Part shown: positions 1-64,000 of the stretch, piece by piece
How positions within the stretch are numbered: the first letter of the stretch is position 1
How the letters are laid out: every line of letters starts with the position of its first letter
DNA from: a virus
DNA: 64,000 nt
IMG/VR virus record: IMGVR_UViG_3300035198_000053
Coordinates: 12,430 to 76,429 of that record
Reading direction: 5' to 3' (one strand)
Position numbers and translations under genes: made by a program
The notes under the pieces: generated by a model
Seen by the model: the letters and a program-made list of their open reading frames with translations, nothing else
What the model was told of the DNA's origin: nothing
The model's database searches: none

Positions 1-1070
1 CCCAAATCATTTATCTGCTTGAGGAGGCCGTTAAATCCCGCATGCAGATGGATGTTCCTTTCGGAGCCTATTTGAGCGGAGGAGTCGATTCGAGCGCCGT
101 CGTGGCTCTCATGAGCCGTCATTCGACGAAGCCAATCAGGACCTTCTGCCTGGGCTATGAGGATGAGCTGAAGAACAAGGAGGCGGACATCTACCACGCT
201 CGGAGGGTCGCCAAAGTCTTCGGGACCGACCATCACGAGTACATCATGTCGGCGAAGGAACTAATTGAGGACATCGACAATGTGGTTCGCTCTTTCGACC
301 AGCCGTTCTCCGGGACTATCTCAACTTATTTCCTAACGAAGTTGATTTCGAAGCACGTCAAGGTAGCGCTCTCCGGGGACGGGGCGGACGAGCTGTTCGG
401 GAGCTACCTATCGCACAGACTCGCTCAGGAAATGCATGATCGCGGCCAAAATGAATCAGCATGGAGGTATGACCTAACGGTTTTCAAGGGCAGTGAGAAA
501 CAAGATTTGTTGAGCGAAGAGTTTGTAGAGAATCGAAGGCAAGAGCGGAACACGCAGACTTCCTTCACCCTATTGGAAAATTGCTTTTCGAGTCTTTCGG
601 GACAAGACCCTCTTAACCGCATTTTAGAAATGGAGTGGAACACCCAGCTCCCCGACCAGGTGCTCGCGTTTGTGGACTTCCTTTCGATGACGCACTCAGT
701 CGAGATCCGATCCCCGTTCCTTGACTATCGGCTCGTGGAGTTCGTGGCCTCGCTTCCGGGGTTGATGAAGATCAAGAACGGAAGGACCAAGCACATCCTG
801 AAGGAGGCGGTCAAGGGTCTGCTCCCGGAGGGGATCGTGGACAGGCTGAAGGAGGGGTTCGTCCTGCCCATCTATGATTGGCTGCAAAATCAACTTGAGG
901 GCTACGTGGCAGATAGTCTCGCAGGATGGAGATTGAAGAAGCACGGATTGTTTAACGTGGACATCGTAAAGGAAATTTTGAATCGGTATTACAGCGGCGA
1001 TAGGCAGTTGGCCGCGAAGATCTGGAACCTCGTGATGTTCCAGAAGTGGTGGGAGGTGTATTTTGGATAG
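1..1070 (+). CDS. AsnB-like glutamine amidotransferase (sugar amidation type), 5' part outside window
   Basis: DVPFGAYLSGGVDSS, LSGDGADELFGSY, SVEIRSPFLD and K.GF motifs of the asparagine synthetase C-terminal domain. Confidence 0.9.
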   Translation, partial: QIIYLLEEAVKSRMQMDVPFGAYLSGGVDSSAVVALMSRHSTKPIRTFCLGYEDELKNKEADIYHARRVAKVFGTDHHEYIMSAKELIEDIDNVVRSFDQPFSGTISTYFLTKLISKHVKVALSGDGADELFGSYLSHRLAQEMHDRGQNESAWRYDLTVFKGSEKQDLLSEEFVENRRQERNTQTSFTLLENCFSSLSGQDPLNRILEMEWNTQLPDQVLAFVDFLSMTHSVEIRSPFLDYRLVEFVASLPGLMKIKNGRTKHILKEAVKGLLPEGIVDRLKEGFVLPIYDWLQNQLEGYVADSLAGWRLKKHGLFNVDIVKEILNRYYSGDRQLAAKIWNLVMFQKWWEVYFG

Positions 1071-1081
1071 GGAAAGAGTAA

Positions 1082-2155
1082 TTGACCTGCGGTGGGAGCC
1101 GGAATTTGTTTATCAATACGTGGCGTTGCGAAATGAATATATTCATTCTCAAAGACTTTTTGAAAGGAACGAATTTGAAAAATACAGCATCAGATACTTC
1201 AAAAGGATCGGTTGAGCACAAGCAGAAAGAGTACGGCATCCGCCCCGAGGCGAAAGACTTCCCCATGATGTGCGTTCTATCCATGACCTACGTTTGCAAC
1301 GCGCAATGTCCGAACTGCCCCTATACGAATTCGGAGATCCGGGAGGGCTTCAAGGACCAGCCCATGATGAGCGAGGGAACGTTCAAGATCATCGCCGACC
1401 AGTGCGGGGAGCACGGGGCCTGGATTCGGATCTCCGGGGGCGGGGAGCCGATGCTCCATCCCAAGGCCGTGGAGCTGATCGAGTACGCGAAGTTCAGGGG
1501 CGCGAAGGTGGGACTCATCACGAACGGGTCAAAATTCAATGCCGTCAATGCGCTGAGGCTGCTTAACGCGCAGACCGATATGATCGAATTCAGCGTGGAC
1601 GCGGCGGACAGCGAGACATACGCGAAGGTCAGGAATGGACTCGACTGGAAACTCCTCCTGTCCAATGCGATGCAGATGGTGAGCCTCAGGAATAGCCTTC
1701 ATAGCTCGACTCGAATCATCGCCAGCGGGGTGAATCAGGTCGGGGTGGATATTAAAGCCGTCGGCAAATTCTGGCGCCACATCGTAGACGAGTTCCAAGA
1801 GAGGAAGTTTTTGACCTGGGGGATCAATGATGAATCGAAGTCGGCGGACCCCACGCCATACCTTCCTCCGGAGGAGCGTATTCCCTGTCCCTTCATCTTT
1901 GAGCGGCTGAACATCGACACGCGGGGCCGGGTCATGGTGTGCGGATTCGACATCGCGGGGAAGACGGACCTGGGGAACATCCACAAGAAGTCGATAGCAG
2001 ACATCTGGCTCGGAAAGTCGTTTCAGTTCTACCGGGAGAGGCACTTAGCGGGGCGCGGGCATGAAATTCCCTTGTGCGGAAGCTGCCCCGATTGGCAGTA
2101 TCGATCGTGGCAGCACAATTACTGGAAGCTGGTGAAAAATGCCAGAAAAGAATGA
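1082..2155 (+). CDS. Radical SAM / SPASM-type enzyme (start uncertain)
   Basis: CNAQCPNC (CX3CX2C), GGGEPMLHP, ITNGS, C-terminal CPF..C..D..LGN..C..C. Confidence 0.9.
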   Translation: MTCGGSRNLFINTWRCEMNIFILKDFLKGTNLKNTASDTSKGSVEHKQKEYGIRPEAKDFPMMCVLSMTYVCNAQCPNCPYTNSEIREGFKDQPMMSEGTFKIIADQCGEHGAWIRISGGGEPMLHPKAVELIEYAKFRGAKVGLITNGSKFNAVNALRLLNAQTDMIEFSVDAADSETYAKVRNGLDWKLLLSNAMQMVSLRNSLHSSTRIIASGVNQVGVDIKAVGKFWRHIVDEFQERKFLTWGINDESKSADPTPYLPPEERIPCPFIFERLNIDTRGRVMVCGFDIAGKTDLGNIHKKSIADIWLGKSFQFYRERHLAGRGHEIPLCGSCPDWQYRSWQHNYWKLVKNARKE

Positions 2156-2342
2156 AACTCCCATTATTTACGACAAGATCTGGTATTGGAAAAAGAGATT
2201 TCCTGGCCGCAAGGGGCAGTCTTGCCGGATAGTTTCAAGAAGCAAGGTTAGCGTTTTAGTTGAGTTTGAAGATGGGTTTAGAGCGGTAACAAGTTGGTAT
2301 GGAGTAAGAAAAAATAAGGGGGTGGTGGACCATGCTGGGTAA
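2139..2342 (+). CDS. Small hypothetical protein (AT-rich insert)
   Basis: 67-aa ORF overlapping both neighbours; lower GC. Confidence 0.6.
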   Translation: MPEKNETPIIYDKIWYWKKRFPGRKGQSCRIVSRSKVSVLVEFEDGFRAVTSWYGVRKNKGVVDHAG

Positions 2343-3044
2343 GAGAACTATTGCAATTTTGCAACCAGGTTATCTTCCCTGGCTGTGACGCTCGGGTTTT
2401 TTGAGCAGATGTGGCGCAGCGATGTCTTCGTTCTCCTCGACGACGTGCAGTACGACAAGGAGGGTTGGCGCAACCGGAACAGGATCAAGACGGCGAAGGG
2501 GCCGCAATGGCTAACGGTGCCGGTGCTGACGAAGGGCAGGGAGGGGCAGAAGATCTACGAGGTCGAGATCAACAACGGGGTAGATTGGAGGAAAAAGCAT
2601 CTGGAGGCGATAAGACAGAACTATTCTAAAGCCCCATTTTTTAAAAAGTACATCTCTCTGTTTGAGCAAGCTTATGCTCTCAAATGGGAAAGCCTGAACG
2701 ATCTGAACCGATGGTTTATATCTTCTTTGGCTTCGCTCCTGGGGATCTGGAAGGTAGAAAGCATCGGATCTTTGACCCTTGGAATAAAGGGTGACAGGAT
2801 CGAGAGGCTTATTAATTTGTGCCATTATTTCACCGCAGACGTTTTCTATGAGGGCGCAGCCGGAATAAACTACATTAACGAAAAAGTTTTCTCCGAGCGC
2901 GGCATCAAGGTCGAGTTCCAGGACTACCAGCACCCGGTATATCCGCAACTGTACGGAGAATTCGTTTCTCATCTATCCGTGATCGATCTACTTTTCAATT
3001 GCGGGCCGGAGAGCCTGAAGATATTGACGGGAGGGCAAAAGTGA
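2332..3044 (+). pseudogene. wbqC: WbqC-family protein, split after codon 18
   Basis: 2332-2388 encodes MLGKRTIAILQPGYLPWL*; 2385-3044 continues LGFFEQM..DDVQY..WRNRNRIKT..LSVIDLLFNCGPES. Confidence 0.8.
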
Positions 3045-3163
3045 AATTAAGGAATGATTATGGGAATTTTGTAAGAGTTCATCAACCATGGTCATTAGAT
3101 AATTTCGACGATATTGTAGCCCTAAATGTTATTACCAAAAGAGAGTATTTAAAGGGGGACCCG

Positions 3164-4213
3164 ATGCCTAAGAAAAGCATTTTAATTACCGGCGGATGTG
3201 GCTTTGTGGGGAGCAATTTCGTTCGTTACCTCTACCAGAAATATCCTGACTACAAGATCATCATCCTCGATGCCCTGACCTACGCGGGGGCGATCGAGAA
3301 TCTGCCCGTCGATCTCAATCGGGTGGATCAGTGCAAACGCGAAGACCGGATCTGCTTCTGGTACGGGAACGTGCGGAACGCCGAGCTTGTGGACACGCTT
3401 GTCTCGCAGGCGGACATTGTCGTGCACCTTGCGGCAGAAACTCATATAACCCGCTCCATCTATGACAACCTGATCTTCTTCGAGACCGACGTTCTGGGGA
3501 CGCAGATCGTGGCCAATGCGGTTCTGAAGCACCGGGAAACGGTGGAGCAGTTCATTCACATTTCGACCTCGGAAGTCTACGGCACCGCGCTTGAAAAGCG
3601 GATGGACGAGAAACACCCCCTCATGCCGATGAGCCCCTATGCGGCCGCCAAGTGCGGGGCGGATAGGCTGGTCTATTCATACTGGACAACCTACGAGCTG
3701 CCGATCACAATCATTCGGCCATTCAATATGTACGGTCCCAGCCAGCATCTTGAGAAAGCAATCCCCCGATTCATCACGAGTTGCATTCTCGGGGAGCCGC
3801 TGAGGATCCACGGCCGCGGAAGTGCGTCAAGAGACTACGTTCATGTGCATGACACCTGCGCGGCTATAGATATTGTGATGCACGCGGACAGGGAGGCGGT
3901 TGCGGGAGAGGTCTTCAACGTGGCCTTCGGTTTGGACCGGTCCATCCTTTCGATCGCGCAGGACGTCATCAGACTCATGGGTTCGGATTCTGCGATAACG
4001 TTCGTGGGTGATAGGCCCGGGCAGGTGTTCCGCCACACCGGGGACCGCAAGAAGATATGGGAAGTTCTGGGTTGGTGTCCGATGATAGACTGGGAGGATG
4101 GCCTCAGGGAGACGATCCTTTGGTATCGGGAGAACCGGAAATGGTGGGAGAAGCAGCTATGGAGCAGGGCAATACCGATCATCACGAAGACGGGGGAAAG
4201 GGAGCTGCACTGA
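3164..4213 (+). CDS. NDP-sugar 4,6-dehydratase (RmlB-like extended SDR)
   Basis: ILITGGCGFVGSNF, LDALTYAG, HLAAETH, STSEVYG, YAAAK; RBS AAGGGGG before ATG 3164. Confidence 0.9.
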   Translation: MPKKSILITGGCGFVGSNFVRYLYQKYPDYKIIILDALTYAGAIENLPVDLNRVDQCKREDRICFWYGNVRNAELVDTLVSQADIVVHLAAETHITRSIYDNLIFFETDVLGTQIVANAVLKHRETVEQFIHISTSEVYGTALEKRMDEKHPLMPMSPYAAAKCGADRLVYSYWTTYELPITIIRPFNMYGPSQHLEKAIPRFITSCILGEPLRIHGRGSASRDYVHVHDTCAAIDIVMHADREAVAGEVFNVAFGLDRSILSIAQDVIRLMGSDSAITFVGDRPGQVFRHTGDRKKIWEVLGWCPMIDWEDGLRETILWYRENRKWWEKQLWSRAIPIITKTGERELH

Positions 4214-4959
4214 AAAAGTTTGACCGCAGCGTCTCCCTGCTCTGCTGGGCATACAACGAGCAGGATTCGATTATGGAGTTTTTGGCCAGGGCCTCAAGGC
4301 TGTTGGACGAGTCGGTGAGGGATTACGAGATCATCCTGATCGACGACGGGAGTTGTGACAAGACGGCGCGGTATGCCTATTATTTTAACCGAGATCATCC
4401 GCACTCGAGGCTGAAATATTTCCGCAACGGGCGCAATCTGAACGTGGGTTTGTCCTGCCGAAAGGCGATCCAGAAGGCCTCGAAGGAGTTCCTGTTCTGG
4501 CAGACGGTCGACTGGGCGTATGACATCTCTAACCTCCGGGAGTACCTTGAGCTTTTGAAGACTTACGACATCGTCCAGGGGATGAGGCCAGGCGGGTTCC
4601 ACGTGGCACATATCCTGAAGCGCTCTGATTCTATTGGAAAAGCCGTAATCTCCCTCGTGAATTACTGGCTCATCCGCTTGTTTTACCGGGTGTCCCTCCA
4701 CGACTTCCAGAACGTGACCTTCTACCCGACGAAGTGGGCTCAGTCGATCGACTATGAGGCGACCACGTCCTTCGTCAATCCGGAGGGGCTGATAAAGTCC
4801 CACTGGGCCGGGAAGACGATCAAGGAGGTGCCGATAGGGTTCATGCCGAGGAGGCGGGGGAAGGCAAAGGGGACGAGACTGGGATTTGTGGTGAGGTCCA
4901 TGAGGGAAGTGTTCAAGTTCTGGGTGAAGTGGGTCGTCTTGAAGAGGAGGAAGCGATGA
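4210..4959 (+). CDS. GT2 glycosyltransferase, polyprenol-phosphate (DPM/GtrB-like) type; start approximate
   Basis: AYNEQ, IIIDDGS-like LIDDGSCD, N.N.G, IKEVPIGFMPRRRGKAK. Confidence 0.8.
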   Translation: MKKFDRSVSLLCWAYNEQDSIMEFLARASRLLDESVRDYEIILIDDGSCDKTARYAYYFNRDHPHSRLKYFRNGRNLNVGLSCRKAIQKASKEFLFWQTVDWAYDISNLREYLELLKTYDIVQGMRPGGFHVAHILKRSDSIGKAVISLVNYWLIRLFYRVSLHDFQNVTFYPTKWAQSIDYEATTSFVNPEGLIKSHWAGKTIKEVPIGFMPRRRGKAKGTRLGFVVRSMREVFKFWVKWVVLKRRKR

Positions 4960-5171
4960 AGGTAGTAGATTTTTGGGAAGTGAGGGAATTCTGGGGCAGC
5001 GAGTACAAACTCTCCGACGGGAACAGGCTGTTTCTGAAGGTGATACTCACCAAGGTGGTCGACACCGGAAACAAGAAGCCCACAGGGGAGTCGCTTTACA
5101 ACGTGGAGTTTCAGGTCGTGGTAAGGGTGGAGGAGCCGGAATCGGTGACAAAGAATGCCGGGCACGCCTGA
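4956..5171 (+). CDS. Small hypothetical protein
   Basis: RBS GAGGAGG, ATGA-coupled to the GT2 stop. Confidence 0.55.
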   Translation: MKVVDFWEVREFWGSEYKLSDGNRLFLKVILTKVVDTGNKKPTGESLYNVEFQVVVRVEEPESVTKNAGHA

Positions 5172-5353
5172 TGCGATTCGACAGGATCGAGCGGATGATT
5201 CTGGGCTGGACCGAGAACCCGAAACTCTGGCAGAAGGGGGTTATGATGCTGATCATGTTCGTGGGCTTCGTGATCCAGCCGATCTTCTTCCCGTTCATCC
5301 CGTTCCCGCATGCTTCGTTGATGGCGGCGTGGCAAAGCTTATGGAATAAGTAG
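5170..5353 (+). CDS. Small membrane protein
   Basis: MRFDRIER.. followed by a hydrophobic stretch; coupled to the upstream stop. Confidence 0.45.
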
Positions 5354-5366
5354 AGATGGTGAAAAT

Positions 5367-6992
5367 ATGACCTATCTTGAAGCCGAGGCCCCCTTTCGAT
5401 TCATTCTCGGGGCGATCTTCATTTTCCTTCTCCCAGGTCTGATCTGGAATCAGGTGTTCAGAATCAGGGCGAACCATATTTTGGAGACGATCGCGCTGTC
5501 TCTGGCGACCAGCCTAGCGGTTGAAATCTCGCTGATCCCGATTCCTTTCCTCTTCCATGAGGGCGTTTGGCTGTGGCTGGCCCTGATTTCGGCTTTCTGC
5601 ATCGCTGGACTCGCGCTCCTGACCCTTAAAAGGCAAAGGCTGGCTCTTCCCTCATGGGATCTCAACTCGATTCTATTTCTTATCGTCCTGGCCGGCCTCT
5701 CCCTCTTGACCTACCGCTGGGGGGAGAGCATCGAAAGCATAGACGGCGAGAAGATCCTGCACATGACCTACATCCGGTACTACTTCTCGATGCCGATGGA
5801 GCTGTCTAGGCTTGCGGTGATCCCCGGGCAGCCCCCGGCTAATCTAATCCACCTATGGGAGTTCCTGATCGCGGGGTGGGCCACGGTCTGCAGAGTGGAT
5901 CCTCTATTCCTATTCAGCCGTTGCCGGTTTGTGGTCCCTTTCCTGGGGCTCTCTTCCATGTTTTTCATGGTGAAGATGATCTTCAAAGACAGGGAGAGAT
6001 CGGAGGTGGTATTCTGGTCGATCCTGGCGATGTGCCTGGGCTGGTTCGTGCTCCTACCCCCCTCGAACCTGGGCTGGATAACGCAGAACGACCCGCTGAG
6101 AGGCATCTTCTCCTTCATGGGCACGACCCACCATTCGGATTCTGGAATGGAGATCCTGATCTCTCTCGACGTAGGGTTGGTCCTGCTCTGCCTGAGGGAG
6201 CCGAGATGGAGGCACCTGGCCATTCTGGCCGGCACCCTCGTGGCAACCTTCATGTGGCACGCGAGGGAGTTCTTCCAGGTCGGGATATACTTGGGTGTCT
6301 TCTGCCTGGCACTTTTGTTGCATAAATCCGGAAAGATGCGCAACGGGCTAGTTATGGTCGCGTGCATCTTCTGTCTTGTCTCGGCGTTCTTTTACATTGC
6401 CTCTCCGGTGCGCAACCATTCGGATGAAATGGGGTTTAAGGTCGCGGCCTTAGCCTACGCGGTGCGGGGAATGTTCGATGTTCAGGAGCCGTTCCATTTC
6501 GCGAACGACGTAAGGCTGACCTACGGACTGAGCCGGGAGGAGACGGTGCCCTATGAGCAGCTTGTCCAGACCCGCCGTAACTCCTGGAACTTCTACCCCT
6601 GGCTTATCCTTTCCGTCCTGCTCGTCCCGGTCCTGTCGATCTTCGGGGACAGGGAGGACCGTATGCTCTGCACCTTCTACGTTCTGCTCTGGTTCATGTC
6701 CCTGATGTGGTTCTTCGGGCAGATGATGATGATCGTCCTAACGTACAGTGAGATCCTGTTCACCGCGCCGAGGATGCTCTATCTGTTCTCCTATGTGATC
6801 ATCGGGTCGGGGATCTGGTGCATGGCGAAGATGAAATACGGCCCCCTGCTCGTCATCGGGGCAGGTCTGATGTTCGGGGGGTGGTGGGCGCTCGGGGTGC
6901 CGGGGGCAAGGCAGTTCTCGCTGATAGCGCCGATATTGATGGCGGTGCCGTTTGCAAGGAGGATCAGATGGAAGATTATTGGGAACAACTAA
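5367..6992 (+). CDS. Polytopic membrane protein, probable GT-C fold glycosyltransferase (N-terminal part)
   Basis: About 13 hydrophobic segments; first large loop with D-G-E..H; lies beside a DPM-like GT2. Confidence 0.6.
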   Translation: MTYLEAEAPFRFILGAIFIFLLPGLIWNQVFRIRANHILETIALSLATSLAVEISLIPIPFLFHEGVWLWLALISAFCIAGLALLTLKRQRLALPSWDLNSILFLIVLAGLSLLTYRWGESIESIDGEKILHMTYIRYYFSMPMELSRLAVIPGQPPANLIHLWEFLIAGWATVCRVDPLFLFSRCRFVVPFLGLSSMFFMVKMIFKDRERSEVVFWSILAMCLGWFVLLPPSNLGWITQNDPLRGIFSFMGTTHHSDSGMEILISLDVGLVLLCLREPRWRHLAILAGTLVATFMWHAREFFQVGIYLGVFCLALLLHKSGKMRNGLVMVACIFCLVSAFFYIASPVRNHSDEMGFKVAALAYAVRGMFDVQEPFHFANDVRLTYGLSREETVPYEQLVQTRRNSWNFYPWLILSVLLVPVLSIFGDREDRMLCTFYVLLWFMSLMWFFGQMMMIVLTYSEILFTAPRMLYLFSYVIIGSGIWCMAKMKYGPLLVIGAGLMFGGWWALGVPGARQFSLIAPILMAVPFARRIRWKIIGNN

Positions 6993-7156
6993 TAACGGTC
7001 TGTGACAAATGTCTTACAGCTTCCTGTTGGCAAGGGCTTTTTATGTGCCGAGAATCTGAAAATGCAGGGACTATACAAAAGACAAGACTGGACTTAAAAG
7101 CACTTCATCGAGAGCATCGGTCGTACTGGAAGACAGATAGTCAATTACAAAAGTGA
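6968..7156 (+). CDS. Small Cys-rich hypothetical protein (AT-rich insert)
   Basis: MEDYWEQLITVCDKCLTASCWQGLFMC..; overlaps the end of the membrane gene. Confidence 0.55.
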   Translation: MEDYWEQLITVCDKCLTASCWQGLFMCRESENAGTIQKTRLDLKALHREHRSYWKTDSQLQK

Positions 7157-7165
7157 AAGGTATTT

Positions 7166-7567
7166 ATGAAATCTCTTAAGCTCGCAATCTTGGTCCTTAT
7201 CTTCTTCCTCCCCTCCATCGGCAAAGAATACCTCTCCATGGCCAAGCGGATGCTGACATCCCGCCCCCCCGTGGAGTGGGTGAAGAGGAGCCCGTTCGGG
7301 ATCTCGGAGAAGTCGCTCAGGTTCTTCATGGCGTTGCCTCTTGGGCAGAAGATCTTGGTCGACCCGTTCGGAAAAGACTGCGTCTCAGTCTACGCGCCGC
7401 AGTACATGGCCGTCATCCCTGAGATCATGGGGGGAACGCTGGTCGAAATGATGCCGAGATACAGGGAGTTCAGGCAGGGGAGGCCGTGGGTGAACGAGGT
7501 GGCAGATTATGTTTTCCTTCATAACAAGGAGAAGGGGGAAGTGATTATTAAGAGGGAAACTAAATGA
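7166..7567 (+). CDS. One-TM plus soluble domain; probable separated C-terminal part of the GT-C protein
   Basis: N-terminal TM then ..LPLGQKILVDP..VYAPQY; high GC like 5367-6960. Confidence 0.5.
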   Translation: MKSLKLAILVLIFFLPSIGKEYLSMAKRMLTSRPPVEWVKRSPFGISEKSLRFFMALPLGQKILVDPFGKDCVSVYAPQYMAVIPEIMGGTLVEMMPRYREFRQGRPWVNEVADYVFLHNKEKGEVIIKRETK

Positions 7568-7731
7568 TACCATGTTTCCGGTGTAAAGAGGACAAGGGAT
7601 TTCTGATCATGGGATTCTGCAAGGATTGCAGGCCGGATCTTCATCAAGAATTTGAATGGTGGATGTCTTTTATGGAGAAGAAAGAGAACGAATTCGAAAG
7701 TCAGACCGGTAAGAAGTCCTTGCGAGCATGA
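7564..7731 (+). CDS. Small CxxC..CxxC zinc-finger protein
   Basis: MIPCFRCKEDKGFLIMGFCKDCRPD..; ATGA-coupled; read manually, below the ORF-track cutoff. Confidence 0.5.
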   Translation: MIPCFRCKEDKGFLIMGFCKDCRPDLHQEFEWWMSFMEKKENEFESQTGKKSLRA

Positions 7732-7850
7732 TATGAATTCGAGCAGTGGCTTGAAGATAACCTTACGGATCATGAGACTAAAAGATTGATTCTTTATGGT
7801 TATAAAAGTCAACTCGGTCGTACTCTCCTGCATTTCCCGAAAGAAAAAGC

Positions 7851-7882
7851 TTGACAAACGGTTTTGACTATGCTAATAAACT
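7851..7882 (+). promoter_or_regulatory. Putative sigma70 promoter
   Basis: Perfect TTGACA at 7851; imperfect -10 (TGC-TAATAA) 17 nt downstream. Confidence 0.45.
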
Positions 7883-7889
7883 TTCTAAC

Positions 7890-8235
7890 CGCGCTTTGCG
7901 CAATTACTGTTCACTAAACTTTAGGCCCGCGCGATAGAGCTACAAAGAAACAGGTCCCATAAGATCGGAGAGAAAGACCATGAAATAGGTTCTTTTGAGA
8001 TCTTAGCCTGGAAACGCGTGAATGGCCCCGGAGATGGGCGACAGGGAAAGTGGGATAGCAAGACTAAGCTGATGTCTCCGGGTTGATTCTGATTTTTTCC
8101 AGCCAAAGAGGCATTGAACGGAAAAAATGTCGAAGGGAGGCCTGAGACGCTAACCCTGGCCTCCGCAGCAAACGATAAGGGGGCGAGAAGCCCATGAGAT
8201 AGGCCCGGTTGGGGAAACTTGATCGGGCCTTTTTA
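7890..8235 (+). ncRNA. Candidate structured non-coding RNA
   Basis: Successive perfect stems: TAAGATC/GATCTTA, CCCGGAGA/TCTCCGGG, ATTTTTTCC/GGAAAAAAT, GGAGGCC/GGCCTCC, GGGC-GAGAA-GCCC; lies between a promoter and a terminator; no credible ORF. Confidence 0.5.
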
Positions 8236-8238
8236 TTT
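8201..8238 (+). terminator. Rho-independent terminator
   Basis: AGGCCCGGTT..GATCGGGCCT followed by TTTTATTTT. Confidence 0.75.
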
Positions 8239-8332
8239 TGGGGAGCCAGCCTGCCCGCAACTGAAGTGGCTGGGGCAATACCTGACGGGCCGGGATTTAG
8301 AGCGGCGGCGGTTGCCCTCCGGCCCGTAAATT

Positions 8333-8362
8333 AAGCCTCCCAAATCGGGGGGCTTTTTGTTT
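8333..8362 (+). terminator. Rho-independent terminator
   Basis: AAGCCTCCC-AAATC-GGGGGGCTT followed by a T-run. Confidence 0.7.
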
Positions 8363-8374
8363 TCGGAGGGGGGA

Positions 8375-8650
8375 ATGGACACAAGGACGGGCGAGATTCA
8401 TACGGTGTCCCAACTGAAGGAAATCTTCAAGGGCAATACGATGACGGTCGAGGATCTTTTCGCACGGAGATTTGATTCCCTCAAGGGGGACGCGAGATTC
8501 TACCGTCCCATGGAAGCAGCGCCTACCGAAAAACAGATGTCCCGCAGGCCTCCCAAGGTTGGCAGAAATGAGCCGTGCCCATGCGGGAGAAAAGACGAAA
8601 ATGGGAAGCCGATTAAATTCAAGAAATGCTGCCTCAATTCTATAAAATAG
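8375..8650 (+). CDS. SEC-C zinc-binding motif protein
   Basis: KVGRNEPCPCG-(insert)-KFKKCC; RBS GGAGGG. Confidence 0.8.
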   Translation: MDTRTGEIHTVSQLKEIFKGNTMTVEDLFARRFDSLKGDARFYRPMEAAPTEKQMSRRPPKVGRNEPCPCGRKDENGKPIKFKKCCLNSIK

Positions 8651-8651
8651 G

Positions 8652-8846
8652 ATGAGACCGATGCTAAAAAAAGGTGAGTCGCTTCTGATCGAGCAGGTAT
8701 CGAACGGGTTCATAGTGAATCCTCAGACGATAACAGGCCTCACGAAAATCGAGGAGGACGTACACGTCTTCCCGGACATACAGGGCCTGAGTGATTTCCT
8801 GGCAAAGCATTTTGAGCGAGATGCGAAATTGAGGATGGTGAAATGA
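8652..8846 (+). CDS. Small hypothetical protein
   Basis: 64-aa ORF coupled to the portal start. Confidence 0.6.
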   Translation: MRPMLKKGESLLIEQVSNGFIVNPQTITGLTKIEEDVHVFPDIQGLSDFLAKHFERDAKLRMVK

Positions 8847-11800
8847 ACCTGGCCTCTGGCACTCTTGACCGTCTGAGGAATCCACCCGCGATATCAGGCA
8901 AGGCCCAGACGGCCAGACCGAATGTGACCGTATCCGGCCCTCTTATCTCCTCTTATTACACCGCACACCAGGCGATAACTCCGCAGTGGCCATACTATGC
9001 CCTGGTGAATGCCTACAAAAGCTGGTGTTATACCTGTATTGACAAGGTCAGTAAGGCCGTAGCCATGGTCCCGAAAAAGCTCTACATTTACCGCCGCGCC
9101 GGGAAGAAGATGGTAGACCTGACCTGGCTTTCCTCGTATAAATTCAAAGCTGCGGGCAAGCCCCGGAGCCCCGCCGAGAAGAAATACTTCCTCAAGGAAA
9201 TGAACCTCGAAAGAGTGGAGGTGACTGAACATCCCTTCCTGGAGTTGATGAAGCGGCCCAACGCCATGATGACCCAGTTCTCCATCTGGTATGAGACCAT
9301 GGTCAGGCTTGAGCTCGGGGGGCTCTGTGGGTGGCTGAAACTTAGGGACAAACTCGGCGTGACAAGGCAGTTGTGGCCATTGCCGCTGACCCAATTCGCG
9401 CTTCTCAAGCCGAAGGTTTCCCCTACCATGGAACTGCAGTACTGGGACTATCAGGATGGTAACATCAAGCAAAGGTTCGATCCGAAAGACATTTGCCTCT
9501 TTAAATACCCGCATCCGGCTTCCCCGTTTGAGGGAATGAGTCCCCTTATGGCGCAGACCTACCCGTACGATATAGACCTCTTCCTTTCCCAGCAGCAGCG
9601 GGCACTGTTCAAGAACGGCGCCTTCCCCGGCATCATACTCAACACGGATCAGGTGTGGGGTCCGGAGCAGGTGAACGAGTTCAAGGAGCAGTTCTCGGAG
9701 CAATATGAGGGGGTAAACCGGGCGGGCGGAGTTCTTGTCGGACACTCCGGTCTAAAGTTCGAGGGCATGGCCGGGACGACCGCCAGGGACGCCATGATCG
9801 ATCGGGTGGCAAAGTTTGCCCGGGAAAAGCTGATTACCGCCTTCGACCTCAGCGAATCCAAAATCGGGTTGCAGGAGAACCAGAACCGCGCTTGCTATTC
9901 TGCTGACACTGAAACGTTGACTGAAAATGGATGGAAACTTTATAGCGAAATTGGGCCGGATGAAAAGATAGCCACATTTAATCCTGAGAATAATTATCTC
10001 GAATATCACAAACCAATTTCGAAGCATGTTTATCCTTATGCGGGTAAAATGATTCATTTTAAGACCAGGACATGTGACAGTCTCGTTACGCCCGATCACG
10101 ACATCTGGGCAAGAACGTTAATGCATACGGGAGGATTCAGGAAAATTCACGCTTCCAAACTAGCGGAACGTAATGCAAAAATGAAATTTCAGGCATGTGT
10201 TAACTACGGAGGAAGAGAGCGAGCCAAGGCTATAATACCAAATGATATAGAGATTAAAATGGATACTTGGCTTGAATTCATGGGCTATTATTTGAGTGAA
10301 GGTGGACTTTCGCATTCGACAAAACCTTATCTCCTGACTCTTTCACAAAAAGATCAGATTAAAGCTGAGAAAATCGAGGCATGTCTAAAGGCACTTCCTT
10401 TTCACTGGAAACGTTATCCTATTCAAAAAGACGGCATGACACGCTGGAATGTTTATGGCAAGTCCCTATGCCAATACCTTATGGATAACGTTGGGGGATA
10501 TTGTTTTGATAAAAGGATTCCTCGTGAACTCATGAACTTATCTCAGCGGCAATTGCGTATATTATTTGATGCCTTAATGTTGGGCGATGGATCATGGGAT
10601 ATGCGCAAGAACCGCAATTCTGGCAGCTATTATACTACATCAAAGAAGCTCGCTAATGATGTGCAAGAGTTATCATTCAAACTTGGATATTGTGTTGGTC
10701 TAATAATAAGTAGGGATAATCGCCCGAATCGTCGAAAAGTCTATCGTTTGGTAATAAGCAATCGCAAAGAACATACTCTTACGCCAAAGAGGCTTACCCG
10801 TACACCTTCCAGCATATATGAAATTGACTATGAAGGTCCAGTTTATTGTTTCAATGTGCCACATCATCTATTTATTACGCGTCGTAATGGGAAGATTGGT
10901 ATTCATGGGAATACGGCGGAGGTCATGGACGTGACCTTCGTCCGGGAGTGCATCCAGCCCAAGACGATGCTGATCGAGGAGGTCCTGGAGACCTTCTTCC
11001 TCACCGACTACGACGAGGGGCTGAGCCTCGACATGGAGTTGCCCGACTTCGACGACCGCGAGTTCAGGATGAAGGAGCGGGACTCGAATCTCCGCAATTT
11101 CTACTCCTCAATCAATCAGGAACGCGCGAAAGACGGGGAAGAGCCAGTCGAGTGGGGGGAGAAGCCCTGGATCCCCTTCAGCGTGATGCAGATGGGGGAG
11201 AAACCCGAACCCGCGCTCCCAGCTCCGGAGGCCACGGGGAAATCTATTGAGAGTAAACGCTTAACCCGCGACTTCTGGACCGAGAGGAAGAAGGACCTTT
11301 ACTGGAAGATGTTCATGCGCACGCTCGACTCCTACCAGGGCATGATTGAGCGCCCGATGAAGCACTACTTCAAGGCCCTGAGGACGGAGGTCATAAACCG
11401 CCTTCACAGAAACGCCAACAAAGTGTACGGCCAGTTCAGCGGATGGTCCCGGGCGAAGGTGGAGAAGGCGCTGAAAGAGAGCAAGGCGATTCGAGACATA
11501 AACATCACCAGAGGCGTAGAGGAGAAGAAGCTTGAATCTCTCATCACGCCGGTGGTGAAATCGATTATCGCCGATGTGGGCAGGCGCAGGATAAAGGACC
11601 TCCTGGAGTCGTACAAGCTTGCGGCTACGTTCGACGAGAGCGCGGAGAGGATCACCAAGTGGCTTGGCAATAGAATGCGGATGTTTTCCAAGGCTGTGGC
11701 CGGGACTACCTTTGACGAGATAGAAAAAATACTCAAAGAAGGATTTGCTAACGAAGATCCGGTGACCACAATAGCCAGCACTATTTCGGATAAATTCGAG

Positions 11801-12115
11801 AGTTGGGACAAATACCGGGCGCCCTTGCTTGCACGTACAGAAACTTGTGCGTCTTTTTCGTTTGCAGATCTGGAATCCGTGAAGCAATCGGGGCTAGAAG
11901 ATACACTTTTAAAGGCCTGGCTCAGTGCAAGGGACGATCATTGCAGGCCGACGCATCAGGCCGCGGATTTAAAATACAATGCCAACCCCATCGGTATTGA
12001 CGAAGATTTCGAGGTCGGTGCCGATCATATGCTTTGCCCTGGAAACGGTGAGCTTGCAGAGGAAAATGTGCAGTGCCGTTGTACACAGATCTTTGTAGAA
12101 AAAGAGGGAGAGTAA
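8843..12115 (+). CDS. Portal protein (HK97-like) with intein, fused to a C-terminal Mu gpF/SPP1 gp7-like head morphogenesis domain
   Basis: HPFLELMKRPN, GMSPL, LFKNGAFPG portal motifs; C-terminal ARTE..KAWLSARDDHCRPTH..PG..ENVQCRC. Confidence 0.9.
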   Translation: MNLASGTLDRLRNPPAISGKAQTARPNVTVSGPLISSYYTAHQAITPQWPYYALVNAYKSWCYTCIDKVSKAVAMVPKKLYIYRRAGKKMVDLTWLSSYKFKAAGKPRSPAEKKYFLKEMNLERVEVTEHPFLELMKRPNAMMTQFSIWYETMVRLELGGLCGWLKLRDKLGVTRQLWPLPLTQFALLKPKVSPTMELQYWDYQDGNIKQRFDPKDICLFKYPHPASPFEGMSPLMAQTYPYDIDLFLSQQQRALFKNGAFPGIILNTDQVWGPEQVNEFKEQFSEQYEGVNRAGGVLVGHSGLKFEGMAGTTARDAMIDRVAKFAREKLITAFDLSESKIGLQENQNRACYSADTETLTENGWKLYSEIGPDEKIATFNPENNYLEYHKPISKHVYPYAGKMIHFKTRTCDSLVTPDHDIWARTLMHTGGFRKIHASKLAERNAKMKFQACVNYGGRERAKAIIPNDIEIKMDTWLEFMGYYLSEGGLSHSTKPYLLTLSQKDQIKAEKIEACLKALPFHWKRYPIQKDGMTRWNVYGKSLCQYLMDNVGGYCFDKRIPRELMNLSQRQLRILFDALMLGDGSWDMRKNRNSGSYYTTSKKLANDVQELSFKLGYCVGLIISRDNRPNRRKVYRLVISNRKEHTLTPKRLTRTPSSIYEIDYEGPVYCFNVPHHLFITRRNGKIGIHGNTAEVMDVTFVRECIQPKTMLIEEVLETFFLTDYDEGLSLDMELPDFDDREFRMKERDSNLRNFYSSINQERAKDGEEPVEWGEKPWIPFSVMQMGEKPEPALPAPEATGKSIESKRLTRDFWTERKKDLYWKMFMRTLDSYQGMIERPMKHYFKALRTEVINRLHRNANKVYGQFSGWSRAKVEKALKESKAIRDINITRGVEEKKLESLITPVVKSIIADVGRRRIKDLLESYKLAATFDESAERITKWLGNRMRMFSKAVAGTTFDEIEKILKEGFANEDPVTTIASTISDKFESWDKYRAPLLARTETCASFSFADLESVKQSGLEDTLLKAWLSARDDHCRPTHQAADLKYNANPIGIDEDFEVGADHMLCPGNGELAEENVQCRCTQIFVEKEGE
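9893..10912 (+). mobile_element. Intein (340 aa) with LAGLIDADG homing endonuclease
   Basis: A|CYSADTETLTENGWK; block B VTPDHDIW; FMGYYLSEG and LMLGDG; VYCFNVP..IHGN|T; AT-rich relative to the exteins. Confidence 0.93.
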
Positions 12116-12201
12116 ACTAAAAATCTAAAATCTATTTTTCTATTCCCCGAACCGCGGCGTTCCTAAAAGAGACCGGGGTTTTTTGTTGGAGGAAAGAGCA
12201 G

Positions 12202-15200
12202 ATGAAAGCCATCAGACTCCTGATCGTCCTTTTTTTCACCCTAGTAGTTGCCTCGACCGGGCTAGCGGAGATGACCGACTACGGGACCGTGGATAGGAAC
12301 GTCATCTACGCCCACAACAATCCCGTGCCGGTCGGCAGGATAGAGGGTACCAGAATCATGCTGGCCTCGATCTCAGAATTCGGGTGGGCCGACTACGACG
12401 TGAAGCGCGGCGTCACAAGGATCATGACCGCAACGGCAGGGGAAGTCGGATATATGATATACGACACGCCCACGGGCAGGACGAAGATATTCATCGACTC
12501 AGCGCTGATCGGAGGCGGGGCGACTCCGGCGGGTAGCGCGAACGACATCCAGTACAACCTGAATGGCACAGCCTTGGGTGCCTACAACAAGGTAGACACG
12601 TTAGGCAACCCGGGATCTACCAATAGCATCCCGAGCGAGTATGCGGTCAGGTCCGCGATAAGCGCGTCCGGGGGCGGGACCATAGGCGGGACGAGCGGAA
12701 GCACGGACAGGGCGATCATAATCGCCAACGGGGTTGGCGGGGCGACGATCCAGTCCTCTCTCGCGCAGATAACGAGCGGCGGAGCCATCAATGCGGTCGG
12801 GGTCGTCTCTTCGGCGAGCGTCAATGCGCCGTCGTCCAGCATCGGGGCGGGCAACTACACATCTATTTCTGCGGTCAACGTTATTGTTTCCGGAGCCGTC
12901 AATGCGGCCACGGCCAGCATAGGGACGATCAACGCCACGACATACGCGGGGGTGAACGCGACCACCCTCCTCGGCAAGACCTGGGTGTCCCCGGGAGTGA
13001 TTGGGCAGACGACCCCTGCGGCGGGGAACTTCACCAACCTCGGGGCGGGCGCGTTAAATGCGACCTCCATAGTCTCGGGCTCAATGAACTCATCCACGGC
13101 GGGGATCGGGGCCGGAAATTTCACGTCCATAATATCCGGCTCCATGAATAGCTCCACGGCGGGGATAGGCTCAGGTAACTTCACGTCTGTACTCGCCGGG
13201 ACCGTGAACTCGACCAATGCGAACATAGGGGCTGGGAATTTCACCTCCGGGAACTTCGGCTCGACCTCAATAGGGTCCGGGAATTTCTCGACCATACAGT
13301 CGGGGCCGGTCGGGGGGATCTCCACCCTCATATTGCTAGGCTCTCTGAACAGCGTCAACATAACCGCGTCTGGAGCGGTGAACGGAGCCACATCAAATAT
13401 CGGGGCGGGCAACTACACGACGGTCACGGTATCCGGCTCCGGCAACTTCGGCAATGTCACATCCGGGGCTATTAACTCCACCTCGGCCATTAATGCAACG
13501 CACCTATATTCGTCGGGAGCGTCGAACCTCTCTGGACTCCTGACAGTGGCGGGCATAAACTCTACGGCTGCGGTGAATGCCCCTAGCTTAACCTCCTCAG
13601 GTGCGGTAAACGGGGCCACGCTCTATTCTGCTGGCTCCGTCAACGGGGGCGCGGCCAATTTCCAGAGCGTGAATGCTAGTAGCTCCGGAAACTTCCTGAA
13701 TGTCACGGCGGGGACTATAAACTCGACCGCGAACGTGAACGCGGTGAATCTCCTGGCCTACTCCGGCGCGGTCAACTCTTCCACGGCTAACATCGGGAGC
13801 GGGAATTTCACCTTCATAAACACGGCGGGGATGAACTCGACCGGCGCGATAAACGGTACGAACCTATTTACCTCTGGCGCGGTCAATGCGGTCAGTTCAA
13901 ATATCGGGGCGGGTAATTTCCAGACAGTGACCTCAACAGGCGCTGCTAACTTCGGGAGTGTGACGGCGGGGAGCATCAATTCTACGGGCACTCTGAATGC
14001 GGCCAACCTCTACTCCTCGGGTGCGGTCAACACGGCGACCTCGAACATAGGCGTTGGCAACTTCACGTCCGTCAAGTCGGGCGCGATCAATGGCACGGAC
14101 GTCACGGCCTCGGGAGCCCTCAACGGGGCCACCGCGAACATAGGCGCCCTCAATGTTAGCTCGATCTCCTCCAACAGCGGGTTGAACGGCCTGCTCATGA
14201 TGAACAACTCCGCTGGCGGAGTCAACGGTTTGCAGTGTGCGAACGGTAAGATCCCGAAGGTGACAAACGGCGTCTGGATCTGCAGCGACGACTCCACGGG
14301 CGGCACGCCAACCTTTGATGCCATAGCGAACGGGGTTAACATAAGCGCCGCGATGACGGTCAGCTCCGGGGCGAACCTCGGCTATGGCGGGACCGGTACC
14401 ATAAACGCGACGCATCTTCTCGGGAGCACCTGGGCCTCTCCGGGACCAATAGGAACAACTACTGAGGGTGTGGGGAACTTCACGAACCTGGGAGCCGGGG
14501 CGATCAACGCGAGCAGCGGCAACTTCGGCGCGGCCAACGCGCAGACCCTCGGTAGCGCCTCCGCCAACATCACAGGCCTGCTTTCGGTGGGAGCGATCAA
14601 CTCAAGTGCGGCTATAAACGGGACCAACATCTACAGCAGCGGAGCAGTCAATGCGGTAACGTCTAATATAGGAACCGGCAATTACAGCATCCTGAGTGCG
14701 GGGAACATGGTTATCTCCGGCAGCGCCAATATGGGGGCAGCTCAATTCGGGACTGGTAATTTTATTTCGATTTCTGGTGTAAATGCCACGATCACTGGCG
14801 CAGTAAATTTGGCGCGCGGCAACTACGGGGCGGGGAACTTCCAGACCGTCACCTCGGTTGGATCTGGCAATTTCTCGAACATCACTTCTGGGGCGATCAA
14901 TTCAACCTCGGCGATCAACGGCGCAAGCCTGACAGCGACAGGTGCGATCAACGGCGCGACTTTGTACTCGGCGGGATCGGTGAATGGAGGCGCTGCCAAT
15001 TTCCAGACGGTGACCTCGTCCGGCGCTGCTAACTTCGCCAATGTGAGTTCGGGCGCGATCAATTCCACTTCCGCGATAAACGGCGTGAACCTCTACTCCT
15101 CGGGTGCGGCCAATATAGGGGGCTTATTGACGGTTGCGGGAGTGAATTCCACCGCTGCAATAAATACCAGCACGCTGACGACCTCTGGGGCGGCCAACAT

Positions 15201-18200
15201 CGCGGGGCTTCTCACGGCTGCGGGGCTCAACTCGACCGCTGCCATCAATACCAACGTCCTTATTACATCTGGCGCGGCCAATGTCGGAGGCCTCCTGACG
15301 GCGGCTGGCCTGAACTCTACGGGAGCCGTGAACGCCACGAATATTTTTGGCTCCGGCTCGGCGAACATCTCCGGCACCGCCACCGTCGGGGCTCTGAACG
15401 CCCTTGGCGCAATCAATGGCACGAATCTCTACGCCTACTCCGGGGCGATGAACTCATCCACATCGAACGTGGGTTCACAGAATGCCACAAATATCTCCGC
15501 GACGAATATCACGGTAACGGGGACGTTCAACTCCACTGGCTCGATGAACGTTCTCAGAGTCGTCGTCCAGGGGTCGGCGAATGTCGGTAATATCACTTCC
15601 GGGGCGATCAATTCGACATCTGCAGTCAATGCCGTCAACCTTCTCTCCTCCGGTGCCTCGAACATTGGCGGTCTTCTGTCGGTGGCGGGCGTGAACTCCA
15701 CCGCAGCGGTAAACGCGACTACCCTCACGGCCTCGGCAGGGATCAATTCCGGAGCAGCGATCAACGGAGTAAGTCTTATCTCTTCCGGAGCCGCCAATGT
15801 AGGGGGGCTTCTGACTTCCGCAGGACTTAACTCTACCGGGGCTATAAACGCTCCCTACGTCGCGGCGGCAAACTACAATCTCGGCTCCGGCAACGTGACC
15901 ACGGACGGGGGCGGGAATGTCACCATCGCAAAACTGATAAACATAGGCGGTTCCAACGTCTATATGGACGCCTCCGGGAACCTGAAGGTCGCGAAGGAGA
16001 TCGGGGCCGTCAACTTCAAGCTCAGCGGCAGCGCGAACATGGCTCACCTCAATGCATCCGGTAATATCACATCAGCCCTTGTGAATATCGGGGCGGGTAA
16101 TTTGATTATGGAGCCTGGGGGCAACGTCACGATCCTGCACCTCGTGGGCGCGGGAAATATCGGCGGCACTGTCGGCACGCTTGATAGGGCCATACCCGTG
16201 GCCAATGGGACGGGTGGATACACACTGCAGGGATCGGCGGCAAGGGTTGAAAGCGATGGTGGGGTCAACATTCCTTCTGCAGCTTGCTACAAAATAAACG
16301 GAGACGACATCATCTGCGCCGGGTCTGACGGGTCGTATTACGTCAGCATCAAAAATAACACAACGTATACGGGCAGCGCCGGGAACTACAGATACCTTTT
16401 CGTGGGTGGCGTGCCGACGGTAGACTCCGACGGGACCGTGAACCCCATAGCGACGTTCAATGGGGCGGGGAACTTTTCCAGCATCGCCGTGGGCGCTGGC
16501 AACATCTCGATGGATAGCGGAGGCAACCTCACAGTTAAGAGATTTTCCTCCCTGGGTGCGACGAGTCCGGGGGCCGCAAACCTGACCACAATCAATGTCG
16601 GGGCCAACAACATCCAGATGCTTGCGGCTGGTAATGTACTCATACCCAATCTCGACGGGGCAGTCAATGCCTCGAAGCTCCTCGGCTATACCTGGACCTC
16701 TCCGACCACGATCGGGGCCACTTCTCCTGCGGCGGCTAACTTCACGGCTATGGCAGTGGGCGCGGGTAACATTTATATGCTGGCTGCGGGGAATACGTTT
16801 ATCCCGCATCTCGACGGAGCGGTAAACGCCACGACTCTTATCGGGGCCACGTGGGCCGCCCCCCCGGCCATCGGAAGCGCGACGGCTGCGGCGGCGAATT
16901 TTACAAACCTCGGGGCAGGGGCGGTAAATGCCAGCACGGCTGCGATTGCGGCTGGCAACTATGGGGCGCTCAATGCCACGACGATCACGTCCGGGACCGG
17001 GAACTTCTCCACGATAGCGGGGTCCACGAACATCGTCGTCACGGGTGCAATAAACGGGGCGACAATAATCGCCTCGGGCTCGATCAACTCCGGGGCCGCT
17101 GTGAATGCGGTAAACATCTTCACGTCCGGGGCTGCGAACCTGGGAGGCCTACTCACGGTGGCAGGGATCAACTCGACCGCTGCCATCAATGCGCCCAATC
17201 TCCTGACAGCCGGGGCGGTGAACGCAGGGAGTACGGTCACGGCGGGGGGGTTCAACACGACCGGCTCGGTCAACGCGGCTAGCCTTGTCTCTTCAGGGGC
17301 CGTGAACGGTGCCACGATCCACTCCTCCGGTTCCATCAACGGCGGGGCTGCCAACTTCCAGACGATCAACGTCTCCGGCTCAATTAATGCCACGACGCTG
17401 ACAGCATCCGGCGGGATCAACTCGTCTGCATCCATAAATGGAGTGAATCTGATCGCTTCGGGATCGGCCAACATCACGGGGACGGGGACATTCGGAGGTG
17501 TCAACAGCGGGGGAACGATCAATGCGGCCCAGTTCATCTCCTCCGGCGGGTTCAACGGGGCCACAGCAGGAATAGGGATAGGTAACTTTACCTCGATCGC
17601 CACGGCGAATATCACCTCTCCGATCATGAACTTCGGGGCCTCAAATGTGAAATTTACCGATGCAGGCGGGAATCTGACCATAGCTAAGCTAGTGGACATC
17701 GGCGGGTCGAACATAAAGATGGAGAGCGGGGGCAACACGATATTCTCGAAGAGCATCTATGCGGGCGGCAACGCGACTATAGCTGGATCAATGAATTCCG
17801 CCTCAGTGAGTACGGGGGCAATCAATGCTTCTGGGGCGGTGAATACTCTCAACCTGAGCACGGGGGCTATAAACGGGACATCCGCTCTTATAACGGGGGC
17901 GGTGAACTCGGGCTCGGTAAGCACCGGGACTGTAAACGCGACGAACGTCATCTCCACGGGGGCCGTCAACGGAGCCACCGCCAGCCTGGGCGCGATGAAC
18001 GCCTCCTCCCTCACCGTCTATGGAACGATCGGCGGCAGACTTCCGATCCTGACGAGCAAAGGCGGAGCAAATGACTTGACAGCCATACAGGTGAGCGGGT
18101 CATGGATGTACTTCACTGGGGCGGGAGTGGCGAACCTCCCGACCGCCAATGTTACCGGATACGCGATCTGCTTCGAGGCCCTAACGGGGGCCACGTCGTG

Positions 18201-18369
18201 GATTGATCCCTATGGCGCGGAGAAAATATCTCTTTCGGGGACGACCCTTGCCGCCGGAAACGCGATCCAGAACACTTCCGCGACAAGCGGGGATTTCATC
18301 TGTCTTATCTCCTCCGACGGGGCCGGAAACTGGAGAAGTGGCGGCAAAAGTGGGACCTGGGCGCAGTGA
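12202..18369 (+). CDS. Giant secreted Gly/Ala/Ser/Thr/Asn-rich repetitive fibre-like protein (2055 aa)
   Basis: Signal peptide MKAIRLLIVLFFTLVVASTGLA; beta-type repeats (GAINST, GAGNFT); 4 copies of TW.SP..IG.T.PAA.NFT; RBS GGAGG. Confidence 0.85.
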   Translation: MKAIRLLIVLFFTLVVASTGLAEMTDYGTVDRNVIYAHNNPVPVGRIEGTRIMLASISEFGWADYDVKRGVTRIMTATAGEVGYMIYDTPTGRTKIFIDSALIGGGATPAGSANDIQYNLNGTALGAYNKVDTLGNPGSTNSIPSEYAVRSAISASGGGTIGGTSGSTDRAIIIANGVGGATIQSSLAQITSGGAINAVGVVSSASVNAPSSSIGAGNYTSISAVNVIVSGAVNAATASIGTINATTYAGVNATTLLGKTWVSPGVIGQTTPAAGNFTNLGAGALNATSIVSGSMNSSTAGIGAGNFTSIISGSMNSSTAGIGSGNFTSVLAGTVNSTNANIGAGNFTSGNFGSTSIGSGNFSTIQSGPVGGISTLILLGSLNSVNITASGAVNGATSNIGAGNYTTVTVSGSGNFGNVTSGAINSTSAINATHLYSSGASNLSGLLTVAGINSTAAVNAPSLTSSGAVNGATLYSAGSVNGGAANFQSVNASSSGNFLNVTAGTINSTANVNAVNLLAYSGAVNSSTANIGSGNFTFINTAGMNSTGAINGTNLFTSGAVNAVSSNIGAGNFQTVTSTGAANFGSVTAGSINSTGTLNAANLYSSGAVNTATSNIGVGNFTSVKSGAINGTDVTASGALNGATANIGALNVSSISSNSGLNGLLMMNNSAGGVNGLQCANGKIPKVTNGVWICSDDSTGGTPTFDAIANGVNISAAMTVSSGANLGYGGTGTINATHLLGSTWASPGPIGTTTEGVGNFTNLGAGAINASSGNFGAANAQTLGSASANITGLLSVGAINSSAAINGTNIYSSGAVNAVTSNIGTGNYSILSAGNMVISGSANMGAAQFGTGNFISISGVNATITGAVNLARGNYGAGNFQTVTSVGSGNFSNITSGAINSTSAINGASLTATGAINGATLYSAGSVNGGAANFQTVTSSGAANFANVSSGAINSTSAINGVNLYSSGAANIGGLLTVAGVNSTAAINTSTLTTSGAANIAGLLTAAGLNSTAAINTNVLITSGAANVGGLLTAAGLNSTGAVNATNIFGSGSANISGTATVGALNALGAINGTNLYAYSGAMNSSTSNVGSQNATNISATNITVTGTFNSTGSMNVLRVVVQGSANVGNITSGAINSTSAVNAVNLLSSGASNIGGLLSVAGVNSTAAVNATTLTASAGINSGAAINGVSLISSGAANVGGLLTSAGLNSTGAINAPYVAAANYNLGSGNVTTDGGGNVTIAKLINIGGSNVYMDASGNLKVAKEIGAVNFKLSGSANMAHLNASGNITSALVNIGAGNLIMEPGGNVTILHLVGAGNIGGTVGTLDRAIPVANGTGGYTLQGSAARVESDGGVNIPSAACYKINGDDIICAGSDGSYYVSIKNNTTYTGSAGNYRYLFVGGVPTVDSDGTVNPIATFNGAGNFSSIAVGAGNISMDSGGNLTVKRFSSLGATSPGAANLTTINVGANNIQMLAAGNVLIPNLDGAVNASKLLGYTWTSPTTIGATSPAAANFTAMAVGAGNIYMLAAGNTFIPHLDGAVNATTLIGATWAAPPAIGSATAAAANFTNLGAGAVNASTAAIAAGNYGALNATTITSGTGNFSTIAGSTNIVVTGAINGATIIASGSINSGAAVNAVNIFTSGAANLGGLLTVAGINSTAAINAPNLLTAGAVNAGSTVTAGGFNTTGSVNAASLVSSGAVNGATIHSSGSINGGAANFQTINVSGSINATTLTASGGINSSASINGVNLIASGSANITGTGTFGGVNSGGTINAAQFISSGGFNGATAGIGIGNFTSIATANITSPIMNFGASNVKFTDAGGNLTIAKLVDIGGSNIKMESGGNTIFSKSIYAGGNATIAGSMNSASVSTGAINASGAVNTLNLSTGAINGTSALITGAVNSGSVSTGTVNATNVISTGAVNGATASLGAMNASSLTVYGTIGGRLPILTSKGGANDLTAIQVSGSWMYFTGAGVANLPTANVTGYAICFEALTGATSWIDPYGAEKISLSGTTLAAGNAIQNTSATSGDFICLISSDGAGNWRSGGKSGTWAQ

Positions 18370-18415
18370 AACAACTGACATCTTTAGAGTTGGAATAAAG
18401 GGAGGGCGTTGCCGC

Positions 18416-18649
18416 ATGAAAAGATTCCTGATATTCGCATGGGTAACCCCGGTCATCATCGCCTGTGGCATTCTAGGGCTCGGCATATTCGAGGCGGGGG
18501 CCGCGAACCTCCCGTGGAAGGTGGTGGCGGGAGGAGGTACTTGTGCTGGTATATGGTACTACCGGGACAGCCACGGCCTGCAAGTTAGCAGTCTACCAAT
18601 ATACCGGCTCAGCGGGGTACACTCAAAGGACGCGAGAATAAGCTATTGA
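18416..18649 (+). CDS. Short signal-peptide protein (possible collapsed cassette remnant)
   Basis: MKRFLIF..EAGA-ANLPWKVVAGGG; RBS GGAGG; C-terminus SGVHSKDARISY. Confidence 0.55.
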   Translation: MKRFLIFAWVTPVIIACGILGLGIFEAGAANLPWKVVAGGGTCAGIWYYRDSHGLQVSSLPIYRLSGVHSKDARISY

Positions 18650-18669
18650 CAAATGAAAGGAGAACCGGA

Positions 18670-19020
18670 ATGAAAAAACTACTCGGGATCATCTTTATTC
18701 TGTCGTTACTATTCGTCGGACAGGTGTATGCCGCAAGTCTTCAGTGGACAGCATCCACAGGGGCGGCAGGGTATCAGGTCAGCTACAAGACCCTTGCGGC
18801 CACCACCTACACGGTTGTAGACGTAGGCAATGTGGTTCAATGGACAATCCCGACTACTCTGGTAAAGGGGACCCGGTACGAGTTCTTTGTGAATGTCTAC
18901 GCGGGAACGCCAAAGTCTTACTCTGGAGACTCGGATCATATTCGGTGGACGATGCCTAGAGATCCAGTGATCATCGAATTACCGGAAGGCCCGAACACCA
19001 TCATTCTAAACATTCCGTGA
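18670..19020 (+). CDS. Secreted fibronectin type III-like protein
   Basis: Signal peptide ..GQVYA-ASLQWTAS..AGYQVSY..L..GTRYEFFV. Confidence 0.75.
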   Translation: MKKLLGIIFILSLLFVGQVYAASLQWTASTGAAGYQVSYKTLAATTYTVVDVGNVVQWTIPTTLVKGTRYEFFVNVYAGTPKSYSGDSDHIRWTMPRDPVIIELPEGPNTIILNIP

Positions 19021-19028
19021 GGTGAGAC

Positions 19029-19757
19029 ATGAAACTGAAATCTCTGTTCCTTATATTCTTAATGGTCGGTTTGTGCCAGTTAAGTCTGGGTGCCGTCATT
19101 GAAGTCCCTGAGTCCATAGGGGCCGGTATCATGATGATAGGAGGGGGGGCTCCGGCGGCAGCGGGTCAGACCTTTATGATCTCCGAAGATTTAGAGGGAG
19201 CAAGCACCTGTTACACGGGCGATGTTACGTTTATAAATTGTAATTTACCAGCAGCTAAATGGACCACATCGGGGAGCCCACTTTTTAAGCACAATGGAGG
19301 TGGATTGCTAGAAGGAAGTTATTCCTTAGATTGCACTGATGGGAGTGTAACAGGTTCAATAAGTCCAGCGCAGAGTAATTTCTTTTGGTTCTTTGAGTTT
19401 ATGGGTACTCCCAATGATCAAGATATTTTCCAGATCAAGGATGCATCTGATAGTTTTGTTTTCACTTTGTCAGAATTATATGCAGGCACTTTCGGAGTTT
19501 GGGATGCCGTAGCCGGTAGCCATAGTACTGGATTCACCTGTGCTTCCAGTACTAAATACTATATTTGGGGAGAGTATAAAAACGGGGCCAGTGGATACAT
19601 AAAGATCTATGTTAGTATCACCACCACTAAACCAGCAGCATATACACTGGCTACAACGAATGCCAACACCGCAGCGAAAATGATTCTGCTCGGTGGTTTC
19701 TTTGACCGTATCAGGGTTTCTACAACTGACATTACAGGTTATCCGACTTACCCATGA
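19029..19757 (+). CDS. Secreted lectin/beta-sandwich-like protein
   Basis: Signal peptide MKLKSLFLIFLMVGLCQLSLGA; Cys pairs; FFDRIRVS C-terminal strand. Confidence 0.6.
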   Translation: MKLKSLFLIFLMVGLCQLSLGAVIEVPESIGAGIMMIGGGAPAAAGQTFMISEDLEGASTCYTGDVTFINCNLPAAKWTTSGSPLFKHNGGGLLEGSYSLDCTDGSVTGSISPAQSNFFWFFEFMGTPNDQDIFQIKDASDSFVFTLSELYAGTFGVWDAVAGSHSTGFTCASSTKYYIWGEYKNGASGYIKIYVSITTTKPAAYTLATTNANTAAKMILLGGFFDRIRVSTTDITGYPTYP

Positions 19758-19763
19758 GGTAAT

Positions 19764-22271
19764 ATGAGAAAGACACTTCTTTTCCTTCTTGCAATCATTT
19801 TCATTCCTCAAACGGTCCTTGCTACCTCCTGGTATCTCGACAATGCCGCTACTGGTTCAAACAATGGGACTTCATGGACCAATGCGTGGCATCACCCTGA
19901 ACATATTGTTTGGGGAAGTTCCGGGGTTAAAGCAGGAGACACCTTGTTCATTTCAGGTGGAACAACTTCAAAGACCTACATTGTCGATAGAGATCAATGG
20001 TTAAGTGTAGATGCAGGGGGAACCAGTGATGCAAACCGGATAATCATTAGAATTGGTCAAGATTCAGGCCACAACGGTACTGCCATCATTGAGATGGGGG
20101 GAAATCGCGTTCTAAATGGGGCAGGAGGATACAATCAAGCAATTCGACTCAACGGACACAACTGGATAACTATCGACGGTGAGTACGGTGGAGCAAGACA
20201 CATTACCATTCAGAACGTAAAACTTATCGGGCCCTACGATAGTAGCTACGGGAATATTGCCATCCATTCAGCAGGAGGCGTCGGTATCACTATAAAAGGA
20301 GTGACGATTTCCACATCCGACACAGGGATATATTACACCAGTAACAGTGATCCAGGCTCACCATATTTTGCGCTCGAAGTGAACAATTGCTCCATTACTG
20401 ACATTAGATCACAAACGGCCATCTATTGCGTTGCAGCAGGTATTGCCCCCAGATACGATGTTGTCAGTATCCACAATTCTACAATCAGTGTCAACCATAC
20501 AACGGGAGCCGATTGGGATGGACCTGACGGTATTCAAGTCGGTCACGGATTAACATTCTATAACAATACGATTTATGCGGTATCTGATACTGATAATAGC
20601 AAAACCTACGGATGGAACGGCATATCGGGGTGCCTCATAGCCGATTGTCCCCCAGGTTCTGGCAATTGGTGGCAACATCAAGACCTAATTCAGTATGGCG
20701 GTAGAAATATTAAGGTTTACAATAATTACATGGCCGATGGAGCTAATTCGGCTATGTCTGTTGATAGGTACGAACAGTACGATGATGGTTTTCTGCGTAT
20801 TTACAATAATGTTATCCAATACAGTTATCAGCGTGGGACTCAGCCTTTACAGATTGGTTTTAACAGTGGTAATCCAACTCTGATTACAGATGTATTGATT
20901 GTCAATAATACGTTTGCTGATTGTTCAGGGTATATCGTTGGACAAGGAGTGGATTGTGCAACTGGGGTAACATTAAACGCTTATAGATTTCAGAATAACA
21001 TCATGGTGAATGCAACGGCAGAAAACGTTGGGTGTTGGGCAGCGGGATGCGTTACAACGGGTGTAATAACTGGATACAACGTAACGTTTCCTGGATCGTG
21101 GGGAACAAATGAGGTAGCCGTAGGAGGAGAGAGCTGTTGGTATCAACCTGCAACAATCTCTCACAGTTTGCCCGCATTCTCTCCGACTGCTTACACTGGA
21201 CCATATTCGCTAACGAATACTGGATTTAGGCTCTCTGCAAGCGATACGGTAGCCAGGGGAACGGGAGTAAATCTAACTTCTCTATGCACGAGCCTGAGCG
21301 AACCCGCCCTATGTATGGACAAGGATGGTGTTGCCCGTCCCGCGTCAGGGGCCTGGGACATCGGGGCGTATCAGTATGGGGCAGGCGAACCAGACACAGA
21401 CCCTCCTGTGATGTCGAATCCTCTTCCCTCTGGACAGCAAACTTGTTCAACAGGATGTTTAGAAACTCCGTTCATAGATCACTCAACCGGAATCAATGAC
21501 TGGCGGAACATGGGTGATACAGATGCAAGACGATATCTTGGGTTTGCTTACACTCCAACAAATGATCTTTCTATCTGTAAAGTGACGTGGCAACCTAGAC
21601 TTTTGGGTGGCAGTCTTGACGGAAAAACATTCTACACTGAGATATGGGACGGGTCCGGAGGGACCACGTTGCCTGCGAATCCGATAACGAATGGAAGCGC
21701 AACCGTCTCTTGTACTGGTAGTTCGTGTGCATGGGGAACTGGGACTGCTGTTGATTTTACATGGACCTCAAACTACCCCCAGATTTCATCAGGAACCCAG
21801 TATTATTTCACAATGAGTCCTCACGGGACTGATGCGAGCAATTATAGCGGATTAAATACAAACACCAATGCCACAGGCTATACATTCATTCGGTGGACAA
21901 GCACAAAAACCGTAGACACAACTGATTCAAACGAGATCGAGTACGTTAAGGTGTATAATTATCAGGCCAGCAATGCCATACCGATTACCCTGGAACTGAC
22001 TACGGATGAGGCGGCCACTTGTAAGTATTCCACCTCCGATGTTTCTTATGATTCAATGGCGTATACCTATTCGTCTACGGGCGGCACAACCCACACGCAA
22101 GCCTTAACGGGGTCTTGCGGAAGTTCTTACGTTTATTATAGTCGGTGTATGGATGGGTCAAACAACAAAGATACCAGTTCGGCCACAACTTCATTCTCAA
22201 TCGCAGGGGGAACAACCCCCATTACGCCTGTAAGCGGAGTGCATATAAAGGGCGGGGGAGTAAACTATTAG
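19764..22271 (+). CDS. Secreted parallel beta-helix protein with extra C-terminal domains
   Basis: Signal peptide ..QTVLA; WYLDNAATGSNNGTSWTNAW; YNN/NNT ladders; DKDGVARP..AWDIGAYQY; many Cys. Confidence 0.8.
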   Translation: MRKTLLFLLAIIFIPQTVLATSWYLDNAATGSNNGTSWTNAWHHPEHIVWGSSGVKAGDTLFISGGTTSKTYIVDRDQWLSVDAGGTSDANRIIIRIGQDSGHNGTAIIEMGGNRVLNGAGGYNQAIRLNGHNWITIDGEYGGARHITIQNVKLIGPYDSSYGNIAIHSAGGVGITIKGVTISTSDTGIYYTSNSDPGSPYFALEVNNCSITDIRSQTAIYCVAAGIAPRYDVVSIHNSTISVNHTTGADWDGPDGIQVGHGLTFYNNTIYAVSDTDNSKTYGWNGISGCLIADCPPGSGNWWQHQDLIQYGGRNIKVYNNYMADGANSAMSVDRYEQYDDGFLRIYNNVIQYSYQRGTQPLQIGFNSGNPTLITDVLIVNNTFADCSGYIVGQGVDCATGVTLNAYRFQNNIMVNATAENVGCWAAGCVTTGVITGYNVTFPGSWGTNEVAVGGESCWYQPATISHSLPAFSPTAYTGPYSLTNTGFRLSASDTVARGTGVNLTSLCTSLSEPALCMDKDGVARPASGAWDIGAYQYGAGEPDTDPPVMSNPLPSGQQTCSTGCLETPFIDHSTGINDWRNMGDTDARRYLGFAYTPTNDLSICKVTWQPRLLGGSLDGKTFYTEIWDGSGGTTLPANPITNGSATVSCTGSSCAWGTGTAVDFTWTSNYPQISSGTQYYFTMSPHGTDASNYSGLNTNTNATGYTFIRWTSTKTVDTTDSNEIEYVKVYNYQASNAIPITLELTTDEAATCKYSTSDVSYDSMAYTYSSTGGTTHTQALTGSCGSSYVYYSRCMDGSNNKDTSSATTSFSIAGGTTPITPVSGVHIKGGGVNY

Positions 22272-22308
22272 CCTTACAAATATACAACCCAAACCAGGGG
22301 GAAACGAA

Positions 22309-22365
22309 ATGAAAATCGAACGCAAGGTTTTCGCGGCAGAGGTAAAGGAGTTCGACGAGGGATGA
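22309..22365 (+). pseudogene. Orphaned original 5' end of the prohead protease gene (18 aa)
   Basis: MKIERKVFAAEVKEFDEG* aligns with MNPIEHKIYQSEIKESD; RBS AGGGGG; stop overlaps the HNH start (ATGA). Confidence 0.8.
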
Positions 22366-23411
22366 TTAGACACTGTCTAAATTGCGGTAAGGAGATGTCT
22401 GTTTTCAAGTCCCAGGTTTTGAATGGTTCCGGGAAATACTGTTGCTTTGAATGCTACCGACCGCACATGAATAACGGCGAACGCATGAGGGGTAAACATT
22501 TCTCCGAGGAAGCAAAGAAGAATATGAGCGCGGTCAGGCTTGCAAGAAGAGATTGGCCTACCGAACATAGGTTTGTAGATGGGGTTGAGCATAAGTTCTG
22601 CAAATATTGCGAAGAGTGGGTGCCGATAACAGGGTTTTTCAAAAGCTCAATAGTCTATGATGGCCTTGACAACAGATGCAAAAAGTGCTTTTCGAATCAA
22701 CAAAAAGAAAGGGAGAAAATTGATAAGGAAAAGTACCTGAGGATGAGAAGGGAATGCACAAAGAAATGGAAAGCGAAAAATCCAGAAATGCCAAAGTTGT
22801 GGCGAGCCAAAAATCATGAAAAGGTAAGGTCTTATTGCAAGAGGTGGGCCGAGAATCATCCCGAAGAGAACAGGAAAAGATATCATGATTATTATGAGAG
22901 AAATATAGATCAAATGAGGGCGAAGGCTAAGGAATACAATCAATCCGAGCGCGGAAGAGAAAGAAAGCTCAGGTGGATCGAAAACAACCGCGAGAAATAT
23001 TTGGCCCAGGTAAAGAGATACAATGAAAAAAGGGCATCGGACCCGAAATACAGACTTTCTCATTCAATAAGTTCGGGAATCAACGCCGCATTGCAGGGAC
23101 GCAAAAAAGGTATCCATTGGGAAACTCTTGTTGGATATACCTTGTCGGATTTGGCGGGTCATCTTGAACGGCAATTCAAAAAAGGAATGTGTTGGAGTAA
23201 TTATGGCAAATGGCATCTGGATCATCGCGTTCCGGTAGCGGTTTTTAATTTTGAAAAACCCGAGGATATAGATTTTGAGCGTTGTTGGGCATTGAGCAAT
23301 CTTCAGCCTTTGTGGAGCGAGGAAAACATAAAAAAACAAGCAAAACTTTCAAAGCCATTCCAGCCGGCATTAAGAATCGCCGCAAAAGGAGAATGCCATG
23401 AACCCTATTGA
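22362..23411 (+). CDS. Free-standing HNH homing endonuclease (Zn-finger and NUMOD3-like DNA-binding region)
   Basis: CLNCG..CCFEC, RGKHFSEEAKKNMS, WHLDHRVP..SNLQPLWSEENIKK; AT-rich. Confidence 0.88.
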   Translation: MIRHCLNCGKEMSVFKSQVLNGSGKYCCFECYRPHMNNGERMRGKHFSEEAKKNMSAVRLARRDWPTEHRFVDGVEHKFCKYCEEWVPITGFFKSSIVYDGLDNRCKKCFSNQQKEREKIDKEKYLRMRRECTKKWKAKNPEMPKLWRAKNHEKVRSYCKRWAENHPEENRKRYHDYYERNIDQMRAKAKEYNQSERGRERKLRWIENNREKYLAQVKRYNEKRASDPKYRLSHSISSGINAALQGRKKGIHWETLVGYTLSDLAGHLERQFKKGMCWSNYGKWHLDHRVPVAVFNFEKPEDIDFERCWALSNLQPLWSEENIKKQAKLSKPFQPALRIAAKGECHEPY

Positions 23412-25785
23412 GCACAAAATATACCAGAGTGAAATTAAGGAATCGGACCCAACGGAATTAAGCATCACACACTTCATAAGCACTGAAAAACGTGATAGAG
23501 GTAATGACATCTTGATGGCGACAAAAAACGAGAAGGGGCGGGGAATGGTGCTTGAGGGTCGAGTTGTGGTCCTGTTTAATCATGGCTGGTCTAACATTGG
23601 GATGGAGGCTATCGCCAAACCAGCATGGATAAAACCGGGAGAATTCAAAGGAAACAAAGGGATAATGGCGAAAACTGTTTTCTACGACGACAAGGCCGGA
23701 CGAGGCCGAGAGCTATGGGATAAAGCGAGCAAAGGCTTCCTTGTTAATTGGTCCGTTGGTTGGAGGCCATTAATTTGGGATATTAGGAAGGAAACTGATG
23801 GCAGTGAGACAAGAGTGGTTTATGAATGGGATTGCGTGGAATATAGTTTATTGGGCGGGGTGCCTATGAACCCCGATGCACAAAATATTAATGCCATGAC
23901 AGACGGCCTCAGCTTCAAATTCCTCCCCTGCATCTGCGGCACTCCCTGCAAGGAGGGCGAGGCCTGCCAGTATGAGAAGTACGGCGACATCATAGCCTGG
24001 AAGAATCAGGATGGTGCATGGGAAGAGAAACCGTATCCATCTGAACATAGTTGCCGGTTGGAATCTCCTGAAAAATTTATCCGCATCCGCCGCCAGAACG
24101 ACAAGTTCGGCAAGGGCATCCACGCGATTTGGGGCGTCCAGGGAGGTGGAAAGCCGGTCGAACTGCAGGCGATCCGATTCAGCAAGGACAAGTTCACCAC
24201 TAAGGAGGCCCGCGCCTGGCTGAAGAATCACGATTACAAGTGCATGATGTTCGAGCCCGCCTCCGAGAAGTGCGAGAAGTGCGGGAAACTGATGCTAATC
24301 AAATGGGATCAGGACGTCAGCGGGGAGAAGTGCGGCCTCACCTGCGAGGCCGAGTTCTCCTATGTTCACGATGGAGAGTGCAAGGACGGGGATGGCGTGG
24401 AGAAGAAGGGGGCCATCCCCTACAAGAAGACCCCGCTTGCCCCGGAGGGGGAAAAGTGGAATGCGGGTGCGGAGGTTAGGAAAGCCGACACGGCCGCCCT
24501 CAAGATAATGTGCGCGTGGTACGATTCCGACAATCCGGATGTCAAGGGGTCATACAAACTTCCTCACCACAAGGGGGACGGGGAACACGCCTGCGTATGG
24601 AACGGGGTCCGAGGAGCCGCGGCGGTCATAATGGGGGCAAGGGGCGGGGCTGATATCCCGGCGGGGGATCTCGGCAGGGTCCGCGCCCATATCGCGGGGC
24701 ACTACAAGGATTTCGACAAAGGTGATCCGCCGTGGAAGGGCAAGGACGGAGAGGCATTCCTTGAGGCAACGGAGATCTTGTTCAGAGGCGGGAAGGAAAA
24801 GATGGACGATCCGAAGGTCAGGGAGGCATTCGGGAAATCGATCCACGGATTGAGTCTTCATTTCCTCCCGGACCTGGCAGAGTTCTTCGCTCCAGAGATG
24901 AAGCAGACGGAGGATGAATGGGCCCCCGACCCCTGCTCCGACGAGGACGTGTCTTTCATGATGGTTGATGCCGACAAGGTCCGCGAGGAGAACGGGACCG
25001 AGGATTTCGCCCACGGAGGCCACCACTACACCTTCGACTTCATCCCGGAACCAGAGATCTGGGTAGACCAGCGGATGACCGATGAGGACATCATGCAGGC
25101 CAAGACATCCCTTTTCTCCGAGCGCCAGTGCATGAAATACTGCGGAACGGACTGCCAGGTGGGAGGGGAGACGGGATCAATAGGCGGGAAGGTCATGCGC
25201 CACATGATGGACCCAAATGCAGACAATGGGGGGAACCACGACGAGCAGGACCATCACTGGTACGAGCACGGCGGAAACCACTTTCATGCGAGGGGAATGA
25301 CGTATCGGTACAATCCGGGAAGCGGGCTATACGAGACACATGCCATGCCCAACGGGGAAACCATTCCAAAAGATAAGGCGGAATTCTTCGCCAAGGATGT
25401 AGACGAGGCCGTAAAATCCGTCATCGCCAAGTACGCGCCCGGGAAACCGGGACCGGACGCCGAAGGGAAGGACGGGAAATTGTGCGGAGACCCCCCGGAG
25501 CACTTCGTCCTGAAGTGCAAGGTTTGCGGGAAGGTCATGGACTCTTGCAGGTGCGATGCCGAAGACAAGACGGTTAAGTTTGACGTCTGCGAGGACTGCA
25601 AGAGAAAGGAGTCTGAACCCACACAGATAGCCGTCATCAACAGTGTCGAGGATGAGAAAAAGGCCCTCGCCGAGATGTCGAGACAGCTATCTAAGCAGTT
25701 GACCGATTTCGGCAAGGGATTTACAGACGACATGCGTGCGCTGGTGAGGGCAGAGATCAGAAAGGTCACCGGCAAGGTGGATTGA
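23398..25785 (+). CDS. Prohead maturation protease with long multi-domain C-terminal extension
   Basis: ISTEKRDRGND, VLFNHG, WSVGW, EYSL..VPMNPDA; directly upstream of the capsid gene. Confidence 0.85.
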   Translation: MNPIEHKIYQSEIKESDPTELSITHFISTEKRDRGNDILMATKNEKGRGMVLEGRVVVLFNHGWSNIGMEAIAKPAWIKPGEFKGNKGIMAKTVFYDDKAGRGRELWDKASKGFLVNWSVGWRPLIWDIRKETDGSETRVVYEWDCVEYSLLGGVPMNPDAQNINAMTDGLSFKFLPCICGTPCKEGEACQYEKYGDIIAWKNQDGAWEEKPYPSEHSCRLESPEKFIRIRRQNDKFGKGIHAIWGVQGGGKPVELQAIRFSKDKFTTKEARAWLKNHDYKCMMFEPASEKCEKCGKLMLIKWDQDVSGEKCGLTCEAEFSYVHDGECKDGDGVEKKGAIPYKKTPLAPEGEKWNAGAEVRKADTAALKIMCAWYDSDNPDVKGSYKLPHHKGDGEHACVWNGVRGAAAVIMGARGGADIPAGDLGRVRAHIAGHYKDFDKGDPPWKGKDGEAFLEATEILFRGGKEKMDDPKVREAFGKSIHGLSLHFLPDLAEFFAPEMKQTEDEWAPDPCSDEDVSFMMVDADKVREENGTEDFAHGGHHYTFDFIPEPEIWVDQRMTDEDIMQAKTSLFSERQCMKYCGTDCQVGGETGSIGGKVMRHMMDPNADNGGNHDEQDHHWYEHGGNHFHARGMTYRYNPGSGLYETHAMPNGETIPKDKAEFFAKDVDEAVKSVIAKYAPGKPGPDAEGKDGKLCGDPPEHFVLKCKVCGKVMDSCRCDAEDKTVKFDVCEDCKRKESEPTQIAVINSVEDEKKALAEMSRQLSKQLTDFGKGFTDDMRALVRAEIRKVTGKVD

Positions 25786-25789
25786 CATT

Positions 25790-25866
25790 AATCCCCGGTC
25801 CTGACGGGGGGATTTTCGAGCCTTAAAAGAACCGCAGTTCCGATCCTCGAATATGCGGTTTTTTTG
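25790..25866 (+). terminator. Two hairpin/T-run elements before the capsid gene
   Basis: AATCCCC..GGGGATTTT and AACCGCA..TGCGGTTTTTTT. Confidence 0.5.
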
Positions 25867-25911
25867 TGCCCGGAAAACGAGGACAAACCAAAAAAACAAG
25901 GAGGAGATCTT

Positions 25912-27258
25912 ATGGATCCCATGAACGTTGATGTCAAGAAGAAAGAAGACGGCACCTTTTATTTCGACATGGCTGCCGTTGCGGAACACTTGAAGAACGG
26001 CACGCTCGGCGCTATCAGGGCCGAGATGAAAGACGCCCTCGAGGCGGAGAAGCGGAAGATATTCCCCACAAGCGCAGACGGGAAGGTCCTGGAGACCGCA
26101 ACCGGATCGATCATCGACACATCTTTCTTCAACCGCAAGACCTATGGGGAGCGGAAGGCGGAGTCGCTCGACGGATTCGAGCTCGGCCAGAGGATGAGGG
26201 CCTCGGGAGGCCCCTTCATCAAGTTGTCCCCCGCGATGGAGAAGTTCGCGGAAATGGTTAGGATCGGATTCGATGGCGGCAGGATGAACGCCAAAGGCGT
26301 CAATCTCAACGACTACAACAAGGAAATGATGGAGTGGAACCAGAAGACGGCGGCCTATAGCCTCACCACGACCGATGTGGGAGCCCTCGTTCCCATTGAG
26401 TTTTTGGCCACGGTCATCGAGTTCGCCATCCAGGCGTCGCAGATCCTGCCCAAACTGTGGAGGATTCCGATGGGCTCCATGACGACCAGGATCCCCGTCC
26501 TCTCTCAGAGCGCTGGGTCATATTTCGGCGGTATCATCCTCTACCATCCGGACGAGGCAGAGCTGAAAGTCGCCACGAAGCCTGCGTTCAGCTACAAGAC
26601 CTTTACCGCGCACAAAACCATCGGTTTGTGCCCGCTGACCGACGAGCTCGTGATGGACAGCGCGATCAACATCATCAATTACATCACGGGACTCTTCACC
26701 CGCGCCATCCAGTACTACACGGAGCGCGAGGTGATCAACGGCGAGGGGACCGGCGGACAGATGCTCGGCATCGTCAATGACCCCGGCGTCAACTTCGTGG
26801 ACCGCACGACAGGGTCCAACGCCGACTACTCCAAGAACGACGTCAAGGCGGACGACGTGATCAACCTGGAATCCGCGATCGACGAGAATATCCAAGACCT
26901 CACCTACATCCTGAGAAGGCTCACCCTCAACAAACTCCGGCTGCAGAAGACCACGGGCGGCGCTCCGGTTTACTACGACACCACGGTCCAGGGGTTGACG
27001 GTCCCCATCGGTCCGATGTTGAATGGGTATCCGGCGATCAGGACGCGCAACGCACCCGCCCTCGGGCACCAGGGCGACATCATCTGCGGGGATCTGGGGT
27101 TCTACATCTGGGCCCTGCGGCAGGACATTACCATCGAGATGTCCAAAGAGAGGTATTTCGAGTACGACATGACGGCGCTGAGGTTCGTCATGAGGCAGGA
27201 CGGGAAGCCGGGCGTTCCGGAAGCTTTCTCCATCCTGCAGGGACCTCCGCAGTCATAA
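25912..27258 (+). CDS. Major capsid protein (HK97 fold)
   Basis: GALVPIEF, E...K....P.F, LTDELVMDS, INGEGTGGQMLGI, IICGDL, F.YDMTALRF..R.DG; RBS AGGAGG. Confidence 0.93.
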   Translation: MDPMNVDVKKKEDGTFYFDMAAVAEHLKNGTLGAIRAEMKDALEAEKRKIFPTSADGKVLETATGSIIDTSFFNRKTYGERKAESLDGFELGQRMRASGGPFIKLSPAMEKFAEMVRIGFDGGRMNAKGVNLNDYNKEMMEWNQKTAAYSLTTTDVGALVPIEFLATVIEFAIQASQILPKLWRIPMGSMTTRIPVLSQSAGSYFGGIILYHPDEAELKVATKPAFSYKTFTAHKTIGLCPLTDELVMDSAINIINYITGLFTRAIQYYTEREVINGEGTGGQMLGIVNDPGVNFVDRTTGSNADYSKNDVKADDVINLESAIDENIQDLTYILRRLTLNKLRLQKTTGGAPVYYDTTVQGLTVPIGPMLNGYPAIRTRNAPALGHQGDIICGDLGFYIWALRQDITIEMSKERYFEYDMTALRFVMRQDGKPGVPEAFSILQGPPQS

Positions 27259-27295
27259 GGGTTTTCTTCCACCCCACTCCTTTTTCCATAGCACC

Positions 27296-28465
27296 TTGGC
27301 CGTAGATAAGGTTAAACGGCCAAATATTCACGAATGGGATGCAATGGACATTAACGATTTCGTCCTCACCGACGACAAAGCCATGGTCCTGGTCGAGTAC
27401 CTTTTGCCCGGGTATAACAACCAGAAGTCCTATGTTGGAGTGGACCGCGCGCTCAAAGGGCAGGCGATCGGGAAATGGAAACTCGTTCCAAGGCCGGACA
27501 AAAGGGACAAATACGAGACGCGCATGATGACCGCCAGCGGGGTGCCAGACGCGCTGACCCGCGACGACATGCTAGGGAAGCAGACCTACGAGACGAAGAG
27601 CCTAAAAAAAAAGCGGATAGCATGGGTGGAGGACTCATGGGTTATCGGAGGGGCGGAGATCTCGGGCCAAACCATGACTAGAATCGGTGAGGAGTGCGGC
27701 TTCGAGATAGAGCGCGTCACCGGCAAGACCGATACTATGTTAATAGGGGAGATACTATCGGGGAGCGACCTGATAGTGCTCAACAACGTATGGGGTTTCT
27801 CGCAGGAGCAGATGGCGAAGATATTGACCGCCATCGAAAGGGTGCCCTATGTCAAGTACGAGCACGACCACAGGGAGATCGAGCACAGGCGGGACATTTC
27901 GGAAAAGCTATTCAGGGGGTCGGTCCTCAACTTTTTTTTATCTCCCATTCACATGTCGAATCACATGGAGACGTTTCAAATCCAGGGTATTTGTCTTCCT
28001 CTTGCGATCGACGTTGAGATTTTTCGTCCGGTGGCAGGTGTTGAAAGAAAGATGGGCACAGCTCTAGTCTGCAATGTAAGAGGATGGAAGACCTGGAAAA
28101 CGCTAAAGGAGTTCATCGACAGCCATCCGGAGATTCATTTTGATATCCTCTCCAAGGGAGAACTCATCACCGGACCGAATGTAACCAGCATTCCGATGGT
28201 CCCATATGAGGAGATGCCGAAGCTCTATTCCGCGCACGAATGGCTTGTCCACATGCTCGACGGATGGGGTGCGGGGGAGCGCGTGGTGTTCGAGGCGGCC
28301 CTCTGCGGCTGCCGCGTGATAGCCAACGAACGCGTTGGTCATATGTCCTGGGGCAAAGATTTGACCGACGTTAAAGGATTGCGGGAATGGCTGAGGGCTG
28401 CCCCTTATCTTTTCTGGCGCGAGGTCGACCGGCTGACAAAGCAGACAGAGGCGAAGGCGGCATGA
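27296..28465 (+). CDS. GT-B (GT4-like) glycosyltransferase with an N-terminal extra module; start uncertain
   Basis: GGAEIS, YVKYEHD, IDVEIFRP, VPYEEMPKLY, GERVVFEAALCGC. Confidence 0.8.
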   Translation: MAVDKVKRPNIHEWDAMDINDFVLTDDKAMVLVEYLLPGYNNQKSYVGVDRALKGQAIGKWKLVPRPDKRDKYETRMMTASGVPDALTRDDMLGKQTYETKSLKKKRIAWVEDSWVIGGAEISGQTMTRIGEECGFEIERVTGKTDTMLIGEILSGSDLIVLNNVWGFSQEQMAKILTAIERVPYVKYEHDHREIEHRRDISEKLFRGSVLNFFLSPIHMSNHMETFQIQGICLPLAIDVEIFRPVAGVERKMGTALVCNVRGWKTWKTLKEFIDSHPEIHFDILSKGELITGPNVTSIPMVPYEEMPKLYSAHEWLVHMLDGWGAGERVVFEAALCGCRVIANERVGHMSWGKDLTDVKGLREWLRAAPYLFWREVDRLTKQTEAKAA

Positions 28466-29085
28466 TGGAATCCAGGCTCGACTACTGGGAGAACCGATAC
28501 AGGAAGCAGGGATTAAAGACTGTGGGGTGTTGCTCCTTTTCTGAATCCCAGTTTCAAGCTAAGACGGGTGCCGTCATGGATATGATCCGCCCCACGCTTG
28601 AGCCGATATTCCGGGGGAAGACAGTTTTGGATTTCGGGTGCGGATGGGGCAGACTAAGCAAGATGCTTTTTGCCTTCTGCCACTCCGTCTACGGGATAGA
28701 TATCTCCCCGTGGGCTATCAGGCAGGCCAAAAACCACTCACCCGGCTGTGACTTCCGGGACTATGACGGGGAACATATACCCTTTGGAGACGGTTGCTTT
28801 GAGGGTTGCCTATCATGGACGGTTTTGCAGCACGTCCCCCCGGAACAGATCGGGAAGACATGCGGGGAGATTTCGCGCGTCCTCGGCAAAGACGCCCATC
28901 TTGTTATTTATGAGAATGTATCGACTTGGTGCGAGGATATGACACATGTCTGGTTCAGAAGGCCGAAGGACTACATGATGCTGTTCGAACAATTCCGGGT
29001 TGAACGGGAAACCATTGTCAAGGACTTCGACGGAACCGGGGAAAACCATGTTTTGATGGTCCTCAGAAGGGGGGATGGGAAATGA
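28462..29085 (+). CDS. Class I SAM-dependent methyltransferase
   Basis: VLDFGCGWGR, GIDIS, TVLQHV. Confidence 0.9.
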   Translation: MMESRLDYWENRYRKQGLKTVGCCSFSESQFQAKTGAVMDMIRPTLEPIFRGKTVLDFGCGWGRLSKMLFAFCHSVYGIDISPWAIRQAKNHSPGCDFRDYDGEHIPFGDGCFEGCLSWTVLQHVPPEQIGKTCGEISRVLGKDAHLVIYENVSTWCEDMTHVWFRRPKDYMMLFEQFRVERETIVKDFDGTGENHVLMVLRRGDGK

Positions 29086-29834
29086 AAAGGTGGATTGCGG
29101 TAGTTTTAATGATTCTGGTTTGGACTTCATTTTCTTACGCGGTATCCCAAGACGGTTTCGTGCTCAACATAGTTCATGATGCCCAATTCTCGAAGGAGAT
29201 CTCCGGACAGGTATTCTTACCCTTCCAGACCGAGTACAAGATAAGGCTCAAGAACGCGCACAATTTGAGAGCCGTTGCCTCGGTCACCGTGGACGGCAGG
29301 CCGGTAAGCAACCTCGGAGATATCGTGATCCCCGCCAATGGAGAGTTAAGCATTGAACGATTCCTTAACGAGTCCTTGTCGGAAGGCAGGCGATTTAAGT
29401 TCGTACCATTGAGTGATCCACAGGTAGATGATCCCTATAGTAATGATAACGGCATCATCAAAGTGAAGTTCAGACTTGAGAAGAAGATTCCACCTCCTAT
29501 CTATTGGATTGTGCCAGATAATCCAAAATTTAAAATTAATGAGAATTTCCCCTCTACATTGCCTCTGGCATCTTTAACTACCGGCACCCCTAACTCTTCT
29601 TTGACTACCGGGACCGTTGATTCTTTTGCAACCGGAGAATTCAATAGCGGAATTACAAATACGAACTGCTCTGCATGCGGAGCCACTATCGGCGGGAGTA
29701 TTTCAAATCAAGCGTTCCATGAAGTGAGTCTCGACATTGACGACCAGATTACGATTTTGGAGCTGAGGATATTGGGGATAAGCCATACCAGTTTTATAAG
29801 GCGGTTTGATGGTACGGGAATAATGCAATGGTAA
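29082..29834 (+). CDS. Secreted hypothetical protein (Ig-like)
   Basis: Signal peptide MKRWIAVVLMILVWTSFSYA; EYKIRLKN..VTVDG..FKFV..NGIIKVKF. Confidence 0.65.
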   Translation: MKRWIAVVLMILVWTSFSYAVSQDGFVLNIVHDAQFSKEISGQVFLPFQTEYKIRLKNAHNLRAVASVTVDGRPVSNLGDIVIPANGELSIERFLNESLSEGRRFKFVPLSDPQVDDPYSNDNGIIKVKFRLEKKIPPPIYWIVPDNPKFKINENFPSTLPLASLTTGTPNSSLTTGTVDSFATGEFNSGITNTNCSACGATIGGSISNQAFHEVSLDIDDQITILELRILGISHTSFIRRFDGTGIMQW

Positions 29835-30505
29835 AGAATATCGTTGCCATTGGCGGGGCCGTGATTAAAACGGCCTGGAATGAAATCAGAAATCTCGCCA
29901 GTAATGGTGCTTTTGACGTGCTGATCCACAACGGGGCCTCCCTGTTCCATGACTTCCAAAGGGCCACGGAGGAGTTGCCGGGCCACTCATATTCGCTGGC
30001 CGACCTTTTGGAGGATTATCGAAAGGACGAAGCAGCCAGCCTGTTGGTGTGGGAGTTTCTAAGGGAGAACGCAAGAGCTCCAAAGGACAGTCTAACCCGG
30101 ATCTGCGAAGACCAGGGGATAAACGTTCTCTTGGCGGTCGCACTTGGGACGGACTTCTGGCATCTGTTCGACCAGGATTGGGGGCTGATAGCCCGGCGAT
30201 GTCGAAACGATTTTCTAGGCCTGATCGAACATATGGGGACCCCATTCAAGTTTTTTTGCCTGGGCTCAGCGGTGATCCATCCGGAGCTGTTCGCCAAGGC
30301 GCTTGCGGTCGCAAAATCGGAACAGTTCACGACCGTGGTGGTGGATTTCAGGGAGATGTACCGCCCGAGATCGCGGGTTGCAGTCTATGGGCAGTACCTT
30401 CTCATGGAACACAAGGAATTCCTCAACTCCTGGATCGAATCGCGCAAGAGGGAAAGGAATGAAGCGGACAAAGCAGAGACGCAAGCCCATAGACCGACGC
30501 TTTGA
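29828..30505 (+). CDS. Deoxyhypusine-synthase-like NAD-binding protein
   Basis: GGAVIKT, HNGASLFHDF, ALGTDFWH, GSAVIHPELFAKAL. Confidence 0.55.
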   Translation: MVKNIVAIGGAVIKTAWNEIRNLASNGAFDVLIHNGASLFHDFQRATEELPGHSYSLADLLEDYRKDEAASLLVWEFLRENARAPKDSLTRICEDQGINVLLAVALGTDFWHLFDQDWGLIARRCRNDFLGLIEHMGTPFKFFCLGSAVIHPELFAKALAVAKSEQFTTVVVDFREMYRPRSRVAVYGQYLLMEHKEFLNSWIESRKRERNEADKAETQAHRPTL

Positions 30506-30608
30506 CAAGCGCGCCATGGAGCAGGCGTGGCTGAAATCCTTCGAGCAGAACTACAAGAAGAAAGAGCCGTTCGTGCCGAGATTCCAGGAGGGGACGGGGG
30601 ATGGATGA
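30459..30608 (+). CDS. Small basic protein
   Basis: MKRTKQRRKP..; RBS AAGGA; bridges to the next gene. Confidence 0.4.
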   Translation: MKRTKQRRKPIDRRFDKRAMEQAWLKSFEQNYKKKEPFVPRFQEGTGDG

Positions 30609-31282
30609 ACTACCACATCGTCAAGCTGTATTTTAAGCGCGAGTCGGGCGTGACCGACGAGTGGATAGCAAAACGCATAGACTTCTTTACGCGATACACC
30701 TTGAGGAGTCTGCAAAGGCAGACCTTCACCGACTTCTCGCTGTGGATATGGTGCCAACCCGGGATGGAGCAGGCCATGAAACCGCTAGTCCGCTTTTTGC
30801 CGAAAGATGGGGTGATGACGTTCGGGCAGCATTTCACGGAAAAGGCGCCGATGCCGGTCTTCCACAGGCTCAATGAATCCGATCATGTCTATGTCACGCG
30901 CATAGACTCTGACGATCTTTACAGGGCCGATGCCATGCAGATCATCTCCGACCAGCAGCCCATTGACCGTTCAAGGATAGAGTGCGCGATGTTCAGGTGG
31001 GGGTATTTGTACGAGCTAAAGACGGAGCGCGTCGGAACGTATTTCAAACACAGCACGCCCTTTCACTGCGTCATGTGGCCGGCAGACATCTTCTGCAATA
31101 GGGAAAAGCACGACGAGGCGTTCTGCGGGGACCACGCGAGGGTGAAGGACGCCTACCCGACGAGGTTCCTGCCAGATTGGAAATTCTGCGTCCTCGTGCA
31201 CGGGGATAACTTCAGCTCGACGTTCGATTCTCTGGTACAGAAGCGGTACAGGGACGACTTCGACCTGATGGAGTTTATGTGA
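30605..31282 (+). CDS. Putative rhamnosyltransferase-like GT-A protein
   Basis: R..FF..YTL.SL..QTF.DF, TRIDSDD (DxD), VLVHGDN. Confidence 0.75.
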   Translation: MNYHIVKLYFKRESGVTDEWIAKRIDFFTRYTLRSLQRQTFTDFSLWIWCQPGMEQAMKPLVRFLPKDGVMTFGQHFTEKAPMPVFHRLNESDHVYVTRIDSDDLYRADAMQIISDQQPIDRSRIECAMFRWGYLYELKTERVGTYFKHSTPFHCVMWPADIFCNREKHDEAFCGDHARVKDAYPTRFLPDWKFCVLVHGDNFSSTFDSLVQKRYRDDFDLMEFM

Positions 31283-31839
31283 TGGACAAGCCGGTGATAT
31301 TCGATGTGGATGACTTTTGCGACATGTGGGAATGTCTGACGGACATTGAGATATTGAAGCACACATATCCCAACTTCAAAGCAACATTGTTCACGATCCC
31401 ATTCAGGACGAGCCCGGCGATGCTGCTCAGGGTCAAGAAGCTGGGATACGTCGAACTTGCCGTCCACGGATTTCTGCACAGTCCGAACCTCATGGAGATG
31501 CTCGGTCTGGAGAAGTGGCAGATCGTCGAACTCTTCAAGAAGGTGGACTTCAGGTTCTACTGCCATGGATTCCGACCTCCGGGCTGGCACATGAACCAAA
31601 CCGTTGTAGATGCCTGCAATGAGGCCGGTCTGTGGGTGGCCATGCATAGGAACGATAGGAAACTCGCCGCGAAGTGCATCCACGGGTACTATATCGCGGA
31701 GGACAAGTACCCATGCTGGCACGGGCATACGCACAATGTCTGCAACAACTGGATACGGAAGGCCATCCCCGATCTCGTCAAGAGGTGGCCGCAGGACCAG
31801 GAGTTCATGTTCGTAAGCGAGGCGGTGCAGAAGACATGA
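31279..31839 (+). CDS. Polysaccharide deacetylase-like (NodB-type) protein
   Basis: FDVDD, ELAVHGFLH, GFRPPGW, HGH. Confidence 0.8.
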   Translation: MMDKPVIFDVDDFCDMWECLTDIEILKHTYPNFKATLFTIPFRTSPAMLLRVKKLGYVELAVHGFLHSPNLMEMLGLEKWQIVELFKKVDFRFYCHGFRPPGWHMNQTVVDACNEAGLWVAMHRNDRKLAAKCIHGYYIAEDKYPCWHGHTHNVCNNWIRKAIPDLVKRWPQDQEFMFVSEAVQKT

Positions 31840-31894
31840 CGGGAGAACTCGACAAAATGATCTTTCACACTGCTATTATACGCCGCTGAAAGGC

Positions 31895-32050
31895 ATGATA
31901 AGATTTTTCGTGAACAAAGAAGATCTTTGGAAAGAGGCAACTCTCAAACTTGCAGTCCTTAATAAGCTGATTGAAGTGAAATGCGAGAAGTGCGGCGGAA
32001 AGATGTATAAGGTTGCGATACACCGCTGCTTTTCATGCGAGGCCAAATGA
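31895..32050 (+). CDS. Small zinc-ribbon protein
   Basis: ..KCEKCGGKM..RCFSCEAK*; ATGA-coupled; read manually. Confidence 0.5.
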   Translation: MIRFFVNKEDLWKEATLKLAVLNKLIEVKCEKCGGKMYKVAIHRCFSCEAK

Positions 32051-32247
32051 GCAAGGTCTATATGGGTGAACACAGTTACGGGAAGATCAAGATCCTGACT
32101 CACAACGGTGGCCGCAATGTGTATGTGGGGGAATATACGTCCATAGGTGATGGCGTTGTCGTGGCGGCAGGCGCGATCCTCACAAAGAATCCCGAACCAT
32201 ATGAGATATGGGGCGGCAATCCGGCCATACGTATAGGCGTAAGATGA
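32047..32247 (+). pseudogene. Internally deleted hexapeptide-repeat (CatB/Vat-like) O-acetyltransferase
   Basis: MGEHSYG..VGEYTSIGDG joined directly to VVVAAGAILTK..PYEIWGGNPA; only 66 aa. Confidence 0.7.
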
Positions 32248-32975
32248 TAGATGTGATCCTGACCACCTATAACCGGCTTCCCTTGCTGAAGCGGACTGTG
32301 GACTCCCTTGTCAAGAATACCACGGATTTCCGCCTGTTCATCAACGACGATTGCTCCGAGGATGACACAAGGGATTATCTGTTGAAATTGGAGGCGAGAG
32401 AAATCGCCAAAATAATCTTGAACGGGCAGAGGAAGGGCGTCGTCCCGGGCTTCAATGCGCTGTGGGAAATGGTAGAGCATAGCGACAGCGAGTATGTCTG
32501 CTATCTCCAGGACGACATGCTAGTCAACTCCTACGGATGGTTGGACGTGCTGACGGGGATCCACAAGGAGATATCCGGGACGCTGTCGGTGGGATTTGCG
32601 TCCGGGTACGACGCGAGAGAGCATCCGGAAATCACGAGGATACAGTGGGCAGGGAGGGAGGTCCTGTTCAAAAACAGCACGTCTGCCACAAATCTGATCG
32701 CGACGAAACATTTTTGGAGGTCTCTCGGGCTTCCGATCCCCCTTCTGAATCCCAATGGGAGACTGAGAGGGTTCCCGAACGACGGCCACGGGTCGAACAT
32801 AGACGTTTACCTGACCGGGTGCATCAGCATGTCGAGGGTCAGCCGGAGGGATTCCTCCCCCACGTCCTCCTACAAGCAGGGGAAGGTTGTCATGGTGATA
32901 CCGGGGCTTTTGGAGCATCTCGGGGCGGCAAGGCAGTTCTCCTCGTGGAGGCAGAACAGGGCGAGCGGGTTCTGA
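32244..32975 (+). CDS. GT2 glycosyltransferase
   Basis: VILTTYNR, INDDCSEDDT, YLQDD, EHLG. Confidence 0.85.
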   Translation: MIDVILTTYNRLPLLKRTVDSLVKNTTDFRLFINDDCSEDDTRDYLLKLEAREIAKIILNGQRKGVVPGFNALWEMVEHSDSEYVCYLQDDMLVNSYGWLDVLTGIHKEISGTLSVGFASGYDAREHPEITRIQWAGREVLFKNSTSATNLIATKHFWRSLGLPIPLLNPNGRLRGFPNDGHGSNIDVYLTGCISMSRVSRRDSSPTSSYKQGKVVMVIPGLLEHLGAARQFSSWRQNRASGF

Positions 32976-32976
32976 C

Positions 32977-33909
32977 ATGGCTAAAGGAAAAGCGATTTCT
33001 TTCTTCGGGAACGGCCTCGGAAACATGGTGATGCTCATGCCAGCGCTGGCAGCCATGAGCACTCTCACCGAAACCGGGAAAATCGACATCGTTCTCGATG
33101 ATCGATGGCGGGATATGCGCAGACCCGCCGTAGAGGAGATACTTTTCAACTGGAAGGTGATCGACAGAGTGATAAGCTGGCCCAGGGAGACCTTCGACCC
33201 TCGGGAATATGACCTCTGGTACTACAGCGGCCATGGGAACGGAAGCTGCCAGATAGTGGACCTGTTCATCCAGAAGCTCAGGTACGTCGTGGCGAAGCCG
33301 AGCTGGCGAGGATCTAAGATGCACGAGAGCAACCACTACATGGAGGTTGCCTACGCCCAGGGGTACGAAGGACCGGTCCCAGAGGTCAATTTCCCCCTAG
33401 CGGATGGTCCTATCCTCGACCTACCTCATCCCATTATCGGGCTTTGCAACGGCTGGTTCCGGGGGACTAAATATTGGGAGAAAAAGGGGTGGCCGCATTT
33501 CGAGCGTCTTAGCAGCGTCCTGAAGATGTATTTCCCCGGGGGGGCCTTGGTAGGAGTAGGACTAGAGGGCGAACTGCCCACGGGCACGCGCCTGGACGCA
33601 GACTATGGGGGTAAATTGACGATATTGCAGACGGCGAAGGTTATTTCACAGATTGACCTGCTCATAACGACGGACACCGGCAACATGCACATAGCCGACA
33701 CGCTGGACGTGCCTCTGATCGCGTTGTTCGGGCCGACGCTGACGACCAAGAACAGGCCAATAGGAAAGAGATCCCACGTTCTGACGGCGAGCATGGAGTG
33801 CGTGCCCTGCCAGGACACGCGGGCGTTTTCTTCGTGCGAGAAGGCCATCTGCATGGAGGAGATCAAGTCGGGGGACGTGATGGCCGTCGCCAGGGAGATG
33901 CTGAGATGA
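32977..33909 (+). CDS. GT9 (heptosyltransferase-like) glycosyltransferase
   Basis: GLGNMVML.PAL, K.WPHF, ITTDTGNMHIA, ALFGPT, C.PC..C..CM. Confidence 0.88.
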   Translation: MAKGKAISFFGNGLGNMVMLMPALAAMSTLTETGKIDIVLDDRWRDMRRPAVEEILFNWKVIDRVISWPRETFDPREYDLWYYSGHGNGSCQIVDLFIQKLRYVVAKPSWRGSKMHESNHYMEVAYAQGYEGPVPEVNFPLADGPILDLPHPIIGLCNGWFRGTKYWEKKGWPHFERLSSVLKMYFPGGALVGVGLEGELPTGTRLDADYGGKLTILQTAKVISQIDLLITTDTGNMHIADTLDVPLIALFGPTLTTKNRPIGKRSHVLTASMECVPCQDTRAFSSCEKAICMEEIKSGDVMAVAREMLR

Positions 33910-34712
33910 AACTTATCAGCTTTTACGAGATCCAGCAGTGGCTCGACCCGACCGTGAGGGATACAGATGTGGCCAAGATGACCATCGTCGAGGCCGGGGT
34001 AGTCGCCGATTTTGAGAAGGAAATAGGGGCCAAACTGGTGGGCGTCTCCGCCGAGATTGTCTATCTCGACGGTGGGAGAAATTACCTGTATCTTCCCCAC
34101 TTCAACGTGTCAAATGTGAGTGTCTACGAGGATACGGATAGGGCCTTCGGGAGCGACACGCTGCTTGACTCCGAAGACTACCAGGTCTATGCCGAGAGAG
34201 GGGTGCTCAGGATAGGAAACCTAAAAAAGAGCGACGGGGATGGGATCTCGCAGCTGGAGCGATATCCTGCGGAATGGCTCTTCGATGATTTCTTCGGGGG
34301 TCGGCAGCAGTTTTTGTCCGGCCGCCAAGTGATCAAGGTACAGTATGATGGCGGATACTCACCGGCGAGCGTGGTCGTGGGTACGGATTCGAAGTTCTAC
34401 ACGTGCTTCATCTCTCATACCGCGGCCAGTGCGAACAAACCCATAACCGGGGCCAACTACTCCGCCTACTGGGTGCAAGGGGGAGCAGATGGCGCGACAT
34501 GGACCTCCGGGGCCGCATATTCCACGGGGGGTCTCCCGGAAGACCTCAAGTTGGCACTCCTTGAACAGATCAGCTACGTGTGGAGGCGCAGAAACGATCC
34601 CGGCCTGTCCTCTGTCACATACCCGGACGGGTCGGTGAACAAATTCCAACTGAAAAAATTCCTCTCCCAGGTGCAGGTTACCCTGGACGCCTACAGGCGG
34701 ACGGCGATATGA
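33906..34712 (+). CDS. Head-tail adaptor with inserted carbohydrate-binding-like module
   Basis: IKVQYDGGY [insert YTCFISHT..P..GANYSAYW] LPEDLKLA..LDAYRR. Confidence 0.75.
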   Translation: MKLISFYEIQQWLDPTVRDTDVAKMTIVEAGVVADFEKEIGAKLVGVSAEIVYLDGGRNYLYLPHFNVSNVSVYEDTDRAFGSDTLLDSEDYQVYAERGVLRIGNLKKSDGDGISQLERYPAEWLFDDFFGGRQQFLSGRQVIKVQYDGGYSPASVVVGTDSKFYTCFISHTAASANKPITGANYSAYWVQGGADGATWTSGAAYSTGGLPEDLKLALLEQISYVWRRRNDPGLSSVTYPDGSVNKFQLKKFLSQVQVTLDAYRRTAI

Positions 34713-35344
34713 GCGAGGTGATCCTTGAGAGCAAGCTCGACCAGGTTCAGCCGAACCTCGCGAGGAAGGTGATTAAGCAACTCGATATCGAATCGCGCTG
34801 GCTACAGAGATATATCCGCGAGCAGCACATGACGGGGCCGACCTCGGAAAGTGCGGTGAGCGCGAGAAGCGGCACACTCAGAGCGTCTGTGATGGCGCTA
34901 AAGGCGGAGATTCAGGGGGAATCTATACGCGCTGGTGTCTCAATGGGCGGGCCGACCCCTTCCGGCGCGTACGTCCGGGTCCATGTGGGGCCGAGGGGAC
35001 AGATGACGAGTATAGTCCCCCGCTATTCCAACTGGCTGACCATTCCTCTCGCTGCTGCGAAGACGGCGGCGGGTGTGGCCAAATCCGCCTATGCGCTCAA
35101 GGGGCCGTGGGGCGATACTTTCGTAAGGAGATCGAAAGCAGGGAATCTGATCGTTTTCGGCAAATTGGCTTACACGAAGGGTGCGAGGGCCGGGCAGACG
35201 CACGGGGAGATAGTACCGCTTTTCGTCCTCAAAAAGATGGTCCGCATCCCGGCGAGGATACATCCGGAGGAGATAATCGACGCCTTCTCACTTAAGGTTC
35301 AAGGGGACCTGCAGGCGATAGGGATAAACATGACGGGAGCATGA
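34709..35344 (+). CDS. Neck/tail-completion protein (HK97 gp10-like)
   Basis: RSGTLRAS, AYVRVH, WLTIPL, PLFVLKK.V.IPAR; position. Confidence 0.65.
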   Translation: MSEVILESKLDQVQPNLARKVIKQLDIESRWLQRYIREQHMTGPTSESAVSARSGTLRASVMALKAEIQGESIRAGVSMGGPTPSGAYVRVHVGPRGQMTSIVPRYSNWLTIPLAAAKTAAGVAKSAYALKGPWGDTFVRRSKAGNLIVFGKLAYTKGARAGQTHGEIVPLFVLKKMVRIPARIHPEEIIDAFSLKVQGDLQAIGINMTGA

Positions 35345-35345
35345 G

Positions 35346-35783
35346 ATGACGACACCCGCGAAGACAGCGTTCATGACCCTAGTGACAAATGCGCTGGCGG
35401 CGATAACATCCATAAAAGATACCCATCCGCGCCCCGCAATGCCCACGGATTGGGACAGCGCGAAGCTGCCCATGACGTGCTACAGCTACACGGTTTCAAG
35501 GAAGACGAGAAAAAACCGGATTCAGCAATGCGAATTCAACCTGCAATTTGAAACGCTCATCATGAGGCAGTCCGACACGCTGGACGCGGAGACGGTCGCG
35601 GAGTCCATACTCGCGGAGATAGACACGAAGATTGTTGCCATTGAGGGTCACAAACCCTGCATCAAGATCAATCCGTTGCAGGACGACATCCTCTATTTTG
35701 ACGACAAGCTGGACAAGGTCATGGCGATATCGGTCTATGAGGTGACAGTTGCCCATGAATATGGGGATCAGACTGCATATTAG
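35346..35783 (+). CDS. Tail terminator-like protein
   Basis: Size and position before the tail tube gene. Confidence 0.55.
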   Translation: MTTPAKTAFMTLVTNALAAITSIKDTHPRPAMPTDWDSAKLPMTCYSYTVSRKTRKNRIQQCEFNLQFETLIMRQSDTLDAETVAESILAEIDTKIVAIEGHKPCIKINPLQDDILYFDDKLDKVMAISVYEVTVAHEYGDQTAY

Positions 35784-35815
35784 CTGATCCGAACTGAAGG
35801 GAACCCCTAACAAAG

Positions 35816-35853
35816 AGGCCCGGTTTCACGGTTTGTGAGTCGGGCTTTTTTAT
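35816..35853 (+). terminator. Rho-independent terminator
   Basis: AGGCCCGG..TCGGGCT followed by a T-run. Confidence 0.6.
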
Positions 35854-35882
35854 TGGCCAAAACCAAAAGGAGGAGGAATAAG

Positions 35883-36419
35883 ATGGAAAAGAAATCGCAT
35901 GATTTGGGTCTGTTTAGACTCGGTAAGGGCATCGTCAAGTTCGACCGGTTCGACGAGAACGGCCTACCGACGGGGCTGCGGGACCTGGGGAACGTCCCCA
36001 GCTTGACCATAACCCCCACGGAAGAGGTGATCGAGCACTACACTTCAAGGGAAGGCACCAAAGTCCTGGATACGATAATCCCTGTCAGTATCAAAGCCAC
36101 GTTCAAGTTCACGCTGGAGGAATTCGACAGGGAGAACCTCCGCATGGCCCTCTTTGGATCTACGGGTTCATGGGCGATCCACGGGTTGACCTCGTTTATC
36201 GTTGAGGGGCTTCTTGACTTCTGGCCGACGAACGAGCAGGGGCCGAAGTACCACCTTCAGGTCTGGAAGGCGCGGCTGCGGCCCACTGGCGATATCGGGC
36301 TGATCGACGACACGGCGCTCGGCAAGTTGGATTTCGAGTTCGTGGCGCAGAATGACGCCGCAAACCATCCACCCCCCGCCAGCCCGTACTTCGACTACAC
36401 GCTGATTGGTGAGTCATAA
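35883..36419 (+). CDS. Major tail tube protein
   Basis: LGKG..F..RDLGNVP.L....EHYTSREG..D; RBS AGGAGG. Confidence 0.8.
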   Translation: MEKKSHDLGLFRLGKGIVKFDRFDENGLPTGLRDLGNVPSLTITPTEEVIEHYTSREGTKVLDTIIPVSIKATFKFTLEEFDRENLRMALFGSTGSWAIHGLTSFIVEGLLDFWPTNEQGPKYHLQVWKARLRPTGDIGLIDDTALGKLDFEFVAQNDAANHPPPASPYFDYTLIGES

Positions 36420-36432
36420 GAGGGGAGGGACC

Positions 36433-36858
36433 ATGACCGAAGGGCAAGAGAAAAAGAGCGAGGAGGAGGTCCTGTTCCCCGGCATCGAGATATATGGCCA
36501 CACTGTGATGCCGTGGACGTGGGACCAATTCGGTCTAGTTGCTGTTGACCTATTGAGGATGAAGAACATCCTTAAGGGTGGCGGAGATCTTCAGGCCGAG
36601 GTATTCAAAATCGGGGCTGACACTGACCCCGATGCAATTTTCCAGACCCTCGCCGCATTGATCCCCCTTATCCCGGCGAAGGAAATCATATCAAAAACCC
36701 TTGATATTGACGCCGGGGAAGTTGCCAAGTGGCCGTTCGACAAGACATCCGGGATTCTGGTTGTTGTCGTCCTTCAGAATATCAGGCAAATAAAAAACTT
36801 GTTTGGCCTCGCCCCGCTCGTGATGAAACTGTGGGAAAGGTTTCTGACAACCCCCTGA
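36433..36858 (+). CDS. Tail assembly chaperone (gpG-like)
   Basis: Between tube and tape measure; slippery A AAA AAC at 36792-36798. Confidence 0.75.
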   Translation: MTEGQEKKSEEEVLFPGIEIYGHTVMPWTWDQFGLVAVDLLRMKNILKGGGDLQAEVFKIGADTDPDAIFQTLAALIPLIPAKEIISKTLDIDAGEVAKWPFDKTSGILVVVVLQNIRQIKNLFGLAPLVMKLWERFLTTP

Positions 36859-37157
36859 GCGAGGCCTTCCACGTTTTGATATCTGAGGGATACGGGACAC
36901 TGCGGGACCTGTGCTCCAAATACACTATGGAACAGGTCGAGCACTTCGCACGCATCGCGCTGAGGAACAAGCAATACAAGTTGATTGATCTCGCCCTCGC
37001 CACCAACACGGCGATGTGGGGAGATGAACGGTCCTGGAAAAGATTCATGGACAGAATGCTCCCCAAAAAAGAGGAATACGCAAAGGAACCAAAAGTGGCG
37101 AGCAAGCAGGATATGGAATCTCTGAAGAATTGGAGCAAGGGCAGATATGGCAAATGA
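36792..37157 (+). CDS. -1 frameshift extension of the chaperone (gpGT-like)
   Basis: The -1 frame is open from the slippery site to 37157, overlapping the tape measure start. Confidence 0.7.
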   Translation, partial: KKLVWPRPARDETVGKVSDNPLSEAFHVLISEGYGTLRDLCSKYTMEQVEHFARIALRNKQYKLIDLALATNTAMWGDERSWKRFMDRMLPKKEEYAKEPKVASKQDMESLKNWSKGRYGK

Positions 37158-39783
37158 GCAGGAAATCGCCAAACTCATCATCCGCATAACGGCAGAGACG
37201 GCGCAGATGAAGGCGCAGTTGGCGGATATTCAGTCCCAGCTCAAGCAGAACGTTATCGGCACGCAGAGCATGCTGTCCGATCTCAAGAGTGCTTGGGTGA
37301 AAACGAGCGCCGAGATTATGGCGGCGTACCTTATGGTGAGAAAGGCGATCGACTGGACTGAGATCGGCGCGAAGGCGATGGAGGCCGAGGAGACCTACGG
37401 GAGCGTGACGCGGAGCATGGCCGTGGATGGGGAAAAACTGATCGACCGGCTCAAGCAGGTCGGATACGTCTTCGTTGACACGACGGAACTCATGTCGAAG
37501 TCATCTCGCCTCCTGATGGAGGGCATCAAGCCGGACCAGATCGTAATGATGATGCAAGCGGCGGTCGTCGCGGCCAAGAAGATGCAGATCGACGTCTCGG
37601 ATGCCTTTGATCAGATAACCGAGGCTGTCGTGCGGTTCAACATCCGTGGGGGACTGAAATCCATCTTTCCGATGGACGTAAATCAGGTGTTCGATGATTT
37701 TGCCGCTAGGTCGGGCCGAATGGGCAAGGATCTGAACGACATGGGCAAGCGCCAGGCCATGCTTGAGGAGCTGAGCAAGAGGCTTACCGATCAGACGCAA
37801 AAGATGGGGAACGCCTTCGACCCTGACGCCAGCATGAAAATCCAGAAGTTTAAGAGCGCCCTGAGCGGGCTTGTCGAGATGATGGGGACGGCCCTCGCCA
37901 ACGTCTTCAGCATGGTCTACGACCAGTTCGACGAGTCCATGAAGACGCTCGAATACCTGTGGGGGAAGATACCGGAGCGCTTCAAGGCGACAGTCGTGGA
38001 CGCCCTCCGGAAGCTTTGGACCGAGATATACGGCGCGGAGACGGCCAACAAGGCGATCGACCAACTGACGAAATTCATAAGCATGATGACGGAGAAGGGG
38101 GTACCTAAAACCGCCGCTCCGGGTGTGCCTCCTCCGCCCAAGCCTGAAGACGTGACGGGTCTTTTCAGGGAGAAGACGGTCGAAGAGAAGGCGCGGGAAA
38201 GGCTCGACACCCTCAAGTCGATGATGGAGCAGGGGATCGACATCCGCAAAGCCGCGCTTGAGAAGGGGAAGGCGATAACCGAGGAACTTCTTGCAGTCGA
38301 GGAGAAGGCATGGCAGGAGGGCGTGACCTCCGAGAAGGAATACAACCGGAACCGAGCCGAGCTGGAGCAGGCCTCGATCAAAGATCAGATGTCGGCAGTG
38401 AGCGACGAAATCAACATCACGAAGATAGGCTACCGCGAAATGCTGGAGGTCGTTGGCCTAACGGACGACGAGAGGATAAAGCTGCGCGCGGAGAGGGACA
38501 AGCAGTTCCTGGCCCTAGAAACGCAGTATTTCGTCCTTGAGCAGCAAATGCAGAAGTCCTCGATCGACGCGTCGATAAAGGCTACGGATCTTGAATACAG
38601 GATGCGTCTCCAAAATGGCGAGAACCTTCTGAAGCTCATGCAGGAGCAGGCAGACCGCGAGAAGGAGATAAATGCAGAGAAGATCTCCATGGGCATCATA
38701 AGGCCCGGCTACGCGGCGATCCAGGAGATGGACAATCAGATCAAGATCAACAACGCAACCGTATTGAACCTGCAGCTTCAGCGCGACCTGGCTAAGAACG
38801 ACGCGGAGAAACTTGCGAAGGAGGGCGAGATCAGCCGCCTCCAGGAACAGCAGAACACCCTTGCCGAGAAAAGGGAACTGATGGTCAGACAGGAGGCGAA
38901 GGATCTGAACGACCTCTATCTCAACACGAAGAAGAGCGTCGAGGAGCTTCGGGGCGGATACGTAGCGATGAAAGACGCGGACCTTCAACTTCTTGATATC
39001 GAGCGGAAGCGGATCCTTGTGCTTGAGGGGATCGACGAGAAAACCCGGAACATCCTCTTGCAGGAGAATCAGCTCAAAGAACAGAGCATCAAGGCCGAAA
39101 GAGATATGGATGCTGCGGCCCTCATCGGCATTGGAACTAAACAGGCGGCGATAGACGCGAATACGGTCCTTGCTAACCAGTATAAGAACCTGTTGCCTGC
39201 CGCGATCGATGTCGCACTCAATACGGAAAGCAGTCTCTTCGATAGCGCCATCAGGGGAACATTCGACTGGAGAACTGCGCTGAGAGGCGTGATAGCGGAC
39301 TTCTCCAATCTGGTAAAACAGATCGGTCTCGCCATCGCGAAGCAAGAAATTCTCAACGCCTTGAGCAAGGGTGGAGGAGGAGGCGCGGGGGCAGGCGGGA
39401 TCGCGGGGTTCCTCGGCAGCATATTGGAAGGGATTTTCGGGGGCGGTGCTGCGGCTGAATTACCCTCTGCCGGTGAGGCTGGCGCGACCTCCGCGCTAAT
39501 CGCTCTTCCAGCCCAGCACGGACTCTCGGGCTGGACACGGGGAATTACGCCGTTCCTGGCGGGCGAAGGCGGGGAGTCGGAGTTCGTCTCAATCACGCCC
39601 AAATCGGCATTCTCCGCTCAGGCTGCGGCAAGAGGGAAGGGCGTAAACGGGGAGATCCGCGTAACCCTCGACCCTGGACTTGTGGCACAGTGGAAGCCGG
39701 GGCCAGATGAAATGGATCAGACCATCGCCGTAAAGGTAAGGCAGAAGGGCGCGACCTACCGGGCGCTGAAGGAGACGAGATGA
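37147..39783 (+). CDS. Tape measure protein
   Basis: 878 aa, helical/coiled-coil, C-terminal AQHG..FLAGEGGESE. Confidence 0.88.
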   Translation: MANEQEIAKLIIRITAETAQMKAQLADIQSQLKQNVIGTQSMLSDLKSAWVKTSAEIMAAYLMVRKAIDWTEIGAKAMEAEETYGSVTRSMAVDGEKLIDRLKQVGYVFVDTTELMSKSSRLLMEGIKPDQIVMMMQAAVVAAKKMQIDVSDAFDQITEAVVRFNIRGGLKSIFPMDVNQVFDDFAARSGRMGKDLNDMGKRQAMLEELSKRLTDQTQKMGNAFDPDASMKIQKFKSALSGLVEMMGTALANVFSMVYDQFDESMKTLEYLWGKIPERFKATVVDALRKLWTEIYGAETANKAIDQLTKFISMMTEKGVPKTAAPGVPPPPKPEDVTGLFREKTVEEKARERLDTLKSMMEQGIDIRKAALEKGKAITEELLAVEEKAWQEGVTSEKEYNRNRAELEQASIKDQMSAVSDEINITKIGYREMLEVVGLTDDERIKLRAERDKQFLALETQYFVLEQQMQKSSIDASIKATDLEYRMRLQNGENLLKLMQEQADREKEINAEKISMGIIRPGYAAIQEMDNQIKINNATVLNLQLQRDLAKNDAEKLAKEGEISRLQEQQNTLAEKRELMVRQEAKDLNDLYLNTKKSVEELRGGYVAMKDADLQLLDIERKRILVLEGIDEKTRNILLQENQLKEQSIKAERDMDAAALIGIGTKQAAIDANTVLANQYKNLLPAAIDVALNTESSLFDSAIRGTFDWRTALRGVIADFSNLVKQIGLAIAKQEILNALSKGGGGGAGAGGIAGFLGSILEGIFGGGAAAELPSAGEAGATSALIALPAQHGLSGWTRGITPFLAGEGGESEFVSITPKSAFSAQAAARGKGVNGEIRVTLDPGLVAQWKPGPDEMDQTIAVKVRQKGATYRALKETR

Positions 39784-39784
39784 C

Positions 39785-41461
39785 ATGATAAGCTATTCAC
39801 AAATCCAGTTGAGGAGGGGCTCGGCGGCGGAGTGGACGGAGGCGAATCCGACGCTCCTGTCCGGTGAGCCCGGGTATGAGACGGACACAAGGTTTCTGAA
39901 GATCGGGGACGGCTCCACCCCGTGGGTCACCCTGCCCTATTATCAGCAGGGGAGCGGGATTTTCGATGTCCGCAACTACTCATCCATCAATGCCGCCATT
40001 GCCGCCATCGGGTCCACGCAGGGAACCATTCTGGTCTCAACAGCGCAGACACTCACGGACGATCTCATTGTCCCGTCAACGCTCTCTCTTGTCATCCCCA
40101 AAGGGGGATCAATCGCCAAGGCGTCAAACCACACTTTGACAATCAACGGGCCGCTTGAAGCTGGGGATTATCCGGTTTTTAGTGGTTTTAATAATGGAGA
40201 TGTTACTTTTGGACCGGGGGCAGTCAAAGAAGTCCCTATTATGTGGTTTCTTCCCGCCGATTATGTCGCTGATGGATCTATAGATTATTCGACTCAGATC
40301 CAGACGGCGGCTACAGCAGCGGCTACGGCAGGTAAACCCTTATTAATTCCTGCCGGTAAATGGCAGATCGCAGGACAGGTAGTAATGCCAGTGGGACTTA
40401 AAATATATGGATATTCCAAACATGGAACAATCATCCCTGGGACGGGATTGGCAACTCTGACCAATGGTTCTGTCATCTATTGTACCGGAACGACATTGGC
40501 CCCATTTTTATACACTTCTGGAAATCACTTTGAGGGGTTGACTTTCTATTATCCAAATCAACTTCGGACGGCAGAAACTCCAACAGTGTACCCGGCGACA
40601 TTTCTTCACGCCACAGTTGGAAGTGAAGATCCTCCAATGGTTAACGTCTCCTGGAGGGATTGCCAGTTTGTTAATTCATATAAGTGGATTGACGCCTTAG
40701 TCGGGCATCTGGACTTTGAGTTCACAAACCTGGTCGGTTGCCCAATATCCATAGGAATAGAAATTGATGGTTCCGGGGGGACAGATCGCCTTAGTAATAT
40801 TCACCAGTCCTGGTATTATTGGTGCCAGGCGGGAGATGCGGCGGCGACATGGATACAGGCGCATTCCTTAGGTATTCGAGTGGGAAGGGCGGATGCAATA
40901 GAGATGGATCGAATCTTTACTGCCAATCTCAATTATGGGATGCAGTTCTTTTACGGATCGGTCAATACCGCTTCCGGACCCTACGGGTATCTAAGTAGCT
41001 ATTCCTCTGATGGCTGTAATGTCGGAATATTCGTTGAGGCTACACACCCAATTGGGATGGCGTTATCAAATCCCATGATTAATGCAAAAATAGCTGGGAT
41101 ATGGGCGTATAGCGCAAGTTCCTATCCTGTTAATTTATCCATAACGGGGGGGAAATTCTGGGGGGCAGTCGAACGTCAGATCAGAATGGCCTCGGATGGG
41201 ATCTTAAGGGTAAGTAACGTGGAGTTTTGGGATTCCACCGTTTTTCACACAACTGTTGATGTGGCTGCGTGCGATATAAGTCTGGCTAACTGCAAGTTTG
41301 AGGCGGGTGTGGCCCCTCTATACAGTGATGGGGTAATATGTAATACATTAATGCTTTCTAATAACGAATTTGGCCAAGCCCCGGTCTTAAACGCCACTCC
41401 GGCTACAATCTATAGGTACAGGGGAAACACTTATCTGGCAGACGCAGCGGGTGGCGGATGA
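39785..41461 (+). CDS. Tailspike-like protein: Mtd N-terminal domain plus beta-helix
   Basis: IQLRRGSAAEW..NPTL..GEPGYETDT..KIGDG..W..LPY; then IQTAA..LLIPAG.W pectate-lyase-like region. Confidence 0.8.
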   Translation: MISYSQIQLRRGSAAEWTEANPTLLSGEPGYETDTRFLKIGDGSTPWVTLPYYQQGSGIFDVRNYSSINAAIAAIGSTQGTILVSTAQTLTDDLIVPSTLSLVIPKGGSIAKASNHTLTINGPLEAGDYPVFSGFNNGDVTFGPGAVKEVPIMWFLPADYVADGSIDYSTQIQTAATAAATAGKPLLIPAGKWQIAGQVVMPVGLKIYGYSKHGTIIPGTGLATLTNGSVIYCTGTTLAPFLYTSGNHFEGLTFYYPNQLRTAETPTVYPATFLHATVGSEDPPMVNVSWRDCQFVNSYKWIDALVGHLDFEFTNLVGCPISIGIEIDGSGGTDRLSNIHQSWYYWCQAGDAAATWIQAHSLGIRVGRADAIEMDRIFTANLNYGMQFFYGSVNTASGPYGYLSSYSSDGCNVGIFVEATHPIGMALSNPMINAKIAGIWAYSASSYPVNLSITGGKFWGAVERQIRMASDGILRVSNVEFWDSTVFHTTVDVAACDISLANCKFEAGVAPLYSDGVICNTLMLSNNEFGQAPVLNATPATIYRYRGNTYLADAAGGG

Positions 41462-41566
41462 TAGAGGAGACGGATTGATTTTTGATACACCATTTTTTCA
41501 ATACTACATTCGCTTAATTCTATTCTGGGGACTTGATCAATCGCCAATTAAGCTGGGGGTACAAGA

Positions 41567-42151
41567 TTGACAGACATCCTTGACGGGGGGGCGCCGTCTG
41601 GCTTTCCCGCCTACACGGGTATCCCGTATTTCCCGATATTCGATCCGCAGGATCCGGACCCGTATACCGTAGACTGGCCCCTCAAGGAAAATCAGTTTCT
41701 GGGTCCCGAATCTGAGCGGTGCTCGAAGGAGTACAAGGTCCGAACCTGGAAAACCCGGTTCATCGCCCAGGACAAATGGCGGAACGCGGGGACATGGCAG
41801 GCGAGCCATGCCTATTCGGTCGGTGACTGCGTCAAGGATGGGAGCTACGTCTACATGGCGGTCGAGGACGGCGTGAGTGGAGGATCGACACCATCATGGC
41901 CCACCACGGAGGAGGACACCGTCGATGACGGGAGTGTCACCTGGATCTGTTACAACAGCAGCCAGATTACATGTCTACTCAATTTCATAGACAACCGGCA
42001 GGGGGGGGCGCAGTCGTTCTACGTCTGGATGCCTCTCATGCAGGAATGGGTACTCGCCGTGTTACCGAAGGACCCCTTTGAGATAACGCCCGTCGGCGGA
42101 GGGATGATAAATGCGGTGTATGTCGAGATAAAATTCGAGGAGATCCAATAG
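41567..42151 (+). CDS. Minor tail protein (gpM/distal-tail-like) with CBM-like insert
   Basis: F...R.GG..SF; insert WQASHAYSVGD.V..YVY..G.SG...P.WPT..VDDGSVTW. Confidence 0.65.
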   Translation: MTDILDGGAPSGFPAYTGIPYFPIFDPQDPDPYTVDWPLKENQFLGPESERCSKEYKVRTWKTRFIAQDKWRNAGTWQASHAYSVGDCVKDGSYVYMAVEDGVSGGSTPSWPTTEEDTVDDGSVTWICYNSSQITCLLNFIDNRQGGAQSFYVWMPLMQEWVLAVLPKDPFEITPVGGGMINAVYVEIKFEEIQ

Positions 42152-43165
42152 ATGCCACTGACGGCCTCGGACGACCTCAAAACCGAAAAGAATAAGACAG
42201 AGCAGATTTCAGCATGGCTCAAGCTGTTCAAGGTCGAGGGGCCGTCAAGGACGAACCTGATTCCGTCTTCTGAGGACTTTACGGGGTGGACAACCTCCAA
42301 CGCCTCCGTGACGGCAGACCAGGCCGAGGCCCCCGACAGCAACATTACCGGAGACAAGGTCACGATATCCTCCGCAAATGGATACATCGAATACACCTAC
42401 ACTGAAGCGGACCCGAGGGGTAAAAGTTATACGTTCTCCGTCTTCGCCAAGAAGGGAACGATCAATCCGAATTTCAACTCCTTCAGACTGCGCATTTGCC
42501 GAGGCTCCGATCTTGAGCCTGTTCTGGCCTACGGAAACCGGATACCGTGGATCCCCTGCTATAACGGATGGTTGAGGGGTAAGGTGTCGGTCGCGTTCTC
42601 CGACCCGACGGCGGGCACCAACGTGAAAGTGTCGGTCCGCGCCTCGAAGACCGGGGATTTTTACCTTTGGGGAGCGATGCTCGAGGCACTTTCAACCCTG
42701 AGCTTCTACCTTCCCACAACCGGCACCGGACGGACCTCCACATACCTGCACTTGGTCGACTTCAACCGCTACATCTCCTTCGGCGGCGAGTGCTATTCTC
42801 CCTTTCCGATCAAGCTCGACAAGCTGACAGCAGCCACTCAGGGCGCGAGTCCGTCCGTAAGTGTCATGGTATCCAACGCCGGGCGGTACTTGACGAGCTA
42901 TCTTCGGGACAACCAGGGCATGGTAGACAAGACCGTGGAAATAACGTGGGTGAACCGGGCCTTCCTGTCGGACCCGGCACTGACTGCGATTACAGAGTCT
43001 TTCGAGATCCAGGGGCAGGCGGAAGACTCGGCCACGGAGATGGCCTCTTTCAGCCTGGGAATCGGCAAGGGCCAAAACATCGAGGGGCCGGTGGGAGATT
43101 TCAACCGCTCCTTCGCGCCGTCCATTCCGATCGTGAGCCCGCGCGTGAGCATCGGAATCATCTAA
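42152..43165 (+). CDS. Minor tail protein (gpL-like) with carbohydrate-binding-like insert
   Basis: EKNK..W..L, F.GE.Y.PFP, V.VSN; insert RTNLIPSSEDF..YTFSVF..WGAMLE. Confidence 0.7.
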   Translation: MPLTASDDLKTEKNKTEQISAWLKLFKVEGPSRTNLIPSSEDFTGWTTSNASVTADQAEAPDSNITGDKVTISSANGYIEYTYTEADPRGKSYTFSVFAKKGTINPNFNSFRLRICRGSDLEPVLAYGNRIPWIPCYNGWLRGKVSVAFSDPTAGTNVKVSVRASKTGDFYLWGAMLEALSTLSFYLPTTGTGRTSTYLHLVDFNRYISFGGECYSPFPIKLDKLTAATQGASPSVSVMVSNAGRYLTSYLRDNQGMVDKTVEITWVNRAFLSDPALTAITESFEIQGQAEDSATEMASFSLGIGKGQNIEGPVGDFNRSFAPSIPIVSPRVSIGII

Positions 43166-43177
43166 CCGAGGCACAAT

Positions 43178-43525
43178 ATGATCACGGCGGACGAGATAAT
43201 AGACAAATACCTCGGAAAAAGAATAGGAGTGGGGCCCTCGGTCTGCTTCAGATTCGTGAAGGAAGTTCTCCGGCAGGAGTTCGGCTTTGTCCTCCAAGAT
43301 GACTATCTGGAGATGCTGGGGAGATTCAAACAGATCCATAGCCCTAAATTGGGGGACATCGTATTAATGAGAACGCATCCGGTCGTCCCGAACCATGTCG
43401 GGATCTACTTGCGCGACGGCAAGTTCATCCATTGCGGGCTAAGGCAATCCGGCGAGGTCGTACTCTCCGATGTCAAGGACGTTTTCTATGGCATGAGGAT
43501 CGTGGCGTTTCTGAGGTACAGATGA
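43178..43525 (+). CDS. NlpC/P60-like tail assembly protein (gpK-like)
   Basis: CFRFV, GDIVL, HVGIYL..GKFIH. Confidence 0.8.
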   Translation: MITADEIIDKYLGKRIGVGPSVCFRFVKEVLRQEFGFVLQDDYLEMLGRFKQIHSPKLGDIVLMRTHPVVPNHVGIYLRDGKFIHCGLRQSGEVVLSDVKDVFYGMRIVAFLRYR

Positions 43526-46500
43526 TCACAATCCGCTTTCCGCAGGGCATCAAAAAAGAGGGTCGCGTTGACTGGGGAGTGGAGAGAAAACCATTCCGTC
43601 TGGGCGTTCCCCTCTCCGCATACATCCCTGAAAACCTGAAGTCCCTGCCCGTAAACAGAATTATCTGCTCCGGCCGCATGATCCCCGAAAAGCCCCCACA
43701 TGATTTCGTGCCCACCGACCCTAAAGTCTTTGATGCACTCTTTCCCCGCGACGAAGACGAGATAACGATCATCCCGGCGATACAGGAACCCGCTTCAGGC
43801 TCGATATTACTCAGCATAGCCATCGACCTGGCGATCGCCGCCGCGATGACAGGGCTATCCATCCTCGTCAACAAACTGCTTGCTCCCCACCCGCAGAAGA
43901 CGTCCCTTCCCAACAGTCCCCCCACAACGCAGGGGTGGAATGGCCTTCAAAATACCTACGGGCCGGGCAACCCCATACCCGTCATTTTCGGAGAGACCAG
44001 ATGCCCTGTGGAGGTGCTCTATTGGATCGTCCGGCAGGAATACGTCAAGAAAAACGGCAAGAAAATCGATCTCTCAAAGACAAAATCATGGGCAATGTTC
44101 GGCGGGAGTTTCGGGAGGAAAGTCCACGCGATCTCCAATGTGATGATCAACGGCAACCCGTACACGAACTATGGGGACGACGTCGAGGTCTTCACCAGGC
44201 TGGGGGCGATAGGACAGTCCGCCGTCCCGGGATTCAACGAGCAGGGCGTCACCTACGAAGTAGACACTGAGATCACGGATGGTGGCCCATTTACTTACAC
44301 AACCACGGGGACGAACCTCACGGCCCTTGAACTGCTCTTCAGCGCCCCTCAGGGCATAGCCCAGATAGACGGGAACGGGAACATCCGCGCCTACAAGGTC
44401 AAGTACACGGTGCGGTATAAGAAACACTCCCTATCCGTGCCTCCAGGCTCATGGACCGACCTCGGGGAGCACGAGGCCTCCGCGAACACGACGAATATCT
44501 GCCGCTGGAACAAAAGGATCGACGAGCTCGACGAGGATCGATACGATGTCGAGTTGCAGCGGACCTCGGCGATCGGGACATCCAAGTTCGGGCAGCTTTT
44601 CCTGCACAGTGTAACCGAGTTCACCGAAACAGAGGCCCTGGCCTATGAGGGGCTCTCGACGGTCTGGATCAAGGCACTTGCGGCCGAGGGGCTGTCGGAC
44701 CAGCCCTTCACGGTGACGGCGGACATCCAGGGGATAGAGTGTCCGATCTGGGATCGCGACACCGGTTTGTGGACAACAAACGTCTATTACACCGACAACC
44801 CCGCCGCGCATTGCCGGGAGATCATGGCCAACGACGAGGTGATCAAATGCAACGGAGTGGACCTTCCTCCGTGGGGGTTTGGCCCGTGGTGCGGCGCGGG
44901 AAAGATAGACGATGACTCATGGGGTGCGTTCTACGAATACTGCGCGGAGGCAAACCTTCTGACTTGGTCTGAGAAGTTCGATGACGACGACTGGGTCAAG
45001 ACCGACATGACTGTCACGCCGGATGCGGGCACGGCCCCGAATGACCCCGACGACCTGACCTTCTGCCAGACTCTGACGGCTACCGGGGCAAACGCGACGA
45101 TCCTCCAGGCATATTCAGGGGCAAGCGCCGAAAGAACTTTTTCGGTCTATCTCAAAAGAAAGACGGGGACCGGAAATATCCAAATCACCCAGGACGGGGG
45201 GTCGAGCTGGGAGACGGTGACGATCACGAACACGGATTTTACCCGCGTGGACATGACCGATGCGGTCTCGAATCCCTCCGTGGGAATCAGGATTGTCGCA
45301 AGCGGAGATGAGATCTACGCCTTCGGGGCGATGCTCAATATTGGGGACGCGCCGTTCTCCTACCTCGCCTCCGATGCCGTGGGCGGGATCCCAAGGCACA
45401 GCAACAATCTAGTTTGGAACTCCCGCAAAACCATGGACGGGATACTTGACGACATACTGTTCGCCTCCAGGGGGAAGAAATCCCGTTTCCGGGGAAAGTG
45501 GAGGGTTTCCCCGCGCAGACTTAGCGACCCGTCGCAGAAGTTCAACAGCGGGAATCTTATCGCGTGCCAGATGGAGCGCGGGAAGGAGATCCGCGACTAC
45601 AATGCTCTGCAGGTGACGTACATATCCAAGGACCAGAACTATACGCCCACGTCGTTTCAGGCCGACCTTGGGATCTCCCCGCTGAAAGTCAAGAATATAT
45701 CGGTCTACGGCATCAACAATGCCAGGGAGGCGTATCGACTTGCCCGCTTCCTCTTGAATCTTGCCTACTATACCATCGAACGGCCCAAACTGAAGGCCTC
45801 CATCGACGCCATCCTCTGCATGCCGGGGGACACGATCCGGTTCAGTGATGCGGCTGCGGGGATCGGGATATACGACGGGCGTGTGAAGTACGACTCGACC
45901 GTCCTGGATACTGTTCGGGTTGAACAGCAGTTGACAGCGGAGGCTGGAAAGACCTACCAAGTGGTCATTCGGTACTCCGGCGGGGCAAACCCGGATCTGA
46001 TTGAGACAAGGGACGTTGCTACCGTGTCGGGGGATATTGTGACTGTAGTTCCAAATTTCACGCAACTACCGAAACGGGGGGACCTGATCACGTTCGGGGA
46101 GACACACCTCGTTACCAAGACCTATTGGGTGGACGATTGGGCAAGCGCCGACGAGGAGGTCATCGACCTAGTGTGCTCGGAAGAGAACTCCCTGATTTAT
46201 AACGACTGGGGGACGCCTCCGGTGGAGGAGGCTGCCTCATACCCATATGCAGACGTTCCTCCGAACCAGATCCAGACCATGAACGTGACCGAGGAAACCT
46301 ACATGAGTCAGGACGGGCAGTGGACGACGAATCTCAGACTCTTCTGGCAGATGCCGGCCGCGGACCCCGACAAGGGGTTCTACCGCTCCGCAAATCTCTA
46401 TTACTCTATCCCGGATTTGATCGAATACCTGGGGACCTTCGAGTCAGGCGAGACGTGGAGTGGGGGCGCGGCGGACACCACATGGCCCGAGTTCCGCGAG

Positions 46501-47634
46501 CGGGAGGGCACGAGGAGCAGGAAAATCGCACCCACCACCGACGGGAACTGGATCCAATCCGAAAGGACCGACTGCTCTCCGTTCGACCTCTCCGGAAGCG
46601 CGGATTTCGTCTGCTCGGTCTGGTGTTACATTAACGAGATCCTGAAGGCGTATAATGGCAACTGCGTTGGAATAGTCCTCAAAACCGATGAATCAAATTA
46701 TTTCTTGAAGGAGTTCAACCGTAACAGCCTTGACTCGGGTTGGCAACTTCTGATAGCAACAAAGGCCGAGCTTGAGGCCGGACAGATAGGCTCCCCGGAT
46801 TGGGCCTCGGTCATTCCGGTGGTGGAGTTCAGGCGCGGCAAATCGGGAGGATATGCCTGCTTCGACACCTTCCGCTGTGTGGGGTCTCCGAGCTGGATCT
46901 TCCTCGACAGCGCGCCCGGTACTGACTACTACTGGCCGAACGCTCAGCAGGGCACCTTCTTCCTCTTCAAAGCGGAGGCAGTCTCCGGCCTCGGCGCCGT
47001 GAATACGGTCAACCCGCCGTATGCGGGGATCCTCACCATGGGCAAGACGGACTACCCAACCGATGTTGTGTTTGATGATGTCAACAGCAACTTCGACGGG
47101 GAATACCCGGTAATAGAATGGTCGGAGATCACCGACGCGGACCTTCAGGGCGTTGAACTTAGGTATGGAGCCTCCTGGGCGGAGGGGACGAAAATAGACC
47201 TCTTTTCTAAAAAAACGACCAAATTCAAATGGATCAAGTACAAGGCGGAGTACGGATCCAGCGGGGGGAGAGTCGTCACGGTCTGGGGCAAGGCTCTGGA
47301 CAACTATGGCAACTATTCCCTTGCGGAGGATTCGATTACTCTGATCAACCCAGCCGAAGACATGTCCGGCATCACAATCACGGTGAAGTCGGTTAGGCAC
47401 GGGACAAAGAAAAATTACACGATCGGATGGGCATCTTACAGCCTCCCGCCGGACCATGACCACTGCGATGTTTATGGATCCGCGGAGGCTACCTGCACTA
47501 TCACGGACGCCAACAAGCTAATTCCCGGAGTAAAAGGAAAGTCTGCGTCCATAATTGGGCTTCCCGCTGGCATTGTGTACGACTGGCGGGTTGTCGGGGC
47601 GGACGTGTTCGGGGACGGAACGCCAACCAATTAG
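43522..47634 (+). CDS. Central tail tip / host specificity protein (gpI+gpJ-like)
   Basis: IPVIFGE, TDNPA, YNALQVTY, DAI.CMPGD.I, C-terminal FN3-like segments. Confidence 0.85.
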   Translation: MITIRFPQGIKKEGRVDWGVERKPFRLGVPLSAYIPENLKSLPVNRIICSGRMIPEKPPHDFVPTDPKVFDALFPRDEDEITIIPAIQEPASGSILLSIAIDLAIAAAMTGLSILVNKLLAPHPQKTSLPNSPPTTQGWNGLQNTYGPGNPIPVIFGETRCPVEVLYWIVRQEYVKKNGKKIDLSKTKSWAMFGGSFGRKVHAISNVMINGNPYTNYGDDVEVFTRLGAIGQSAVPGFNEQGVTYEVDTEITDGGPFTYTTTGTNLTALELLFSAPQGIAQIDGNGNIRAYKVKYTVRYKKHSLSVPPGSWTDLGEHEASANTTNICRWNKRIDELDEDRYDVELQRTSAIGTSKFGQLFLHSVTEFTETEALAYEGLSTVWIKALAAEGLSDQPFTVTADIQGIECPIWDRDTGLWTTNVYYTDNPAAHCREIMANDEVIKCNGVDLPPWGFGPWCGAGKIDDDSWGAFYEYCAEANLLTWSEKFDDDDWVKTDMTVTPDAGTAPNDPDDLTFCQTLTATGANATILQAYSGASAERTFSVYLKRKTGTGNIQITQDGGSSWETVTITNTDFTRVDMTDAVSNPSVGIRIVASGDEIYAFGAMLNIGDAPFSYLASDAVGGIPRHSNNLVWNSRKTMDGILDDILFASRGKKSRFRGKWRVSPRRLSDPSQKFNSGNLIACQMERGKEIRDYNALQVTYISKDQNYTPTSFQADLGISPLKVKNISVYGINNAREAYRLARFLLNLAYYTIERPKLKASIDAILCMPGDTIRFSDAAAGIGIYDGRVKYDSTVLDTVRVEQQLTAEAGKTYQVVIRYSGGANPDLIETRDVATVSGDIVTVVPNFTQLPKRGDLITFGETHLVTKTYWVDDWASADEEVIDLVCSEENSLIYNDWGTPPVEEAASYPYADVPPNQIQTMNVTEETYMSQDGQWTTNLRLFWQMPAADPDKGFYRSANLYYSIPDLIEYLGTFESGETWSGGAADTTWPEFREREGTRSRKIAPTTDGNWIQSERTDCSPFDLSGSADFVCSVWCYINEILKAYNGNCVGIVLKTDESNYFLKEFNRNSLDSGWQLLIATKAELEAGQIGSPDWASVIPVVEFRRGKSGGYACFDTFRCVGSPSWIFLDSAPGTDYYWPNAQQGTFFLFKAEAVSGLGAVNTVNPPYAGILTMGKTDYPTDVVFDDVNSNFDGEYPVIEWSEITDADLQGVELRYGASWAEGTKIDLFSKKTTKFKWIKYKAEYGSSGGRVVTVWGKALDNYGNYSLAEDSITLINPAEDMSGITITVKSVRHGTKKNYTIGWASYSLPPDHDHCDVYGSAEATCTITDANKLIPGVKGKSASIIGLPAGIVYDWRVVGADVFGDGTPTN

Positions 47635-47649
47635 AACAGGAAAATATCA

Positions 47650-48909
47650 ATGACTAAAGAGTCAGAGGCCGAAATCGCGAGGCTGAGGGTGACGGCAGGC
47701 CCTCCGGATTCATCCGAGGCGGAGATCACGACCGAGATCATGCCTCAACTCATCAACTGCGATTCGCTGACGGGCTGGTCCGTAGAATCCGGCGCGGGGG
47801 TCACGGTTGAGCTCGACACGTCCGAGAACGTCGAGGGGACAGGCTCGATCAAGATCACCGTGCCCGAGGCCATTACGGGCGTTGTGAAGTATACAAAACC
47901 GACCGGAAGTTGGGACTTGTCAGGCCAAGGCATGCTAAAAATCTCTATCAGGGTGGACGGTCTGCATATTGAGGGGGCGACCACTGACGACGTGGCTCTC
48001 TGCTTTGGCGAGACTGCCTACAACGAACAGACCAAAGAGCTGCTCGATGTGCCCTACGCAGGATGGACGGACTATTTCTGGAACATCAAACCCATCGCCG
48101 ACGCATCGAAGAACGCGGTAACGATATTCGCAGTCAGAATCCAAAATACCGGGACGGGGGCAATGACCGTGAGGGTCGATGACGTCCGTCTGCTTTCTTC
48201 AACCCGCGTAGAGATCATGAGGCCGGAGGGATTGACGCGCCTTTTTCCAATCGAGTTATCAAGAGATCCCACGGTCGCATTCGAGTTCCTGGAAGACTTC
48301 CTGGCGTTCTGGGACGACACCGGGAATGGCATTCTCCATGCAGACAAACTCTGGACCTATGTCGCACCTCCAATCGCTCTGGCAGCCGTGGGGGGGAAGA
48401 TAGAACTAACCGGCACCAGCGGGGCAAGCAATGCAATGCATCCGCTAGGCCAGGACGCGCTCAAGCCTTTCCAGGTGCTAGGGCTGACAATACGGGTAAT
48501 GGTGCGGCAGGCTCAGTATGGGAGCGGGGCTTCCACGCGCCGGATAGGATTGGCGGATGGAGATCTCGATGCGGACCCTGTGAACGGAATCTTCTTCCGG
48601 TATGACGACGGAGGGGATTATTACGGCGTCTGCAGGGCGGCGAGTGCCGAGTCATCCGTATCGACATCGGGGTACGCGGCGGCCAATGGGGTCCAGGACG
48701 ACCTGATGATCGAGATCACGAAAGACGTTGTAACAGAGATCCCGTACTACGCAACGCCTCGAATCAACTTCTATGTAAATAGTTATTTGATCGGCTCGAT
48801 TACGGACAACATCCCGAGCGTGGGCCTCTATTTTAGCCTGGGGACGAGCAATATACACGTGACCCGAGGGCTTGATCTTGATTATGTCCACATAGTCCAG
48901 GAGCGCTGA
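47650..48909 (+). CDS. Tail fibre / receptor-binding protein
   Basis: Follows gpJ; lectin-like segments, FLEDF..INFYVN..I..ITDNIP..LDLDYV. Confidence 0.6.
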   Translation: MTKESEAEIARLRVTAGPPDSSEAEITTEIMPQLINCDSLTGWSVESGAGVTVELDTSENVEGTGSIKITVPEAITGVVKYTKPTGSWDLSGQGMLKISIRVDGLHIEGATTDDVALCFGETAYNEQTKELLDVPYAGWTDYFWNIKPIADASKNAVTIFAVRIQNTGTGAMTVRVDDVRLLSSTRVEIMRPEGLTRLFPIELSRDPTVAFEFLEDFLAFWDDTGNGILHADKLWTYVAPPIALAAVGGKIELTGTSGASNAMHPLGQDALKPFQVLGLTIRVMVRQAQYGSGASTRRIGLADGDLDADPVNGIFFRYDDGGDYYGVCRAASAESSVSTSGYAAANGVQDDLMIEITKDVVTEIPYYATPRINFYVNSYLIGSITDNIPSVGLYFSLGTSNIHVTRGLDLDYVHIVQER

Positions 48910-48937
48910 ACAACCACGAGTATTTGGGACGACTAAC

Positions 48938-49327
48938 ATGATCCTCAAGCATTTCCGGCGGCAGCAGACAACTGAGAGCGTGATCGGCGAAATCTACATT
49001 GACTCCCCGAGAGAGTGCTTCACGCTTGAAGACGCGAAGACGCTCTATCCTGACGGAGAGTACTCAATCGCCCTTTACGCCTCTCCCAGAAACAAGAGGA
49101 TGGTCGCCCTCTTACTCAACGTCCCTGGCCATACCTATATCGAGATCCACATCGGAAACTCCGCGAAGGACGTGGAGGGGTGCGTCGCCGTCGGGACGTC
49201 GCGCTCCCCGAACTGGATCGGAAACTCGGAGCTGGCCTTCCTGCGGCTAATCAACAAAATACACATAGCCATACAGGGAGGGGAGCAGGTCCTCATCCAG
49301 ACGAAGACCGAATTGTTTCCAGATTAG
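48938..49327 (+). CDS. DUF5675-type putative endolysin
   Basis: CFTLED..P.GEY..SPR..LLNVPG..IEIH.GN..DVEGCVAVG. Confidence 0.75.
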   Translation: MILKHFRRQQTTESVIGEIYIDSPRECFTLEDAKTLYPDGEYSIALYASPRNKRMVALLLNVPGHTYIEIHIGNSAKDVEGCVAVGTSRSPNWIGNSELAFLRLINKIHIAIQGGEQVLIQTKTELFPD

Positions 49328-49345
49328 AAATGAAAGGAGAGATCT

Positions 49346-50059
49346 ATGAACAGCGAAATTGTAATAGGAGGGTTCACACTGGCGGCAGTTCTCACCGCGT
49401 TGCAGGGGGTCATCTATCAGGCATTTGCGATTCCCGATAAGCTGAAGCCCGCGATCTCCGGCATCCTGGGCGTCGCCATGGGGCTGGTGGCGATGTGGGG
49501 CACGCAGACATATCCCTATTCCCCAGCCGTGATTCTCGCCTTCACCGTTGGCGGATTCATGACGGCGGCGGCGTCTTCGGGGATCTACTCCTGGATAAAG
49601 CCCAGAAACGGGGACGTGAGAAAGATCGTGCCGATCGTGCTGCTTCTGATAATGTTTGGAACGATGTCTGGATGCGCGACCCTCGGCAAGCTCGACGTGA
49701 AGGCCGACAAGGACTTTTATCAAGGCTTTAAGGCCGCCGCGATGCAGAAGGCTGCAAGCTGGCCTATAAAGGCTGGCTGTTTCGATGGGTGGGGGGGATT
49801 TAATCCCGCGCCTGCGCCGACAGCGCAAGACCCTATGATCCTGCGGTCCCTGGACGAGCTGAAGAAACTTTTGAGCACGCAGTCGGTATCCGTGGAGATG
49901 GCCGCGATCAAGGAGAAATTCGGAGACAAATGGAGCCTTGAGGATTACAACCTCGGCTATATCTACTGCGCCCAACTGAAGGTGGGAATGCAAACGGGGA
50001 TATCCACAGCTCAGGATACCATCCCCATTATCATAAAGATCATCGGGATGTTTCAGTGA
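49346..50059 (+). CDS. Holin-like multi-TM domain fused to a lipoprotein domain
   Basis: Three TMs, then RKIVPIVLLLIMFGTMSG-C lipobox; lies in the lysis cassette. Confidence 0.55.
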   Translation: MNSEIVIGGFTLAAVLTALQGVIYQAFAIPDKLKPAISGILGVAMGLVAMWGTQTYPYSPAVILAFTVGGFMTAAASSGIYSWIKPRNGDVRKIVPIVLLLIMFGTMSGCATLGKLDVKADKDFYQGFKAAAMQKAASWPIKAGCFDGWGGFNPAPAPTAQDPMILRSLDELKKLLSTQSVSVEMAAIKEKFGDKWSLEDYNLGYIYCAQLKVGMQTGISTAQDTIPIIIKIIGMFQ

Positions 50060-50085
50060 ATATGCCGTAGAGGTTTAGAGCAAAA

Positions 50086-50517
50086 ATGGAAGACCTTAAA
50101 GAGCACATAGGGACCGTCCTTGCGATTAGCGCCGGCATGTGGGGGGTGATTGTCATCCTTGCCGGAGTGATATGGCGGCAACTCCGGGAGGAGTCCAGAA
50201 GGTTCCCCGAATGGCTCACCGAAGTAAACAAACAGGGGGGCATAGTAACCTCCAATAGACTGCACGACGATCTGAAGGCCCACGATGAAGCCTACAACAA
50301 ATTTGTGACACAAGTGACGGTTCAGATAGCCACGTCTGAACAGCATCAAAAGGACGTGTTGGACCGCACGGAAAGACACTTCAAGGATCTTATCGAAGGC
50401 CAGGGGAAACTCATATCCAGGCTTCAAGAGATACAGAATATGGTTATGGAAAATCAGAATCAGTTGCGGCAAGACATGCAAAACGTAGCATTGGCGATAA
50501 ACAAGAAAAATAACTGA
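50086..50517 (+). CDS. Single-TM coiled-coil lysis-region protein
   Basis: N-terminal TM, Gln/Asn-rich coiled coil. Confidence 0.55.
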   Translation: MEDLKEHIGTVLAISAGMWGVIVILAGVIWRQLREESRRFPEWLTEVNKQGGIVTSNRLHDDLKAHDEAYNKFVTQVTVQIATSEQHQKDVLDRTERHFKDLIEGQGKLISRLQEIQNMVMENQNQLRQDMQNVALAINKKNN

Positions 50518-50563
50518 CGGAGAATGCGGAGCTTTGAAATGTCTTGGTTCGAAGTGTACTGAT

Positions 50564-51190
50564 ATGCCTCAAAAGACAATCCCAATAACCTGCGAGGGCG
50601 CTGGCCTGATCGACTTCTCATCCCTTGAACCTTTCCAGGACAACCTCAAGGATCTTCACAAAACCGAGTTTGAAAAGCTAAGGCAGTCGATCATAAAATA
50701 CGGCATTTCAGCGCCGTTCTTTGTTTGGGGCAACAAGTGCCTCGATGGGCATCAGAGAATTCGGGTCATCTCGGAAATGCTCAAAGAGGGCTACATCCTC
50801 AAAGACGGAAAAGTCCCGTTCGTGGAGATCGAGGCCAAGAACAAGAAGGAGGCCAAGGAAAAGATTCTACTATTCGCGTCTGTGTACGGCAGAGTGACGC
50901 CCGAATCTCTTTATGAGTTCATGTCTCTCGAAAGTATTTCCATCGACGACATCAAAATTGATGTGGAACTCCCGGAGATCGACTTTGAGAAGTTTGAGAC
51001 AGAGTTCTTTGATAGAGAAAATGTCAGAACAGAGGAAAGCGACTATTATACGTTGATGTTCAAATTTCAAAAAGACGATGCTGCTTACGTGCAAGAATTG
51101 CTTCATAGAAATCGAGAACAACATAACGAGCAGATAGATCAACAATGGAGGGAAAGATGTCTTTTGAGACTTTTAAAAAATATGGATTGA
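50564..51190 (+). CDS. ParB/Srx N-terminal domain protein
   Basis: KLRQSIIKYG..P..VW..LDGHQR. Confidence 0.8.
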   Translation: MPQKTIPITCEGAGLIDFSSLEPFQDNLKDLHKTEFEKLRQSIIKYGISAPFFVWGNKCLDGHQRIRVISEMLKEGYILKDGKVPFVEIEAKNKKEAKEKILLFASVYGRVTPESLYEFMSLESISIDDIKIDVELPEIDFEKFETEFFDRENVRTEESDYYTLMFKFQKDDAAYVQELLHRNREQHNEQIDQQWRERCLLRLLKNMD

Positions 51191-51579
51191 TCTTCAGAGA
51201 GGCAGTCAAAGAAGATTTTCCGAAAATTCTTGCTTTCGTGGATATTTTTCTTAGGAGAGATTATTTTCTTCGGCGCTCAGAACTTTTTACAAAGATGGAA
51301 ATGGCGACAATGATCATCGTATTTCATAATGATAAATTGGTAGCATTAGCGGTGATGGGGAAAAATAAAACGTTGTGGCATTTGCTTGTTCATCCGAAAT
51401 ATAGAGGAAAACATATCGGAGAGACATTAGTACAAAAACTTCGCCCTGAAATTATACGCTCTAAATTAGATCAAAGCACGGGAGATCCAACAGGATTTTA
51501 CGAAAAAATTGGATATCGAATTGAAGCGAGCAAAAAGGGGAGAAAAAGAAACATCAACATTATGGAGAGAGCAGTTTGA
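51145..51579 (+). CDS. GNAT acetyltransferase
   Basis: LLVHPKYRGKHIG, GFYEKIGY. Confidence 0.85.
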   Translation: MEGKMSFETFKKYGLIFREAVKEDFPKILAFVDIFLRRDYFLRRSELFTKMEMATMIIVFHNDKLVALAVMGKNKTLWHLLVHPKYRGKHIGETLVQKLRPEIIRSKLDQSTGDPTGFYEKIGYRIEASKKGRKRNINIMERAV

Positions 51580-51856
51580 ATTCAATAAGGAAAAGTTTTT
51601 CTGTTCTCGGGTAATTATTAATGATAAACCAATCTTTCAAATTTTTGAGAGAATGAAACCCATCTTTTTTTGCTTCCTCTTCGATGATCTCATCAAAATA
51701 TTTTTCCTTTATCTTAATCACTTCGCCAGAAATTGAAAAATTGATTTTAATTTTCGATCCGGGTTGAAGACTACATTTGCGCCAAGCCCGAATGGTTTGA
51801 GTTTTTTTGCCCGATAAAACGAGGGCCAGAAATTCCTTTTTAAGGAAAATTATCAT
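51560..51856 (-). CDS. ASCH domain protein
   Basis: F...F..LVLSGKKTQTIR..EAKKDGF..L..WF. Confidence 0.85.
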   Translation of the reverse strand: MIIFLKKEFLALVLSGKKTQTIRAWRKCSLQPGSKIKINFSISGEVIKIKEKYFDEIIEEEAKKDGFHSLKNLKDWFIINNYPRTEKLFLIEFKLLSP

Positions 51857-51862
51857 GATTAA

Positions 51863-51892
51863 ATGTTATCATAATCAAAACAGAATTGTCAA
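51863..51892 (-). promoter_or_regulatory. sigma70 promoter for a probably leaderless ASCH mRNA
   Basis: Minus strand TTGACA-N18-(TGA)TAACAT, ending 7 nt before ATG 51856. Confidence 0.6.
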
Positions 51893-52073
51893 GCGAAATC
51901 GGCTACTTGCCTGTATATTTTAGGCTTCTGCATTCGTATTTTTTCCATCTATTTTCATTCGAAAAACTCTGGAATAAGGTTTGTGAAAAGAATTATTTAA
52001 TAAAATAGTGTAGCAAATTCGCTGTATTACGTGTTTCCATGTCAGTATGCAAGCAAAACATATAAAATAATGC

Positions 52074-52102
52074 TTGACAAACAATATATAATGTGGTAAA
52101 TT
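52074..52102 (+). promoter_or_regulatory. sigma70 early promoter
   Basis: TTGACA-N17-TAAATT with extended TG; RBS GGAGGA and ATG at 52125. Confidence 0.75.
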
Positions 52103-52124
52103 ATAGTTAAGGATGGAGGATAAC

Positions 52125-52307
52125 ATGAGAGCGAGCGAGATCAAAAAAGAGCAGGATAGGGAGGACAGAGAGGCGGGGATGGAGAAACTAATCCACCTCT
52201 CCTACGATCGGCTCGCAGACGGCGGGCGAGGATTGGCAAACCGCATCGCCCGGAAAGTAGTGGACCCCGAGGCGGCGGAGGTTATCCGGAAAATCTGGGG
52301 GAGGTGA
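52125..52307 (+). CDS. Hypothetical early protein
   Basis: Strong RBS after the promoter. Confidence 0.65.
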   Translation: MRASEIKKEQDREDREAGMEKLIHLSYDRLADGGRGLANRIARKVVDPEAAEVIRKIWGR

Positions 52308-52312
52308 GATAA

Positions 52313-52501
52313 ATGAAGACAGAACAGATGATTTATGAAGCGGTCCACATCACAGACAGGGGAGAGGAAACGGCTAGGTTTTTTGCGAAACAAAATGAAT
52401 CGACAGATGAGGTCTGGAGATTGGCAAGAGAGGCTATGCACATCAACGGTCACGGGAATGTAACATGCTGGAAAAAGATCAACATCGGCAAATCCAAATA
52501 G
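52313..52501 (+). CDS. Hypothetical early protein
   Basis: RBS GGAGGTG. Confidence 0.6.
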   Translation: MKTEQMIYEAVHITDRGEETARFFAKQNESTDEVWRLAREAMHINGHGNVTCWKKINIGKSK

Positions 52502-52663
52502 GCAAAAGCAGCGAATCGGAAAGCGGATCAATTGGGCAGGCTGTAGGAAAGGAGGCTCCGGGTTATCAGGCAGGAGAAGGCCTCCCTGAATGCTGAAACA
52601 TGCAGGGTCCCGGAGCCAAAACCAGAATACCACAAACCACAAAAAAACGAAAGGAGAAAAGAG

Positions 52664-53929
52664 ATGAAAGCAGAGAAAAAGGCAGAGCAGATCAAGGAGA
52701 AAATCAAAGTCATCACCGACCAGAAAGTCCCCGTCTTATCGTCGTTTGTCGTGCACGATAACTCGGTCCAGTCGGAGTTGAGGCTGTCCGCATCCTGGTC
52801 CATCTCGATCCCTGTGGATGAGATCCACTATCCCAAATCCCTCGCACCCACATCCCGCACGGTCCCCGGCGAGATTGCCACGCGTCAGCAGATCACTCCA
52901 GCCGGTATGCTCTGGCAGCAGATGTATGACCTGGCCGAGCAAATCCACAAATGCGCCCATCTCTCCGATCGCAGGATCCCGGAGGGGTACGGGTCGCACC
53001 CCATCCCCATCAATTATCGCACCAAAACGGGTCCGGAACGCCGCAGAGAGGCAAAGGCCCTCTGGATCATCGATACCGGCAGACGCTTCCTCTCCGATTA
53101 TCGCCGCGCCACGAATAAACGCAATCTCGCCCGGATCCGGAAACAGATCACCGGCTTGCAGGCGCAGCAGAAAACCATCCTGCCTCAGCTCCGGGAGTGC
53201 AACTCCAAATACCTCTCCGGCAAAAAAACTGAGAGGGAGGCACAGGCAGCCAAATCCGCTGAGGCCCTGAAATCCGGCCGATTTTGGGAGGCTGACAAGG
53301 ACACGCTGAAAGGGTATTTCCAGCCGCCGTTTGATAAAAACTACCTCGCTGATGTCTCCGAGAAATGGCGAGCCGCCCTGTTTTGCGAGTGCAAATCGAT
53401 CTCGTACAAATGGGGGAACGGCAACTGGGGACACAAGCTCGGCGGAACAGGTCGGGGTTATCTCTGCGGGATCGACGACAACGGCGACAAATGGGGACAC
53501 CGCTTGCAGAATCTCCCGCAATCGCATGATGATCATGGTAATCTGGGGTTGGATAGTACCGTAGAGGAGGCGATGAGCGAGTTGTTTGAGATCGAAGAAT
53601 CCAAACTCGTCGATTGTCAACGTCAGGGGGATTTATTGTTTTGCTCGACCAAAATCAGGACCGAGAATGGTCCGGAAAAATGTGAGAACTGCGGGAATAC
53701 GCGGGATAAACATTTTGCGAGCGTCACGGATGATGGGCAGCCTCTGTTGAGTTGCGAAGAATGGGAGCCCCGCGAATCTCACAAAATCGCCAGCCCCGGA
53801 ATGGAGCGAAACGGGCGGTATTTTCGCTCGCCGAATCCGATAGAGGTTACACATACCAGTCATCCGACCGTGATTCTGCCTCCGGGGGAATATCGGCTGT
53901 ATGAACTCAGGATTGCGGATGCTGACTGA
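52664..53929 (+). CDS. Hypothetical early protein
   Basis: RBS AAGGAG; C-terminal RQGDLLF..H..THTSH..LPPGEY metal-binding-like motif. Confidence 0.7.
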   Translation: MKAEKKAEQIKEKIKVITDQKVPVLSSFVVHDNSVQSELRLSASWSISIPVDEIHYPKSLAPTSRTVPGEIATRQQITPAGMLWQQMYDLAEQIHKCAHLSDRRIPEGYGSHPIPINYRTKTGPERRREAKALWIIDTGRRFLSDYRRATNKRNLARIRKQITGLQAQQKTILPQLRECNSKYLSGKKTEREAQAAKSAEALKSGRFWEADKDTLKGYFQPPFDKNYLADVSEKWRAALFCECKSISYKWGNGNWGHKLGGTGRGYLCGIDDNGDKWGHRLQNLPQSHDDHGNLGLDSTVEEAMSELFEIEESKLVDCQRQGDLLFCSTKIRTENGPEKCENCGNTRDKHFASVTDDGQPLLSCEEWEPRESHKIASPGMERNGRYFRSPNPIEVTHTSHPTVILPPGEYRLYELRIADAD

Positions 53930-54061
53930 GATCGAGCGCCAGATTTTGAGACTGAGGCGGTCCGGGTTATCTCTGACCGAGGTAGCCCGGACCATGGGAT
54001 GGACAGGCAAAGAACGGGTCCGCCAGGTTGAGGCGCGCACAAGGAGAAAGGAGAAAATGCG

Positions 54062-54487
54062 GTGGAGAAAAAAATCGTAGCACCTCGCATCCGCGAGGGA
54101 GCAAAAAATTGGTATGGCGAGAACTTTCCCAGCACCAACGCCGGGGTTGTTTTCATCCTGGAGAGTTTTCCTGAACTCTACAAACGGGCACTGTTGGAGA
54201 TCAAGGGACGCCTTACTAGAGAAGAATTACTCCTCATCGTGGATGTCTACAACTCCACGGCTCTCACTCCGGGAATGCCCATGGTCGATGCCCAGGTGAT
54301 TGATGGAATGACCCTCGATGCTCTTGACCAGAAATGGGACGTGGACCGAAAATCCATGACGGAGAAGATCAAACACCTCACATCGTTTCAATCGGCCGCG
54401 TTGGAGATCTGGGCTAACGGGTACTGGTATGCACACCCGGACAAGGAACTGCGTGATCTTGAAAAGTACGTTGAAGCGATGCTGTAG
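54062..54487 (+). CDS. Hypothetical early protein
   Basis: RBS AAGGAG; 141-aa ORF. Confidence 0.65.
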   Translation: MEKKIVAPRIREGAKNWYGENFPSTNAGVVFILESFPELYKRALLEIKGRLTREELLLIVDVYNSTALTPGMPMVDAQVIDGMTLDALDQKWDVDRKSMTEKIKHLTSFQSAALEIWANGYWYAHPDKELRDLEKYVEAML

Positions 54488-54489
54488 AA

Positions 54490-54969
54490 TTAGCGGGGGA
54501 CTTCGGTCCCCATTTTTATTATTTTCCTGAATTCTATCATTCCCATCAATCCCGCACCCAAAAGAAAAAGGGTTGCTGGCTCTGGCACGGGACTGGAAAC
54601 GTCCCCGTCCCTTACCGCCATCACCCAAGCATACCCCGGCTCCGGCGCGGTCCCGACTATTGCTCCCTCCGGCCAGGTGAAGGCGTAGCCCGTCGATGTC
54701 CAGTACCCCGCAGTCACATCCGGTCTTCCGGGCGGGTTCGGGTATTGCAGATTATAGAATGGGCCGGGGTTGTCGAGTCTGATCCCGTCTGAATAATAGA
54801 GGCTTCCCAGATCGGTATCCTGGCAGTCGTACAGCCAAGCCGTTGACCCATCCTTGTGCAGTCCGCTCGGCAGCCTCCAATCGTCATAGCCCGCGTAGGT
54901 CAGGTTCGACACCCAGCCCTGGACCTCGCTTCCACTGACAAGGCCCAGATCATCTAATCCGTGGAGCAC
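54490..54969 (-). pseudogene. 5'-truncated PEP-CTERM surface protein (DUF1566/Lcl-like)
   Basis: LTYAGYDDWRLP..YWTST..AWVMAVRDGDV..VPEPATLFLLGAGL..RK; no signal peptide; in-frame stop just upstream. Confidence 0.8.
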
Positions 54970-55051
54970 TAGGAAAGAAGTATGGATTTGGGTTTCTATT
55001 TTTCATTTGTGAAAAGAAACATTTGTAATGATCTCAATATATTAAATCCGT

Positions 55052-55106
55052 TTTACTATTTTGGTAGTAAAAAGTGCTTGACAGATTACAACCAAAATAG
55101 TAAATT
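55052..55106 (+). promoter_or_regulatory. PR-like promoter with two repressor-operator-like sites
   Basis: TTGACA(55078)-N17-TAAATT; TTTACTA-N6-TAGTAAA at 55052-55071 and an inverted near-copy at 55085-55104. Confidence 0.75.
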
Positions 55107-55205
55107 AATAATGCAGCTATAAAACTTATGAAAATTTACCACAATAAAACAAAAGAAGCAAGCAAATTAAATCTCCTCATAAATTCCAGAAAGGAGTTGG
55201 TTTCA

Positions 55206-55427
55206 GTGAATGAAAACGGAGTCCTCACCATTCAGCAGGTAGCCAAAAGGCTTCAAGTGAGCCTGCCCTGGCTCTATCGCGCCACAAAGGAAGGAACAAT
55301 CCCGCATATCCGCATCGGCGGGATGATTCGTTTCCGGCAGTATGATATTGATGCCTGGCTTAATGCTCATAAGATTGATGAAGTCTCAGGAAATAATCAT
55401 AACAAGACATCGGGTGAAGCTGAATGA
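55206..55427 (+). CDS. Excisionase-type HTH protein in the Cro position
   Basis: LTIQQVAKRLQVS..WLY..G.IPHIRIGG.IRF..DIDAWL; RBS AAGGAG. Confidence 0.85.
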   Translation: MNENGVLTIQQVAKRLQVSLPWLYRATKEGTIPHIRIGGMIRFRQYDIDAWLNAHKIDEVSGNNHNKTSGEAE

Positions 55428-55445
55428 TTTTTTTTGAGTGAAACC

Positions 55446-55481
55446 TTCAGGGACGTTCAGGGACATTCAGGAAGGTTCAGG
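55446..55481. repeat. Four TTCAGG direct repeats at 10-bp spacing (CII-type activator site candidate)
   Basis: TTCAGG at 55446, 55456, 55466 and 55476. Confidence 0.8.
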
Positions 55482-55489
55482 AGGAGAGA

Positions 55490-55903
55490 ATGAAGGTTCA
55501 GTTAGAATTTTCCTGGGAGAAACGATTTGATAGTCTAAAAGAAGTGATTATTGACTCGGTTTATCAGTCTTCTATCTCAATAAAAAGCCTTGCCGCAAAA
55601 TTAGACCATGCTCCATCAAATCTTTCGCGTCGCCTTGCTCTAATCAAATCAGAAGATGGTCCCGGATTAACAGTTAAGGATTTCGAGCACATCCATCGAA
55701 ATCATGGAAGAGGAAGTAGGAGGGCAAACAAATGCAGCGCTGTAATTTCTGCGATTCCTTATCTGTATCCTGGCTCTACCCCGCCCATGATTTTGTCATG
55801 GAGCAGTTGGGATACAAGAGCGAGGGCGCCTGGCTCGCTTGCGACGCCTGTCATCTGCTCATCGACGCGGGCGATACCGACGGTCTCCTCATGCGGTCGG
55901 TGA
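55490..55903 (+). CDS. CII-like HTH regulator (3' part probably frameshifted near 55690)
   Basis: IKSLAAKLDHAPSNLSRRL HTH; the tail overlaps the next gene by 172 nt and looks non-native. Confidence 0.55.
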   Translation: MKVQLEFSWEKRFDSLKEVIIDSVYQSSISIKSLAAKLDHAPSNLSRRLALIKSEDGPGLTVKDFEHIHRNHGRGSRRANKCSAVISAIPYLYPGSTPPMILSWSSWDTRARAPGSLATPVICSSTRAIPTVSSCGR

Positions 55904-56037
55904 AAATCTTTGTGGCAACGCATCCGAAAGAACTCACGCCGCCCGAAATCTATGAGAATGTCGTACGCGCAATCATCCGCGCCGGGCACAAGCGATTCTG
56001 GGAAAGCCGAATCGAAGCAGGCAGGGCATACGCATGA
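55732..56037 (+). CDS. Hypothetical CxxC protein
   Basis: CNFC..WLACDAC; RBS AGGAGG. Confidence 0.65.
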   Translation: MQRCNFCDSLSVSWLYPAHDFVMEQLGYKSEGAWLACDACHLLIDAGDTDGLLMRSVKIFVATHPKELTPPEIYENVVRAIIRAGHKRFWESRIEAGRAYA

Positions 56038-56621
56038 ACCGCGAGAATTACCCATCGGTCACCCAAGTCATAAATTTTTTTGCGTCACGCCCACAGGTGA
56101 GCGAGCGCGTCAAACAGAATATGCTCAACGGCATGGAGCGCGGCACCGAAGTCCACAAGGCGAGCGCTGCCATATCTCGCGGCATCTGGACGCCAAGGCT
56201 CTCCGACGAGCGCCAGGGCTATGTCGAGAGTTTCCGGCAATGGAAGATCACCTACGTCAAACGCGTCTTTCTCGTAGAGCAACGGCTCTATGACGACAAG
56301 CACCAAATCTCCGGCAAGCCCGACCTGACCTGCGAGCTTGTGGACGGTCCGGACCCGGTGCTCGTGGACTACAAGACCGGGGGCCGGAGCAGACTGTGGG
56401 AAGTGCAGACCGCAACCTACATACACCTGATCAACATCTCAAAACTACTCATACCGCTGAAAGTCAAGCGGGCAATCGTCCTCATTCTGGATAAGGACGG
56501 CGGGGAGGCGCACGTGCCTCCGGGGTTCGAGGCAACGGCTTACCATCTCGCGATTTTCCTGGCAATGAAAACAACCTATCAGTTTCTAACTCAAGGAGTG
56601 AAAGGGGGTGAAAAGGAATGA
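56034..56621 (+). CDS. PD-(D/E)XK exonuclease-like protein
   Basis: YPSVTQVI, RGTEVH, GKPDL, VDYKTG, Q...Y. Confidence 0.85.
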   Translation: MNRENYPSVTQVINFFASRPQVSERVKQNMLNGMERGTEVHKASAAISRGIWTPRLSDERQGYVESFRQWKITYVKRVFLVEQRLYDDKHQISGKPDLTCELVDGPDPVLVDYKTGGRSRLWEVQTATYIHLINISKLLIPLKVKRAIVLILDKDGGEAHVPPGFEATAYHLAIFLAMKTTYQFLTQGVKGGEKE

Positions 56622-57457
56622 TCGATTACAAGGCGGCATTAAAAAGAAAAGCGGAACAGTCAGCAGTGGTGGAAAGCGGGCCGACCGTGGCCGAAGTTCA
56701 AACCGACGCGCAGTCCGAGGCCGGGGGAAAAATGGCAGGCATGGAAAGAGAGGAAAGAACTCTCCCCGTCAAACCCACCGGATTCGACCTGGAGGTCACC
56801 AAGAAGCACTTCGCGGTCTACCTGGATCAGATCAAGGGGAAGTTGGCGCGGGCGCGCGAATTGGTCATCAAGGATGACGCCACGTTCGCCGAGGCATCGG
56901 AGCTCTCATTGTGGGCGCGCAAACTCGCCAAGGAGATAGAGGCGAAGCGCGAAGGGTTTGTGAAGACGGAGGAGATCAAACAGGTCGAGAAATACGTCAA
57001 GGACGTCCGGGCGTTTTGCAAGATGTTCATCGAGGATCTGGAGAGAATACAGACCGAGGCCGACCGGAAATGGGTCACCTACAAGACGCTGAAGGAGCAG
57101 GAGCGGCGCGAGCAGGAGGAGCGAGAGAGAAAGGCCCGGGAGAAGCTGCAGGAGAAGGTGAACAGGGAGTCGGCGAAGATGGGCGTGGCCCCGGTTGAGT
57201 TGCCCCCGGCCGCGGTCCCCTCGGAGACAAGCACGGTCAGGACAGAACACGGCAGCATCCACACGCGCGAGTATTGGACTTTCGTCGTGCAGGATATCGA
57301 GAAAGTACCCATCTTTTTCCTGACGGCCTCCGGCCAGAAGATGCAGATCGTGGGGGTTTTAGACAGCGTGATCCGGGATCTGATCAAGGCGGGCGTGAGG
57401 ACGATACCGGGGATCAAGATCTTCAGGGATGACAAGACGGTGAAGAGAGTGGCGTGA
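56618..57457 (+). CDS. Coiled-coil recombination-module protein
   Basis: Coiled coil; C-terminal W.F.V.D..KVP..GVRTIPGIKIF. Confidence 0.65.
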   Translation: MIDYKAALKRKAEQSAVVESGPTVAEVQTDAQSEAGGKMAGMEREERTLPVKPTGFDLEVTKKHFAVYLDQIKGKLARARELVIKDDATFAEASELSLWARKLAKEIEAKREGFVKTEEIKQVEKYVKDVRAFCKMFIEDLERIQTEADRKWVTYKTLKEQERREQEERERKAREKLQEKVNRESAKMGVAPVELPPAAVPSETSTVRTEHGSIHTREYWTFVVQDIEKVPIFFLTASGQKMQIVGVLDSVIRDLIKAGVRTIPGIKIFRDDKTVKRVA

Positions 57458-57699
57458 AAATCGACTGGATCATCTCATCCCAAAACGCGGACGACATCCG
57501 CAAATATCCCGGCCCCGTTGTCTGGGTCAGCAAGTGTCTGAGGTGCGGAGCCGAAGAACCCGCCTATGAGGGAGGGATGGAGGTGGAAATTTTGGCATCG
57601 AAGCTATTCATCAGCAGTCACAAAAACTGCAAGGAGAGGGGAGAAGAAGATGGAAGGGAAAGCGGAGGAGAAAAAGGAGACGTTGCCGGTAAGAGTTGA
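57454..57699 (+). CDS. Small zinc-binding hypothetical protein
   Basis: CLRCG..HKNC; GTGA-coupled. Confidence 0.5.
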   Translation: MKIDWIISSQNADDIRKYPGPVVWVSKCLRCGAEEPAYEGGMEVEILASKLFISSHKNCKERGEEDGRESGGEKGDVAGKS

Positions 57700-58744
57700 G
57701 GCGCTTCCGGCCCCGATCGTGGACGAGAAGGTTGTGGATGACTTCCTCTTCTCGACCGGGACGCGGTTGTCAGACGAGCAAAAAACACTATTCAAGGCGA
57801 TGGCCGTTAGGAACAACCTCGATCCGTTCAAGCGCGAGATCCACGCCTTGACCTTCAAGAATGCCGACACCGGGAAAATAGAACTCTCCGTGGTGACCGG
57901 ATACGAGGTCTACATCAAGCGTGCTGAGCGGACCGGGAAGTTACAGGGGTGGAAGGTCTGGATCGACGGCGAAGGGGAGCAAATGAAGGCGAAGATCCAG
58001 ATCCGCAAGAAAGGATACCAGGATCTCTTCGAATGGGAAGTCGAATTCTCCGAGTACAACCTCGGGCGCGCACTCTGGAAGACGAAGAAGAAGACGATGC
58101 TCAAGAAGGTGGCCATGGCGCAGGGGTTCAGGCTGGCGTTTCAGGAAGACCTCGCGGGAATGCCCTACACCTTTGAGGAGGCGGAGATAATCCGGGATGA
58201 CGCATCGCACGAAGAGACCAAACCGGACGGCCCGGATATGGAGCTGGTCAAGAAATTCGATACAGAGGCCAAGAAAAGAAAAGTGGACGGCGATCTTTTG
58301 GGGAAATTCCTGTCCGATGTGGCCGTGGGCAGCGAGATGACGGTCGACGAGGTCAAGGCGATGTCGATGAACGACCCCAATGTGTGGACGGCCTTTGATG
58401 ATTGGAGGAAGACGCAAAACGCAGAGGCGAGCGACAAAGCTGCGGACCGGCCGGAGGGCGTGCCTAGCGACGAGGAGATCAATGCCGAGTTGAAGAAGAG
58501 GGGGATGATAACCGAGGGGAAGGAGGCTCCCGCGAACTCCTCCGAAAGCCAGGAGAAATCCAGAGATGGGAATGAGAAAACCCTTGACCAATACGGGAAA
58601 GAGATAAGCGCATTCACCGCTGGCGTTGATCTGCAGAAGTGGTTCACCAAAGAGAAGAAAGAGAAGAAAGTCCCCGATAAACTCATGCCGAAAGTCTCGG
58701 AGATGGTAAACAAGAGGCTGTTCGAACTGGTCAGGCCGAAATGA
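57650..58744 (+). CDS. bet: Bet/RecT single-strand annealing protein
   Basis: LDPFKREIH, TGYEVYIKRAERTG, W...KTMLKKVA.AQGFRLAF..GMPYT.EE. Confidence 0.88.
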   Translation: MEGKAEEKKETLPVRVEALPAPIVDEKVVDDFLFSTGTRLSDEQKTLFKAMAVRNNLDPFKREIHALTFKNADTGKIELSVVTGYEVYIKRAERTGKLQGWKVWIDGEGEQMKAKIQIRKKGYQDLFEWEVEFSEYNLGRALWKTKKKTMLKKVAMAQGFRLAFQEDLAGMPYTFEEAEIIRDDASHEETKPDGPDMELVKKFDTEAKKRKVDGDLLGKFLSDVAVGSEMTVDEVKAMSMNDPNVWTAFDDWRKTQNAEASDKAADRPEGVPSDEEINAELKKRGMITEGKEAPANSSESQEKSRDGNEKTLDQYGKEISAFTAGVDLQKWFTKEKKEKKVPDKLMPKVSEMVNKRLFELVRPK

Positions 58745-58747
58745 CAT

Positions 58748-58821
58748 GGCGGGCGGCGGAGAGATCCGGTAACAGCGAAAGTCCTTCTGGCTCATCCCTG
58801 CGTAGTGGGGTCCGCCCGCCC
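58748..58821 (+). ncRNA. tRNA-sized cloverleaf-like intergenic structure
   Basis: 9-bp closing stem GGCGGGCGG/CCGCCCGCC with internal arms CGGA-GAGA-TCCG and ATCCC..GGGGT; lacks TTCGA. Confidence 0.35.
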
Positions 58822-58898
58822 TTCTAAGGAGAGCATCTGGTTGGTAAAGATTCTCAAGGCGCGGATATCGTATCTGCACACAGCGGGGAGGAAAAAGA

Positions 58899-59075
58899 AT
58901 GGACCCGAGAAAATGGAGGGAACGGCTGATGTCAACAAGTAAGGGCAGTTGCATCGTCCTGGACCGCCGCGAGTACGGCCGCAGGATCAGAAAAGCCTTT
59001 TTCATCGGCATGGGGATAGCGTTCTACCTGGGCCTGTGCGCCGGGTACGCGTGGAGGATGGGGGCGGGGGGATAG
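58899..59075 (+). CDS. Small membrane protein
   Basis: RBS GGAGG; MDPRKW..AFFIGMGIAFYLGLCAGYAW. Confidence 0.5.
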   Translation: MDPRKWRERLMSTSKGSCIVLDRREYGRRIRKAFFIGMGIAFYLGLCAGYAWRMGAGG

Positions 59076-59200
59076 ATGTACGATTGCTTAGGATACTCCA
59101 AGTGTGCCGTTTGCGTTTGGTGCTATGAAACGCCTGACATATCTATCTATTGTCGTCTGTGCCGAGATCCTGAAACCTGTGAGGGACCACAAGAAAATTT

Positions 59201-61745
59201 ATGACTTCAATGGGCTATGAAGAGTTTTTGAAATCCAAAATCCAGATATCTAAGCCGTCAGGTTTAGATCAGAAGAATAATTACGATCAATTCCTGAAAC
59301 CCCACCAACGGGATATCGTCAAATGGGCCTTGCGGTCAGGCCGGGCTTTGATTGCCGCGTCCTTCGGGCTCGGGAAAACCCGCTGCGAAATAGCCTTGAT
59401 GCAGGAGATCCACGACCAGACAGGAAAGAGAACCCTGACCGTTTGCCCATTGGCCGTGAAACACCAATTCATAGAGAAAGACGGCAAGACGATGGGCATG
59501 AGACTGCAGTACGTGCGAACAGATGAAGAGGCTCAAAAAGCGAATACGCCATTTCTGATCACTAATTACGAGCGGGTGCGGGATGGGAATATAAGTCCGG
59601 ATTTTATCGCCACCGAAATCGCGGGGTGTTCGCTTGACGAGAGTTCTGTGCTGAGATCGCTTGGAAGCGACACCCAGTTGACGTTCACGGAAGTCATGAA
59701 AATGGTCCCGTACCGCTTTGTGGCGACCGCGACACCCTCCCCGAATGCGTATCGGGAACTCATCTACTATGCGGAGTATCTCGGGGTGATGGACCATGGT
59801 CAGGCCCTGACCCGCTGGTTCAAGCGCGACTCTCAAAAGGCGGGGAACCTTACGATTCATCCGCACCTTGAGAAAGAGTTCTGGCTTTGGGTGTCAAGTT
59901 GGGCGCTGTTTATAGAGCGGCCCTCGGATCTCGGACCATTCGAAGGCGTGGGATTTGGTTGATTCCTGGGGACAGCGAAAGCTCATGATGGACAGCGCCG
60001 GGAGCATTGGGGAATCGATCAAGGAGAAGAGGAACAGCATCACAACCAGAATAAATAAGATGCGCGAGATAATTGAGGCCGATCAACAGTCTCGCCAAAA
60101 ACAAATATTCAAAGACGGCTGTAAGCCGTCTGCCCAATGGATCATTTGGTGTCATCTCAACGATGAGCAGAAATTGATTGAAAAAACACTCAAAGAGATG
60201 GATCTTACAACATCGTCGATTTACGGGGCACTCTCGATCGATGAAACAGAGAGACGGCTTTATGCGTGGCTTGATAACGAGAGCGACATTCTGATCAGCA
60301 AACCTGAAATGCTGGGTTCGGGCTGCAACCTGCAGCAGTGCCACAGGGTCATTTTCGTGGGCATCCGGTATCAGTTCGAGGAGATGATCCAGGCGATTCA
60401 CAGGGTGTGGAGATATCTGCAGGAGAACGCGGTCGAGATTCACATCCTCTATACGGACGCGGAGGATCACGTTAAATCCACCATCCTAAAAAAATGGGAA
60501 CAGCACAAACATCTGATTGCCAACATGACGGAGATAGTCAGGAAATATGGGCTTGTGAACGAGGCCCTAAAAATGGGCCTCCAGAGATCAATTGGAACGG
60601 ATCGGGAAGAGGCCAGGGGGAAGGATTGGGTCCTGGTCAAAAACGATTGCGTTGAAGAGATGAAAAACATGGCGGACAACTCGGTAGATCTTATTCATAC
60701 CTCAATCCCTTTCGGGAACCATTATGAGTATAGTGCGAGCTACAACGATTTCGGCCACAACCCGTCCGACGAGGCGTTCTGGAAGCAGATGGACTTCCTG
60801 ATCCCCGATCTTTTGAGGATTTTGAAGCCTGGTCGAATTGCGGCGATCCACGCGAAGGACCGCCTTCTCTATGGCCATCAAAACGGGCTTGGCGTGATGT
60901 CGGTAGATTATTTCTCCGACGAGTGCAACCGCCAATTCAAAAAGCACGGATTCATCGGTTTTGGGAGGATCACCGTTGTGACCGATGTCGTCAGGGAGAA
61001 CTCGTCGACCTACCGGCTCGGATGGACGGAGAACAGCAAAGATTCGACCAAGATGGGCGTGGGCATGCCGGAATACATTTTGCTCTTTAGGAAGAGGCAG
61101 ACCGACATCACAAAGGCCTACGCCGACGAGCCGGTGAAAAAGGACAAGGGAGAGTATACCCGCTCCCAATGGCAGATTGACGCCCACTCATTCTGGCGAT
61201 CATCGGGCAACCGTCTGTTGAAACCGGAAGAGATTGAAGAAGTGGATCCGGAGAAGTTCAAGGGAATGGAGATATCTCGGGTTTATCAGTGGTTTAGAAA
61301 ATTCAGCAGAAACACCGTTTACGACTACAAAAAGCACGTTGAGATGGGAATCCCGCTGGAAAAAGAGGGTAGATTGCCGGCGTCGTTCATGGCCTTCGCG
61401 CCGGAGGCTCCGCAGGCAACTATCGAGAAAGACGGCTCCTCTGTGTGGACCGACATAAATTTTATGAAGACGCTGAACACAAACCAGTCAAGGTCCAAGA
61501 TAGAGAATCACGTCTGTCCAATGTCTTTCGATATTGTGGAGAGAATAATCAACAGATATTCGAATCCGGGAGAGTTGGTTGTTGATCCATTCTGTGGCTT
61601 GGGAACGGTGCCGATGATCGCCCTGCGAATGGGGCGGAAGGCATATGGGGTCGAGCTCGCGTGGAATTATTGGCAATGGAGCGTTCGGTATCTGGAAGAT
61701 GAGGAGCGGAAGCAAAGAACTCCAAACTTATTTGATCTGGCATAA
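59201..61745 (+). pseudogene. SF2/SNF2-like helicase fused to an N4C/N6A DNA methyltransferase, frameshifted near 59935 (ORFs 59201-59962 and 59955-61745)
   Basis: FGLGKT, DESS, TATPSPN; QAIHRVWR; TSIPF and DPFCGLGT methylase motifs. Confidence 0.8.
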
Positions 61746-61924
61746 GACATGAAAGACGGCCCCGCGTATCCAAATGTTTCAATCCAAGTTGACGGCGCAT
61801 ACTTTGAGATGTGGTCGGCAACTATGTCTTGTGAAGAATTGGGTCTATTTGTAAGAAAACTATTTTCTGAACTTTCAAACGGTAATTTTGAATATGCCGA
61901 CCAATAGGAAAGGAACGAATAAAA

Positions 61925-62803
61925 ATGGGAAAAGCGCCGGCCTTTCAGTTTTATGTCAATGATTGGCTTAGTTCGACGCATATAATGCTTATGACACCGG
62001 CACAAGAGGGGGCATATATTCATCTTTTAGCTATTGCTTGGAATTCCGATGATTGCGGATTGCCCTCAAACGATAATGAGCTAGCAGTATTATCAAGGCT
62101 TGGAGAAGCTTGGTTTAATGGTAATGGAACGGTGGTTAAACGGTGCTTCAAGCAAAAAGGAACCAGGCTTTATAATGAACGGCTTCTACAAGAACGTAAG
62201 AAACAGGATGAATGGAGGGAGAAAAGCCGTCAGGGAGGTATTAAAAGTGGAAAGTTAAGAAGTTCCGATAGATTAGATAAAGAAGGGTGCTTAAAGGGTG
62301 GTTTAAGGGTGGTTGAACCAAAGGGCAACTCTTCTTTTTCTTCTTCTTCTTCTTCTTCTTCTAAAAGATCTTTTAAAACAAGTCCAAACTTCTCCGAAGA
62401 TTCGGACGAGATTCGCCTTTCAAAATTGCTCTTTTCCAAAATTCAACTAAAGGATCCGAAAGCGAAAGTGCCGAAATTTGATAAGTGGGCGCGAGAAATC
62501 GACCTCATGATCAGGATCGACAAAAGAACTGTCGAAGAAATAGAGCTGCTCATCAATTGGTGTCAGGAAGATAATTTCTGGTGCAAGAACATACTTTCTA
62601 CCGGAAAACTAAGAGAGAAGTTTACACAGCTTTTGTTGAAGTTCAAGTCTCCGATATCAAAGGGGATCGGAAAAAACGTGGAATCAGGCGAGATATGGCT
62701 GGGAATCCAGGAGCAGATCGATGAACGCAAAAGACAGAAAGAAGTTCAAGGACGCCTTATCGAAAACAAAGGTGACGCTACCGGGGCCAAACCTGACGCT
62801 TGA
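61925..62803 (+). CDS. Replication initiator (DUF1376/YdaU-like N-terminus)
   Basis: APAFQFYVNDWL..EGAYI.LL..W; C-terminal D.FW..NILS..KLREKF.QL. Confidence 0.8.
   Translation: MGKAPAFQFYVNDWLSSTHIMLMTPAQEGAYIHLLAIAWNSDDCGLPSNDNELAVLSRLGEAWFNGNGTVVKRCFKQKGTRLYNERLLQERKKQDEWREKSRQGGIKSGKLRSSDRLDKEGCLKGGLRVVEPKGNSSFSSSSSSSSKRSFKTSPNFSEDSDEIRLSKLLFSKIQLKDPKAKVPKFDKWAREIDLMIRIDKRTVEEIELLINWCQEDNFWCKNILSTGKLREKFTQLLLKFKSPISKGIGKNVESGEIWLGIQEQIDERKRQKEVQGRLIENKGDATGAKPDA
62128..62362. repeat. Iteron-like repeats and (TTC)n tract: candidate replication origin
   Basis: AA(C/G)GGTG(C/G)TT at 62128, 62139, 62283, 62294, 62305 (11-bp period), then a pyrimidine tract. Confidence 0.6.
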
Positions 62804-63161
62804 TGAACTGGTTTTACGCGATCAGGCCTTTTGGGAGGAGCTTCAAGATTATTCTATTGAGGCTGTAGAGGAGGCGTTTCAGATCGCGCGGCACAACCTG
62901 AAATTCTTCCCCGTTCCGGCGCAAATCCTCGAAATTATAGTCCAGGAATCCAACAAAAGATATCAGGATAACTTATTGATAAATCAAATCGATTGGATGA
63001 AGCCCACCATTGAGGGAAAGGAAAAGGCGAGGGCGGCCCTTAAGTCTCTCTATGACAGATGGGACGCCGAAGATGCGGCCGAAGCGGTCAAAAGAGAAAT
63101 GAGATTCAAGGAACGCAAAAAGGAATTGTCAGATCAGGCCAAGAGGCTTTCTGAAAAATGA
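62721..63161 (+). CDS. Helicase loader/inhibitor-like replication protein
   Basis: FW..L.DY..EAV..AF......KFFP.PA.I; follows the initiator. Confidence 0.6.
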   Translation: MNAKDRKKFKDALSKTKVTLPGPNLTLDELVLRDQAFWEELQDYSIEAVEEAFQIARHNLKFFPVPAQILEIIVQESNKRYQDNLLINQIDWMKPTIEGKEKARAALKSLYDRWDAEDAAEAVKREMRFKERKKELSDQAKRLSEK

Positions 63162-63520
63162 GGAAATCTAAACCGATCAAGAATCTTAAATACAGGTGCG
63201 ACATTCTCGTGGGCAAGAAATGCCGATCCCTCGGACACTGTGAGATCTGCGGGAAGCATTGGGGGGTGATGGAATGGGCCCACTTCACTTCGAGACGGAA
63301 TATTCGGCTTCGGTACGACGAACGAAATTATGCCTGTCTGTGTATTTCGGACCATCAGAGGGGACATAGAGACCCGATTTGGTTTTCTATTGAATGGGAT
63401 AAAATGCGCGGTGCCGGGACAGTGGAGCAGTTGAGAATCGAGGCCGCAAAGGCCGAGCCGATAAGGGAGGACTTCTATCGGCGCGTGATCGAGGAAAACG
63501 GGGGCGCGACGAAAAGATGA
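63158..63520 (+). CDS. NinG-like HNH nuclease
   Basis: CEICG..AHF.SR....RYDERN...LC..DH. Confidence 0.75.
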   Translation: MRKSKPIKNLKYRCDILVGKKCRSLGHCEICGKHWGVMEWAHFTSRRNIRLRYDERNYACLCISDHQRGHRDPIWFSIEWDKMRGAGTVEQLRIEAAKAEPIREDFYRRVIEENGGATKR

Positions 63521-63849
63521 CAAGCGAATTAAATACAAACCTTCTCGCCTACCTGAAACAGAATTGCCGCAGGAAGTCTCCGGAGAAGGTCAGAGATCTG
63601 GCATGGAGGTTTAATGTGTCTGAGCGCAAGATCCGCGCGACGCTGGCAGAATTCAACGAGGGGGGATATCCGGTTGCTACGGCGACGACTCCGCCAATGG
63701 GTGTTTATTGGGCCGGAGAGGCCTCCGACCTGGACGAGTACTGGTCGAACTTGAATAGCCGGGCACTGAAGATCCTGGGTAGGATGCGCGCGGTAAATAA
63801 GGCGAAGACGCGGGAATTCATAAAGCGACAAGGGGAGCTCTTCTTATGA
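63517..63849 (+). CDS. Winged-HTH hypothetical protein
   Basis: DLAWRFNVSERKIR..L....G.PV. Confidence 0.65.
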   Translation: MTSELNTNLLAYLKQNCRRKSPEKVRDLAWRFNVSERKIRATLAEFNEGGYPVATATTPPMGVYWAGEASDLDEYWSNLNSRALKILGRMRAVNKAKTREFIKRQGELFL

Positions 63850-64000
63850 TCGAGTTCACGGTCCAGGGTGTTGCGGTTCCATATATCCGGATGACGCAGG
63901 GACAGGTGAAGTTCATGAGGATCCCTGAATATAAACTGAGCCCGGCGCGGCTTAAAGTAAGGCAAAGGTTGAAGAAATACTTCGACTGGAAAGAATGGGT
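63846..64000 (+). CDS. RusA-like resolvase, N-terminus only (runs off window)
   Basis: MIEFTVQGVAVPYIRMTQ; position in the nin-like region. Confidence 0.5.
   Translation, partial: MIEFTVQGVAVPYIRMTQGQVKFMRIPEYKLSPARLKVRQRLKKYFDWKEW

What the first reader, a model, noticed from the sequence alone, without database searches (positions are those of the whole stretch)
1..33909. Candidate system: a phage that exports fibre/adhesin proteins from its head operon and carries two separate glycosylation pathways
Seen: five consecutive genes between the portal and the protease (12202-22271) all start with Sec-type signal peptides. Upstream is a cluster with NDP-sugar enzymes, a polyprenol-phosphate GT2 and a polytopic GT-C-like protein. 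A second cluster of soluble GTs follows the capsid gene. Established: tailed-phage heads assemble in the cytoplasm, so head-module proteins normally lack signal peptides; GT2 plus GT-C pairs (Gtr-type) glycosylate outside the inner membrane. Inference: this phage may mature accessory proteins in the periplasm (glycans, disulfides) and either load them on virions at lysis or display them on the infected cell, while glycosylating the capsid in the cytoplasm. I know of no described system combining these.
Basis: partly seen in the sequence, partly recalled or inferred. Interest (0 to 1): 0.88.

Follow-up and report, generated by a model that had tools for sequence, protein, structure and literature searches.

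The report
Phage exported-fibre cassette plus glycan modules
An uncultured sediment phage puts bacterial export signals on five fibre-, lectin- and sugar-cutting-type proteins encoded among its head genes. It also carries two sugar-building gene clusters, one ending in a membrane enzyme of an undescribed family, but nothing I could test ties the three parts into one system.

Summary
All three observations hold. The window is most of a 76.4-kb siphovirus contig from sediment.

- **Exported cassette.** Five consecutive ORFs between portal and protease (12202-22271) have classical Sec-type leaders. The leader is conserved in every homologue I found.
- **Cluster A.** It encodes an NDP-4-amino-6-deoxyhexose-type pathway, a GT2 and a 541-aa polytopic protein. 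That protein folds confidently (pLDDT 94) as a GT-C enzyme (AglB Z 14.3, STT3 13.6, ArnT 13.0). It matches no Pfam or PDB sequence.
- **Cluster B.** It is a run of soluble glycosyltransferases and a methyltransferase after the capsid gene.

The proposed single system is not supported, because the parts assort independently.
- Cluster A is a conserved cellular module (Thermodesulfobacteriota, Planctomycetota, Nitrospirota, Magnetococcales). It occurs there without the cassette, and its GT-C was found on no other IMG/VR contig.
- The lectin and beta-helix pair recurs in unrelated phages without cluster A and has foreign codon usage.
- The 2055-aa fibre has native codon usage and 99 N-x-S/T sequons against 56 expected. 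It has only three relatives; two lie in another phage's head module among four leader-bearing ORFs.

Best reading: three accessory modules, with late proteins that mature outside the cytoplasm. Glycosylation of the fibre by the GT-C is possible but untested. This scan has noted exported phage-fibre cassettes before on other DNA.

The parts
1..4959 (+). Cluster A, soluble part. Contains AsnB-type amidotransferase (runs off the window start), radical-SAM/SPASM (1130-2155), WbqC-like (2385-3044), dTDP-glucose-4,6-dehydratase-like SDR (3164-4213) and GT2 (about 4200-4959). Upstream of the window, in genome coordinates: membrane protein 6116-7141, Dcm 7138-8421, membrane protein 8402-9112, DegT 9528-10667, radical-SAM/SPASM 10756-11649.
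   Evidence: Pfam and NCBIfam. The same gene set sits beside the GT-C homologue in cellular loci L029, L032, L033 and L034.
5367..6992 (+). Polytopic 541-aa glycosyltransferase of GT-C fold belonging to a new sequence family. Invariant E128 lies in the first periplasmic loop.
   Evidence: No Pfam or NCBIfam hit. 90 representative clusters, mostly about 800 aa. AF2 pLDDT 94.3. The top 20 structural matches are all GT-C, Z 14.3 down to 5.4, and the next unrelated match is Z 4.4. The family profile finds nothing in PDB by sequence.
7166..7567 (+). Split-off C-terminal piece of the GT-C: last TM helix plus the start of the periplasmic domain.
   Evidence: Aligns to residues 629-725 of the 803-aa homologue P0052, E 1e-17. 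The gene is likewise split (575 + 221 aa) in L029.
8201..8355 (+). Two strong intrinsic-terminator-like hairpins (13-bp and 9-bp stems with T runs) between cluster A and the head operon.
   Evidence: None of comparable strength occurs in genome 1-13600 or window 8400-46900.
8843..12115 (+). Portal protein with a LAGLIDADG intein-like insert and a fused Mu F-like domain.
   Evidence: Pfam.
12202..18369 (+). 2055-aa leader-bearing fibre-like protein. G/A/S/N/T-rich with a repeat period of about 28 residues, 99 N-x-S/T sequons and a conserved C-terminal domain of about 100 aa. Codon usage is native to the phage.
18416..18649 (+). 77-aa protein with an N-terminal leader or membrane anchor.
18670..19020 (+). 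116-aa leader-bearing FN3/Ig-like protein.
   Evidence: Leader heuristic. Weak match to the Ig-like end of a major tail protein, phrog_4971.
19029..19757 (+). 242-aa leader-bearing ConA/LamG-like lectin-fold protein with low GC3 (0.41).
   Evidence: ESM Atlas structure and feature neighbours, mostly viral. 25% identity to the ORF directly upstream of the beta-helix gene in L002. Codon usage.
19764..22271 (+). 835-aa leader-bearing right-handed beta-helix protein of glycoside-hydrolase/polysaccharide-lyase type, with unmodelled C-terminal domains. GC3 0.42.
   Evidence: 47 homologues, one named choice-of-anchor Q. AF2 model confident over residues 21-540. Foldseek matches GH136, GH120, PL6, PL9, RbmB and the HK620 tailspike.
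22362..23411 (+). HNH/endonuclease VII-type homing endonuclease with no leader and the same foreign composition as the two genes before it.
   Evidence: PHROG; codon usage.
23398..27258 (+). Head maturation protease-scaffold (23398-25785) and HK97-fold major capsid protein (25864-27258).
27296..33909 (+). Cluster B. Contains GT1-like, SAM methyltransferase, a 250-aa leader-bearing protein (29082-29834), a 225-aa protein, rhamnosyltransferase-like, a 186-aa protein, a hexapeptide remnant, GT2 and GT9. None of the enzymes has a TM segment.
   Evidence: Pfam, NCBIfam, hydropathy, leader heuristic.

Best explanation
The region holds three separately inherited accessory modules inside the structural genes of a novel sediment siphovirus that probably infects a diderm host. 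It is not one dedicated system.

(S) Exported cassette. Five late-operon proteins are made with cleavable Sec leaders: a giant phage-fibre-like repeat protein, a small anchor peptide, an FN3 protein, a ConA-like lectin and a beta-helix glycanase-like protein. They are translocated, cut by signal peptidase I and folded in the periplasm. They are freed when the envelope breaks at lysis, and then bind or cut envelope or matrix polysaccharide, or possibly attach to particles. The lectin and beta-helix pair, with the HNH gene, is a mobile unit shared with unrelated phages. The fibre is an old resident of this phage.

(A) Cluster A. This captured cellular pathway makes a tailored 4-amino-4,6-dideoxyhexose-type sugar and loads it on a polyprenyl phosphate (GT2). 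A new-family GT-C then transfers it to an acceptor on the periplasmic face. By analogy with ArnC/ArnT and phage Gtr systems, the acceptor is most likely an envelope glycolipid or polysaccharide, which would change the phage's own receptor landscape.

(B) Cluster B. It builds or transfers sugars in the cytoplasm, most simply onto virion proteins as in mycobacteriophages.

Shown: gene content, folds, leaders, independent assortment. Inferred: export, acceptors, timing and roles.
For: - Leaders on all five ORFs, and a leader directly before the conserved mature start in the homologues.
- No terminator or promoter signal inside 12115-22362, so the cassette rides the portal-to-capsid transcript.
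- Beta-helix model matches GH136, GH120, PL6, PL9, RbmB and a tailspike. p242 is ConA-like.
- The pair recurs next to runs of leader-bearing ORFs in viral contigs L004, L006, L007 and L013, and without leaders in L002.
- GC3 is 0.41-0.46 for p242, beta-helix and HNH, against 0.67-0.82 for core genes and 0.72 for the fibre.
- GT-C fold.
- Cluster A synteny in four cellular phyla: GT2 42-56%, DegT 54-58%, rSAM 33-61% and AsnB 42-45% identity.
- The GT-C is absent from IMG/VR and from five cassette-bearing phage contigs. No fibre homologue in five genomes that carry the module.
- The tail module has its own leaderless fibres.
- Published ideas of the same kind: soluble depolymerases released at lysis (PMC6872550); phage proteins with host-type leaders proposed to remodel the outer membrane (PMC10367356); gtr operons (PMC3688519).
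Against: - No experiment and no RNA data exist.
- Leaders were judged by a home-made rule, not SignalP.
- The fibre's first 433 residues look phage-fibre-like to a language model (all nearest clusters viral, scores 0.85-0.87). This fits a virion part as well as a free protein.
- The fibre's directional sequon excess (z 6.8), also seen in the two L042 relatives, hints at glycosylation. An independent-modules reading does not explain that.
- The GT-C's best structural matches include protein oligosaccharyltransferases.
- L042 and L020 again combine GT genes with leader-bearing proteins in structural modules.
- Independent assortment in relatives does not exclude co-option within this phage.
Confidence: 0.5

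Rival explanations
1. Integrated phage glycoprotein system. Cluster A supplies a lipid-linked sugar, and the new GT-C acts as a protein glycosyltransferase on the exported, sequon-rich fibre and perhaps its neighbours in the periplasm. The products are then loaded on virions at lysis or displayed on the infected cell, while cluster B glycosylates the capsid in the cytoplasm.
For: - 99 N-x-S/T against 55.7 +/- 6.3 expected; the reverse motif is not enriched. L042 fibre-like proteins carry 11 and 15 sequons in 321 and 346 aa.
- The GT-C's nearest folds are AglB and STT3 (Z 14.3, 13.6).
- All parts are on one strand, and no strong terminator lies between terminase and cluster A.
- L042 pairs leader-bearing fibres with a GT2.
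Against: - The GT-C has no STT3 Pfam match and no WWDxG motif (sequence). ArnT, a lipid A transferase, scores within about 1 Z of the oligosaccharyltransferases.
- The module works in cells that lack any fibre homologue.
- No other viral contig has the GT-C.
- Sequon excess is weak in P0001 (z 2.2), and repeats are not independent samples.
- Terminators separate cluster A from the head operon.
Confidence: 0.2
2. Envelope-conversion or exclusion morons. The exported proteins stay in or on the infected, or lysogenic, cell envelope and mask or destroy receptors. Together with cluster A this blocks superinfection and re-adsorption of progeny to debris.
For: - Phage leader-bearing proteins and Gtr-type operons with this role are known (PMC11436027, PMC3688519, PMC10367356).
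- Part of the cassette is a recently acquired mobile block.
Against: - No integrase or repressor was found among the genes scanned.
- The cassette has no promoter or terminator of its own and sits in the late operon.
- A 2055-aa fibre and a glycanase are unlike known small exclusion proteins.
Confidence: 0.13
3. The exported proteins are true virion appendages that mature in the periplasm and join particles only after lysis. This is the route proposed elsewhere in this scan for other phages.
For: - Language-model neighbours of the fibre are all viral, with Mtd_N and gp9/10-N clusters among them (weak).
- Position in the head operon here, and in the head module in L042.
- The lectin and beta-helix pair occurs without leaders in L002, as ordinary phage structural-type genes.
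Against: - The phage already has a complete siphovirus tail with leaderless fibres.
- No docking domain was identified.
- No precedent was found in the papers searched.
Confidence: 0.12
4. The hydrophobic N-termini are not functional leaders, or the block is an assembly chimera, so there is no export biology.
For: No experimental proof of cleavage. CheckV-type completeness is reported as 61%.
Against: - Leaders are conserved across distant homologues directly before a conserved mature start.
- Depth is uniform and single contigs span the region in two runs.
- Near-identical fragments occur in an independent study, whose variant p242 leader stays hydrophobic.
Confidence: 0.04

Closest known systems
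Bdellovibrio bacteriovorus MAT (mosaic adhesive trimer) fibres (PMC10769870)
   Same: Phage-tail-fibre-like, beta-rich fibres made with a signal peptide and working outside the cytoplasm.
   Different: MAT fibres are encoded by a bacterium for its own surface. This fibre sits in a phage head operon, has no S74 or other Pfam domain, and shows no detectable sequence relationship.
Leader-bearing proteins of Porphyromonas gingivalis phages (PMC10367356)
   Same: Phage genes of unknown function with host-type Sec/SPI leaders, proposed to use host secretion and alter the envelope.
   Different: Those are scattered small proteins in Bacteroidota prophages. Here there are five in a row in the portal-protease gap, including a 2055-aa fibre and a glycanase-like enzyme.
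Phage gtrABC O-antigen glucosylation operons (PMC3688519, PMC2629481) and ArnB/ArnC/ArnT lipid A modification (ArnT structure 5F15)
   Same: The same logic: an aminotransferase or NDP-sugar step, a GT2 on a polyprenyl phosphate, and a GT-C transfer on the periplasmic face. ArnT is a top structural match (Z 13.0).
   Different: No GtrA flippase. The GT2 lacks the C-terminal TM helices. The GT-C belongs to no described sequence family. The module also carries two radical-SAM enzymes, AsnB and WbqC, and the acceptor is unknown.
STT3/AglB/PglB oligosaccharyltransferases
   Same: Best fold matches (Z 14.3, 13.6, 9.8). The candidate substrate is rich in N-x-S/T.
   Different: No STT3 profile match, no WWDxG motif, and three extra N-terminal TM helices. 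The periplasmic domain is different and split off.
Virion glycosylation by phage glycosyltransferases next to capsid genes in mycobacteriophages (noted in PMC11256854; the primary work is known to me from memory only)
   Same: Soluble GT genes directly after the capsid gene in the late operon (cluster B).
   Different: A larger and more varied cluster (GT1-like, GT2, GT9, methyltransferase, rhamnosyltransferase-like) in a phage of a diderm host. The target is untested.
Soluble phage depolymerases released at lysis (hypothesis in PMC6872550) and beta-helix tailspikes (HK620)
   Same: Right-handed beta-helix carbohydrate-active fold, and a plausible action on neighbouring cells' polysaccharide.
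   Different: Here the enzyme has a Sec leader and a ConA-like partner, and belongs to the 'choice-of-anchor Q' type family of secreted bacterial proteins.

Membership tests
GT-C glycosyltransferase superfamily | Polytopic membrane protein with the GT-C fold | tested here: met
   AF2 pLDDT 94.3. The top 20 of 48,161 chains are all GT-C (Z 14.3-5.4, 216-347 residues aligned), and the next unrelated chain is Z 4.4.
GT-C glycosyltransferase superfamily | Conserved acidic residue in the first periplasmic loop | tested here: met
   E128 is invariant in 52 sequences. It lies 10 residues after the helix that aligns with TM1 of AglB. A catalytic role is inferred only.
GT-C glycosyltransferase superfamily | Polyprenyl-phosphate sugar donor made by a partner GT2 | tested here: inconclusive
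   GT2 adjacency is conserved in L029, L033 and L034. Only weak partial hits to ArnC and Dol-P hexose transferase. No TM helices.
STT3/PglB/AglB oligosaccharyltransferases | STT3 sequence profile and WWDxG motif in the periplasmic domain | tested here: not met
   No PF02516 hit in the protein, in 52 homologues or in the whole phage. No WWD motif in 5367-7567 or in the family consensus.
GtrABC serotype-conversion operon | GtrA-family flippase plus GtrB-type GT2 with C-terminal TM helices | tested here: not met
   PF04138 is absent from the phage. The GT2 has no TM segment.
ArnT / PMT_2 family | Sequence membership (PF13231/PF02366) | tested here: not met
   No Pfam hit at E 0.01 for the protein or its 52 homologues. 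There is fold similarity only (Z 13.0).
Sec/SPase I substrates | Positive n-region, uncharged hydrophobic core, small residues at -3/-1 | tested here: met
   All five ORFs score 4.1-5.6 on the rule-based test. Leaders are conserved in homologues. SignalP was not available.
Sec/SPase I substrates | Actual export and cleavage | not testable with these tools
   Needs reporter fusions or N-terminal proteomics.
Choice-of-anchor Q domain proteins (NF041518) | Match to the curated model | tested here: inconclusive
   20.9 bits against a cut-off of 25, at residues 517-538. Homologue P0012 bears that name in NCBI.
Phage virion glycosylation systems | GT genes adjacent to the capsid gene in the late operon | tested here: met
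Phage virion glycosylation systems | Glycans on capsid or tail proteins | not testable with these tools
   Needs virion glycoproteomics.
Bdellovibrio MAT fibres | Conserved ~130-aa post-leader domain; S74 chaperone-protease in one subfamily | tested here: not met
   No Pfam or PHROG domain in the 2055-aa protein. No PDB sequence match at E 1.

The most novel reading that the evidence does not exclude
The phage carries a complete periplasmic protein-glycosylation pathway of its own. An undescribed GT-C family would act as a protein glycosyltransferase, putting a radical-SAM-tailored amino sugar on the phage's Sec-exported, N-x-S/T-rich fibre. The fibre would then arm virions or the infected cell surface.
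Probability: 0.12. Interest if true: 0.9.

Novelty: new variant of a known kind. Interest (0 to 1): 0.62.

Why it matters
Tailed phages are thought to build all their parts in the cytoplasm. Here fibre-, lectin- and glycanase-type proteins with genuine-looking export signals sit inside a head operon, and they recur in unrelated uncultured phages. That points to a periplasmic or post-lysis route for phage accessory or appendage proteins, which I did not find described in the papers searched.

Separately, the 541-aa protein defines a GT-C family invisible to Pfam, NCBIfam and PDB sequence searches. It is embedded in a conserved gene module of about eight genes found in several bacterial phyla. 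Its sugar and its acceptor are unknown, and the phage copy offers a compact, expressible version.

If the two parts were linked, this would be the first phage-encoded periplasmic protein glycosylation system.

Tried and rejected
- **Close phage relatives.** None were found, so the cassette slot could not be compared. The capsid protein finds nothing in IMG/VR, at most 29% identity in INPHARED, and at most 33% in 401 genomes of the phylum of a Desulfobacterales MAG.
- **Metagenome scan for the fibre family.** It returned only the same contig as IMG/VR.
- **Fibre domains.** Pfam, PHROG, NCBIfam and PDB sequence searches gave nothing.
- **RNA evidence.** No RNA holder was listed, so there is no evidence on expression.
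- **A read joint 12061 to 26374 in run X3.** It has only 21 letters on one side and was dismissed.
- **A second copy of the GT-C family.** hhalign of the GT-C family against the 341-aa membrane protein upstream gave no relation.
- **Cysteine content as a marker of periplasmic folding.** Not discriminating, because core head proteins are also Cys-rich.
- **Campylobacter-type extended sequon D/E-x-N-x-S/T.** Zero copies in the fibre.
- **Known oligosaccharyltransferase or ligase families in the phage.** STT3 and Wzy_C are absent.
- **Host.** Not identified: no tRNA and no prophage match. A Desulfobacterota-like host is only a guess from best hits.
- **Literature searches.** No description of Sec leaders on tailed-phage fibre cassettes turned up.

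Full report
**What the DNA is.** The window is bases 12430-76429 of a single 76,429-bp virus contig. All genes are on one strand. The first 100 or more bases recur at the end, giving an imperfect terminal repeat of about 214 bp. A later tool reports the record as linear with a completeness estimate of 61%. The gene order is as follows.
- Small and large terminase.
- Cluster A.
- Two strong terminator-like hairpins.
- Portal with a LAGLIDADG insert and a Mu F domain.
- Five leader-bearing ORFs, then an HNH endonuclease.
- Protease-scaffold and HK97 capsid.
- Cluster B.
- A normal siphovirus tail: major tail protein, tape measure, a 558-aa tail fibre and a 1400-aa J-like central fibre.
- Lysis genes, including a lipobox protein.
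- RecT, nuclease, helicase and methylase genes.

No integrase was seen among the proteins scanned. The source runs are sediment metagenomes. Depth is flat (72x, 39x), and one contig spans 8000-27900. An independent sediment study holds fragments of the portal and fibre genes that are 99% or more identical. The block is therefore not a chimera. No close relative exists in IMG/VR, INPHARED or 401 sampled genomes.

**The five leaders.** SignalP was not available, so I used a rule-based test. It needs a net positive n-region, an 8-16 residue uncharged hydrophobic core, and small residues at -3/-1. ORFs 12202, 18416, 18670, 19029 and 19764 score 4.1-5.6, among the highest in the genome. Homologues give stronger support.
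- The mature start WY[VL]DNAATGSNNGTSW lies within the first 90 residues in 33 of the 47 relatives of the 835-aa protein, in most of them directly behind a leader.
- The only database homologue of the fibre, P0001, starts MKKYVNLILLLAFLLPVQFVSA|AQT.
- Two fibre-like proteins in L042 also have leaders.
- In the independent sample the p242 leader differs at three residues but stays hydrophobic.

Actual export remains inferred.

**What the five proteins are.**
- *Fibre (2055 aa).* It is 4% charged and G/A/S/N/T-rich, with a 28-residue period made of 11 + 17. The motif LLGxxWxxPxxIGxTxPxxxNFT occurs three times under a strict pattern. An internal duplication links residues 157-197 and 1316-1356. 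A C-terminal domain of about 100 aa is shared with P0001. It has no Pfam, PHROG, NCBIfam or PDB sequence match. Language-model neighbours of its first 433 residues are all viral, with Mtd_N and T4 gp9/10-N clusters among them, but at scores of 0.85-0.87 these are leads only.
- *Sequons in the fibre.* It has 99 N-x-S/T sequons against 55.7 +/- 6.3 in shuffles (z 6.8). The reverse motif is not enriched (z 1.4), and there is no D/E-x-N-x-S/T. Repeats are not independent samples, and P0001 shows only z 2.2.
- *116-aa protein.* It is FN3/Ig-like.
- *242-aa protein.* It has a ConA/LamG-like fold, and its nearest clusters are mostly viral.
- *835-aa protein.* It has a confidently modelled right-handed beta-helix over residues 21-540. 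The helix resembles GH136 and GH120 hydrolases, PL6 and PL9 lyases, the Vibrio matrix lyase RbmB and the HK620 tailspike. Residues 544-835 were not modelled.

**The cassette is mosaic.** The fibre has the codon usage of the phage core (GC3 0.72, distance 0.070). p242, the beta-helix and the HNH gene form a foreign block (GC3 0.41-0.46, distance about 0.155).
- Relatives of the beta-helix occur on 27 IMG/VR contigs. None shares head genes or other cassette genes with this phage.
- Several of those contigs have an ORF of about 230 aa directly upstream of the beta-helix gene. L002's is a detectable homologue of p242 (E 7e-6); those in L007 and L013 look ConA-like only from their N-terminal sequence.
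- Runs of leader-bearing ORFs lie around the pair in L004, L006 and L007. In L006 three follow the large terminase directly.
- In L002 the pair has no leader. Export is therefore optional for this module, which argues that its work is done outside the cell after lysis.

**The fibre family is rare but informative.** The only further relatives are on one 25-kb viral contig, L042, which the JGI metagenome scan also returned. Its order is large terminase with intein, portal, ClpP protease, HK97 capsid and a small ORF. Four consecutive leader-bearing ORFs follow, two of them fibre-like with 11 and 15 sequons. Then come a lysozyme and, further on, a 716-aa double GT2. Leader-bearing fibre-like proteins inside a head module are thus not unique to this phage.

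**Cluster A.** The SDR is dTDP-glucose-4,6-dehydratase-like (320 bits) and DegT is PseC/ArnB-like. With WbqC, AsnB and two radical-SAM/SPASM enzymes, this suggests a tailored 4-amino-4,6-dideoxyhexose.
- *The 541-aa protein.* It has no family match. Ninety representative clusters exist, mostly about 800 aa, and none of the 52 scanned hits Pfam. The family profile finds nothing in PDB even at E 10.
- *Fold.* The model (pLDDT 94.3) matches only GT-C enzymes at the top: AglB Z 14.3, STT3B 13.6, ArnT 13.0, ALG12, AftD, AftA, DPY19, PglB and PMTs. Unrelated proteins start at Z 4.4, and Foldseek agrees weakly.
- *Architecture.* Three extra TM helices precede the canonical TM1. Invariant E128 sits in the first periplasmic loop.
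- *Split gene.* ORF 7166-7567 is the split-off last TM plus the start of the periplasmic domain. L029 has the same split.
- *Known families excluded.* It is not an STT3-type enzyme by sequence or motif. The phage has no Wzy_C ligase and no GtrA.
- *A cellular module.* In Thermodesulfobacteriota, Planctomycetota, Nitrospirota and Magnetococcales loci, the GT-C homologue sits with the same GT2, DegT, radical-SAM, AsnB and SDR genes at 33-61% identity. No cassette gene lies nearby. Five such genomes have no fibre homologue.
- *Absent from other viral contigs.* No other IMG/VR contig encodes this GT-C family, and five cassette-bearing viral contigs lack it.

Cluster A is therefore a one-off capture of a cellular module.

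**Cluster B.** It is a set of soluble enzymes with no TM segments. They are co-transcribed with head and tail genes as far as the crude scan shows. One more leader-bearing protein (29082-29834) lies inside it. L020 shows a similar layout: an SU10-type capsid gene, then a methyltransferase, a GT1/4 and a rhamnosyl-O-methyltransferase-like gene, then a leader-bearing beta-helix.

**Verdict.** The unifying interpretation fails its own comparative test, although it cannot be excluded for this particular phage.
- *Most likely (0.5).* Three accessory modules: late proteins that leave the cytoplasm, an Arn/Gtr-like periplasmic glycosylation module with a new GT-C, and a cytoplasmic glycosylation cluster.
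- *Integrated glycoprotein system (about 0.2).* The directional sequon excess and the OST-like fold keep it alive.

Nearest published cases:
- Bdellovibrio MAT fibres (PMC10769870).
- Leader-bearing proteins of P. gingivalis phages (PMC10367356).
- gtr operons (PMC3688519).
- The soluble-depolymerase idea (PMC6872550).

**Earlier notes of this scan.** Unchecked AI notes describe exported fibre cassettes in phage late operons on other genomes, some with glycan enzymes. I did not test those loci. They show only that the pattern has been noted repeatedly.

Noticed in passing
window 8843-12115: The portal ORF is 1090 aa. The Phage_portal match breaks off at residue 357, a LAGLIDADG domain lies at 576-642, and a Mu F-like domain at 959-1083. 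This looks like an intein-containing portal fused to the head-morphogenesis protein. L019 matches residues 351-747 at 32% identity.
   Followed up: partly
genome 6116-9112 (L001), upstream of the window: A 341-aa protein with six TM segments and a 236-aa protein with one TM plus a soluble domain flank a C5 DNA methylase gene of foreign codon usage (GC3 0.49). This may be a second membrane transferase split by an insertion. It is unrelated in sequence to the GT-C family (hhalign).
   Followed up: partly
window 6818-7156: A small Cys-rich ORF (CDKCLTASCWQGLFMC...) fills the gap between the two pieces of the split GT-C gene.
   Followed up: no
window 8503-8639: In the independent sediment study a contig lacks 135 bp inside the small ORF 8357-8650 just upstream of the portal gene.
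   Followed up: no
proteins P0003-P0048 (homologues of 19764-22271): Many full-length beta-helix homologues end in a short conserved tail of the form P-x-(N/T)-(L/F)-R-(V/I)-x-x-x. It resembles the first strand of an FN3 domain. The phage's FN3 protein starts right after its leader at what looks like the second strand. Strand complementation is a speculative possibility.
   Followed up: no
window 18416-18649 and 22215-22271: The 77-aa protein and the 835-aa protein end in similar peptides (SGVHSKDARISY and SGVHIKGGGVNY). BLAST similarity is weak (E 0.76).
   Followed up: partly
L042:562-3405: The large terminase of the unrelated phage that carries fibre-like leader proteins also holds a LAGLIDADG/homing-endonuclease insert.
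   Followed up: no
window 23398-25785: The 795-aa protease-scaffold protein has 25 cysteines and the portal has 18, which is unusually Cys-rich for cytoplasmic head proteins.
   Followed up: no
genome 1406-2272 and 2437-2760 (L001): Two further ORFs with strong leader-like N-termini (288 and 107 aa) lie upstream of the terminase genes. They have no family match.
   Followed up: no
window 49346-50059: One open frame combines a weak holin-like N-terminal part with an internal start that gives a lipobox leader (MRKIVPIVLLLIMFGTMSGC). This is possibly a spanin-type lipoprotein and is the only hint that the host is diderm.
   Followed up: no

Follow-up and report, generated by a model that had tools for sequence, protein, structure and literature searches.

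A giant, probably exported and sequon-dense fibre-like protein encoded in the head-gene block of a phage

In tailed phages, the synthesis and assembly of structural proteins are generally taken to occur in the cytoplasm. The shafts of the T4 fibres gp12 and gp34/gp37 are long all-β repeats of the triple-β-helix or β-solenoid type, rich in Asn, Gly, Ser and Thr, and the phage protein studied here, P0001, resembles them in this respect, in its viral-looking, non-repeat distal domain and in its sequon ratio, which is 1.5–1.6 in T4. It differs from them by its Asn content (11.7%, against 7–10% in the T4 fibres), a sequon density that is two to four times higher, a Sec signal and a position in the head block.

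Several glycosylation systems also offer a comparison. HMW1 from Haemophilus is a large, Sec-exported, β-helical adhesin which is modified on N-x-S/T without an acidic residue at position −2. HMW1/HMW1C and the NGT-modified trimeric autotransporters illustrate the chemistry that a dense N-glycosylation of P0001 would need, but the phage contig (76 kb, about 61% complete) contains no GT41 NGT (PF13844), and P0001 has no TpsB partner, autotransporter barrel or Pfam similarity. The substrates of the PglB enzymes of Campylobacter and Desulfovibrio are exported proteins that bear N-x-S/T, as P0001 probably is. However, no STT3/PglB was found in the same contig (Pfam, six frames), nor any Bac_transf, Glycos_transf_4, Wzy_C or Wzx gene of an en-bloc pathway, and the D/E that the canonical PglB requires at −2 is found in 0 of the 99 sequons of P0001. 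Desulfovibrio PglBs glycosylate a minimal N-X-T (PMC4894442), which bears out the statement of the earlier note that some of these enzymes do without the acidic residue. As for the O-heptosylated adhesins AIDA-I and TibA, the phage does have a GT9, but its PDB matches are the LPS heptosyltransferases WaaF and WaaC; at E ≤ 1 the search did not return TibC, which with Aah represents the BAHT family of adhesin heptosyltransferases.

Arn (ArnB/ArnC/ArnT) and Gtr (GtrA/B/C) are three-component envelope glycosylation systems, which include phage seroconversion modules. The phage likewise has sugar genes and a polytopic membrane enzyme with a predicted GT-C fold, together with a GT2 that finds its best, though weak, PDB matches in ArnC, DPMS and GtrB. 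It departs from Arn and Gtr in that its GT-C family is unannotated, no GtrA-like flippase was recognised in the phage, and the cassette includes AsnB and WbqC as well as two radical-SAM/SPASM enzymes and shares a block with a run of probably exported proteins. In mycobacteriophages, capsid and tail-tube proteins are reportedly modified in the cytoplasm of the mycobacterial host. There too, soluble phage glycosyltransferases are encoded in the structural block, next to the capsid gene, whereas that system is not known to involve an exported fibre or a GT-C enzyme.

The window, which is the whole stretch of DNA that was analysed (64,000 nucleotides of the contig), encodes P0001 at 12202..18369 (+). 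We give a probability of roughly 55% to the following reading: the source is an uncultured siphovirus-like sediment phage, P0001 is a giant fibre or adhesin-like protein in which phage-fibre modules are combined with a 27–28-aa all-β repeat that recurs some 20 times or more, and it owes its approximately 100 N-x-S/T motifs mainly to the consensus of this repeat (φ-N-S-T and φ-N-(A/G)-T) rather than to selection for N-glycosylation.

P0001 is a genuine, fibre-like and sequon-dense protein of 2055 aa (about 2033 aa once mature). Its ATG is preceded at 9 nt by GGAGG, a strong ribosome-binding site at M1. Residues 1–22 (MKAIRLLIVLFFTLVVASTGLA, 12202..12267, +) were judged by eye to be a Sec-type signal peptide: the n-, h- and c-regions are present, the residues at −3 and −1 are small, the hydrophobic 10-mer has a KD score of 3.34, and the predicted cut is before EM. 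The protein contains 23.4% Ser+Thr (481 residues), and cysteines occur solely as local pairs (679/694, 1362/1372 and 1990/2034), the first of which is kept in 7 relatives. P0001 is probably exported, to judge by its sequence, by the signals of four neighbouring genes and by these three pairs, which are suited to extracytoplasmic disulfides. The whole protein has no match in Pfam, PHROG or PDB sequences, and a search of 1.84 billion representatives returned only 51 weak matches, every one through short modules. The AF2 monomer model is of low confidence (pLDDT 48).

A portal–MuF fusion that carries a LAGLIDADG intein-like insert (8843..12115, +) lies upstream of P0001, and a protease region (23398–25785) and the capsid gene (25864–27258) follow, which places P0001 inside the head-gene block. 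Between portal-MuF and protease-capsid there are five consecutive signal-peptide genes, of which P0001 is the first. The four others, with Sec-like N-termini, span 18416..22271 (+), at 18416–18649, 18646/18670–19020, 19029–19757 and 19764–22271; the last encodes 835 aa rich in Cys pairs and in β-helix-like NN motifs. These probably exported neighbours show no sequon enrichment (0 sequons against 0.8 expected, 0 against 1.5 and 13 against 12.1).

P0001 fits the phage-fibre class by modules which it has in common with proteins of viral contigs. Its N-terminal non-repeat region (12268..12801, +), with the motifs DIQYNLNG and TDRAIIIANGVGG, and its C-terminal non-repeat domain of 121 aa (18004..18366, +), with Cys1990/Cys2034, have nearest ESM Atlas clusters that are 100% viral (scores 0.88 and 0.95), which we take as leads only. 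The same limit applies to the nearest named clusters of the C-terminal domain, phage depolymerase C-terminal and T4 gp9/10 N. A first copy of the fibre module (VNATTLLGKTWVSPGVIGQTTPAAGNFTNL) is at 12952..13047 (+) and copies 3 and 4 (…WTSPTTIGATSPAAANFT…, …WAAPPAIGSATAAAANFT…) are at 16657..16917 (+). The best-conserved module (14119..14526, +) comprises the Cys679/Cys694 loop, FDAIANGVNISAAMTV and INATHLLGSTWASPGPIG...GNFT; it is 41, 46 and 52% identical in P0002, P0003 and P0020, respectively, and occurs at 25 IMG/VR loci, but it was not found in cultured phages (best E 0.6).

The earlier note described a secreted fibre-like protein with about 100 sequons, one per 20 aa, in nearly charge-free repeats, and proposed that it is heavily N-glycosylated. 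The description is accurate: D+E+K+R amount to 4.0% of the residues of P0001, and 99 N-x(not P)-S/T sequons were counted (69 NxT and 30 NxS). This makes one per 20.8 aa or 4.8 per 100 aa, a density about three times as high as in any relative. The composition predicts 55.4, and 2000 shuffles of P0001 give a mean of 55.7 (sd 6.3, maximum 76), so that the sequons are enriched 1.8-fold (z = 6.9) over shuffled sequence. The repeated motifs also recur as often as announced: SSGAANIGGLLTVAG.NSTAAIN has 7 copies, GA.NGATLYSAGSVNGGAANFQ has 3, and SP..IG.TTPAAG.FT has 4, including one that begins with AP. The x of G-x-FT is N in 4/4 copies, while the 57 motif copies in relatives found by an exhaustive search have A in 36 cases, T in 13, S in 4, K in 2, and N and V in 1 each; the residues A, T and S, which the earlier note gave for phage fibres, account for 53 of the 57.

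Around Asn, Ser and Thr are found with a frequency of 42% at −5, 41% at +2, 37% at +3 and 34% at −4, and since they are equally common at −5, +3 and −4, the sequon excess is a property of the repeat and not of +2 alone. Thr is nevertheless favoured at +2, with a Thr/Ser ratio of 2.3 vs 0.3–0.9 at most other offsets. This preference and the N in G-x-FT would also fit selection for N-x-T.

The main blocks of the Asn repeat are at 13444..15867 (+), with more units at 17134–17547 and 17890–17961. An iterated HMM detects about 20 near-complete units with the consensus A-N-φ-G-G-L-L-T-x-A-G-φ-N-S-T-A-A-φ-N-A/G-T-x-L-x-S-S-G and a period of 28 = 11 + 17. N2, N13 and N19 are invariant (4.32 bits) irrespective of whether a sequon contains them; that of N2, A-N-φ-G, is mostly no sequon at all. 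The Ser at +1 of N13 carries 3.20 bits vs 3.17 for the Thr at +2, and the corresponding values for N19 are 3.03 and 2.16 bits; the conservation of the repeat is therefore not sequon-specific. The copies are only 60–77% identical at the DNA level, so the repeats are old and selection has maintained the pattern. Searched against the PDB, the repeat profile has a segment of the T4 gp12 shaft (TINGTLRINNTLTIASGGANITGTVNMTG) as its sole match, a weak one (E 0.12), and that shaft is itself dense in N-x-T. The repeat HMM gave nothing significant against the T4 fibres.

The proteins chosen for comparison point in the same direction. Two unglycosylated fibre proteins of T4 come close to P0001 in their sequon ratio, gp12 with 1.59 and Wac with 1.53. 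Sec-like N-termini with AxA-type sites, as canonical as that of P0001, are present in 9–11 of 25 module-bearing ORFs from IMG/VR contigs, and the sequon density of these ORFs is ordinary (pooled 338 vs 293 expected). The difference that the earlier note expected between relatives with and without a signal peptide does not appear (ratios of 1.27 vs 1.12, p = 0.79). The comparisons which it had put forward (shuffled sequence, other offsets, signal-less homologues) mostly weigh against dense N-glycosylation. What stands of its proposal is a real, fibre-like, probably exported and sequon-dense protein; its N-glycan reading finds no support here, and the sequons look like a part of the structural repeat. 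The case cautions that sequon counts in repeat proteins are a poor ground for inferring glycosylation.

A plausible course of events for the preferred reading, a giant fibre or adhesin whose sequons come from its repeat, is as follows. P0001 would be translated from the head-gene block, where its gene is located, presumably at the time when this block is expressed. Sec would export it and the 22-residue signal would be cut. It would then fold into a long β-structured shaft, similar to a solenoid or a triple β-helix, and every repeat unit may place its three invariant Asn at turns or corners; this fold is suggested by the conservation of the repeat and by the weak match with the gp12 shaft. More speculatively, lysis might free or expose P0001 as an adhesive or shielding fibre, which could join virions or cell surfaces outside the cytoplasm.

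The phage has its own glycan genes. A GT2 similar to polyprenyl-phosphate sugar synthases (4057..4959, +; Pfam Glycos_transf_2, E 1.5e-13) has ArnC (1.8e-5), DPMS (9e-4) and GtrB (3.6e-3) as its best, weak, PDB sequence matches. It adjoins the gene of a split membrane enzyme (5367..7567, +), which consists of a polytopic part of 541 aa (P0004, 5367–6992) and a C-terminal piece of 133 aa (7166–7567); the homologues are about 800 aa long and the split was mapped by tblastn. P0004 has 12 hydrophobic segments, and its AF2 model (pTM 0.83) predicts a GT-C fold: STT3, AftA, DPY19, PglB and AglB rank first in Foldseek (TM 0.37–0.45), and VIA-align gives Z scores of 13.2 for AglB, 12.7 for AftD, 12.6 for STT3B and 11.9 for ArnT, each with more than 300 residues aligned, followed by DPY19 (10.1) and Pmt (9.0). 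P0004 has no Pfam match, including to STT3 (PF02516), and the enzyme belongs to a new, unannotated family. The pairing with GT2 is kept in cellular loci, where the GT2 beside the GT-C gene shares the motif KFDRSVSLLCWAYNE with that of the phage. The cassette also comprises an amino-sugar pathway (a DegT aminotransferase and an NDP-sugar dehydratase). Lastly, a cluster of soluble glycan enzymes (27296..33909, +) is present between the capsid and tail genes, with a methyltransferase and four glycosyltransferases (GT1-like, rhamnosyltransferase-like, GT2 and GT9). With its own GT2 and GT-C pair and this cluster, the looser view of a glycan-decorated fibre survives: glycosylation of some kind by phage genes is plausible, and it is possible that P0001 is modified by the GT2 and GT-C pair or by the soluble enzymes.

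The most durable of the alternatives, although a rather unlikely one, is that P0001 is glycosylated on Ser/Thr or other residues, the sequons being incidental. An amino sugar carried by polyprenyl phosphate could be transferred in the periplasm by the GT2 and GT-C pair, in the manner of PMT or DPY19, or the soluble glycosyltransferases could act in the cytoplasm before export, as with AIDA-I/Aah or mycobacteriophage virions. The abundance of Ser and Thr in P0001, the Pmt and DPY19 matches of P0004 and the location of the pair, in the same head-proximal block as P0001 and 5′ of the portal gene lying between them, are consistent with this idea. So is the soluble cluster directly 3′ of the capsid gene; Freeman 2023, as cited in PMC12582341, links such an arrangement to the glycosylation of mycobacteriophage virions. 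However, no glycosyltransferase is tied directly to P0001, and the soluble ones could modify the capsid, tail proteins or DNA (a C5-MTase gene is nearby; TET/JBP were looked for and not found). The GT9 matches LPS enzymes instead of TibC, and the phage GT-C enzyme has Gln at the post-TM1 acidic position, possibly the catalytic one, which is D/E in 14 of 15 homologues. Moreover, cellular genomes carry the sugar, GT2 and GT-C cassette with no such fibre gene nearby, which points to an envelope acceptor (LPS, lipid A) in the style of Arn or Gtr.

Dense N-glycosylation of an exported P0001, giving a mucin-like, glycan-shielded fibre, is improbable, whether the enzyme is a host PglB of relaxed specificity or the phage GT-C enzyme as a new kind of N-glycosyltransferase. 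In its favour, besides the number of sequons, their Thr bias, the N of G-x-FT, the signal peptide and the minimal N-X-T of Desulfovibrio, STT3 is above the cut-off in 53/301 sampled Thermodesulfobacteriota (18%), a candidate host phylum, and AglB and STT3B are among the best matches of P0004, with STT3 first in Foldseek. But AftD and ArnT are statistically tied with these oligosaccharyltransferases, WWD occurs in only 3 of 16 members of the GT-C family (WWALG in the phage), so that WWDxG is not conserved, and the neighbouring GT2 resembles an ArnC/DPMS-type synthase of a single-sugar donor, and the contig has no en-bloc pathway genes. In the two candidate host phyla, STT3 exceeds the cut-off in no more than the 18% given above and, for Nitrospirota, 15/301 sampled genomes (5%). 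Five MAGs which carry the GT-C family have no STT3, although these MAGs are incomplete, and the GT-C clusters of cellular genomes are not accompanied by a fibre gene. The repeat conservation, the exported neighbours and the signal-bearing relatives described above also argue against it.

Just as doubtful is the view of P0001 as an ordinary virion fibre, of the head or neck or an additional one of the tail, which carries no glycans, trimerises in the cytoplasm like other phage fibres and has no cleaved signal: its fibre modules, viral-like terminal domains, gene block and weak gp12 match would suit such a fibre, as would the roughly half of its relatives that have no signal-like N-terminus, but the N-terminus with its textbook n-h-c organisation and G-L-A ahead of the expected cleavage site, the strong ribosome-binding site at M1, the canonical signals in four consecutive neighbours and in viral relatives, and the strictly local Cys pairs weigh against it.

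There is a slim chance that the amino-sugar pathway, the GT2 and the new GT-C family form a phage-encoded periplasmic protein glycosylation system whose substrates are the five exported head-block proteins. If so, P0001 would surpass all known proteins of prokaryotes and viruses in density of glycosylation, be it on Asn or on Ser/Thr, and might attach to virions only after lysis, an extracytoplasmic step in the morphogenesis of a tailed phage; a GT-C enzyme that modifies proteins would also be a new family for glycoengineering. More generally, a fibre with an export signal, four further probably exported proteins, a GT-C cassette and similar arrangements elsewhere suggest that some phage proteins form a class with extracytoplasmic roles, for instance in adhesion, in shielding or as decorations added late. 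Comparable signal-bearing fibre genes are found on other, unrelated viral contigs, once in the portal/MuF slot too.

P0001, the 2055-aa Asn-rich fibre-like ORF (12202-18369, + strand), is carried by a 76,429-bp IMG/VR viral record which is about 61% complete according to CheckV. The contig is laid out like that of a siphovirus, with every gene on the + strand: the terminase comes first, followed by a portal-MuF fusion (8843-12115), P0001, a protease region with an HK97-type capsid (23398-27258) and, after the capsid, an Ig-domain major tail protein, a J-like central fibre, RecT, a helicase and a DnaD-like loader. In this fusion of portal and MuF (a head-morphogenesis domain), the portal gene has a LAGLIDADG intein-like insert (residues 346-760 approximately) that also matches intein-bearing genes of other phages.

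A ribosome-binding site (GGAGG) lies 9 nt upstream of the ATG of P0001, and, read by eye, the N-terminus of the protein, MKAIRLLIVLFFTLVVASTGLA/EM, is laid out as in a textbook Sec signal. We give export of P0001 a probability of about 0.8. The gene is real and unusual: it encodes a giant phage fibre, probably exported by Sec, and comes first in an exported cassette of five genes within the head block, in a phage loaded with glycan genes. P0001 contains six cysteines which form three local pairs, the first of which is kept in seven relatives. An exported neighbour of 835 aa (19764-22271) has a canonical signal peptide and 19 cysteines, most of them in close pairs. In both proteins, this pairing would fit extracytoplasmic disulfides. 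The neighbour has no match in Pfam, PHROG or PDB sequences. Its NN-x-hydrophobic motifs recur, as is typical for parallel beta-helices, and a secreted depolymerase-like enzyme is a possible identity. An HNH/endonuclease VII-like gene (22362-23411) separates the exported cassette from the protease gene. A moron-type transcription unit is unsupported, as promoter and terminator scans do not rise above background and the z values for the intergenic folds are -0.2 and -0.1.

Full-length relatives of P0001 are almost non-existent. The whole protein has no match in Pfam, PHROG or PDB sequences, nor by tblastn among 50,697 GenBank phages, and IMG/VR scans with P0001 and the capsid protein as queries found no close relatives. 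A word-indexed search of 5.8 billion proteins returned two weak matches only, and an exhaustive search of 1.84 billion proteins returned 51, every one of which matches over short modules and not over the Asn repeats. The shared module, C-x-NG…W-x-C…FD-x-I-x-x-G-x-N-x-[ST]-A-A-M…INA[ST]-x-L-x-G…P-x-x-IG…G-x-FT, itself contains a conserved N-x-S/T. It is found on 25 IMG/VR contigs and is absent from cultured phages (best E of 0.6 for the module alone against GenBank phages). Both terminal domains of P0001 resemble viral clusters only, matches that serve as leads.

Two of the viral contigs with the module show fibre genes in comparable settings. In IMGVR_UViG_3300036884_000163 (5198-16762), five consecutive ORFs of 1847, 230, 1564, 93 and 152 aa have Sec-like N-termini, and the first carries the module. 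In IMGVR_UViG_3300045391_001814 (3239-10828), an unrelated phage, the order is TerL, portal, a signal-bearing fibre-module ORF of 646 aa and MuF, so that the fibre gene occupies a head-block slot equal to that of P0001.

The earlier note had counted about 100 N-x-S/T sequons in P0001, in nearly charge-free repeats, and had proposed a heavily N-glycosylated, mucin-like fibre. The description is accurate: P0001 has 99 sequons (x not P; 69 NxT and 30 NxS), against 55.4 expected from composition (2000 shuffles give a mean of 55.7 with sd 6.3, z of 6.9), charged residues make up 4.0% of the protein, and the three quoted repeat motifs occur in 7, 3 and 4 copies. The proposed glycosylation, on the other hand, is not supported by the tests run, and we consider dense modification of the sequons unlikely. 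In its favour are a density of 4.8 sequons per 100 aa, about three times that of any relative, the preference for Thr over Ser at position +2 (T/S of 2.3) and the G-x-FT motif, where x is Asn in all four copies of P0001, as had been noted, while the residues found in relatives by the exhaustive search are A (36), T (13), S (4), K (2), N (1) and V (1).

Against it, S/T occupy position +2 from Asn in 41% of cases, and they are found at similar frequencies at -5 (42%), +3 (37%) and -4 (34%). None of the 99 sequons has an acidic residue (D/E) at -2. The observed-to-expected ratio, calculated with one script, is 1.81 for P0001, but it reaches 1.59 for T4 gp12 and 1.53 for T4 Wac, which are assembled in the cytoplasm. 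Relatives with a signal-like N-terminus (ratio of 1.27, n=17) and without one (1.12, n=21) show no difference (p=0.79), 9-11 of the 25 module ORFs carry canonical Sec signals along with an ordinary sequon density (338 pooled versus 293 expected), and the other exported cassette proteins have no excess either (0 versus 0.8, 0 versus 1.5 and 13 versus 12.1 expected).

The organization of the repeat also speaks against dense N-glycosylation. P0001 has a super-period of 28 residues (11 + 17), with about 20 near-complete units detected by an iterated HMM and the consensus A-N-phi-G-G-L-L-T-x-A-G-phi-N-S-T-A-A-phi-N-A/G-T-x-L-x-S-S-G. Each unit has three invariant Asn (4.32 bits each), the first of which, in the motif A-N-phi-G, is mostly not in a sequon. 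For Asn13, Ser at +1 (3.20 bits) and Thr at +2 (3.17 bits) are equally conserved, and for Asn19 conservation is higher at +1 (3.03 bits) than at +2 (2.16 bits). Neither oligosaccharyltransferases (OSTs) nor N-glycosyltransferases (NGTs) are known to constrain the +1 residue; the pattern is thus that of a structural repeat whose Asn lie at turns. The copies are only 60-77% identical at the DNA level, which indicates that the pattern is old and maintained by selection, and that recent duplication has not raised the sequon count. On these six lines of evidence, the sequon excess is mostly not a signal of glycosylation, and an Asn-cornered structural repeat best accounts for the sequon density.

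The sole PDB sequence matching the repeat profile (E of 0.12) is the shaft of the T4 gp12 short tail fibre, TINGTLRINNTLTIASGGANITGTVNMTG, a segment that we take to be part of the triple beta-helix region of gp12. A single-sequence AF2 model of residues 901-1310 has a pLDDT of 48, too low to read the orientation of the Asn. The P0001 gene is present in sediment metagenomes of two studies, the second of which holds a near-identical variant with 14 SNPs over the covered fragments (7 synonymous and 7 nonsynonymous); T1462I removes one sequon, and 14 SNPs are too few for a test of sequon conservation. No RNA dataset is among the listed sequencing runs with the gene.

Glycosylation of P0001 in some form is a better prospect than dense N-glycosylation, albeit somewhat short of even odds. 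Neither STT3/PglB nor a GT41 NGT is encoded on the contig (about 61% of the genome), nor is an initiating phosphoglycosyltransferase, a Wzx flippase or a Wzy_C-type ligase/O-OTase. Among Thermodesulfobacteriota, capsid relatives occur in 8 of 301 genomes, and STT3 scores over the cut-off in 53 of 301 sampled; among Nitrospirota, these counts are 1 of 301 and 15 of 301. The capsid relatives have at most 33% identity. No STT3 was seen in five MAGs that have the phage's GT-C family, these MAGs being incomplete. Desulfovibrio PglBs accept a minimal N-X-T (PMC4894442), in agreement with the relaxed specificity invoked in the earlier note. Together, these data suggest that an N-OST in the host would be possible as a minority trait.

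The contig has two sets of glycan genes. Set I, in the terminase-portal interval, includes a DegT aminotransferase, two radical-SAM/SPASM enzymes, an AsnB-like amidotransferase, WbqC, an RmlB-like dehydratase, a GT2 closest among PDB sequences to ArnC (1.8e-5), DPMS (9e-4) and GtrB (3.6e-3), and P0004, a polytopic protein of 541 aa (5367-6992, + strand). P0004 belongs to an unannotated family with no Pfam entry, in which a single chain of about 800 aa is the usual form; the phage gene is split, with a C-terminal part of 133 aa (7166-7567), and a Thermodesulfobacteriota MAG has a similar split (575 + 221 aa, L002 3881-6284). The AF2 model obtained from the family alignment (pTM of 0.83) ranks STT3, AftA, DPY19, PglB and AglB at the top in Foldseek, and VIA-align gives Z values of 13.2 for AglB, 12.7 for AftD, 12.6 for STT3B, 11.9 for ArnT, 10.1 for DPY19, 9.3 for PglB and 9.0 for Pmt. 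Both independent aligners thus assign the modelled protein to the GT-C fold, without a subfamily. After TM1, D/E is present in 14 of 15 homologues, against Gln in the phage copy. The family does not conserve WWDxG, the hallmark of OSTs, and the WWDQG of a Nitrospirae homologue was therefore rejected as an OST motif.

The sugar cassette (L001 9528-13499 and window 1-7567) encodes DegT, radical SAM, AsnB, WbqC, RmlB-like, GT2, GT-C and a small membrane protein. It shares synteny with cellular clusters of Thermodesulfobacteriota, Nitrospirota and other MAGs (L006 3563-12295, L002 45-7588 and L003 844-7695), near which there is no giant fibre gene. This favours an envelope acceptor, in the style of Arn or Gtr. 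From its conserved gene order, Set I has the appearance of a cellular envelope-glycosylation pathway acquired by the phage.

Set II (27296-33909, + strand), directly downstream of the capsid gene, encodes GT1-like, methyltransferase, rhamnosyltransferase-like, GT2 and GT9 proteins; the GT9 matches LPS heptosyltransferases and not TibC. By analogy with mycobacteriophages, where capsid or tail proteins are reported glycosylation targets (Freeman 2023, as cited in PMC12582341), Set II could act on such proteins; other candidate targets are the fibre ahead of its export and DNA, with a C5-MTase nearby. DNA hypermodification was not retained, since no TET/JBP dioxygenase is encoded on the contig and a glycosyl-5hmC pathway is not evident in this incomplete genome. 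The C5-cytosine DNA methyltransferase (L001 7138-8421, upstream of the window) lies among sugar genes. Within the otherwise soluble Set II, a 250-aa ORF (29082-29834) has a Sec-like N-terminus (MKRWIAVVLMILVWTSFSYA). Further downstream, a 558-aa tail protein (39785-41461) begins with an Mtd_N domain (major tropism determinant N-terminal; E of 5e-16) and has a weak pectate-lyase-like match after it.
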